53,689 nt of DNA, taken from positions 1-53,689 of the forward strand of contig JALJEE010001667.1 in NCBI GenBank assembly GCA_023231475.1, written 5' to 3'. Below are positions 1 through 53,689 of the stretch, piece after piece. This stretch comes from Seison nebaliae. Lineage: Eukaryota. Under the pieces are notes generated by a model. The model ran no database searches. It saw nothing but the letters and a program-made list of their open reading frames with translations, and was not told the DNA's origin. The position numbers and the translations under genes were made by a program. Numbering within the stretch: the stretch's first letter is position 1; every line of letters starts with the position of its first letter.

Positions 1-161
1 ATGAAATATTAAAAATTTTTCAAATTTTTTTGCACTATCTTTAAGAGCTTGAATAGGGCTATTTTGTGATATCCACCTTTACGAAAGATACTTCATAGGA
101 CAGAAGTTATGACCGGTTTTATAAAAACGTAAAAGTGTCCGATTACTTTAAATTCCTACTG
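1..161. mobile_element. Right end of a Tc1/mariner-like non-autonomous element, truncated by the window edge
   Basis: Ends ...gtgtccgattactttaaattcctactg|TA. The reverse complement TA|CAGTAGG...AAAGTAATCGGACAC resembles a Tc1-type terminal repeat with a TA target site. The partner repeat is not in the window. Confidence 0.45.
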
Positions 162-1023
162 TATTTACTAACTATACTCTAGTTCAAGTAGTTTATATAA
201 CGGTGAATAGATACGGTAGTTATACATATATGTATGTATATAACTAAACGGTGAAAGATCATGCGGAAAGAATTATTCATAATACAATGATATAAGAATT
301 CAAAAGAGAATGTTAGACATTATACAGTGTATACTTCTTCGTTGAATATGCTGTCTCATTTATCACTATCGTTAGCAGCTGCGAGAAGTTTGAGAATATT
401 TCCGATATTTATGAAAATCTCAAGAGGATCCAATTGTTATTTAGATGATGAATTCTTATGTCTTAATTGCGGCAGCATATACTTATCACCACAGTTAACC
501 AATAATGGTAATAAATATTTGATGGGAGATAAACTCTTATCAATACATTAGTTCTCCAGAATTGAAACAATTAAACATCAAAGAAACGAGGATAAATTCA
601 AGAGGAGAAGGAGATACAAAGTTTTAAGTTCTAGAAACGGTATATGAGTTATTCTTGGAATTTGAGTATGAAATTTTGAAACATTTCTCAAAGTGCTCCA
701 GGAGCAATGATCAATAAATTTGTTGATTTTTTTTTCAATAAATTCTCGTAATTAATGTTCTTTCGCCTACTACTAAACTAATATAAATATATTTAATGTA
801 TATATTTTCTCAATTCAATTCTTAATAAATAAGCGAACTATAAAAAAAATTTTCTAAAATCACAATTTTCATAATAATGTTACCGTTGATAAATGAATAA
901 GACCAATAGGCAAGAAGATACTATGTGAATAGTTGAATTTTGGGCTATTTCATTGTTGCGTCAGTTCATTTAGTTGCTAACAATATAAATTCCTTCTATT
1001 ACATATTAACATTTGAGCAATAG

Positions 1024-2328
1024 TTTGGGTAACACATCATTTCTGTTTGATGATATGCCAGAATATCCTAAAAAAATAAAAGAGTTAATCAAAAAGTTCC
1101 CACTATTATTCCCCAATAAATACTCATAATAATCGTTCACATATTTCCATTCAGATATGAACGACCGTTTTACCCGCAGATTCAAATGGGACCTAGGATC
1201 CTAAGTAATCGTATTTATCTTTCAATTCCGTTAGAATAATTCTTGATTCCATTCTTTTACTGAATTATTGATCATCTGAATTTTATGTAAAGCGATATCA
1301 ATGATGACTCTGGGTTTGAAGTTAATATTTTCCTCATTAATTATTAAAAAATTTTCTCATAATTAATTCAAATAATACATACTCTGTATTATTTTTATGA
1401 TAATCATTATTTTCTCTATGTTATATAGGTTGTAATCCGAGGACTTAAGGTGACAAGAAAAAGGAACAGTATAATATCACGTCTTGGTTAATGCGAGATT
1501 TTCAGATATTTTCTATAAAAATTTCAACTTTAGATAAAGATTCCAAATTGGTTCCTTATGATCCCATTTTAAAGAATAAGATTGAAGAATCGTCACAGGA
1601 TTTGGCAATTTCTATTCTTCAAGCACAAAAAATCAAATGCATTTGTGCTGACGATGTTAATAAAAAAATTCATTTATATTTGAACATAATCATTAAACCT
1701 AATTTAAATTAGACAAATCAACTAATGGACACAAATATGACAATGGGCAAAAATTGTCGAATTTGTTCTGAACAACAGGAGCTTTTGATGACTACAATTT
1801 TACAAGATAAAAAGTTAGAGATTAATAAAGAAATTAGATATTATTAGTTTTGAAAAGAGTTGATTATTCTTCTTCGATGTGTTATCGAATGGATTCCAAA
1901 GAGACATCAGAAACTGAATTCAATGGAAGTTCAATTCCAATCTATATATCGAAATTTAATGAAGTTTACCATTATAATTTAACTACTACGAAAAAACGTG
2001 TTTGATATAGAGATATGTAGTTCCGATAAATTAAATAATATACGAAAAAATTAAAATTTTCTTGCTCGTAATTTTTTAGATTGATCATTTGGTTTTTGAT
2101 GAAAAGATTCCGATAGGTGAAACTATTTGGAAAGATATATCTGATATTGTTGATACTTTTACCGGTTTAATAGTTGGTATATACTTTCCGTAAATTATAT
2201 AGGAAAATTATAATGTTATTGTTTCAGTATATCAAAATATTACATTATCCAAGAACGTAAAAGAATCTATTTATAATTACAATATTTTACCAAATTCTTG
2301 CGATTTATATCCAGCATGTCTATTCTAG
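1024..2328 (+). CDS. Multi-exon protein of unknown function; 5' end unresolved, possible further exons at 327-721
   Basis: Short exons join into one frame through GTT..AG introns (..PEYPKKIKELIKK|YERPFY..|DINDDSGFE|VVIRG..|DKDSKLV..CICADD|TNQL..|VDYSS..|IDHLV..|YQNIT..ACLF*). No family recognised. Confidence 0.55.
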
Positions 2329-3305
2329 ATATCATGAAAGGAATTTTAGAAAAAATCTGACCCTACAAACTGTACGAAAATCGCATATGACCTTTAAAAA
2401 ATTTTTTTTTGTCAATATTGTGTTATATTTAGTATATATTCTTATTTAATTTGCATCATTTCAAACCACATGAAATTCCAGTTAGGTTTTTTATATAAAG
2501 TAGATATTTCTCCAGATAATTCTCCAGTGACACAATAACGTTCAAATCTTGCAATAGTCAATCGTGAATTGATCACTATTTAATATATTAGATAAAACCT
2601 AAATAGTTAGAAGAACCTACTAAGAAGAAGAAATAAGAGAAGAACCTTAGGTTCTTATTATTTATTAAATTACATATATGTAATTTAATATATCAATTCG
2701 ATATCAATATCTCCTCCTACAACTCAAAAATGATGAGCATTACGATTCCAGTATTTAAAAATGAACTGAAATTAGAATATGTTATTAATTAAAGTTAATT
2801 AAATTAATTAATAGCATTAATGCTATTAACGAGAAAAATGTCCGTAATTACTCTAGTTTATTAAATGAAATGAAATGCGTGAGGGAAGTTTAATCAATAA
2901 ATAAAAAAAATTATCCCGAGAGGATTATTAATTTAAATTTAAAAAAAAAACTAAATTAAAGAATTATAATTTTTCGTTACATAATACGTATTAGTAGTAA
3001 TTAAATACTTAATTACTTTTAGTTTTTATTGTAGCTTTGATTTTCTTGAAGATATATCACGTTTAACAAAACTTAACTATTAATAATTTGTTGATTTTGA
3101 ATTGTATGGTTTTCTTTTCTAATAACAAACAATTTTTATTCGATTTTCGCAAAACCGATTATATACAGGCCTGTATATAATATATATATTAGAATTGGGA
3201 GTTGAAAATGAATTATATTTTTTCAAATTTGCTTCTTTTTAATTTCTATTTTTACTTTTTTCAATAATTTCATTATCATAAGAAAATAATTAAAAATTAA
3301 TTGGA

Positions 3306-4174
3306 ATGGTTAATAAGACAATAATATTAAGTATTTGTCAATTGCATATAATTTATGCATTCAATTTTTATGTCTTGAATACCTTCTTATGTCGTATAGT
3401 TATGGGGGTAGAAAACTTCCAATCAAATCTTTTTATATCTTGTGATAGAGAATTACACAGTAAACCACTAAAGAAATGGATGTCTATCCCACAAATACCT
3501 AAAAGTTAGTCTAGGAGGTATTTTTTAAGAAAATCGTTATAAACATTTTTTGACGATAAAAGTATATACTTTAACGTCAAAATTCTAATGACCATATACG
3601 ATGATGAATATTTATCGATATAATCAAATAAACATTATTTTAGACGAAATTGTACGATTCTCCATCTTTCCAACTAATAAGACGATTGGATTGCGCCCTT
3701 ATGGAGTTTATAATTTCATAATTGAATTAATGAGTTATATTTACACATGCAAATAGCATAAATGTAGATTAGCTAAAAAAAAAAAGATTCGTGTTGAAAG
3801 GGTGGATAAACCACATCCTGTGATTTATGAAAAGTAACAATTTCTTCTTTACATACTGAAAAGCAACTTTAAACTTAACCTATCATGTAAAGGTGCGATC
3901 AAAAAACTTTCAAACGGGGCTATGGATTGACTAACAGCCAATGCTATGTTTAGTTCCATTTTACATGATGTGAAAATAACTAATTTTTTAGTATTTCGCA
4001 AATGAAGAACAGTGTTTCAAAATAATTGTCGGGGAACCACCTCCTACAACTAGTGAACCTCCAACTACTGAGTCCTCAACTACAACCATGACAACGACAA
4101 AATCTTCAATTTTTGATATTCATCCGTTAGTATTAACCACTATAGTTTTGATGATTGAAACTTATAATGACTAA
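3306..4174 (+). CDS. Cys-containing surface protein with short Thr/Ser/Pro stalk and hydrophobic C-terminus (paralog A); start uncertain
   Basis: Spliced frame ..CDRELH..PQIPK|NEIVRF..PYG|HKC..YEK|CDQK..QCY|YFANEEQCF..PPPTTSEPPTTESSTTT..LVLTTIVLMI. Same exon phases and Cys positions as the gene at 4802. Confidence 0.55.
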
Positions 4175-4801
4175 CAAATGTAACTAATGCTAGTCATTGT
4201 AAGTTTAGTAATTATTTGAAGTTGACTAACAAATTGTAAGTTTTTTAATTTTTCTCGTTTTCTAAACGATCGATTTTCATTAATTTTTACTCGTCGAAAT
4301 TTTCAGAGCAATATATGCAATATCTTGACATGCAAAATTTTAATATAATCTAATCAAAATAATCATTTCGCTTCCAAGAAGGATTTACTAGGAGAGTGAT
4401 AGTGTGACTAGTAATTATAATCGATACGGAGAAGTTTAACAGATAGTTTATTAAAGCGTAAAAGAATAGAAAGATAGAAGAGTATTTGACTTTGTAAAAG
4501 GATAAATTAAATTATAGGTTTTATATTTAATTATGAGATGAGGTAGTTAGAAAAGGAATTATATTTGGAACGAAGAGACAAATAATGTCATTCTGTGGTT
4601 TTTTTACATTAGAAGATCTCATTAACGCAGAGGAATATGAAAATTGGTTTTTTCTATTTCTTGTTATCAATTTGACATCCATGATATAGGATATAAATAT
4701 ATAAAAGCTCATAATTATGAGTTTGATGTATGAGTTTATCTTTATGTAAAATTTTGAACAGTAATTCTTATATTTATTGTTTCTTACTCAATTAATCACA
4801 G

Positions 4802-5865
4802 GGATTTTCAAGCAGAAAATAAGAGACTTTGTAAAAAGTTTTCGAAGAACTTAAAACCTAAGACCAAAATGATTTGTCCTGAATTAGGTAGAAAATTGAT
4901 GACTATGGATGTAGTGTTCCCGGAAATACCTAAAGGTTAATTTAGAAAATCCACTATTATCCATTATTATCATACTATTCCACTATTTATTTTAGACAAA
5001 CGGATAAGGTTCTTTGCTTTAAACAAAACTTACCTCGGAGAGGCATATTATGAAGTTCAATAATATTTGATGCATCTAATGTATTAAGTGAATAACATTA
5101 AACAGGATAAATGCGGTTTAGGAGCAATCGAATTTTATTTTAAAATTAAGGGATTACCGTTAACATATGAAATGTTCGTGGATTTTACGTTCCTTATTAA
5201 AACGTTTCATTCAAAGGTGTGACTTATCGATGAACTTAGGGAGGGATAATACTCAATGCTTTGTTTAATTCATTTATAACCGGTTAAAAATAAAAAATTT
5301 TAAGATTTTCAGGTCACCAGAAGAGTGTTTTAACTTAAAATATCGAACATCTACTACCACAACAACAACTACTATCACAACAACAACTACGACGATAATC
5401 ACAACTACAACGACAACTACAACGTTAATCACAACTACAACGGTACCAACAACTACGACGATACCAACAACGACAACTACAACTACAACAACTACGACTA
5501 CAACAACTACGACTACAACCACCACAACCACAACAACTACCACCACAACAACTACCACCACAACAACTACCACCACAACAACTACAACAACTACCACCAC
5601 AACAACTACAACGACTACGACCACCACGACTACAACGACTACGACCACCACGACTACAACGACTACGACCACCACGACTACAACAACTACGACGACTACG
5701 ACTACAACAACTACGACCACCACGACTACAACAACTACGACCACTACGACTACAACAACAACAATGACAACAACATTAACATTGGAATATAGCAGTTACG
5801 TTAATTTATTTTCGAAAGCTTGGACTCTCATATTGGCGTTATTTGATAAATCGCAAACTTCCTAA
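4802..5865 (+). CDS. Mucin-like protein: Cys domain plus ~140-residue poly-Thr stalk (paralog B); both ends uncertain
   Basis: Spliced frame ..CPELG..PEIPK|DKRIRF..YYE|DKC..YEM|CDL..QCF|IFRSPEECF then an ACN codon run. The poly-Val ORF in the track is its antisense shadow. Confidence 0.6.
5348..5775 (+). repeat. (ACN)n poly-Thr codon repeat with higher-order subunits
   Basis: Uninterrupted aca/act/acc/acg codons with recurring units such as actaccaccacaaca and acgactacgaccaccacgactaca. Confidence 0.95.
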
Positions 5866-6139
5866 TTTGCGATTGCTGATTGTTCAGAAGCCATCATTCT
5901 CTCTCCAATATATTATGTAAACATTCCACTTTATCTTTCTTCTTTCCTAATCAATATCGATGAAAGGAACTTGTTGAGAATCACTCAAGCATGTTCTGAC
6001 ACCTTAGATTGGTCTTTTTAATTGTTGTTTCCAAATTGAAAATTCAACCACAAATTTGAATTAGTGCAAGTAATTTTCAATTTCTGTTACTCATTTTAAA
6101 GGACTATTAATTAGAATGAAAAATTTTAGTGAAATTCTA

Positions 6140-7069
6140 GTCCAAACAAATTATTTTTATCATTTGTCAGAGGATTAAAACTCGATACGGTTAATAACCG
6201 CATCGCCATATCCATTTTTCCTTTATATCCATATCCTGCCATAATTGTGAGATTATACGATATCTTATGAGAAATACCTAATAAACTTTTTATGTTCAAT
6301 TTCAGAAAGGAAATTGTCGGTTAAAAAACTAATAAAATTTATTGCAACTTATTCAAAAGTATCTCAATCTATAATTAATCATATGGCAAGTCCGTCTACT
6401 CTACTTGAGGACAAATTGGATATATGCAAAACAAAATTAAAATTTGGAGTTCACATATTTCTTTTAGAATTATTATCTAATTAAATGGTTTTGATAGAAC
6501 TACACAGACCAAAATAATATGGAGTGGAGAGTAGATCAAGTGAAATTTACTAACGCTACAGCGACCAAATTTGGAATTGAATGTGCCACCGAAATAATTG
6601 CTTTAACAAAGGTTCCTCTCGAAATTTAGATGTTATTTATAATAATTTTTAATCTAATAGGTTCAAAAACTAAATTATGGAAGAGCGTTGCGTTTTCCTT
6701 CATCTTTTAATGGATTTGATAAATATATCGGTATTCGGAAAGCGAAACAAGGTGCTCATCTTTACTTTCAAGATCCCTAACATAACATCTTTAATAGAAA
6801 TTATTGTTGGAAAAAAGAAAAAAAAAATCAATACTAAATTTATCGTCGTAATTTCCATCGTTTTGGTAGTTATACTCTTCATGCTTTACATTGTCCTGTT
6901 AGGCACTTTATTGCCGAAAATATATCTCCTAATCCATTTTAGGATAAAATGTCGAAAAGGAAAACCTAAAAAAAAAAAGAAGAAAAAGCTATTGGATAAT
7001 AAAAAAGCGCTAATTGTTGTAGATAAGTCGAAGAATCAAAAAAAAACGGAAGAATCAACAACAGTTTAG
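6140..7069 (+). CDS. C-terminal exons of a single-pass membrane protein with Lys-rich cytoplasmic tail
   Basis: Exons join in frame (..KLKFG|NYTDQ..ALTK|VQKL..KQ|EIIVG..FIVVISIVLVVILFMLYIVL|IKCRKGKPKKKKKKK..). Clear TM helix followed by a basic stretch. May be the 3' half of the mucin gene at 4802. Confidence 0.55.
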
Positions 7070-7241
7070 AATTAAATTCGTAATGTTAACAAATACAATA
7101 CTAAGATAGGAAAAATCAGATGTTTCAAAAACAGGACAGTTAGTAAAATGAACAATTTTCCCGGATAATTTAGTAGTTATAAATATTTGGTTAAATATTA
7201 ATCCTGAATTCGTTTCATGTTTCCTTGTTAATGATTAACTA

Positions 7242-7716
7242 ATGCAATCAAAAAAAATTTCATCGTACTAAACAATGCTCCAAATTTCTTACTTCTACAT
7301 TCTAAACCAACAGATCGGAAGAGAAGAATAGCGACGAGAATGGAAGTAAAGAAAGTGTAAAATCTAAGGATGAAATACAGGATGAGATACAGGATGAGGT
7401 ACAGGATGAGGTGCAGGATGAGGTACAGGAAGAGGTACAGGAAGAGGTACAGGATGAGGTACAAAAGAAGGTACAAAAGAAGGTACAAAAGAAGGCACAA
7501 AATGAGATGCTATTAAATTACCAGCGTTTATACGGTAAAAGGATACCGAAATTTATGCTTGCCAGATACCTTCGTACTAAGGCTAAACAATTAGCTGATA
7601 AGATAAAAGTGTTAAATGAAAAAATCAAAAATAAAATAATTGAGACAATAGAAGGTGAAGAAGACGCGAACGATCCGGCATCAGCCATTAAAGAGGCAGA
7701 CCTGGAGGCCAACTGA
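7242..7716 (+). CDS. Small charged protein with tetrapeptide repeats
   Basis: ATG 7242, intron 7266-7313, then open frame SEEKNSDE..(DEVQ)n(KKVQ)n..DLEAN*. AATAAA signals follow the stop. Confidence 0.55.
7369..7500 (+). repeat. 11 copies of a 12-bp coding tandem repeat
   Basis: gatgaggtacag / gaagaggtacag / aagaaggtacaa variants. Confidence 0.9.
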
Positions 7717-8482
7717 TAATCGATTTGTTTCAGTTAATAAAGGTTTTTACAAAAAGTTTAAATAAAAGTATTTATTACTTGAAAATTTTAAGTCTTGATC
7801 CCTAAAAAACTTCATAATCTTCCATTACGACATATACTTTTTTCCTCGTCTTATCACTTTATAAGGAAATGAAACCATCTTTCTACCATAGAAACAATGT
7901 CAACTGTCGACGCTATTGTGGTCTTAGGCAACATATTGTCGAAGTACTTTCACTGTTTTTTCTGATCGTGGATGGCGTTCTCCAACAGACTTAAACGAGG
8001 GTAAAATCATCGATGTAGGAAATCCGTTTCTTCGGAACTTGACACAAATCGTTTTGTGCATAACCTAGAAAGTGCTATGTATCATCGTTTACTCATACAT
8101 CTCCCACAACGAAGAATATTAATGTATAACGTATTAATCCTGATGCTTAACTTTCTTTCCAGAAGTCAAAAGTCCGATTTTACCTTTTTCCCGATTACTT
8201 TAGGATGAACAAATGAAGGAAGAATAATTTAGACGACATTTTTTTAATTGAATAAAATTTTACGAAATATTAAAAGTAAACTTTACACATATCAATAAAT
8301 GATATGAAGTGCTGAATGGGAATGAAATAGGAAAATAATGAAGAAAATTCGAAATGTGAACGTCTAATGTTTCTTCATATTCGTCTATTGTACTTTTAAT
8401 ATTTTATGAGAAAATACATCGATGATACTTCTATTTACAAATCATAAGTTCAGAATAAAATAAATTAATATCACAATTCACA

Positions 8483-11279
8483 ATGGTTAATTCTTCTTTT
8501 TTCATTTTCCTTAACTTTCAAATATAATAAAATAGACAAAGAGATCATTAACACCAAACGACCAAAATAATATATATCAAAAGAAACTTTTCGTTAGAAT
8601 TTGTCTTCTTCTAATTTTTAAAATCTTCGTTTCATTTCGGATACACAGGAAGGATTAGATGAAGGAATTGGGAAGAAAAAGAAAAATTATGGAAATGATT
8701 TGGGTTTTATCCATAGTGAAAATCGAACAGGTCTCGGTACAACAACAACGAAAGATCATTTAGAAAAACAACCATTGACCGAGTGGAAAGAGGAAGATGA
8801 ACCGGTTAATTTTTCACCAATTCATTTTTCTATCAAAATATCAATTATTTGTCATTAGTTACAATTCGACAAACAGATACAATGGTATCGCAGTGAAGAC
8901 ATTGAGGAAGAAAAGTTTTTAGATTTTAAAAAAGAATTAGAAAATGCAAATGGAAAATTGATGGAAGAGAATTTGTTTAGAGAAGGAAAAGTTTATTCTT
9001 AATTCTTCATTTCACATTTCAAATTGATATTAAGCCAATTACAAGATTGGAAGAAGAGCCCATCAATTGCGATAAGAATTTGTTAATCGATTTACTCAAA
9101 TATAAAGTTTGGATTTTGAGAGTTTTCCGAAACATAAATAATTCTCCAGACGATGTTAGATCCGATTGATAAGAAAAAATGTTTCGAAGCAAGACGTCGA
9201 ACGAATGTCTATGAAGATTTGGGAAAGAGTATTTTTATGAACAGAGCAGCATTGAAGATGTTCGAATTGGATTTGAAATGTTCCCATAATTTAACTCATT
9301 CAAATTTGGAAGAAAATGAAAATAAATTGAAACCATTCTATTTCGCTGACTTTTGTGCGGGGCCTGGTGGATTCTCCGAGTACGTTCTTCATCGTCGTTC
9401 TAATTCCAATTCTAACCACAATTGGTTGACGAAGGGTTTCGGATTTACGCTGAAGTTTCCGTCGTATAATGATTTCCGATTGGAAAAGTTCAGAGCTGCT
9501 AGTACCGAATCATTCGAATGTTTTTATGGTTTATTTACCGTTTATAATTTTCGCTTTTCACTTTATTCTTTCATAAATTAATAGGAGAAGACAATAGTGG
9601 AAATATATTTTTGGAGAAGAATCGAGAATCATTTATTAAATTCGTCGAAAGATATTCAGAGAAGAATTACTGTCAATTATGTATGGCCGACGGAGGATTT
9701 GATGTCTCCGGCTTTGAGAATATTCAGGAAATTATGTCGAAGGAATTGTACACATGCGAAATGTATTTAGCGTTGTCGTTGTTGGCTGATGGTTTCCATT
9801 TTTTTATATGATTTTATGATTTTTTTCATATAATATCATTTTTGTTTCAGAGGGAAATTTCGTTTGCAAATTTTTCGATGTCGTTACAAAATATTCGAAT
9901 TCTTTAATTTTTCTTATGTCACTTTGTTTCGAATCGATCTGTTTATTCAAACCGATAACTAGTCGTCCTGCTAATACGGAAAGATTCTTCATTGGTAGAA
10001 AATATAAAAGAAATTCGAAATTGACACAGAATATCAAAATATATTTGGGAGATGTCTGCAACAAAATTGAACGCGAATATTGTTCGATACGTTTCAAAGA
10101 TGATTTATGTGAAAAGAAGGACATGTCTCACATTCGAGTGATAAACGAATTAATTAAATTTGAATGTTTCCCATCCGCTTTCAACGATTACATGAGAAAA
10201 CATAATGATGAAAGTAATAAATTCACGATTTTGAGTTTAAACAAATTTTTGTTTGGAATAAAAGATACGAATTTTATCGATAAACGCAAATATGAAATGA
10301 GAGATATGGCTATGAAGAAATGGAATATGATTTTAGATAATTCTGAGATTGCCAAAATTCAGAAGAATATTGGAGAAAATCTTACGAATCAAATGAATCT
10401 AGTCAAACTCACAACAATTCCAATATTTAGAGAAATTGAAATATTTTTCGAAAAATTATTGAAGACCAATTGCAAATTGTTCCAAAATAGGAAACCTGAA
10501 AATTTCAATAAGAATGATTTCTTTTATTATCCAGTTTACGATGGAGATTATCGTTTATTGATTAAGTTGGGAGATCAAAAAATTATGGAAAAGACGTTGA
10601 ATAAAAAGTCATGTTGGAGGGAGTTTGTGAATGATTATAACAAAATTGAACTACCCAGGAACAGTTTAATTCTGACAAAAAAAACTCTCATCACTGTGAC
10701 ACATAAATTAAAGAAACGTTCTGGTGTTCAGCAGCCGAATGTTCGTTGTCGACGAGTTTATTTCATCCTTGATATTTTCGTCCTTGGAGGAATTAATTTT
10801 TATGAAATTTACAATCAATTCGAAAGGTTTTGTTTAATTTATTTTGTTTCTAATTATGTCTTCAAAACTTTAGATCAAAAGCACAAAAAATGTTATTGAA
10901 TTGTTTGAATAAACCATCGAAATTTCGTAAAAAACGTATCCCAGACAACTTTGAAACAATTGGAATACTACCTGAATTTTCAAAATTTAATCATAAAAAT
11001 ATCACATCGAAAGAAATCGATCCCAGAAATATTCCTATGTTAGCGAATTATTCAGATATGGAAGATTGTTCAGATATTACATGTGAGAAGAAAGTGACAG
11101 AAATTCGTGCAATGCCAAAAGGTTTTTTTGAGAATTTGTTTCACAAATTTATTTCCTTCTAATCCTCATTAGATTCAGATGTTATCTCTTCATCAAGCGA
11201 AAGAACAGATTTCGATATAAAGACTAAGATGGAATACGTCTATTCAAATTCATTAATTTTACCTCTGGAGGAAAAGTAA
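8483..11279 (+). CDS. CMTR1: Cap-specific mRNA (nucleoside-2'-O)-methyltransferase 1, 10 exons
   Basis: RrmJ/FtsJ motifs FMNRAALKM, YFADFCAGPGGFSEY, MADGGF, GNFVCK, KPITSRPANTERF; degenerate N-terminal G-patch (..ENRTGLG). Nine GTT..AG introns restore one frame; the first exon codes only ATG. Confidence 0.92.
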
Positions 11280-11559
11280 AATAGTCTTCATATCATTTCG
11301 GTTCCGTAAATTAGAATCGATTTAAATGAAAGATAAATTTTTGTTTTGGTTCTTTAGTTATCATTTCTCTTATGTTTTGAAGAGTCGTTTCATTCTTAAT
11401 TGTTTTTCGTGAAACGAAATAAAATATTTGTTTTATCATTTTACGATCAATTAAACGAGTAACTTCTTGTTAGATATAGCAAGTTTTTCTAGAATTTTCA
11501 GTCTAATCTTTTTTATTTTTGGAATGATTATTCCAAATTAATGCAGACACATTGATGAA

Positions 11560-11731
11560 TTCTTATCATATATACAACATACATTACCATGTCATGATCT
11601 ACTCGAAGTTAGGAATCTGTTCCCGCCATAGGATTTATGATTTCAATTTTGACAGTAGTGAATGTGCTATAGTCGAAAAGTCGTTCTCGACATTTGGACT
11701 CGATTCTTATATGTTGTATATATGATAAGGA
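11560..11731. mobile_element. MITE-like element with ~22-bp terminal inverted repeats
   Basis: ttcttatcatatatacaacata (11560) versus tatgttgtatatatgataagga (ends 11731), one mismatch. Imperfect symmetry extends ~14 bp further out. Confidence 0.55.
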
Positions 11732-11832
11732 GCCATAAACGTGTTATGAGCTGAAGAAAATTTGACTATCATTAATTTCTGTTTAGTCAGGAATGTTTAC
11801 TATTAAAATAAAGAAAATACTAAATGAGAAAT

Positions 11833-11904
11833 GCGTCAGTGGTGTAAAGGTTAGCATGGTTGCCTTCCAAGCAATTGATCCGGGTTCGATTCCCGGCTGA
11901 CGCA
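11833..11904 (+). tRNA. tRNA-Gly (anticodon TCC)
   Basis: Acceptor stem GCGTCAG/CTGACGC, anticodon arm GTTGC-CTTCCAA-GCAAT, T-arm CCGGG-TTCGATT-CCCGG, downstream T-run Pol III terminator. Confidence 0.97.
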
Positions 11905-12184
11905 AATAATTTTTTTTCAACTAGACAAATGAATAGTCCGTTATGAAGTCCGTTAAACACTACTAAGAAGAACATTTGCTTGATATTAGTACCAATTATA
12001 TTTGTCGTAACGTAACCGATAAAGTGAAAGGAGCGACGAGTCGAAGGCGACTATAAAGTTCCGTTATATATCAGGTATGGTGGCATTAGTGATTACTAGA
12101 CAGTCAATATCTTTCCGAAAATATCTATCAAGAGTCATTCGTTTAAGAAAACTATATTTGGAGTTAAGTAATAAATTGAAATAA

Positions 12185-12630
12185 ATGGGAAGTTCGATTA
12201 AAACGGTTTGTATCTTTTTCGTCATTTTTCTCACAAATGTGGAAGGAGAATTAGGTTAACATCTACTTTAAATTTGAGATTAATCTGATAAAATTTGATG
12301 TTGTTAGATAACTCCTTATCCAATTTATTTCAAGCACTCGCTGCTAATCAGTTAATGGAATCATATGACAAACGTGCTGTGAAATCGAATCGATTGAATT
12401 CGAAGATAAAATTTTATGAGCAACAAGCAGATTTGCTTACGAAATTGTTAAATGGTGAAGATGTATCTGATGATGAGAAGTTATTGTTAAGTTTCTTCAT
12501 TTTTCTTTTATTTCCATTCTTTTCAAGAGGAATGATGCATGAAGATAATATAAACGCCGAATTCTTGGAAATGGTAAAAAATAAAATTGAGAAACTAAAA
12601 TCGAGAAAAGGACGTCGTCGTCGTCATTGA
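12185..12630 (+). CDS. Secreted prepropeptide-like protein
   Basis: Signal-peptide exon MGSSIKTVCIFFVIFLTNVEG; introns 12255-12307 and probably 12486-12527; internal KR site; C-terminal G-RRRR. Confidence 0.65.
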
Positions 12631-13091
12631 AATCGACACAGAGCTGGTCAATAAAGAAGATGATGATTAATTGTCATAAAGAACAATTATCTTTAAGTAA
12701 TTTTCATATATGGAAGAGAAGCAAAACGACTATAATAATAAGAATAATAAATTTCTGATTGAATGTTTCTCTTAAATTGAACGAGTAAAAAGAAAATCTA
12801 TTATTGACTTATTGTTCCTTTACATCATTCTATATTGTCCATGATCAGTTATATAAGAACTGATGTAATCGTTAACAAAAGTGTATCAACTTGAAATATC
12901 ATTAGAATTGAATATCGACCGATTTCATTCCACTCAACATATACGACACTTACAAGAACTAATAAATTATTAATTTCCTTCCCACTCTTGTTGTTAGTGT
13001 TCGAGGGAATATAAAAAGAGTATAATGGAATTGTCTTTTACATAGAACGTTTATTCCTTCTTTATTTTCATCTAGTTAAGAATCATCAATA

Positions 13092-13860
13092 ATGAAACAT
13101 TTTTTCTTGTCTCTCTTAGTAGCCACATTGGTTATTTCAGCATTAGCTGAATATTCAGGTTCTAATTTCCATTACACTTCATTCACTTAATTAATTAATT
13201 TAAATAACTGAATTAGATGAGGATCTTCTTGACATTTTATCAGCGGAAGATGCTGATTCATTCTTAGAGACTTTCGAGAAACGTTTTTGGAAGAAAAAGA
13301 AGCCAACATCTGCTCCAACCATTTCACCAAGAAAACTGAAAAAAGCAGAAAAACAACGACAGGAGAAAGAGAGACGTCTGAAATTGAATAAGGCGAAAGC
13401 TTTGAAATTTTATGAGGATACATGTGAAACGTCGAAGAAAATTCCTCAGAGATCATGTCGACCAATACAGGAATGTTTTGCTGATTCGGGATCAAGAAGG
13501 AACTCGATTAAACCACGACCATCCGATCCTTCCGATAATTACTTGAGACCATCTTCTTTCAGAAATCCATCATCTGGAAGTCTTCGACGATCTTCTGGAA
13601 GTTTCCATCGTTCATCGATCGATAGTTCACCATCATCAAGACGAAGTATCCGAGTCAAGCCCATTCCAATACGTCGCCCAAGTGAGTCAAGTCGAAGAGA
13701 TTCGATTCTTTCTCGACGATTGACTGATGATTATCGTCGAAATCGTGATAGTTACAGTTCGCGAAGAGGTTCGTCTAACGAGGAATCTGGATCAACAATT
13801 TATCGTACTTTCCGGGCATCGAAAGATAATCCGAAAACTTACCGAACATACAGTTTCTAA
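13092..13860 (+). CDS. Secreted precursor: signal, acidic pro-region, KR, very basic Arg/Ser-rich mature part
   Basis: MKHFFLSLLVATLVISALA; intron 13159-13216 joins in frame to DEDLLDILSAEDADSFLETFEKR-FWKKKK.. and on into ORF 13384-13860. Confidence 0.75.
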
Positions 13861-14232
13861 ATAAATCTAGTTTGCTAGTTCAGAAGACGATTAAACGAGT
13901 ATTTCTATCAAAATCATCATAATTCTCATTTTTTATTATACTGATTGAAACAATTATTGAACAAATCACAATTGGACCATATTATTGATATTTTCTTATA
14001 TTTTTAATAAAACTAAAAATTTTCCTTAAACTCAAGCTAAAACTAACTGAACTTAAAATATTTTGATTTATTATAATTTATTTAAAATATCACAACAGCT
14101 CATGAATGTATTCCATTATCTCGATAAGTCTTCATCTCCATGACATACGTCGACAACTGATATTTTGTTTACATTGCACTACCTTATTCATTTTATTTAC
14201 ACAAATATCTCAAACTCGAGAAAAAAAGTGTA

Positions 14233-15150
14233 ATGAATTGTACATTCGGAATTTATTTCATTTATTTCATCGTTACAATTACGATCGGTTACATGAATTC
14301 CTTATCTTTCATTTCCTTCAATTAAATTTAGTTCTTCCATTAAAGTTCATTTCATTCTCCGTTCCAAAATGGCTGTGGTGGACGATCGAACCCAATGTAC
14401 ATCCATCAAAATCGATGTCATTCATCGAGGAAGGACTTTGGGCGAAATGTGTTTCACTTCATGAACAATCTGGTACAGAAGTCACGGATGATCATTTGTT
14501 GGAATTATTTAATTTTACGATGAACATTCATTTTTTTACCTCTTCAGTTTTAAGACGTGTACTCATTGGACGGGAGAATTTCTTTATTCCAGTTGGATGG
14601 AATTCGATGTCGACGTTCCACAAAATGCACCATCCGAAATTTATCGACATGTCGTAATTGATGATTATCTTTATGTAATTCAAGTTAGGAAAGAATTGTT
14701 TTTTCGAAAATTCAAATTCCATTCTTTCAGGCATTAATTACAACCGGAATGATTTCTGATATTTTATCTGCATTTTTGCTAATTATCATTTTTCACAAAA
14801 TTCGCACTACTCATGAAACATCATTACCATTAATTAAATGGATGATATTTTTGAACGTCGCTTCCATCATATTGCGAACCATATCGATGGTTCTGGTGGA
14901 AGCTCTTTGGAAGAAGAAGCGTTATGATGCTCTTATGAATTTCGAACCAATGAACAAACCAATTATGATATATGGATGGGCATTCTATTTGGAAATTGCT
15001 GTCATTATACTCACCGTTATATTATCCACAACTGAAGCGATTCATTATAAAGTGAAAGTGAGTGAAATTAAGAGAATCTATCGGAAAAAAATCATCTTAC
15101 AACAAGTCACCGAGAGATTGAAGATGTTAGACAATGAAGATATACCATAA
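14233..15150 (+). CDS. PMP22/claudin-superfamily tetraspan protein (copy 1)
   Basis: TM1 then W..EEGLW..C..C extracellular signature, three further hydrophobic segments including YGWAFYL. Introns 14288-14331, 14498-14547, 14684-14730. Confidence 0.75.
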
Positions 15151-15262
15151 ACTTTTTACGTGATGAAATTGAGAATAAATTAATTTGAAAATTTCGAAAT
15201 TTTCTATTTTTCCTCTTAGAATGTATCATGTTCCCAACTTTTAGAAAGGTCGAATTGAAAAA

Positions 15263-16685
15263 ATGAAACAATTTCCGTCGTCTACAGCGAAAGTTTTAAT
15301 TTCGACGAAAGATGAAAAACTCTTCTATTTATTGGCATGGATTTTCGGCATTGGATTAGGTATTATCATTGTTATTCTCCCATTTTTCATTAGTTCCTTC
15401 AGGTTTTCCGTCACTGGTCGTGTCATTCGCTTCACCAAATTATTTAATTTGGGCTAACGAACCGGAAATCGAACCAACAGATGCGAAAACTTTAATAACG
15501 GAAGGAATCTGGTCTGGATGTTTCGTTGTTCATGATACGTTGTATACACATCGAAAGTCTTTTTAACCATCTCTCAGGAATTTCATGAATTTTCCGTAGT
15601 TATAAAGTATGTCAATTTTGGACTGGTGGTATTTCGTTTAAATCGTGGAAGGTTCAAGATCCGCAATTAAATCCGGCACTTATTATGGAACTAGACACCC
15701 CAACATTAATGAACGAGTTTATAAATACTTGTCAAGTTTCAATCTTCGATTTATTTACAATATTTTGTTAGCTTAATCGAACCAATTTTAATTCTAGGCA
15801 TTCTATTTTTTGGCATTATTTTCCCATTTGGCTTCCATTGTTTGTTTGAGTCTTTTTGAGCAGAAAAGAAAGAAAATATCAAAACTCGCGTTAACCAAAT
15901 TTTTGAATATAACCGGAGGATTGTTGATAACATCGAGCTTCTTACGTCTTCTTACCATACCGATAATTACGGAAGGATGGCTAAAAAAACGACGACAGGC
16001 ACTTGTGAATTTCTCTCAGAATTTTATGCCAATCGTACGTTATGGTTGGGGTTTCTGGTTTGCTATACCTTCAATATTATTCCCGATGGTTGGAGGAATT
16101 GTCTTATTAATATTGACAAGGAAAATTATCGATCGATACAGTCGAAATAAATTCACGGCCAGTATGATGACGATACCTCAAGATTTACGTCCACATGAAC
16201 GATTTCCGTTAATAAGACGAACACCGTCCCATTCTTCGATCAAGAAACCAATTCTGTATGCAACTGGCGGGAAAAATGGTGGAATTTATTATGATTATAA
16301 TACCGAACAAAAGATTAGGAAAGGTGAGGAAAAGAGAGAGATGATAAAACGTCAACCGAATAAATTCATTAATAATAATCTTCAGACACATCATATGGGA
16401 ACTGGGAAAATGGACCAATATGAAGACATAAAAACTCAACATCCAGTCAACGTTCCTACTCATGTTCCACCACATAATTATAATTATTATCTTCCTGCTA
16501 AAAACAATTTGCCGAATTTGGAAAATTTAAAGGAACAAGAAACTCATCATTTTGGAAGTTAAAATTTTCCCGTTTTTTGAAAAAATTTCATAAAATATTT
16601 TAATAATTTTTTAGATCGAGAACTTCATGGAAGTCGCCAAATTATTAATATCGATGCGGATAATGCTTTAGAATCTGCCGTCTAA
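15263..16685 (+). CDS. PMP22/claudin-superfamily tetraspan protein (copy 2, long cytoplasmic tail ending ESAV)
   Basis: TEGIWSGC..YKVC and YGWGFWF motifs; four introns restore the frame; tandem paralog of copy 1. Confidence 0.75.
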
Positions 16686-16749
16686 TTTTTTCTTTTATTT
16701 TGTAATACAAAAAATCCGATTTAAATTAATTTTAAAGAATAATTCCCGA

Positions 16750-18034
16750 TTAAGTGAAAGTTTTAAGAACATTCTCTGATGATTTCTCTACTACCGGAAT
16801 AACGATTTCATGAATAAATGGTCGTTCAACATTTTTGTTCGCCAACATCACTTTTAAGAGTTTAATAATATCATTTGATAAATGTCCATAGTTCGTTGGA
16901 ATGATTATGTCATTGTTCTCAATAACATCGAACAATTTTTGAATTTGACTAATTTGAATTTCGAGTAATTGAATTTCTTTACATTGGAAAAGAAACGGAT
17001 GATGAATAAATGCCAATTGGTAAAGAATTACACCTAATTGCCATACATCGCTCAATCTCCCATCATATATGTCTGTTCCTCGAACATTCTCTGGTGGAGA
17101 CGCCAACGGTGTACATTGTTGACGATAAATATGATGAGAATTTGAATTTTTCTCCCTCATTTTAATATGATGACGAATTGATCGTCTAATTTTAATTTGT
17201 TGCTCATATGTACCATCATCGTCATCGAATTTAGTCTCAACAATTGTCGCGTTTGATAATGGAGTAGCTATCTCAAAATCGATTAGTTTTAGTATTCCTG
17301 CTTCCGTTATGATGATATTTTCTAATTTCAAATCGTTATGAATTATATTCGCCGTTAGATGAAGATATCGAACTGCAGCGAACAAATGTTCCATACAATG
17401 AATTAATTCAGTTTGATTTAGAGAGAATCTATCATTATCCGAATAACGTTCGATCAATTTCTTCTGGTCAATTAATAGTGGGAGATGATTCACGAAGAAA
17501 TTGTCTAAATCGCAAATTCCTCGTTCGAGTAATATATACAATTTCTTCTGATGTCCGTCATAAGAAAAATGGATAAATTTCACAATGTTCTCATGTGCCA
17601 GTTGAGATAAGATCGATACTTCTCGACCAAATCGCATTTGTTCGAATCGATTCAAATCTGCACCATAATTATCATCAGTGATACCATCAAATGATTTAGT
17701 TTCTTGAAATTTCTTATTGAAATTAATACGATTTCGAACCGTTATTTTAGTTAAATTCGTTTTGTTTTTTAACATTTTGATTATAATCCGTTTTTTTGTA
17801 GGACGGAGTACGCTTTCGAACACATCGGTATTATTCGTTCCGTGATAGATATTCTCACCTAACTGAATATGACTAAGAGATATGACATTCTTCGGATTCA
17901 TGGTTGACGTTTCGAGACAAGATCTGTTGACGAAAAGTTTGTTCGCTACTTTATTGTCTGAACGGAAATTACGAAGTTGTTTGTTCAGTTGTCGCGAGGA
18001 CGTTACGGAACGAACGTTTATCAGTTGGATTCAT
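16750..18034 (-). CDS. Divergent Ser/Thr protein kinase
   Basis: IIIK, REVSIL..LAHENIV, HNDLKLEN, LIDFE, SPPE, DVWQLGV. A 19-nt first exon (ATG 18034) joins in frame via GTT..CAG intron 18015-17958. Confidence 0.85.
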
Positions 18035-18089
18035 ATTGTTTGAAAAATTGAAATTCATTCATTTGTATAAAATTGAGTCGTAACGGACG

Positions 18090-18535
18090 TAGTGATGTTG
18101 ATACGAATTGCGAAGAGAAATTAATTTCTTAGTTCCCCTTTTAATAAATGAAAAATTCCAGACATTTCCCTTTCGCGAGTTATACATACTCCCACTTCGT
18201 GAAGGGAAACGAAGTGAAGGAAAGAATAGGAGAAAAAAAGGAACGGCGAAAGAACATTTTTTTGAAAGTCCTTTTCCTACTTTAACGGACAGAATAGTAC
18301 TGCGACAATATATTCGTTGAAAAATTATGATATTCTGTCCGTTAAAGTAGGAAAAGGACTTTCAAAAAAATGTTCTTTCGCCGTTCCTTTTTTTCTCCTA
18401 TTCTTTCCTTCACTTTCACTTTCCACGAAGTGGGATTATGTATAGCTCGCGAAAGGGAAATGTCTGGAAATTTTCATTTATTAAAAGGGGAACCAAGAAA
18501 TTAATTTCCATTCGCACTTCGTATCAACATCACTA
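18090..18535. mobile_element. hAT-type palindromic MITE (446 bp) with 8-bp target-site duplication
   Basis: Termini TAGTGATG...CATCACTA; ~205-bp inverted arms (18090-18296 and 18331-18535); direct repeat AACGGACG at 18082-18089 and 18536-18543. Confidence 0.92.
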
Positions 18536-18853
18536 AACGGACGGAAAAGAAAAGAATTTAACAGACGTTTTTTATTTTAAATTTATCAAAAATTTGAAGA
18601 AATTTGTTGTATAAGAAAATGATGGGCGAAGGAAATGGATGAGGGGAAGAAAATTTGTATATATTAGATTAGAAATGAAAAAAATGTAAAGAATTTCCGT
18701 TTGAGAATTATTTGCCAATTAGATAAAAGGGAAGAATGTATTGAAAATGATGGGATAAAAGGAGTTAAAATCATTTAAAAACTAAAATTACAAGTAATTA
18801 AAAGAAAGTCTAGTCTAGAGAATGTGGAAGAATGGAAATATCTCCTCAAGAAT

Positions 18854-21800
18854 TTACACCCAACTGTCCGAAGGCGATTTATTCTCGTTGATGACTGACG
18901 AACTCATCAATTGCTGATTCTCAAATGGTGATTGTTCATGTAAACGCTGTTGTTGTTGTTGTTGTGGTGGTGGTGGTGGTAGTGGTGGTTGTGACGATGG
19001 TTGACGTGAATTGTTGATTTGTTGATGTCTCTTCAACAACTCATCCATTTCATTATCGGTTATCGGAGTTAATTTATTATCAGCACATACCAAATAATTC
19101 TTTCCTCGAATATTTATCACTTTCGCCACCGTATTCTCATCATGATCGAACGATAACACATTGTCCAATAATGAAGCAGAATCAGGCGCATATTTCAAAG
19201 AGTTCTGAGATGAATTCATCATACCGTTGCCAGGAGCGATATCTTGATTATCTTCTCGATTGCTACAATGACTTAATGTTTGTTGGTGATAATTAGCCAA
19301 GTCATTTTGATCATTCACCATTTCACCATCAATTCCATTATGAATGTTAGTTATGTTACTTCGATAATATTGCCCGTTCGATTGTAACGAATAATTATCC
19401 GTATCATCCGAATATGGCACGTATTGTTGTTGTTGTTGTTGTTGTTTGATATGATGTGCCTGATTTCGATTAGGTACCAAAGTGTTATGACCATCAATCT
19501 CATTCTCATTTTGTATAATCCGTCCATATTTCTGTTGTTGTTGTTGTTGTTGCTGACGCAATTGTTGCTGTTTATCAACATGAGCATAAAGACTGTCTTC
19601 ATGATTCATGACATCATCATGAACATTAGTTGATCGTCGACTTGAACGAGAAATATTCTGAAGATGTTTGGAGAAAATATGAAGTTTAAAGGGAAAATTA
19701 ATGAAAAGTTTGAACATCCAAATTGCCTCGATCAAGAGATGCTTGACTTTGATACTTTTGCTGGTGTTGTTGTTGTTCTTGTTGTCGTGGTTGTAATTGA
19801 GAGATTTCAGTTCGTTGCCTTTTGCGACTACTATCTCTCATTGTCTGATCATGTTTCCCACCGATATCGGCACGAGGACGATGTAAAGTGTTAATAGGTG
19901 AATAATCAGGTTGTGATAACTCGAATGAACGATTGATAAAATGTTTTTCAGTGAATCCATGCTTCTCATACAATTCATGCATATCCTTCCGTTTCCAAAG
20001 ACTTGAAAGAATCTATAAACAATAAATTATAATAATAATCAAATAATACAAAAAATTAATTTAACATATGCCGTATATTTCATGACTTTAGACGAAAAAC
20101 AATTTCTTGACATCAATATTCTATGTAGTCGTTCAACTCCACCTTCCTCCACGAAATTCCGAGCGAAATGTGTTCGTTTCAATGTTTGTGATTTATCCTT
20201 CAATATCTCATTAATACACGCCAGAACATTGCACAAAGTTTTATCGTTGAATTTCCTTTGATTTTCCGTCGGTATACAATCGATCAAATACTTCATTAAT
20301 CCTTTCCCAATCAATTCTTTATTTCTCGGATCGATCGCCAAATTCCTCAACGTAATAGCAGCGACTGATGCCAACGAATCATTTTGATAATTCAACAAAT
20401 CACAAATGACCATCAATCCCTTCTCTCGACGTACTGTTTGTCTGATCATTCCACTCGGCGACCAATTATATGCCGCTAAATTTTGAATGCATCCACACGC
20501 TGCTTCCATCGTATCAGGATTCTGTGAATGTCGCAATACATGTAAACAAAGCCGAACGACTTCTTCCGTCCACAAATCCCCACCACGACCATCACCTGGA
20601 CGTGGAATATAATTAACATCCGCTTTCCTTTGAGTACGACTTTTACTTCGACTATTCGATTTGTCATTTCGATCCAAATTCTTTTCATTCATCTTCTTCA
20701 TTTTACTTCTTTCTTTATGTTTCCTTTGATTGTCTATTCCTCTTAACGGTAAAGTTGATTCATCTCCAGTATTTTCTCCATCAGTCGCTTCACTTAAACC
20801 GATAACGGCACGGAAAGCCAAATTCCTGAGAACACAAAAACAATTCTCTAAAGTTTTTCCATGAATCTCAACGGAATGATTACACGCCGCTTTTGAGACT
20901 TGTAATAACGATTCGACTAAACCAGGAGCATGTCTCATTAACGATCTGATTTCATCTTCAGTACTAGAACAATTTCTAAGAATTCCCACAGCATTCCGGA
21001 GAACAGTGGGGAAAGCATAATTCTGATTTTGTAATCGTTGAATTGATAATGAACATAACGGAACGATTATCCTCTCAGTTAATGCGGCTAAACCGATAAT
21101 CATTATTGGTTTCTTCGTTTCTTCACATCCTGATAAATTCCATAAAACGGCAGTAGCTGCTTCTTTTACCGAATTATCATTTGTTTCAACTAACAATCGA
21201 ACAAGAGATTCGATTCCGTTACATCTCTTAATCTCTCTCTTATTCTCATCATTATTCTTCCCATAACTCAAATTTCTTAGGGCCCCACAAGAATTTCGAT
21301 GTACATCGAATTTTCGATGTGATAATAATTTGACTAATGCCGATATACCATCCAAAACACGTGTTCGTGTTTTCACTTCATCATCATTATAACAGAGATG
21401 TTGGAGATATGCTGCTGCATTTGCTTTCTTCCGATCATCATCATCTGATAAAAATTCGATAACTTCCGCCAAATTCGGATTTCGCCAATATTGTGGTTGT
21501 CGATATAACGAATCTTGGGGATTTTGTTGTTGTTGATATTGTGGTTGTTGTGACATGTCATCAGGATCATGATCTAATCCTTCATAACGATCATCGACTA
21601 ATGGGTTTGGATCGGGATCGAAATCGATTCCTCTTTCTTCAGGATAATTTCGATTCTCTTCAGGATGGAGACTCTCTCGATCTTTCATTTCATTCAATAA
21701 TTTCCTTCCTCTTTCTTGCACGATCGAATCGGAATCTCTATCTTCATCATTTCGACGACGATGACCCGAATGTGGATGACGAGGAAGGACATGTTGTTGA

Positions 21801-23428
21801 TAATATTCTTCACTATCCATTTCAACTGGAACATATTTACCATTTATTAATCGATAAATTTTCGGAATTTGTTTAATATAATCTTCGTTATGTTCCAGAG
21901 ATAAATCACCGTCATTGGGATGTTCGGTCACTAAAGTTTTCTGATATTCTTCAGGAATATGAATTCCATGCTTCCTCAACAATTCAGGATCGATCGGTTT
22001 CCCAGTAAGAATATCGATAGGAATTTGTTTAACACTTCGAATCGTCGTAATTTTCGTCACTTTAGTCACTTCTTCTTGTTCTTGTTGACGACGAACAATT
22101 TTTGTGCCATCTGGTGCCACTTCTTCGGTGACTGTCTCGTGAACGGTGACATGACTTTTTCCTTCATTCGGACTAGTACTGGACGTTGTGTTCTTATTAT
22201 TCTTATTATCATTGGAGTCGTTGGAACGAATGTTGAGTTTAGAGAATGATTGAGGTAAATCGGGATCGATCGACATTTGTTGATTGGATAACGGTCCATC
22301 AGTATCGAATTCGTATGTGTATGAATAACGTTCTCTCGTTGGTAATTGTTGAGTCATTGTATGAAACTTTTCATTTGAATCGGAATGTTTCATTTCATCA
22401 ACATCATCACTACTACTTCCCGTATTAATTTGATCATCAGAGACACGTGGCTGTATACAGGAAAGATCTTTCTGTTTATATTGTTCACCCACTAAATGAT
22501 GATAATGACCTTCGTCATTCTTATGTTTATCGTTCGTCCTCTTCCTACTCCCACAAACATACTCATAATTGATGGGAGAGGAGTCTCTCGAATAATATTG
22601 TTGTTCCATCTGATGATATTGTTCATATTGTTTCTGCTGTTCATGTGGATGTTGTTGTTGAAAGTTATCGTTGTCGGCATAATGATGAACTTCGTCTGAA
22701 TCACTTTGATTCATTCCATTCGTATAAGGGAACGTATCGTTATGTTGCATCGAATGATAGTGTTGAGAGTTGGGATCATACGGATGATGATTCGGATCGA
22801 TTTGACGATGGTGATGTTCCATATGTCGTTGAGAGGAATGGGAACAATCGATTTCATCTGAACTATTCGCATTATAAAATCGACGATTATCAGTTATCGT
22901 TTGTTGAGGAATTTGCTGACGATGCGAATGGTGATGATGATGGTGATGGGATGGATAATGTGGATAATCGACGACGTTGTCTGTTGAGTATCGTCTAACA
23001 TGATCCATCTCTTCCTGATTATTACAGTTATTCTCTCCCTCGTAAGTATCATTCGACTGATTATTATGATTATTATAATCATCATCTTCTTCTTCTTCTT
23101 CTTCCTCTTCATCATCATCATCGTCATCTTCTGTGGTTGTATTTCGATTTTCATTATAAGCACGATGATGATGATGTTGATGATGCGGAGGATAACCAGG
23201 ATAATTCTGTTCTTGTGAATGATGGTGATGGTGATGATGTTGATGATATTGTCGTTCTGCATGATAATTTCGTTTAGTAGACGACATGTTAGAATAAGGT
23301 GAAGAATTCACTTCGTCCACATGATACGAATGCATTTCTTGTTGAGACGTTAAATTATCTGGAGAATAATGTTGATGATGATAATGTTCCTCTTGTAATT
23401 GATATCGACCTTCATTATCATCATTATC

Positions 23429-23471
<43 letters not shown>

Positions 23472-24481
23472 TCATTCGATTGAAATGATTGTTGTTGTTC
23501 TTGTTGTTGTTCGGATGGATATGATGGTGTATAATGTTGATGATGATAATAATGTTTTTGTTCGATTAATTCATTCGATGAACCGTCATACGAAGAAGTA
23601 TCATGATCAGTTCTCACTCGATTTCTAGAATGATAATCCTGATGTTTCATTGACATATCGTCCGCTCGACGATGTATCGATGAAGCGGTTGAGTTAGATG
23701 ATACCGAATTATTCATATTAATGGTGAGCTTTGAATAAATATTCTGGATATGATTAATTTGATTATTCAATTGACGATTCAGGTGCAAATCGTCATTATT
23801 ACAAAATAACCAGGACTTATTATATCGAGGTATCTTCCTCAATTGCTGATTCTCTAATTTTCTTGTATGTACTTTACTCAACGTTTCTTTCTTCTTCTCC
23901 TCTTTCGACTCGTTCGGTGACTCACTTAAATTTGTTGACAAAACTTTTCTTAATTTTTCTCGTTTTATTGTCCGATAGAATTGAGAGATCTCATTCTCAT
24001 AATTTATAAATGAATCGTCATGAAATTTCAATAAATGTCTCTCCTTATCATTCACTTGAGACGTACTGATACTTCGATCTCGAAACTTCTTTTCACTCTC
24101 CCAATCGGTCTGACCTTCCTCGAATTCTCCTTCTTTTTCTCGTTTCTTGTGAGTTGTTACGTCGTTGAATAATTTATATAAATCATTCAAATCCAAATAA
24201 TTCTTCTTTTCACTTCTAATGAAATTATCGTTTAATTTAATTAAATCTTCACTCCTCAACAAATTCGTCAAACTACTCACATCCGTCAGTTCTTCATTAC
24301 CGTTATTCTCATGAAATTGACTGATTTTTAAATAATTATTCCGGTTTGGTAATTTTTTCGATTTCACCTCAACTTTTCGTGATGTGGTCGGAGAAGATGA
24401 TGATGATGATGAAATAGATGATGCCAAAGATAAACTCTGAGATGTCGTTTGTTGGATATCAACAGTGTTTTTTATATCCAA
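18854..24481 (-). CDS. p120/delta-catenin family armadillo protein; true start unresolved, frame stays open to ~24560
   Basis: WRNPNLAEVIEFL..KANAAAYLQHLCY, GALRNLSYG, LWNLS, ENCFCVLRNL armadillo repeats; C-terminal PDZ ligand DSWV as in delta-catenin/ARVCF/p0071. Introns 20065-20013 and 19715-19658. Confidence 0.93.
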
Positions 24482-27400
24482 AATAGATGTAGTTGGAGGT
24501 GAATGGTTCAGTTTCTTTTGCGAACTAATTGTTGCATCAAATTCTTCGAAAGAGAAATGATATTAATGAATCTTTATTAGACGAAGTAATTGCTTGAATG
24601 GATTGCTAAACGAATGGAGAATGATTCATTTCCTCATCTGTTGTCTATCTGAGGTTGGAGTAAAATAAAACACTTCGTTTACATTAGACGAATGACAAAA
24701 CTATAAAATAAAAAAGAATTCCAATTTTCCAACAATTAAACGTAATTTGTTCTTACGTTAGAATTAAATCACAATTTCCTAAAATTTAAATTTATCTAAT
24801 CATTCTTCATTTCTTCTAACAATGTTTTACATCTCTGACATCTGATGAATGAAAGAATGTTTTGAAAAAAAATCATTTTTCATCTTTATTTTCTCATCAA
24901 TCTTTTCCCGTTCTTCCATCATTCTCCAATAAACACATTATTAATGAGTATTACTAATATACATTTTATGAACAACAAATTTGTTCTGGTAAGCCATTAG
25001 TCGTACACGACAATTGGCCGAATAAAAATTCTCTTCCAAACAAAGATGGAATTCGATGGAAATTAATAGAATTCCGAATGTAAATGATCAATGGAAGTAT
25101 GTTAAAACAACGATTTAATGGGGAATGTCTATACGAAAAATGAAGAAAAGGTTCGATGATTATGAATGATGCATTCTTCTTTCGACGATGCCAATAATCT
25201 GCTGGAAATAAGGAAAAATCGATCAATCGAATGGATTGACAGTGAATCAGAAAGGAGAATTTGTAAAAATTGGGAGAAGAGAACTGTGGACAAATGTGAA
25301 TTGGTTGGGAAAGAGATGATGGAGAAATTCACTTGTTCACTAGCTAGCTAGCGTGCTTGCTCGCTTATGTAACAGCTAACTCCAACTTAGAACTTCCTTT
25401 CCCAACTACAAAGTGACAAGTAAAAGAAATGTATATACGTCACTCCGCTACTACTAATCAATTGGTTTAATGCAGAGAAATTATTCAAGAAATTATGCGA
25501 ATCAATATTCCATTCACGTACAAAATGAAGCGACAGACGAAATGAAATAAATGAAAGAATCATCTGATAATATTTTTTTTGGGGGGAGAATTGGATTGTT
25601 TCCTTCCACACTCATCATCCTCTCCCTCGATGAAGAGGAAAGGAAATGAAGTAAAGAAAATTGTACGAATATGAAATTATTTCTTTCATTCATTCACCGT
25701 CGTTTTCGTCGATGGTAGGATAAAGAAGAATTCCAAGTTTTTCCTGACTGCTTCGAATTGATGAACTTCCAACAGTTAAAAGTTCTAACTAACCACCTCT
25801 TTTTTTTTAAACAAACACACACAAGTACACAAAGGCACAATTCTATTCTTACATTATTTATTAGTCAATAGAACGGACATAAAAGAATATAAATACTAAT
25901 ACGAAAGTTGGAGCATGAACACCCAAAGAACTATTGTTCAGTTGTTTCATTCAACTCATTTCCCATATTGAATTAAGAGAGCAACCGAAATTCCTCTATA
26001 ATCAATCTCTTCAAGCAAACAACTGGAAAAGTGCTATCTGAAAATGCGAAAGAATAATAATAGTGACACTTTTGTACAAACCGGAAAGAAACGTGAACTG
26101 TACAGAGAATGAGAGAGGGAATGAATGAATAGAGACAAAAAGGAAGATATCATCTACGACTATATCTTTCTACCATTTAGTTCAAGTCACAAAAAGAGAT
26201 CATCATCACCATCATGAACAACATAAATGAATAGGAGAGAAAATTCTTTATTACAATCTGCATTAACAGAGAGGAAGCGATTTAAATTGTTTATGAAAGA
26301 GACAAAACATGTCTATTCTTTCCAGTTGTATCTCTGTGTTCATCTTCCCTCGTCGATGGCATATGTTCCCTATTACTGGAGGTAGTGGAATAAACATATA
26401 GATAACTCATTCTCTGCAATACAATAGAGAACACAATATATATGTATATATATATGTTCAATTATGAATTATCAAGTAGTAGGAGTCTAGGAATCATGAA
26501 CGACGTAATTTTCTTGGGAAATCGGCTGATTTACCATTAGGAAGAGGAACTTTAAGAAATATGTAAATATTGAAAAAATATCGAGAAAATCTGTTTATTT
26601 TGAATGACCGTCAATAGTTTGTTGTTGGACATTCTTTGTCAATTAATCTACTTTAACCACCAAATTATTCAACAGACAAACCTTCAATGTTGATTTAATA
26701 ATATTATATAATTATGGAGCAAATTAATTATTTCTGCACTTCTTAATATTACACAAGATACGGCGGGTTAACATAACTTTCTTCCAGACATATTAGGATG
26801 GAATAATAAACGAATATATAATCTAATATTGCCCATGAAAAAAATTGTTGTTGTGGAAAATATAGATATTTCCTATACTATGTTTCGAACTGTTTACGAA
26901 ATTTCTAGGAAAAAATTTCAAAAAAAATTCTAAAAAAATATTTCGAAAATTTTTTCCCAAAAATTTCTCCGGATAAAATTATGTTCGAACTTGATAAATA
27001 TTTCGAATATTTTTGCTGATGTTCGAAAAACTTCTCCAGATTTTCAATTTATTTAACTGACCTATTAAAAAGCGATTATCAAGAATAATGCTTCTAAGTC
27101 GATGGTTTAACATGAAGAATGATGATTAACGGTGCACTTATTATGATGATACTGCTTTCCTTCAAATCCCTCTTTCTGGAAATAAAATGAAGTGGAACAA
27201 TTCCATAAATTGATTTCCATTTGAGTGCATCTTAAAAGATTGGAAACATATGATCCTTATTAAAGGTTACTCACTGGAAGGCTCTATTCAATTCGCCCAT
27301 TTTCATTAATAGTTGAGTAATTGATCGTTTACTCTCGTAAAGTGAAAAGAATTAGAAGAAAATGTAAATTATAGGGAAAAAATTAAAAAAAGTATATATT

Positions 27401-30400
27401 TTTTAAAAATCGGTCGTTTTCCGTCGTTGCCATTGGTGATGTGATCGTCCAAAATGAAGCACATCAACACATTAACTCCCAACGAACGATATGGAAAAGT
27501 AAAGTTATTTGTATATGAACAAATAAAATGTCTGATAAATTGCGACTTCAAGAATTGAACGAGATTAGGAATCCGTTTTCTCCAAACTAGAAAACTACAA
27601 CATATGTTCCCTTTTCAGAAATAGATTCCTCATGATTTATTGGGAACAGCCTTTATTTGTTTAGTTTAGCGAAATGGATAAATATTTGTAGAAGGAATGC
27701 ATCCAACTCAATTACCAATAAATTCGCAATGACGATCTAAGATTTGCATCATGAAAACAATATACTCCCAATAAAATGAGAAGAGCACATGAAATGACTG
27801 GAAATGGGATGATTAGGAAAGAAGACACTGTTGAAATGTTCAAGTTGAAGAATGGTATCATTGGACGGAGAAGGATGTAGTTGAATCGAAGGAAACATGA
27901 GATATATTGCCTATTGCGTCTTATGGACAATTCATCTGTCTCATTTACAAGTCAATGTGAGTTGAAGGCATCATGCGATCATTCGTCCTTCGAATAACAA
28001 TTTCCAAACAAGAATCGAAATGTTCGATTCGAAAAAATGTTCATTCGTTACAGTTGTGGAATGCGTCGAACATCAAAGTAATGATTCTTCTAAAGAATAA
28101 TGACGGAAGAAACTTAATTTTATCTCATTTATTCACTGAGACAACGAGCTTCTATGGGAGAAATATCATAATAAATTGACACTGATTCATAATTCATGCA
28201 TTATATTCACCTTTCTTTCTTAATACATTTGATAATTTCACTGAATCGAATTCTCTTCATTCTTACAATAGAACGTTTCGATAGGAATAATGAAACAATT
28301 AATTCTACAATTAATTATTATTAATTAATATGGAAATAAATTATTAGTCATTTTGATGAATCATTGACGAAGAAAAATGTTCATTAATTTCTCTTAAAGA
28401 ATATTAGAGATTTTTTTAGAATTTTAATAAATTTGGAAAATTCGATAATATAGGAAAGTATCGATATATCGATATATATATCAAGTTCTCACTTCAAAAT
28501 TTAATAACTTCAGAATACATATCAAGGGAATCATAAACTGGTCAGATTGTTAAAAATGATCATTGGACGGAATAGTAAAATTAAATTTTATCTGTTTATA
28601 AGTTTTACTGTGCATAAGAAGTAAGGGGAAAATCATCAAATAATTCTGATGATATAAAGATGGAATTTTAGACGATATTTTAAAGTTTAGTTCGATGGGA
28701 AAAGAATGATTTAGAGAAAGAGTAAATCTCTGTACATAAAAACTAATAATTTTATATAATCGTTGATCTTTCCATAAAGAGGTGTTTTCCAGAAGAAAAT
28801 AATTGCCGTAAAAACATTCAAGTTGTGAGTGTCAGAGAAATGATGATGTCAAAGTTATTTAAAATTGTGACATTTTGAGTGAATTTCGTCTCTTCCAAAC
28901 AATTCTGGAAAGATGTCGAATGACGTTAACGAACTTGCTGATATTTGAACGTCGATTGAGGATGAGAGAAGTCATAAATTCGAGAAGAAAAATAATGAAA
29001 ATTTCAAATACTTTTCTTCTCGTCTCTTACGTAGTCGTTATATGAATCAAATTGAACACTTGTACGATGATGATGTGATTCCATAGTCATTTTTGGAATA
29101 TGTCACTTGTGAAAAGTAGTCAATTTCTATGAATATTTCGACGGTTTTCTATATTCCCAATGCCTCTTCTTTTCGTTTGAAAGGCAAATTGAGTTGAGAG
29201 ACCAATTAACCCAAAATGAAATTTCATTTCTCAGAATTCAGTTGAAATATTATTTATCGTACTGTCACTTATTGAGAGATTCATTAATTGTATTGCCGGC
29301 GGATGATATTCACTTCCAAGCACAAGTAGAGGATCATCTTCATTGTTCCGCTTTCCATCTGTTTTCTTCATTACTTTCTCTTTTGTTATATCTCGAAACT
29401 TATACGTTTTCACAATCTTCATCGACTTCTTTCCAGAAATATCTCCTTTTCCATTCTTTGTCTCTGATGACAGTTGTGGAAATGATAGTAAATTCTTTTG
29501 AATCGTTTGAGAGTCAAATGCTAAAATGATTTCAGACGAAGTGTCCTTGAAGTTATTTTATAGAAAAAGGATCGGAAAATGAGAATATGAACCGTCAAAT
29601 TTTGGCATTTCTTTGGTAGATTATTCATTGTCATGAAATTTTCGAAGTATTATACTTAATTTACTTTTGAAATGAGAAGAATATGAATATTTGATGGAAA
29701 TAACACCTCTAACTTCAACCGAACACATTTCATTAGTTAAATATGGAACACCATTCTTCCAATCGAAAGAAATTTACGAAGAGGCTGCCAGTGGTTGTTG
29801 TTGAAGGAAAAATATTGACATCTATTCTCATATACGATGATTGACTCAGTTTTGAATTAGTCATAAAGAAACCTTCAATGGCAATTGTAGAGAATATAGA
29901 AACGTTACCAACACGGAGTTGGTGGATGATGATAAGGAGTTGAAGGAATAATCAAAATAGTATGAGAAAACTCAATCAAGTCAAGTGATATTAGGTGACA
30001 TAAATTATCTTGACATAATCATATTTTATTGATCAGAAAAATTAATATTTTTGCCCGAATGGATTTTTTAACAATTTGCTTCACTCGCTAAAGTGGCGAA
30101 TGAGGAAGAGGTGAATGGATCAAGTAAAATGAGTAATTGAACTTATTGATGCTTTTCCGACAAATAATATTTCCATAACAACATCTAAAAAGAGATTTCT
30201 TTCAAGGTCAAATTACACTAAATTATTCGAAGAGAAGTGAAAGAATTTGATGTTCTAAAATCAGATATTCTTCAAAATGAGAACTGAAAGAAACTTAAAT
30301 TTTATAAAATTGAACTAAATGAATTTAGAAATATTGTGGGAATATAAAAGACGAATTTAAATTAATTGTTAAATATACTTCATAACATAATTCATAATAC

Positions 30401-30647
30401 GAGATTGCAATCCAATCCAATCGATTATGTTTAAAACGAATAAGTTTTCCAGTTTTGCTTGTTGTTTCACCCTTATTTAACCGTTACCAATGGCAACAAT
30501 CGGAAAAGTGAATGTCGTAACACAATTTCCCATAGAATGTTTTGAAAAGGTGAATTATTTGTTTTCAGAAAGTTCCTTCACTTTTAATGAAGAAGGATTA
30601 AATTGATATTACAAGAAGATATTTAGTGGAAGAAAAGATTTTTCACA

Positions 30648-31173
30648 ATGGTCCACAAGAAACGATCGGGTAGTCATTCGGCGGACACGTTGCCCACCAT
30701 GTCCCTCTCATCCAGTTTCACTCACTACGAATTACGTAGAAGGGAAAAAAGTTTCATTTTGGACGGGGTTGCAGTCAGTAATATGCATCGGAAGAAATCG
30801 CCAATTATGATACTTCCAGTGAAAGGAACTGATCAGAAAGTTCGGAAATATAACATTCATAAAGTTTAATATTTCCCCATATTGGAATCATATTCATTCA
30901 ATGAATATTTATTCCAACAAATTTTAGTTGCCATTAATCAATCCACCTAAAAAGTCTTTATTCAATGACGGATATTTACAGAGACGTAATCGACAAGGAG
31001 CCGGTTATTCGGTGTCGGAAGTGATGGGACATGAATTTATGGGAGCACCAAAAAAGGCAATTGACGGTTTCAATGGTGAATTTGGTTATCGTAGAAACAA
31101 TCCAATTTTACGAAAAAATCCTTCCGATTTCGGAGAAATTACTTATTCGCCATTGTTATTCAAATTTTATTAA
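30648..31173 (+). CDS. SPMAP1: C17orf98/SPMAP1-like (DUF4542) cilia/sperm microtubule-associated protein
   Basis: Family motifs EKSFILDGVAVS, YLQRRN..GAGYS, IDGFNGEFGYRRN.P.LR..PSDFGE. One intron ending 30927 (donor 30840 or 30864, both GTT). Confidence 0.85.
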
Positions 31174-31220
31174 ATTTGAAATTTTAACTTATTAATAGAT
31201 ATAAATCCGATAAACAATTG

Positions 31221-34200
31221 ATGTATACGGAAGGCCAAGCACGAAAAAGTTTTTTTTTAATTTTAATAATATGATCGTTTAATTTTTTAAATTATATGAT
31301 ATAGATTCATATCGAATTCGAGTATTTGTTGGAGACGAAGATGAAATGTCAGAGAATAATGAATTATTTCTGAGAATTTATGACGAATATTCGAAAAGGA
31401 AAGAATTCTCCTTAAATAGACTAATGAAAGAAGATGATGATATGTCTCAATTATTCGAACGAGATACTGTCGCCGATTTCGATTATCGAACACGACATAG
31501 ATTAAGACATGTTTTTATTTATTTTAAATCAAAAACAACTTCCAACAACTTGAAATTTTTCCTTGACAAATAGTTAAAAAAGATTCGATTACGATTGAAT
31601 TGTGATGATACGATGGCTGCACTTTACGTCAATCTGGTAGAAATTCAAAAAGATAAAAAAATTTACCGGTTAGTAATTTGGCTCGTTAGATTTGTTGGTT
31701 TCATTTTTTTTTGAAATTTCAGGTTCCCGATAGAAAGATGGTTGAATAAGGAGGATGGATTCGAAACATTTGCCACAACAAAATCTAGTGGAGGAGAAGA
31801 GGCACCCAAAGAGATCGTTGATTATGATATCGAAATAAAAACACAAGATAAATTCTTAAGCGGAACTGACGGTAAAGTGACAGTACAGTTATACAATAAC
31901 AAAACTTCCACATTGCGAATGCCATTGACTAAGAGTCTAAACCACAAGAATCCATTCGAAAAAGGACAAATTGATCGATTTATTGTAAGTGGACATCGAA
32001 TTTCCAATATCTCTAAAATAGTTGTGGAATTGTCAGATAGTCAAGGCAAAGGAGGAGTTTGGAATTTCGAATCTGCACTTATTCTCGTGCCGAAATATGC
32101 GGAGAAATATCAATTTATGTCACCGAAAAAAATGGATCCGAAATCAACGAAAGATAAGAAAGATATCGTCCATGAAATCCACAATCCTCGAATTGATCGT
32201 TAATTTCATTTGTATGAAACATTTATACAAATTCCTTCCAAATTAGATGCAAAGAAGAAAATAGTCTATCAAGTTTTCATAAAAACTGGTGATGCCATTG
32301 GTAGCGGTACTGATAACAACGCTAAGTTGGAGATAGGTGGACGACATACGAATGTGAAGGCGAGAATGATGTTGAATGAAAATCGAACAAGAACGAATAC
32401 ATTTGAGAATGATAATCTTGACGAATTCTATGTAGTTGGGGAGAATGTTGATGAAGTTTCCACATTTAAAAATAAAACAAGAAAATTTGTAATTCGTTAT
32501 ATAGCCAACATCTGTGAAATTGACGTCGAGTGGTGGGGGAATCGGTGCAAAATGGTTTGTGGAATATGTAGAAATTAAAATACCGAAAATAGAAAAAATA
32601 TACAAGTTCATTTTGAAATTATTTTCTTTTTAAAATAACTTTAATATGGAATGATAGATTTGAAATAAATGATTGGTTACGTGAAACTTCGGCAGGAACA
32701 AATAAATACGAAGCATTCGCCTTATCAGAAGCAGAGAAGAAACGAGTTCAAAAAGAGAAAGAAAGTTCGGAAATTTTGAATTTTTTTCCGAAAATTTTTA
32801 AAATTTTTTTAGAGAATTTTGTTACATATAAAATTCGTGTTTTTACTGGAGATGTTAATGGTGCTGGAACGAATAGTAAAGTGAATATGAGAATACGAGG
32901 AAATATGACATCAACTGATCGTATCGATTTGACACAGGACAATTGTGATGATGGTGAAGATACGGATTTATTTGAAAGAAATGTAACAAATACATTTACA
33001 GTGAAACAAAAAGCTGTCGGTCAAGTTAGCAATTTTTATCGATTTTTTTTTTATCTATATTTTTTGGGTAGATTGCTGAAATAACAATTGGTCATGATAA
33101 CAAAGGATCATTCAGTGCTTGGTACTTGGATTCGGTGGTGGTGGAATGTTTGGAAACGAAAGAAGTCAAACGATTCATCGCTGAGCGGTGGTTAGATAAA
33201 TCGAAAGGTGATCAGAGAACGGCAATAAAATTAGAAGCCGCAAATCTCGGAAGTTTAAATTGTTTTGAAAAGATTTTATTCTATTTTTGGTGTAAACGTT
33301 AAATAGAACAAATGAGTTATGAAGTAATAGTTACGACGATGGACGAAAGAAATGCTGGAACTGATGGTGATATATATGTGATATTAATCGGAGATAAAAG
33401 TCGTTCTGAAGAAATTTCATTAAATGAATCGTCATGTATTAATAAGAAAAAATCGGCTCTATTCGAAAAAGGAAAAATTGACACATTCCAAATATTTTCA
33501 AAGAAAATCGGAGAAGTTTTTCTTTTTTCAAAATTTTCTTGAAATGATTTTCGATTTTTAGATTAAAAATGTGACATTGGGATTGAAAGCGAAAGGTATA
33601 GCAGCCGCTTGGGCATTCTCTTCCATGAAAATAAAAGACTTACGTAATGGGAAGGAATATATGTTCAATGAAGTGAATACTTGGTTGAATAAGAAGAATC
33701 ATCAAATCGAGTTAGAACCGACAACGGAAGATGAGAATGCGATGCAGTATCATGTTGAAGTTCTCACAGGCGATGAGTTAGGATCAGGAACTGATGCTGA
33801 TGTATTTTTGACATTGGTGGGTGGTAAAAGCGAAAAGAAAGAGTTGTTGCTATCGAAGGTCAATTTGAATTTGACGCAGGAAATTCATGACAATTTATTT
33901 GAGAAAAATCAGACCGATTATTTTATGTATTCGATAAAAGACCTTGGAAATGTTACTGACTCTTTTTATTTTTTATTTGTCCAAAAACTTCTTCTTTTAA
34001 TTAAGGTTAAAAGTGCTAAATTGAAATTTGGAGAAGATGGATCGAAATGGTATGTGAAACATGTTCTAGTAAGAAATGAGAAGACAAAAATAGAGAAATT
34101 GTTACCGAATATTTTTAAGAAATAATTTGAATTTGAATTTAATTTAATAGATTCGAATTTGATCAATGGTTGGATGAGAAAGCTATCGAATGTTCAGCTA

Positions 34201-37200
34201 CTCCGACGGATTGTGAGGAAACTGAATATAAAGTGATAGTTGCCACAGGCGATGAATCAGGTGCGGGAACAGATAGTGAAGTTTATATTCGGTTATGTGG
34301 AAACGAAGGAATATCGAAGAAAATCGTATTGAAATCTGATAAATCTGGATTATTTGAACGCAATTGTACCGACGAATTCACTATTAAAACATTGAAATTA
34401 TCAGATATTAAGAAGATTATTGTGGGTCATAATGGAAGTGGAATTGGAGCCAAATGGTTGTTCCATTACATCAAACTGAGTAGAAGTGATTGGTCGACTG
34501 ATAAATTGTTTGGAATAAACTCTCTTTCACTTATTTACTTTTCAATTAACTTTTTTAGATTTAAGGAACTTCAATGGATTGAGAAGAAAGATGGTTTGGC
34601 CGAAGTTGAAGTTAAAGAAACACAAAGAAGTTAAATTTCTAATTTAATATTTATAGCTCAATTTTTATTTCATCTTTTATAGCTATAGCTAAAATGGCAA
34701 CATATGATGTGAAAGTAAAGACTGGTGATGATACCGGTGCAGGTACTGATAGTAAAGTCTACATCATCCTTCATGGTTTGAAAGAGAATAGTGAGCGATT
34801 ATTCCTGTCAAAAGACAATTTGAAAAATAAGACAAAATTATTTGAGAATGATGAACTTAATCAATTTACGATAAGTGCTCCAGAATTTAAATCGGTTAAT
34901 CTATGAAATTCCGATAATTTTCATTCGATGTTCATTCAGGTTAAAGCAATATCGATGGGTCATGATGGAAAAGGTTTTGGTGCGTCATGGCAATTGGAGT
35001 ATGTCGAGTTGAAACAAGAGAAATGGAAAGAATATTCCAGGTAAAAATAATTTTTTTCGTATTCAAATATTTTCCTTTTTTTAAATTGTTCAAATCAGAT
35101 ATGAATTTAACGAATGGATTAAAGAGAAAGATGGTAAATGTGAAATGAGAGTGAATAAAATGGAAAAGAAATCAAATTTGGGGAAATATACAGTGACAGT
35201 TATAACGAGTGAAAAAACAGGTAGCGGAACAGATAGCAATGTAAAAGTGAAATTGATAAGTGGAAAGAAGATGAGTGACTTCATCGAACTTTCAAAAGAA
35301 TATACAATTGAACCGAAAAATAAAAATATTTTGGAATCAGGAAATAAAGATATTTTCGTGGTTGAATCAGAACAATTCTCAAATGTTATTTAATTTTACT
35401 TCAAATTATGTATAATATCTCCAAATGTTTCAGTTGACGGAATTGATTGTAACACATGATGGAAAAGGATTCGGTTCTGATTGGGATTTGGAAACGATAC
35501 AGATTGAAGGTAAATTTATGAAGAATAAAAATCTGTTAATTTTTTTGGACATTTTTTTCTAATTTTAATTTTCAAAAAATTAGATTCCGATTTAATCGAT
35601 GTATCGATGGAAAGAAAGAGGAGAAAGCGGAAGTAGAAATAATTGAAAATAAGAAAACAACCAAAGAAACGATAGTAGTAAAAACAGGAGATGTAACTGG
35701 TGCGGGAACAGACAGTGAAGTGTATGTTAAATTGATTGGAGACAAAGATACAACTGATGAAATTATGTTGACGAAAGAGAATGTCATTCAGAGTAAAGAA
35801 ATGAAAAATATAAATTTATTCGAAAATGATAAAATAGATTCATTCTCCATCGATGTTATTGAAATTGGGAAAGTTAATATTTTTTAAATTTAAATCTATA
35901 TTTCTCACGAATAATTTTTCTCAGCTTAAGGAATTGATTGTTGGATATAAGAAGAAAGGATTCGGTGCTAAATGGTATGTAGATTATGTTGAATATAAGA
36001 AAGACAAGTTTGTACTTTTGATTGGTTTTCGATGATGATGATTTGAATCTCTTGGATTGAAGATTTAAATTTGAGAAGTGGATAGAGGAGAAAAAAGGGA
36101 AATGTGAAGAAATTGGTGTATTAGAACAGAAAAGTTTCGTCCAATAAAATATTGAACTAAATTTTAAGTATTAATAGTGGGAGATTATTTGTACAAAGTA
36201 CAAGTGAAAACTGGAAACGTAACAGGTGCGGGAACTGATTCGAACGTGAAACTTCTGGTTTCGGGAAACAAAAAGAAAAATATCCCATTTGTTCTTGATA
36301 AGGATACGGTTCAGAGTAAAAATAAGAACTTATTCGAGAATGATCAGTTGGATGAATTTCATATATATTCGGATGAATTGGGAGATGTTCATATTTTTAT
36401 TATGATCTAATTGGAACTTTTTAAATAGATAAAAGGAATAGAAATCGTTCAAGAAAAGAAAGGTTTGGGTGCGAAATGGAATGTAAATTATATTACCATA
36501 ATCGACGGTAAGAAGAAGAATGAATATAAGTTGGAGTTATTGTGTTCATCTCTACATTTCTCTACATCAATTCAGATTTGAAATAGAAGATTGGATAACT
36601 GAAAAATTTCAGAAGGATTATGTGAAACGTTAATAAATTAAATTTTCTTTCTGAATTATTTTTTAAAATATTTTGACAGCAATCGAAGGAATCGTTTATG
36701 AATTGGATATCATGACAGGTAATGTTATGGGTGCAGGAACTGATAGTGGTGTCTGTGTAACATTATTTAATGGATCGAAGAAAAGTAGTACGATTCAACT
36801 GGTGAAGAAAGTGGCAATTACAACGAATGATAATTTATTTGAAAAGAATATGATTGATACATTCAAATTCACCGCAGAGGAAATTGGAGAAGTTCATTTA
36901 ATTTATAATAATAAGATAATAAGAAATTTATATTAAAATTCATGAAATGAAGATAAGTGACATCAGTTTGAAAATTGATGGGAAAGGTATGGGAAGTAAA
37001 TGGCATGTAGCTTATTGTAAACTGAGATGGAAGACACAAGAAAATACATTTTTGTTCGATTGTTGGATAGAAGACGAGAAGAAAATTTCGAAAACTTTAG
37101 ACGATTGTTTCATTTAATTTATAATATTTCTATTATATTTCCAATTCACTCTTCAATTAATAGCGACGAAAGGTATTGATCCTTATGTTGTGACTATTGT

Positions 37201-38032
37201 TACGGGAAATGAGAATGGTGCAGGAACAGATTCCAATGTCTATATTATTATTGGAAACAATTCGAAGAAGTTGTATAGTGAGAAAATTCAATTGAATAAG
37301 AGTTGTCAAATTTCGAAATATAAGAATTTATTTGAACAAAATCAAATTGACAAATTCAAAATATTTGCCAAATCTGTCTCACCAGTTCGTTGCTCATTCG
37401 CTTTTCCATAAATTCTAATAAATAAAATATTCTTCCAGATTACCACCATCAAAATAGGAACTGATGGTAAAGGATTTGGTGCTAATTGGTTCGTGACGAA
37501 TGTGGATATCGATCATAAAGGAACTATGACAAGGTAAATTTATTTTCTTCTTATTTTGACATATCTTAATTTCTATTAACAGTTTCTATTTTAATGATTG
37601 GATCGAAGAGACGAATGGTAAAATTGAAACGGAATTTTACAACTCCTCAACAAAGAAATATGATTTGGAACTAAAATTAAAAAATTACAATTTAGATGAT
37701 GGATTACCGACCGCCGTCATTGTAACAGAGAAGAAATTGATCGAAACTGGTAAATTAGTGAAAAAGAACAACGAAATATTTACAAAATTGTTAACTTTGG
37801 ACGATATCAGTTTCCAACATTCGAAAATCGGAGAAGCATTATCAGTTAAAGTAACAAATGAAGAGCATAATTCAAATTGGTCTGTTGAGAATGTTCATCT
37901 GACCGATCTCATCACTAACAATAATTATAAGTTTATTTTATTTATTAATCTTTAATTTTTCATTTTCTTTCTTTTTCCAGAAGTGACAAATCGGCAGCAT
38001 CAATAAACGGAACTGCCACAGTGAAATTTTAG
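31221..38032 (+). CDS. LOXHD1-like protein with 14 tandem PLAT/LH2 domains, 29 introns
   Basis: Repeats of Y-x-V-x-V-x-TGD..GAGTD..LFE..D-x-F..G..W..V..F..W; all fragmentary ORFs join in one frame. First and last repeats are divergent. Confidence 0.92.
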
Positions 38033-38223
38033 ATATTTTTCTTAAAGAATCTTTGAATGAATTTGGAAAACTTTTAAAATAAAATTGTCTTTTCTCAAGT
38101 TATCGAAAAGCTGATGGAATTTACTATTGATATAAATAAGAAGAATGATGAAAATTTTCTAAAAAAAAAGGTAAAAAGATGTCGTTTCAGAAAAGCAAAA
38201 AATTTGATTGAAATTAATTCGAA

Positions 38224-40931
38224 TCAATTATCGGTTGGAATTGTCGTCATTTTTCCGTTAGATATGGTTGATTTAAATTGTTCCGGTATCGGATGTTCCA
38301 CCTTGATAAAATTAAAAAATTATAAAAAAAAATATTTATAAAAAATTTCAAACAAAATCATTTTCGTCCGTTTTACTCGGAAATAAAACGGTAATTCCTG
38401 ATATCATCGATGTTACCAATTCAGTCTGTTCATGCGATTTCGATAAGTAGAATGAACAATCTTGTGTCTTGTCGAAACAGATAGTTGGAGCGTTAACCAA
38501 CACCTAATTTGAATGAGATTAAATAGAAGAAATTAAATTTTTCAATCGAACTTGTCCTTTACATCGTTGACAATTGATGAATTCGACGGAAGAAACGACT
38601 GAATCAAAACAGAAAGCCGTCTTCTTACACGAATCAATTACGATGTTACTGACTTTCCCGTTAATTTTGACGAAAGAATTGGAACATTTATAAATGTAAA
38701 CATTCTGTCTCATATCATCAACATCGATTATCACTTCATTATTATTTTCAACATATTCGACAATCCACTTCTTACCCTGAAGTTCGATACATGGTGCATT
38801 CGACTTCTTTTCCATTTTCGTTATAGAATGATTTTCTCTTATATTATTCTCTTCTTTATTCAGTTGTGCAGTTTGTCTGACTGATGAATTTTTATGAGTT
38901 ATTTCCTTTTTCTCAACTTTCTTCAACGTTTTTGTTATATCAAGACCTTGATTCAACTCCGAACAGAGAGCGTTCATTGCTGACTTCTGTTTATCATCTT
39001 CTTTTCCCTCTTCCAAATGAGTAAGGATATCGTCTGGTAAACATGGCGGTGGTGGTGGAGGTGCTGTAACTTTTGATGAATCATTTATATTATTATCATC
39101 CATCCACACAAGGCCATTTGTGTAATTTAATAATAAATATTGATTAATTTTTTTAAAAATCTTTTGGAATTTCGGAATAAATTCTCTTTAAAAAAAAATG
39201 AAATTAATTAAAGAAATTTGGGAATTGGAGAGAATTAATAAACTTGAAGATGGAGGAACGTAATGCACGATTAGCATAGAACTGTTGACATTCATGTACA
39301 TCGACTTGGAAGTCTTTTGGTTTGTTTTGCTATTGAGGAAATTCATGAAGAAAAAAAAAGAGAGAAGATACGAACAAAAATCCAATGGAAGATTTCCGCT
39401 GCTTTCGCCACCATCGTCAAATGATTGATATATTGAGAACCGTGATATGTTTGAGGGACATTCTAAAATTGGATTATAAATGAAATAAATTAAACGACGT
39501 GTAATAAAATGGAAATATAACAGATAATTCTGTTAACTTCTCCGAATATTTCTTTATCAATTTTTTCCTCTCATCAACATTCGGTTCCGATCTCGTTTTC
39601 GTTAATTGTACATAATTATTCGCTTCTTGTGCTACATCGACAAATAATGAAATGACTGTTTTCAATTCATCATTTTCATTCGTATAATTTTTCAAATATT
39701 CACTCAATTCATTCGTCAATGTCTCATATGCGTCTTGTGGTTTATCCGAATTAATTCCTTCTTTTTCAACCACATTATTTTCATTATGTTGCTAATAAGA
39801 GAATTGTAGAAGAGTGAAAAGAAAAAAGTGAAAACTTTGATCGTTGCCCATTTCAATCCAGTAGGATAATTCTCTTTGACATTCCCATATAATTCTTTCA
39901 TATATTCCAGAAATTTGGAGACGAATATTTTATGTGATCCATTCGAACTTTTTAAAATTAATTTAAATAAATTTCAAATTTCAAATATTCTAACTCGTCT
40001 TTGTATTCTTTAAGAATTCGATTTCCATAAAATTGAACTGAATCAATAACATTATTGATAGCATCATATGGCTTCACAGTCGTCTACGTTAAATAAAAGT
40101 TCAAAGTTTCTTTATAGATTTTTATATATAAATAAATTTAGATCTAACAGATACCCAACCATACATGGCAACACCTTCACTAATCAGTGAGAGATGATTC
40201 AAATATTTACTCTTTCTTTGATCATCTCTGTAATTTTGAGTTAGGACGATGGCGTCACTTAATGGTCCTAATAATAATTGAAAATCTTTCTAATATAAAT
40301 AGAATGAATAATTTCTAATTATTAAGCAGAATAATAAAGAACATTTGTTTTCCTTTCTAATCGACGACAAGACTCCAACAATTTATCATGCTCATTTGCT
40401 GACAAACACAATTTTTGGATCTTCAAAAAAAAATAATTTCAAAAAAATAATTACAATAAAAACTATTTTTTCTACTGATTTGTCGATCTGTTTGGCAGCG
40501 ATGAGAACTTGTTTCAATTTCGGATTGTCCATTTTAATTTGATTATTATTTGATTGTTTTTCTGATTTATCTTCGTCTGATTTATCGTAAGAAACAAAAG
40601 GGAATTTAATGAAATAAACCGAATATCATTTGGGCCAAGGCGGAACTTCCACCAATTTTTAATTTTGGTTTTTCTATTGATGATTTGTTGGAATTATTGT
40701 TCTAATGAAATTAAGAGATAGAAAGAATTGGAAAGAATATTTTTAATAAAAACTTTTTCGAAACGATTCTTCAAATCGTTAAAGTTAATTCTTTCTTTAT
40801 TATTCGTATCTGAATTGATGGAATGGAGAGAAGATAATTGAAGAAGAGTTTGTGATTCGAATAAATATTTTATCAGAAGATAAATAGGGTAATGTGAAGG
40901 GAATTGATGGGAAAGAGAAATAACCTTCCAT
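38224..40931 (-). CDS. CAP: Adenylyl cyclase-associated protein (CAP/Srv2) with two N-terminal helical domains, 13 introns
   Basis: NHLSLISEG..GW, FYGNRILKEYK, YPTGLKW, poly-Pro, WH2 (ELNQGLDITKTLKKV), CARP (KKWIVEY, VYIYKC, VSSVEFINC, EHPIPEQF). The 5' three exons are less certain. Confidence 0.92.
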
Positions 40932-41621
40932 TCTCACCAGCCGATGTTCGAAGAGAAAGATAAATATTTTTTTTGATAGATAATTTTTTTTTGATGTTAA
41001 AGACCGAAATATTCGCTTCCCTCTTTTCTATTGAATTCTTAAAGAATTGATGATAGAAAAGAAATAATCTGTAATATATTAACAAACGAATTAATGGAGA
41101 TATGAAGGAAAATTTATTAAAGTTCTTGAGGCAAATGAAGAAAGGTTCCTTCACCGCAATATTCGTGACCATACCACAATGACCAGAGAATGTTTATAAA
41201 TGATTCAAATTATTCGAATAATCAGATCATTCATTCACATTCTTTCTGGTGTTCGATCGTTTTAAAATGAAGCTTCTTTTCTCTCTTCAAATTCTCGTCA
41301 ATGTCAAATTTTCATTTGAATAATTTTTTAATTTACTCCCAAATTAATCATCTAAAAGAAGACGAGAGAAATATTTAGAATAAACATTCGAATTTTTCAT
41401 GATGATAATTATATTTTTATTAATTTTATCAAAATATAAATTTTGAGTATAAACTTCCAAAGAATGGAAGAGAAAAAAATTTGAAAAAAAATGAAAAAAT
41501 TTATTGTCTATTTAAATTTCATTCGTTTGACAATTCTAAAATTTCCAATTTCTATAATATTGAATAATTAATTATAATTTTTGTCGACATTGAATTTAAT
41601 GAATGAATAATTAATTAGGAA

Positions 41622-41873
41622 TTAGTTACAATATTTCTTTAAAACATCATCTACTTCATTAGGACGACGAACGGTATATCGATGATTATAAGCGAGAACG
41701 ATATCTTTGTCGGTTTTGAAGAATCTGTCTTTTCCATACGCCAATCCGAAGAAGAGAAATGATCCCGCTAAAATGACGACATGTTCCGGATAAGTGTTCC
41801 ATGCCCAATTCATAAAATTGCCTTTCTTCCATGCGGCTTGTGATAATCGATATGACGCTCGTGGAAGTACCAT
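41622..41873 (-). CDS. Small single-TM protein resembling invertebrate complex I subunit NDUFA3
   Basis: 83 aa; AWNTYPE before the TM helix and Y..RYTVRRP after it resemble the protostome NDUFA3 pattern (from memory, not a search). Confidence 0.6.
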   Translation of the reverse strand: MVLPRASYRLSQAAWKKGNFMNWAWNTYPEHVVILAGSFLFFGLAYGKDRFFKTDKDIVLAYNHRYTVRRPNEVDDVLKKYCN

Positions 41874-42020
41874 AATGAATTGGTAATTCTAAAATTAAAA
41901 AATTTAATGATAATTCTAATGAAGAAGAAAACGAAATAAAATTAAAAATAAATAATTATGAAAATGAGAGATAAATCGAATAAGAATGAAATGAATTTAC
42001 TCGGAGAGAATTTAAAGAAA

Positions 42021-45000
42021 TTAAATGTGATTAATCAATGTCAATAATGATGGAAATGGAGAGAGGTTAGGTGAAGAGATTGTAGTGGTGGTGCTGTTTG
42101 TCGATTGTGGAATATTGAAATTAAGTTTCTGAGTCTCTTCTATCACAATTTCTTGGAATGTTCGTTGAGTGAGTTGTGAAGGTGAAATGAAACCGATGGC
42201 ATCGATGAAAGGACGTTGATATTGATTAGGTGATGATAAATATTCTTCATCTGATGTATATGATTGACGGATACTAGGCTTACGACGACAGACATATTTC
42301 TCCACTTCGATCGGCCATTCAGTATGATGAAGATTATCATATAATCGAAGTGTGAGACGTTCATAATTATTGCGAATAAGTGAAAGAATTTCTTCTTCAG
42401 TGAGTGTCTGCAAATTATTCTTTTCTTTATAATTTTCAATAACTTCATTGAAATGATGATAAACACCACGAATATTGATGAGTTGATTCACAAGAAAAAT
42501 ACAAAATAATTTATATTTTTTATCAGTTCTCGTATGTTGACATGCTAATTCATGAGTTCGTTCGTAACTTTGATGGAAGACACGTAACAATTCGTAATAA
42601 AGAACGTCGTACATATCGATTGAATGAAGAAATCGATCACCATGAGTAACGAATACGTTGATTATACAAACGATCTTCGATTGAAGAATGAAAATGTTAA
42701 TGTTGTTATTGAGGAAAGTGGTAGAGTTCTTGTGGAGGAATTGCATCAATTGATGAAGAGCAGTCCATAATTGGAGCCAATCGTACGTAATTCGAATACA
42801 ATATTCTTTCAAATAAATAACAATTCGTTGTATGATAGTTAATGAGAGGAGATAGAGATGAATAGGAAATTTTTTCGTTAAATGAGTTTCAATATATTCA
42901 ATCATCAAATCGATGAAAGATGTCAATAATTGTCGATGATTCGAATAATCCATTTCACTATTAGTCGAAATAACTTCCGATTGATTTTTCGACGAATATT
43001 TCGATTGATCATTTTCATCATTTGATAAATTGGTTACAGATTGATCTCCTGATGAAATTGAAGGTTGTGTGAGAGTGGAAGGATTTTTTGAAATTTTCCT
43101 ACGATATTTCGGACGTGCACGTCTCAAATTAATACTGAAAGTGTTAGACGGATCAGAAATGAATGACATGAGAAATTCTGATTCTCTAGAAATAAATTCG
43201 AGGAGAAGGAAAGTGATATCGATATTTACTTTAACGTCATCCAATCGATAATTCTGATAAACGATACTCGAATATTCTAAGAGAATGACGAGACCGTTTC
43301 GGATGGTTTGTGAAGTAGATAATTTTCGATGATGTGAAGAAATTGAAACATCAGATGTTCCTCGATTATTATTCAAGTTTGATACGTTTTCAATACGTTC
43401 CGTTTTGAGTTGATTATAATCGATATTGTCAGAAGAATTTTCATTTTCCATCAATTCTTCGATTTCTTTCGATATATCCTCCTTCATTTTCTCATCTGAT
43501 AAATTTGAATTATTATTTAAATTTTTATTTATTAATTCATCTTCGTCTTGTTCATTTTGAGTAAAGTCGCTACAATCTACAATTAAATTAACTGTTGTTG
43601 TTGTATTGGTGGCCATTGTGGTAGAGGAAGAGGAAGAAGAAGAAGAAGTCGATTGAATTATTTTTCGTTTATCATTTGTCGATTCATTGGGACATTTGGT
43701 TGATGAATATTCGAGAATAATCGATTCCATTGTAAACGAATGATCAGTCCAATCAATAGATGGAATTAACAAATCATCAATATGTTCCGCCACACTCGTA
43801 TTGGGAAAAATGAAAGAAATACTTTTATTCAATTCCAACAACTTCAACAACAACAACAAATAAACATTATCCAATTTCATCATTTCGTTCTTGCTTTGTT
43901 GACGTTGTGAATCGGTGACGAATAAATTGGAAACAGCATTTGTCAGAGAGCCGATCCAAGACGATTTCTTCTCATGAGAAACGGATTTGGCGGAGGATGT
44001 TGTCGTTGTCTGATCGTTGGAATAATCGTCATTGTTACAGATGAATTTGAGGAAAGCGGCGAGAATTATTTGAATAATATTAATGAGAATTAATTCGTCT
44101 TGAAATTTCGATAATTGATCAATAAAAATTTCGCCGATATGATGAATAAAATGATCTTTATGTTCTAGATTTAATGTTGGTGATTTCTTTAAAAATTCCA
44201 TATCAATCCTCTCATTGAGACTCTTTTCATGATCAAATCGAAATACGGAATGTTTCGAATTAAATAAATTCAAATTAATGGAGAAAAAGAGAATGTGAAT
44301 AAATTCATGAGAGAATATATAAAGTTCTTTTCGTGCAGTAGATTGAAGGAGTAGAACTAATGATTGGAATAATCTCATTTCTTTCTTCACATCAACGAGT
44401 AGAATATTATCGATTAATTCATTCGATTTGAGTGAATAAAATAAAATGTTCATAGGCAATTCAAATTGAAAAATGGAACAAGGAAATAATTGAAAAAAAG
44501 TTTCCATTAATTCATTATTAGCTAATTGATTGGATTGTACATTTTCTCCTTCTGACGACCAATTCGTTATGTTTTCCATTCCACTCCATTGAACGGAAGG
44601 AATGAAGAGAATTAATAAAAATTGGAGATGTAATCGTTTCACTAAAACGGATAAATGAAGATTCTCTAATGATTCATATATGGAATCGATGAAAGAATTC
44701 CATTCGTCCATATCTTTCGAAAAGAGTTGAAGGAAAATTGTCGTCTTAAAACAATTTAAGGAAATATTCATTTTATCGAAATGTTTTTTGAAGAAAACTT
44801 TCTGATAATATGAATCAGATTCCATATATTCTTCTTCTGATTTCTCTTCATTCGTTTCATTCAATTCCATTTCATTTTCTTCATCGATCAAAAAAATGAG
44901 AAGTGGAGACAAAACTTTCTGATAATTATCGATAGAAGAATGAATTTTCGTCAAGACGATTTGTTGGAATGTCAAGAGAAGTTGGAGAGAATGAAGATGA

Positions 45001-45269
45001 CGAATGACATGATATCGACGATTATTCATATCGAGAATTCGAATGGTATTTTCAAAAAGTAAACGGAAATTCTTCCTCAAATCGATCACTTGTCCAATCG
45101 AATAATCTTTCATCGACTCCCAAATATAATTAATATCACATCGGAGTAGAAATAATTCATCGAAGAATTGTTTATCCATTTTATCGTCATTTGCTGGAAG
45201 TAAGAAATAATCGATCATCTGTTGAAATTTCGGTTGGAGAATGACCACTTTCTCCTTCTTCTTATTCAT
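42021..45269 (-). CDS. ARMH3: Armadillo-like helical domain-containing protein 3 (C10orf76/UPF0668), single coding exon
   Basis: KEKVV..FFDELFLL at the N-terminus; YDWLQLWTAL, NVFVTHGDRFL..YDVLYYELLR, NYERLTLRL at the C-terminus. Confidence 0.9.
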   Translation of the reverse strand: MNKKKEKVVILQPKFQQMIDYFLLPANDDKMDKQFFDELFLLRCDINYIWESMKDYSIGQVIDLRKNFRLLFENTIRILDMNNRRYHVIRHLHSLQLLLTFQQIVLTKIHSSIDNYQKVLSPLLIFLIDEENEMELNETNEEKSEEEYMESDSYYQKVFFKKHFDKMNISLNCFKTTIFLQLFSKDMDEWNSFIDSIYESLENLHLSVLVKRLHLQFLLILFIPSVQWSGMENITNWSSEGENVQSNQLANNELMETFFQLFPCSIFQFELPMNILFYSLKSNELIDNILLVDVKKEMRLFQSLVLLLQSTARKELYIFSHEFIHILFFSINLNLFNSKHSVFRFDHEKSLNERIDMEFLKKSPTLNLEHKDHFIHHIGEIFIDQLSKFQDELILINIIQIILAAFLKFICNNDDYSNDQTTTTSSAKSVSHEKKSSWIGSLTNAVSNLFVTDSQRQQSKNEMMKLDNVYLLLLLKLLELNKSISFIFPNTSVAEHIDDLLIPSIDWTDHSFTMESIILEYSSTKCPNESTNDKRKIIQSTSSSSSSSSTTMATNTTTTVNLIVDCSDFTQNEQDEDELINKNLNNNSNLSDEKMKEDISKEIEELMENENSSDNIDYNQLKTERIENVSNLNNNRGTSDVSISSHHRKLSTSQTIRNGLVILLEYSSIVYQNYRLDDVKVNIDITFLLLEFISRESEFLMSFISDPSNTFSINLRRARPKYRRKISKNPSTLTQPSISSGDQSVTNLSNDENDQSKYSSKNQSEVISTNSEMDYSNHRQLLTSFIDLMIEYIETHLTKKFPIHLYLLSLTIIQRIVIYLKEYCIRITYDWLQLWTALHQLMQFLHKNSTTFLNNNINIFILQSKIVCIINVFVTHGDRFLHSIDMYDVLYYELLRVFHQSYERTHELACQHTRTDKKYKLFCIFLVNQLINIRGVYHHFNEVIENYKEKNNLQTLTEEEILSLIRNNYERLTLRLYDNLHHTEWPIEVEKYVCRRKPSIRQSYTSDEEYLSSPNQYQRPFIDAIGFISPSQLTQRTFQEIVIEETQKLNFNIPQSTNSTTTTISSPNLSPFPSLLTLINHI

Positions 45270-46012
45270 TCTAATATGAATAATGAGAAAATGAAAGAAA
45301 CTGAAATGATTTCATATAAAAGAGAGAAACTTTAGAAAGTTTAATTGAATTCTCTCAAATTGTCTTTACTCAACACAAACTACTTAACACAATCAATCGT
45401 TTCTCAATTGGAAAAGAAGAGAAATGAAAGAAATGGAGAGCAACAACATTCACTCCATTTCGCACCACTTACAAATGAACTGCAAATAATATTTTTCTCC
45501 TTCTTCCAAATTACTTTCTCATTTCTTTTATTGTTCTGTCTATCTGTCTTTTTTTTATCTGTATTCTTCAAATGTATTCTTATGTGGATGTATGTAAACG
45601 AGTGATTTGCATTTCAACTTTCTCAATAAAAGTTAAATTGTTTGAAAAAAAAAAAGAAAGATGATTTCAGAAGCGGTAATAATAAATGTTTTAGTTATTT
45701 GAAAATTGTTGATGGGAAGAAAATTTCGAATAAATTCGAATAGTTTTTTTTACTATATTCAAAAAGTTGGCTTATCAACTCACGAAACAACAACAGTGAT
45801 TAATTTCGTTAATCTAATCAATTTATCGGTGTTACTTGATCATTTCGTACATCCGATAACGGAATGAGATTGGAGATATATATTTCTAATGTTCTAATTC
45901 TATTCTATTTCATTTGAATATTTCCGAATTAATTCAAATTATTTCAAATATCATTTCTCTTATTCAATTGATGAATTGATGAGATTAGTGAAGTGATTAA
46001 TTAATATATACA

Positions 46013-46381
46013 GTGAGAATGAATGTGAAGGAGGGATGGCTATTGAGACGAAGTACACATATGAAAACATGGCGCTCCAGATATTTTGTGTTGAAAGCAG
46101 ACGGATCATTCCTTTCCTATCATCAAGCGACGGGATTGAATGAACAGAAACCGGAGAATGATTTTACTATAAACGATTGTCAAATTATTAGTAGTGAGAA
46201 ACCGAAAGCTAATTCTTTCATCATTCGCGGTTTACAATGGTCGTCGATTGTGGAGAGAACATTTGTAGCGAAATCAGGTGAAGAACGAACCGAATGGATT
46301 TCCACCATTTATTCCATAAGAAATTTATTGAAAGATAATCCATTATTATTACGACAACCAATCATCCAACAAATCTCCTCT

Positions 46382-46412
<31 letters not shown>

Positions 46413-48406
46413 ATTATTCGATGATGGAAATGGATGATAATTGTTCGAATGATTTATCGATAAATCGCAATAATTGTACGTCATCGATTCGACGATCATG
46501 CAGGAATTCATTCAAAATTGATGGTTTTGGAAAGAAGCAGAAACAGACAAAACAATTTCAAAAAAGAGTTTCAATTCATGATTTCCATTTGATTAAAGTG
46601 TTGGGACGTGGAAGTTTTGGTAAGGTCGTTCTCTCCGAACATAAATCGACGAATAATATTTATGCGATAAAAATTTTGAAAAAACAATTAATTTTAGCGA
46701 AAGATGAAGTGAGTCATATTTTGACGGAGAATAAAGTCTTAAAATCTACAAGTCATCCATTTCTCACGTCATTGAAATATGCATTTCAGACGATGGATCA
46801 TCTTTGTTTCGTTATGGAATTTGCGACAGGTGGAGAATTATTTTTCCATCTTCAACGAGATAAACGGTTTAATGAAGAACGTGTCTGTTTTTATACAGGA
46901 GAAATAACTTTGGCATTAGGATATCTTCATGATAATGATATTGTTTATCGAGATATTAAATTGGAGAATCTTCTTCTCGATCAATTTGGTCATATTAAAA
47001 TAACAGATTTTGGTTTATGTAAAGAAATTGATTATAATTCAGCGACAAAGACATTTTGTGGAACACCCGAATATTTGGCACCAGAAGTATTGGAAGATAC
47101 TCGATATAATCGAGCTGTCGATTGGTGGTCGTTAGGAGTGGTAACTTTTGAAATGTTGACAGGTCGACTTCCATTCAATAGTCGTGATACTCAGAAATTA
47201 TTTGAAATGATTTTATTGGAAGCACCATCATTTCCTACTGATGTTCCATTAAGTAAAGAAGCATTTCATTTACTTTGTGGTCTACTCATAAAGAATCCGA
47301 TAAAGAGATTAGGTGGTGGAATTCATGATTATAAAGAATTATTAGTTCATCCATTCTTCGCTAATATAAATTGGAGGAATTTATATGATCGAAAAATCGA
47401 ACCACCATTCAAACCGGAAATCGCTTCCACAACTGACACTCGATATTTCGATAATGAATTTACGAAACAAGCCGTTTGTCTAACTCCACCCAATACGAAC
47501 GAATTAGATTATTTCCATAAACGAGATTACGCTTTCTCCAATTTCTCTTATAATCCATCAATAAATTCAATTCATTCTTATGACGAAGATTCATCATCAG
47601 TCGACCATCAATTAATTAATGTGGATGATGGAAAATTATTATCTACACTTAATTCACTTCGATCTAATCAACTACTCATAAATGGAATGAATGAATCATT
47701 AAATGATTTGTCTTCATTCCATATGGTGAGTCAGGATTTGATGAATATTGTTTTTAGTAAATCTTTCGATAATAAACAAGTTTGTGATGAAGAAATGTTA
47801 AATAAGAATAGTTCAATTCCAATCGCTTTCACCGCCACTGCTACAACAGCATTCGCCAATAATCATTTGGAAGAAATGTCATCTCATCCAACTTCATCCA
47901 CATCATCCAATGGTGGTTCGAATAAAGTAAAGAAACCATTTCCAAATCTTCAAAAATTATTGAAACTTCCATTATTTAAAAAATCGAATAATTTAGTGAA
48001 TACGACGAATAATAAAAATGAGAATTTCGATAATAAAAATGTGAGTTCTCTCTCATCATTATTAGATGATCCACATCTCTTTCAATTACAAGCGACTCTC
48101 AATGAACAGAGATATAAAAAGAATTTATATGATATTTTCTCCAAAGCGGAAGATGTGAAAAGTCGAAAAGATTTACATCAATTAAATCCCTCAATAAATC
48201 ACACCGACAATTCTCACAACAATAACAACAACAACAATAATAATAATAAATTTATTCAATTCCATAATAAACCAATTCTATCTCAAAATCATTTATTTCT
48301 CAGTGATACTGATAATTTTATTCAACAGACGACTAACTCAAATTTAACTTTCCATCATCGTCCCAATCAGGAGGATGATATTCTCATGGACAACTTGTGT
48401 ACTTAA
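46013..48406 (+). CDS. AKT: RAC-family Ser/Thr kinase Akt/PKB (first ATG 46019; a short upstream exon is possible)
   Basis: PH domain (VKEGWL..KTWRSRYF..LQWSSIVERTF), kinase (GRGSFGKV, YRDIKLEN, DFGLCKE, TFCGTPEYLAPE), TRYFD..FT, turn motif LTPP, hydrophobic motif FSNFSY. Confidence 0.96.
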
Positions 48407-49420
48407 CACTCACGATTTAACGCGATCTCATTTATTCAATTCAATTGATTTGCTCTTACATTTTATTTCTTATCAATTCACTCTCCTTTTGTCCAATTTC
48501 CATATTTAATTTTATTTCTATTTCATTTCGAGAGAAAGCATCCAATGCTTTCCATTTTAATATCAAATAAATCATTCTTTAATCGAGTTAATTGAGAAGG
48601 AAACAAGTTTATTATTATAAGAAAAAAATTAATTAATCACAAAATACTTTTTTAATAATCACTATTATTTCTCCATAGGCGAATAATTCAACAATTTCTC
48701 AATTAGATCCACATGAGATAACAACATTCGACGACAGCAATATCTGTGTAATTGTAATTCATCTAATGCATCTCTTAAAACAGATTCTCATCATTTGTCG
48801 ACAAATAATATAAGACTAACCCTTCACTACTTCCCTCCGTCAATAGTTTCAAATATTTCTCCCATTTATTTCCCGTAACCTTTCCACAAGTGAAGCAACG
48901 AATTGGTATAATCATTCTGTACTCAACTTCACAAGTTCAATCAGTATAATATATTAGAAAATAATAATATTCGTTTCCACAGCTAATTATTTTAATTCAA
49001 CTTCGAACTTATAAAATATTGATAATAATTTGTGACAGCATCGCACTATTCGGAAAAGCCGTTGACATCTACTCACAAAAATTATAAGGTTAAAAGAAAG
49101 TTTTATTCTAATTTAAATTCAACATATCTGTCAACTAAATATTCTGAATTAATATCCTATTATAAATATATCATTATTATGAATCAGTTAGAGTAATTCA
49201 AAATCAAATTATAATAATTTTGTGCACAACTAATGCACAAATAGTAATTTCATAAAAATATTGAACAATGAAAAATAAAAAGAGTTTCAATTCAAACTGG
49301 AAATATTCATAAGTGAGAGATAAATATTTATGAAATATTCAACTTACAGTTGAAGAAAATTTCTTATTAATTTTCATATTTATCTATACCTCTCAGTATC
49401 ATATAATTTACTCACGTAAA

Positions 49421-51325
49421 ATGATCCTTAGTACGATTATTCTTCAACCTGCGAGAGGTCTCATCAGCATATTTCGACAGATATACCGATATTTATTATA
49501 CCACGAATATGTCTCATTGCCAGTTTCATGTCATTATGTTACTCCCATTCAACAACTCGTCGAATATCTACCAACATATGTCGCCAATAAGTGTGACCAG
49601 TATCTCTATAATAAATATGAGACTTGGTGTATTCGTATCAGTTGCTTAACAGTCATACTATTTGGTTGGACTGTGATTTGGTTATGCAAAAAAATCTTTC
49701 GATTAATCACTAATCGGAAACCGAACCATATTCTAAATGACACATCATCCAGATATTCTCATCATTATAATACGATTAATGGTGATCAATATGATAAAGA
49801 TTCGGAATTGTTATCGTTAATGGAATCGAAACATTCCCAATCTGTAACAACAATTGCCAGTAACTCAACTTCACGTGCTTTGAGTAGTGAACAAAATCAG
49901 AATTCATCTAAACTCTCTACCAATAACTCATCTCAACGAAGACGGCGCCGTTTATATAACATGACGAATAATTCATTTAAGCCACCCATAAACAGTTCCA
50001 TTTCTTCCCAAATATCGGGTAAACTTATAACTGATGATTCTTGTAAATGTTCGAAAAAAGAATCTTGGTCAGAAAAACAATTTTCACTTTCTGAAATCGA
50101 CAAAACATCCAAGTCGCCTGTTATTCGTCATCGCAAAAAACCCTTATGCGATATGTCTAGCGGAGAAGCTGCCACTAATATATCTTCCTTAACAGTTGCG
50201 AATAAGAAGTTACTTTGTGGTAGATCGGTTAAACCTTCTCATCAAAATATTCCGAAACCTTCACCATATCTTCCCAATTATATCGAAGAGAAAACAGATA
50301 ACGATATCTGTGTGGAATTGAATGAAGATCGTTTGGAAAATACTAATTCCATGTTTTCACAGAATGGAACTGAAACGATGGATTTTTCAAAATTGATACA
50401 CAAACAACCTAATCATCAGCATGAAACTTCTTCGACATCTTTAAGCGATAATAACTTTTCGAGAGAAGTTGACATGAGATTAAATGGAGATTGTCAGAGT
50501 TTCACTACTGAATCGATCAAAGAAGAATTATTATACGTCAATTTAGCAAGCGTTAATAAGTTTCGTGTAAAATTAGAAGAGAGATTACGTGAGTTTTATT
50601 CGAAACCCATTTGCTATGAACGAGCACTAACCAGTTATGAACCTAATTTTCTTAGCACCATAATAGAGAAACGTTATAACTATGCCGTTTGGATTGATTT
50701 ATTAGGATCATTCCATAGAATGTTATGTATCGAAGTAAATAAAAATTATTTAGTGTCTGAACATATTGAAGGAGATAATAATGAAGATTCTTGTGATTCG
50801 AAAGAGTTATCCATCTCATCCATTACAAACAGTTCTACTTATCAGAATAAGTATATGATATTTAAAGATCGCCGATCGAGTTTATTGAATTTATTAACAA
50901 TCGAATTGTTGAAACGACATTTTGAATCGAAATGCAGAAATTGTAAGAGCGTTTTGGATCGTTGGAAGAATCATTGTGTAGTACCTGAACGTTGTGCTCA
51001 TTCATTATGTTTTACATGTGGCAAAGATAAATTGATGTTCCCAAAAACCGATGTGTTCCACCATACTTGGCAATATTTGACTGCGGATGAACAAAAATTG
51101 ATTAAGGAATATGAACAAGTAAACGAATTTCATCGTTATGGACCAATTATGAAAGAGATAGAAATGCTAATTCCATGGAATGTGGGATCGTATCAAATAC
51201 CAGGAACTGAAATAATGTTTGGGGCTTTATTTGAATCATCTGAGCAAAAATCTTGTCCAGTTTGCGGTCTTTTATCAGATAAATATTGGGAAGTATTCTC
51301 AAGTGGAACATCAATTATTGAATAA
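49421..51325 (+). CDS. Intronless protein with N-terminal TM helix and C-terminal RING-HC-like zinc finger
   Basis: 634-aa ORF; TM ISCLTVILFGWTVIWLC; CRNC..CAHSLCFTC..CPVC. Confidence 0.7.
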   Translation: MILSTIILQPARGLISIFRQIYRYLLYHEYVSLPVSCHYVTPIQQLVEYLPTYVANKCDQYLYNKYETWCIRISCLTVILFGWTVIWLCKKIFRLITNRKPNHILNDTSSRYSHHYNTINGDQYDKDSELLSLMESKHSQSVTTIASNSTSRALSSEQNQNSSKLSTNNSSQRRRRRLYNMTNNSFKPPINSSISSQISGKLITDDSCKCSKKESWSEKQFSLSEIDKTSKSPVIRHRKKPLCDMSSGEAATNISSLTVANKKLLCGRSVKPSHQNIPKPSPYLPNYIEEKTDNDICVELNEDRLENTNSMFSQNGTETMDFSKLIHKQPNHQHETSSTSLSDNNFSREVDMRLNGDCQSFTTESIKEELLYVNLASVNKFRVKLEERLREFYSKPICYERALTSYEPNFLSTIIEKRYNYAVWIDLLGSFHRMLCIEVNKNYLVSEHIEGDNNEDSCDSKELSISSITNSSTYQNKYMIFKDRRSSLLNLLTIELLKRHFESKCRNCKSVLDRWKNHCVVPERCAHSLCFTCGKDKLMFPKTDVFHHTWQYLTADEQKLIKEYEQVNEFHRYGPIMKEIEMLIPWNVGSYQIPGTEIMFGALFESSEQKSCPVCGLLSDKYWEVFSSGTSIIE

Positions 51326-51510
51326 TTAATATTGCAATCCGTTCAAGTCCCCCCTTACATTACAAATCACGTAGAGATACCTTACTAATACTTGTCTTAA
51401 ACATTTTTTGGAGTCAAAACGTTTCTGATCTTCTTTTGCTTTCTTATATTTCTTCTTTAAATATTAAAGAATTCTATTTCTTATCGATTATTTCCTAACT
51501 TTTATTTAAG

Positions 51511-52430
51511 ATTAATTAATTAATTAATTTATTTATTTGAAATGAGAGATTAGCGTTGAATATGAGATGAGATGTTGGGGAAGAGTCCCAACGACGAAAA
51601 ATTGTCTGGGATGTGGAAGATGCGTCGACAATATAGAATAGGAAACGGAGGAATGTCGGTGACTTCGAAAGTAATCGAGTGAGCTTATGGCACCATTTTG
51701 GAATCTAACATTTAGTAAGAGAACTGCTAGGAACGTATGGTTTGGGGCAGGAGAAAGAGAAAAAGGGATATTCTTTACGACGAAGGGAGTTGTGGAAAGG
51801 ACAACAGTCTTCGCCAGATTAATCTTGATTGAAACTGGCGCCAAGAGAGTCCCTGCTCTTTCGGGAATTCGAATGAGTTGTCGTAGAGACGTAGCAAATA
51901 TGAGAATGTCGTCAGCGTATGCGAGTGCTACGGGGATTCGAATGCCGTTAATGTTGTTGTTCCCAGGATGGAACCTTGATGACGCCATTGTTGGCCAGGA
52001 AAGGAGTTCCCAGAGTATGATCGAGTGATACTAACACAGAACCATATCCGGTCTTCGGTGGATTAAACTCAACCACTCGCTGCTACAAGATGAAGTGGCT
52101 GGGCTCGTGGAATTGATTTAGATGTAGGAAAGTTTATTAGGGAAAGTAAAGCTTAGCGAGAAGTTGCTAAGCGACGAGGATGAGGAATGAGGGAAAAGGA
52201 ACGTTAGTTCGACGAAAGGACGCGGAGAAGAACGGTGGTAAATTATATATGTGATTCATAAAAATGCAATGGACATGGCAAATGCAAGTCTATTTATACT
52301 AACCCGCGGGTTACGGTAGGAATGAGGGACGGAGAAGAGTACGCCTACACAGTGGTGCACGTACATTAAGTAATACGCGATAAACAATCAATTGTTTGGT
52401 CGATTGATTGGTTGACTGCGACATGCAAAT
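51511..52430 (-). mobile_element. Degraded non-LTR retrotransposon fragment (partial reverse transcriptase)
   Basis: LAYADDILIFA..IKINLAKT matches the C-terminal RT motifs of non-LTR elements; higher GC than flanks; (AAAT)/(TTAA) tail-like run at the minus-strand 3' end. The upstream limit is approximate. Confidence 0.75.
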
Positions 52431-53048
52431 ATGGTGTGTATGAGTTATACTTTGTTAAAGGACATTTTTATGTCCAAGACTTTTAAGCTTAACTGAAAAT
52501 GTCTAACACATGTGCCTAAAACATAAATATCTAAGATACTTTCTGAAAAATGTGTTGGAAATAACTTGTCTCATTCTTCTTGTCTATGCGACATCCCAAA
52601 AATTCAATTTCTTTCATAACTATTTTTTTCAATTCACTTTTAACAGGAAATAACAGGTACCACTTTTATCATATATTTCCCTCAATTTATCCCAGAGAAC
52701 CAGCATGTCCTTCTTGTACTGTACATTCTCAGAAAGAACTGTAAGACACTTTTTTAGATAAGCCTGTCATCTTACAGTGTTAGATGAAAAATCCGTGTTT
52801 TTTCAAACTATAATTCATAAGGTCAATAAATCCTCACAATTGTTCGATCGCTTTTTTATATTAAGTTTTACTATAAATTATATTGAATCAATACGTAATT
52901 ATATGTAAATAAAATAAAATAGAATCCAATTAAAGAATGAATTTGAGTAGATTTTAGATAAATTCCTTATTACGTTTGAATTCGAAAAAGAATTCATTAA
53001 ATTTCATTTTAGTTTTAGTTCAACTTTTATTCTAATTTCAAAAATAGT

Positions 53049-53689
53049 ATGAAGATATGGTTTTATTGCATCTTAAAATGGATACTTGGTATCACTTTCT
53101 ACAATATTGTATTTTCAATCGGTGACATAGATGGCAAATTATTGGACCCTAGTGCTATGGACAAAGCTGTTGACTCTCGAGTTCATATTAACTTGACGAG
53201 TTATGCCACCTATTGCAATAGTCTCGGCCTTAAATATGTACCATTACATACAATTTGTAACAATACGATACCCGCCGCATCAATTTTCTTTCAGTGTTAC
53301 TATTTTAGATTTTAAATTTGAAAGTTGAAGGTTCCTAAAGATTTTATGATACATGCAATAGTGAACAATAAGAAACACATATTTTTGACTAATGTTATTT
53401 TTCAATTAATCATATAATTATAATTTGTTAATTAGCCGGTATCTTGTGGAGAAGCAGAACTCCCATACGTCCAAGTGCACATGGAAGGACAGTTTTTTGT
53501 ATATGTAAGGTTGTTCTTAATTATTAGTAGTCATCTAATCAATTAATTATAATTAGATGTGAAAAGGAACGAGGCAAGTACCAAATTTGTGTAGTTTAAC
53601 TTTGATATTCAAAACTATAAATGTAAAAAATATGTTAATTTTTAGACTTACAATTCCAAATTGAGTGATAAGTGGGCGAAATTGTTGTT
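53049..53689 (+). CDS. Secreted Cys-containing multi-exon protein, runs off the window
   Basis: Hydrophobic N-terminus; downstream exons VPKDF..LTN|PVSC..YVR|CEK..ICV|TYNSK.. joined by GTT..AG introns. The first junction is unresolved. Confidence 0.5.

Follow-up and report, generated by a model that had tools for sequence, protein, structure and literature searches.

Near-universal GTT donors in introns of Seison nebaliae and a likely reversal of position +3 in the major spliceosome

The introns that we placed in this stretch of Seison nebaliae DNA (hereafter the window, one 54-kb contig of 53,689 nucleotides) begin almost exclusively with GTT: 67 of 70 do so, the remaining three start with GTA, and none starts with GTG or GTC. 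T occupies position +3 in 96% of these introns as against 50% across their bodies (p ~1e-16), a comparison proposed by the first-pass annotation and made here within this contig. A public source attributes the proteins encoded in the window to Seison nebaliae, a small marine rotifer. We regard it as highly probable that this rule is real and selected, and it is likely that position +3 of the donor has been reversed in an otherwise ordinary major (U2-type) spliceosome. Introns of animals usually start with GTA or GTG. Few features of animal splicing are as conserved as the purine at +3 and its U1 and U6 readers, and in human genes a change to +3U damages splicing.

The first-pass annotation had placed 65 introns between 8483 and 40931, 62 of them starting with GTT on both strands, and this claim is borne out: the same range now holds 68 (65 GTT and 3 GTA), and two more lie outside it. 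Since that annotation gave no intron coordinates, we compared by gene and by count (Table 1). The numbers agree for CMTR1 (9), the secreted pair (3), the claudin-like pair (7), the catenin-like gene (2), SPMAP1 (1) and CAP (13), but differ for the PLAT region (30 rather than 29), for a gene that had been overlooked (3) and for the kinase, where none remains of one. A hidden first kinase exon, predicted from the GTT rule, is left unsupported: the best candidate intron (18015-17958, coordinates by eye) has a GC content of ~0.45 as compared to 0.11-0.32 in the others, and transcript 16743-17998 extends ~40 nt into it unspliced.

Table 1. Genes with placed introns and the three GTA exceptions (positions within the window)
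Feature	Coordinates	Strand	Introns	Basis or remark
CMTR1 cap methyltransferase gene	8483..11279	+	9, 43-59 nt, all GTT..AG	
Two small secreted-type genes	12185..13860	+	3 GTT: 12255-12307, 12480-12527, 13159-13216	hand placement, open frames
Claudin-like gene pair	14233..16685	+	7: 6 GTT, 1 GTA	hand placement, open frames
GTA exception 1 (claudin-like pair)	15360..15402	+	GTA	exonic AG before donor, CAG acceptor
Two introns of the armadillo-repeat (catenin-like) gene	19658..20065	-	GTT: 19658-19715, 20013-20065	transcript gaps
Spliced transcript overlooked earlier	28879..29996	-	GTT: 29546-29592, 29664-29713, 29822-29872	transcript gaps
SPMAP1-like and LOXHD1-like (13 PLAT domains) genes	30648..38032	+	31: 29 GTT, 2 GTA	
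GTA exception 2	35041..35098	+	GTA	exonic AG, CAG acceptor; picked by both foreign PLAT proteins
GTA exception 3	37534..37582	+	GTA	exonic AG, CAG acceptor; public model and repeat position
CAP (cyclase-associated protein) gene	38225..40931	-	13, all GTT	
ARMH3-like gene, intron near 5' end	45271..45330	-	GTT	transcript gap in one of two isoforms; outside 8483-40931
Intron of the RNA polymerase subunit RPB10 gene	48774..48820	-	GTT	transcript gap; joined frame is the whole small protein; outside 8483-40931

The placements fall into three classes of support. Gaps in published transcript alignments define 20 introns from five unrelated genes, each with a single GT-AG placement, and all 20 are GTT..AG. 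This also answers the question, raised by the first-pass annotation, whether transcripts would move the donors to nearby GTA or GTG sites: unused GTA, GTG or GTC sites do lie near all 20 of these introns (at least 12 are listed), and five of the 20 are new to the earlier list. A second class of 25 introns was recovered exactly by a spliced aligner using foreign proteins and no term for +3 (24 GTT, 1 GTA). The other 25, placed through reading frame, public models or by hand only (23 GTT, 2 GTA), are not independent of the GTT rule. Among the 50 introns without RNA, 22 have no frame-keeping GTA, GTG or GTC donor within ~45 nt. Furthermore, a blind intron finder, again without a +3 term, called GTT in 28 of 32 cases in the window, whereas in relatives it did so in 14 of 44 (p 1.5e-6). 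At least 13 published transcript rows fit the window among the 19,906 listed, and none of those listed belongs to PLAT, SPMAP1, either claudin-like gene or the first of the two secreted genes. Four introns are also seen unspliced in transcript fragments or isoforms.

Altogether, the aligner proposed 93 introns over 13 alignments, of which 68 match the models exactly and seven share the donor; the remaining 18 (7 GTT, 6 GTG, 4 GTC, 1 GC) lie in poorly conserved parts. For the donor at 36134, one homolog picked GTT and the other a GTG 18 nt upstream. Eight rows were left out of the count. The GTT intron 36258-36302 keeps the frame, but neither homolog uses it, and the transcript lacks the GTG intron 39656-39703. 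Five more come from the end of public model P0001 (3 GTT, 1 GTG, 1 GTA) and overlap the RPB10 gene on the opposite strand; the eighth is the GTT kinase candidate. Adding all of them back gives GTT in 72 of 78. Some introns in the public gene models of this contig, placed at GTG and GTA sites, are false, which is of practical concern.

With respect to the individual genes, the CMTR1 gene encodes an FtsJ domain, its public model P0124 is an exact spliced match, and five of its nine introns were recovered using foreign homologs, while two short transcript fragments run unspliced across 9529-9584 and 9792-9850. The secreted-gene intron 12480-12527 is in frame, though other donors are possible, and the claudin-like pair has a weak Claudin_2 match below the curated cut-off; its GTA intron, which has no RNA, offers no GTT alternative that keeps the frame. 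The joined frame of the catenin-like gene runs to 1584 aa with Arm repeats. For the overlooked transcript, the longest joined frame is 123 aa, and the part searched gave no Pfam match. In the SPMAP1-like and LOXHD1-like genes (public model P0121), 20 introns were recovered with foreign proteins, and one longer GTT alternative to the third GTA exception also keeps the frame. In read sets X1 and X2 coverage does not differ between introns and spacers, as for DNA, sets X6 and X7 gave no alignments, and a low-depth diverged copy (X2 and X3 reads) spans introns 35535-35583 and 37385-37438, with indels. The PLAT repeats carry introns at three matching positions in successive repeats. A single published transcript alignment shows all 13 CAP introns as gaps, for each of which only one GT-AG placement exists, and introns recur at matching positions in both CAP_N copies. 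Old introns, recurrent in position in PLAT repeats and CAP_N copies, therefore follow the rule, and those at repeat positions share no sequence. Positions of the CAP and RPB10 introns presumably agree with those of the human genes.

Apart from +3, the introns are short and weakly marked. Their median length is 51 nt, 68 of 70 fall within 42-65 nt, and their bodies are 50% T and 5.7% G. The first-pass annotation had seen no G consensus at +5, which is not confirmed: 19 of 70 donors carry it (27% against the 5.7% background; p 9e-9), a weak preference. Its statement that exonic AG is not preferred holds for G at -1, which is at background (19 of 70), but not for A at -2, which is weakly preferred (45 of 70, p 1e-5). 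T at +4 lies below background (26 of 70, p 0.03), T at +6 equals it (36 of 70), and among GTT donors +5G shows no significant anti-correlation with -1G or -2A (p 0.13 and 0.16). Exonic AG precedes all three GTA donors versus 6 of 67 GTT donors (p 0.0015), a count resting on three donors that all lack RNA support. The donor carries only ~6.3 bits, so that the missing information probably comes from the narrow length range and the scarcity of G, through intron definition. All 70 introns end in YAG or AAG. Standard YTRAY-type branch-point patterns are no more frequent than in shuffles, and the sense strand shows an excess of TCAY that keeps to no fixed position. As expected for U2-type introns, the 20 transcript-supported ones have GT-AG ends and are removed from the mRNA; a purine at +3 is found in only 3 of 70. 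U12-type (minor) introns, whose extended donor is invariant and carries A at +3, do not match: the donors here share no hexamer, 36 distinct ones being in use and the commonest occurring in 7 of 70.

Could the pattern arise without a change in donor recognition? That it is confined to this contig, or was exaggerated by GTT-guided placement, with a genome-wide mixture of GTA and GTT like that of relatives, is quite improbable: we did analyse one 54-kb contig, 25 introns come from frame or public models, and relatives have a GTT minority (the 14 of 44 blind calls), yet the rule is common to both strands and at least ten genes, all 20 transcript gaps are GTT, and the blind finder gives GTT in 28 of 32. 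An unconstrained +3 in T-rich introns, or a donor read one base out of register, is very improbable. Half of the intron-body bases are indeed T, but bdelloid-like relatives use GTA despite 43% T, and of the 67 GTT donors 7 have G at +6 and none has RAG at positions +4 to +6; these counts refute both composition and a shifted or bulged register for this contig. The relatives (25 loci, 62-92% identical to a Rotaria CAP) have GTA in 29 of 31 CAP introns, although these represent no more than two or three orthologous positions. Their introns resemble those of Seison in GC (~0.30), length (50-60 nt) and T-rich AG ends, and the +3T rule is absent from them, in line with the comparison called for earlier. 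Seison has 13 CAP introns versus 0-3 in these loci, with no position in common. This difference, the uniform intron start and the narrow length range would suit a recent burst of one GTT-ended introner transposon, which is nevertheless hardly credible: the best pairwise local score is 27.6 compared with 26.2 after shuffling (maximum 36), no junction repeat accompanies 45 of 70 introns, terminal inverted repeats are lacking, and positions match across duplicated domains. This scenario is largely refuted. The inference of the first-pass annotation that donor recognition departs from that of the standard animal spliceosome is thereby supported: +3T greatly exceeds composition, extends to the introns with RNA, is lacking in comparable relatives, and is accounted for neither by introners nor by register. 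Its wording of a "remodelled" system is slightly overstated, as the leftover +5G, -2A and AG-GTA fit a usual U2-type spliceosome in which a single position is reversed.

Which component has changed? In the human U1 snRNP, pseudouridine 6 is the partner of the +3 base, a U at +3 is mismatched with it (U-U), and U1-C does not touch the bases (PMC4383343, in its accessible part), which makes an RNA change the simplest route to a required +3U. Tentatively, we name U1 as the changed part, with A predicted in place of U at position 6, on the precedent of Entamoeba. Such a U1 would form Watson-Crick pairs with G+1, U+2 and U+3 of GUU, a core helix of three. With GTA the last of these would be missing and exon-side AG would have to pair with U1 or U5 loop 1, and GTG and GTC would be mismatched. 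Against this, even a U1 with A6 matches the donors at a mean of only 6.3 of 11 positions, versus 5.4 of 11 for standard U1. AG before all GTA donors corresponds to the 5'/3' compensation between exon- and intron-side pairing described in the accessible text of PMC11732430. With Rfam models the window shows only a tRNA at the gathering score, and even at E-values up to 1 no spliceosomal RNA. Also against a changed U1, its standard form persists in most lineages whose donors are atypical (yeasts, Giardia, Trichomonas, Thecamonas, Micromonas), and +3U may also add pairing to a standard U6 ACAGA (bioRxiv 10.1101/2022.06.08.495308, as far as accessible).

It is possible, though on balance doubtful, that U1 is standard with loosened pairing and that +3U is set at donor handover to U6 and U5, by a wobble of U+3 with U6 G44, an altered ACAGA box or an altered Prp8 pocket. 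Entamoeba's standard ACAGA can pair with positions 2-6 of GUUUGU, according to the portion of that preprint available, donor commitment is argued mainly at transfer to U6 in the available portion of PMC11732430, and leftover +5G and AG compensation fit U6 and U5 equally with U1. However, a gain of +4U, +5G and +6U would be expected, none of which is seen beyond the weak +5G, and GTA and GTG, found in 3 and 0 of 70, ought to remain the preferred donors if U1 were standard. Less probable still are standard snRNA sequences with a changed protein (U1-C, LUC7, SNRNP27K, Prp8) or snRNA modification (loss of pseudouridine 6, m6A) favouring U+3. U1-C aids +3U donors in competition (PMC4383343, same part), Fritillaria altered m6A on U1 and U6 and not their sequence (PMC13326754, accessible part), and Seison nebaliae reportedly lacks ~36% of metazoan BUSCO genes (PMC8351084, in the part available). 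But a U1-C without base contacts explains tolerance and not near-fixation of +3U, and METTL16 or SNRNP27K loss moves +4 to U, a shift not found here.

Seison might be the first known animal in which donor recognition by the major spliceosome has been recoded, a reading we advance with some reserve: a changed snRNA would make GUU the whole core signal over tens of thousands of old introns, with the ancestral GURAG collapsed and AG//GUA left as a rare fallback. The literature searched, with subscription journals and bioRxiv supplements outside its scope, yielded no donor consensus for Seison, acanthocephalans or bdelloids and no earlier report of such a GTT rule in an animal; the accessible part of a lamin paper (PMC10125929) held no intron sequence. 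An intron-rich animal with +3 reversed in old introns offers a natural test of which step, U1 binding or U6/U5 transfer, sets the donor consensus, and of how the splicing machinery and its numerous targets can change in concert while the introns are retained.

In this context, several known systems invite comparison. One is Entamoeba, where donors read GUUUGU(U) and U1 has changed to ACAAAC (bioRxiv 10.1101/2022.06.08.495308, accessible part); there, too, U2-type, short and AT-rich introns with GT-AG ends carry +3U nearly throughout, as do 67 of 70 here. But Entamoeba, a protist with few introns, adheres to a strict motif of 6-7 bases (88-90% GUUUGU), whereas in intron-rich Seison only +3 is fixed, with GTTTGT in 1 of 70 and +4U, +5G and +6U in 26, 19 and 36 of 70. 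Within the AG//GU scheme of donors, the three GTA donors fit AG//GU and a trace of +5G is left; most Seison donors, however, fall into neither class, with -1G at background, +5G at 27% and U replacing the +3 purine. Yeast +4U donors, tied to METTL16 and SNRNP27K loss in the accessible text of PMC11732430, likewise reflect a lineage-wide change at one intronic donor position, but in intron-poor lineages and at +4, which in Seison is slightly depleted of U. Finally, Fritillaria borealis is an animal with a genome-wide departure from standard donors and unchanged U1 5' ends (PMC13326754, in the part available). There, recognition has widened and 95% of introns escape GT-AG, whereas Seison keeps GT-AG in 70 of 70 and has narrowed the third base.

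Nearly every intron placed in the window begins with GTT. After exclusion of eight candidate rows the final set comprises 70 introns, 67 with GTT and three with GTA donors, which upholds the central claim of the first-pass annotation, that GTT donors are near-universal. Exact spliced alignment of the public gene models yielded nine introns in CMTR1 (P0124), all GTT, 30 GTT and two GTA among the 32 of the PLAT gene (P0121), 13 GTT and one GTG among the 14 of CAP (P0274), and five introns in a doubtful Akt tail. Since public models may have learned a GTT rule, we relied on three independent checks: RNA, homology and a blind intron finder.

The public models also contain probable errors. One spanning 30648-38032 fuses SPMAP1 to the PLAT gene, the CAP model includes an in-frame GTG intron (39656-39703) through which the transcript reads, and the Akt tail (48397-48982) is spliced across the opposite-strand RPB10 gene.

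For RNA, the genome alignments of assembled transcripts tabulated in PMC8351084 include at least 13 rows that fit the window, with at least 20 distinct gaps of 43-115 nt. Over all equivalent slides each gap has a single GT-AG placement, and among the matches listed 20/20 are GTT (CAP 13, catenin-like 2, transcript 28879-29996 3, RPB10 1, ARMH3 1), against T at 50% of intron bodies (p ~2e-6). Five of these, namely the three in 28879-29996 and those in RPB10 and ARMH3, were absent from the first-pass list, while 50 introns, all three GTA donors among them, lack RNA support among the transcripts listed. Two short fragments retain CMTR1 introns 9529-9584 and 9792-9850; since each of these introns is placed by six of six homologs and disrupts the reading frame, the fragments probably derive from precursor RNA not yet spliced. 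An intron is likewise kept in one isoform of the catenin gene and in one of ARMH3.

Given CAP, CMTR1 and PLAT proteins of foreign origin, a spliced aligner without a +3 term placed 93 introns, of which 68 fell exactly on modelled sites; homology fixed 25 introns that lack RNA, 24 GTT and one GTA. Of the 32 introns that the blind finder, given frame, length and composition only, called in the window, 28 are GTT (5/7 within positions 1-8000). The rule was also said to have exposed a hidden first exon of the kinase, which was not borne out: the transcript of that gene shows no splicing, and the sole fitting candidate intron is exon-like in composition.

Beyond +3, the proposed lack of any +4A/+5G/+6T consensus and of an exonic AG preference stood only in part. 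Position +6 and -1G (19/70) are at background, whereas +5G is enriched (19/70 against 5.7% G, p 9e-9; 7/20 in the RNA set), as is -2A (45/70 against 38%, p 1e-5), the latter also relative to exonic GT sites. At +4 we counted 29 A, 26 T, 12 C and 3 G, and the donor totals about 6.3 bits. AG precedes 3/3 GTA donors versus 6/67 GTT donors (p 0.0015), and CAG ends 3/3 GTA introns versus 16/67 GTT introns (p 0.018, post hoc). Introns measure 42-65 nt in 68/70 cases, with TAG (39), CAG (19) or AAG (12) acceptors. No standard branch motif exceeds shuffles in the introns of the window; TCAY occurs at 18.8 per kb in sense, 7.7 in antisense and 13-15 in intergenic sequence, its position not being fixed.

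Other features of the window
Feature	Position	Strand	Remarks
Threonine-rich mucin-like repeat	5340-5790	+	gene left of GTT-intron region
12-base tandem repeat	7370-7500	+	gene left of GTT-intron region
tRNA-Gly(TCC)	11832-11905	+	
Long inverted repeat	18090-18201/18424-18535 (94%); 18212-18296/18331-18415 (100%)		34-nt loop; between kinase and catenin-like gene
Intron-free stretch, most of catenin-like gene	20066-24650	-	coding
Transcript	28879-29996	-	no clear long frame or Pfam match; may be short protein or non-coding
CAP	38225-40931	-	tandem pair of CAP_N domains; one in Rotaria protein
Intron-free stretch, ARMH3-like	41894-45270	-	coding, ~1090 aa
Intron-free stretch, Akt	45997-48403	+	coding, ~790 aa

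The intron-free stretches adjoin genes with one intron per 100-200 bases. The inverted repeat (18090-18535) is foldback or MITE-like, with only sub-threshold microRNA hairpin matches. In sequencing runs X2 and X3, low-depth contigs are ~80-90% similar to 35501-35782, 37162-37933 and 38228-40543, with changes mostly at third codon positions, and appear from their sequence to be a second diverged lineage or a paralog; a higher-depth CAP_N-like copy matches 39581-39689.

The Akt kinase encoded at 46016-47560 is 100% identical to a sequence assigned to Seison nebaliae; further sequence searches recovered the public models of the PLAT gene and CAP, and a profile-library search that of CMTR1. The genome of Seison, an epizoic rotifer, is compact (~46 Mb, 32% GC; PMC8351084). 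The main text of that paper uses "splice" a single time, in a note on methods, and "snRNA" nowhere, and we found no description of a rotifer donor consensus in the literature searched, whose coverage excludes most subscription journals. A Rotaria CAP query of metagenomes returned 26 loci, 24 of which were aligned (L021 and L026 were omitted). In GC and in the size of their introns these bdelloid-like loci, their taxon inferred from identity, resemble the window. Introns occur in 17 of them, with GTA at 29/31 donors, a sample of two or three positions only. Over ~100 kb from 23 of the same loci the blind finder called 23 GTA, 14 GTT, 5 GTG and 2 GTC (p 1.5e-6 versus the window). Given those 14 GTT calls, GTT was probably a minority donor in the ancestor that neared fixation on the Seison line.

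How might this have come about? Base composition failed as a cause of +3T (67/70 against T at 50% of intron bodies), a shifted donor register was tested on the window and excluded, and introners failed as a source, the introns having no common sequence. Three intron positions, each with its phase, return from one PLAT repeat to the next, and both copies of CAP_N carry introns at corresponding sites, yet no sequence is common to these introns. We therefore infer that old introns obey the rule and that the donor reader must have changed.

In the human U1 snRNP, +3 lies opposite pseudouridine 6, where A or G is usual and +3U makes a U-U mismatch (PMC4383343). Once tolerated, +3U would most simply become required through a new Watson-Crick pair, that is, U1 A6. 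Such a U1 would predict no GTG or GTC donors and rare GTA donors propped by an exon-side AG, as observed. By our analysis U1 may thus be the changed component, at slightly below an even chance. An origin at the U6/U5/Prp8 stage is somewhat less likely: a wobble pair between +3U and a standard U6 is possible, and a standard U1 is kept in most lineages with atypical donors (bioRxiv 10.1101/2022.06.08.495308), but a U6-stage origin should raise +4U and +6U, neither of which is raised in the window introns. That proteins or modifications changed instead seems improbable; U1-C makes only backbone contacts in the human particle (PMC4383343).

The U1 A6 change has been found in Entamoeba, whereas for Seison it is predicted only. 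Among the literature found, Entamoeba is the sole published case of near-universal +3U, and its donor departs from the usual at two sites (bioRxiv 10.1101/2022.06.08.495308). New here is an intron-rich animal in which one donor position is reversed and the remainder nearly erased.
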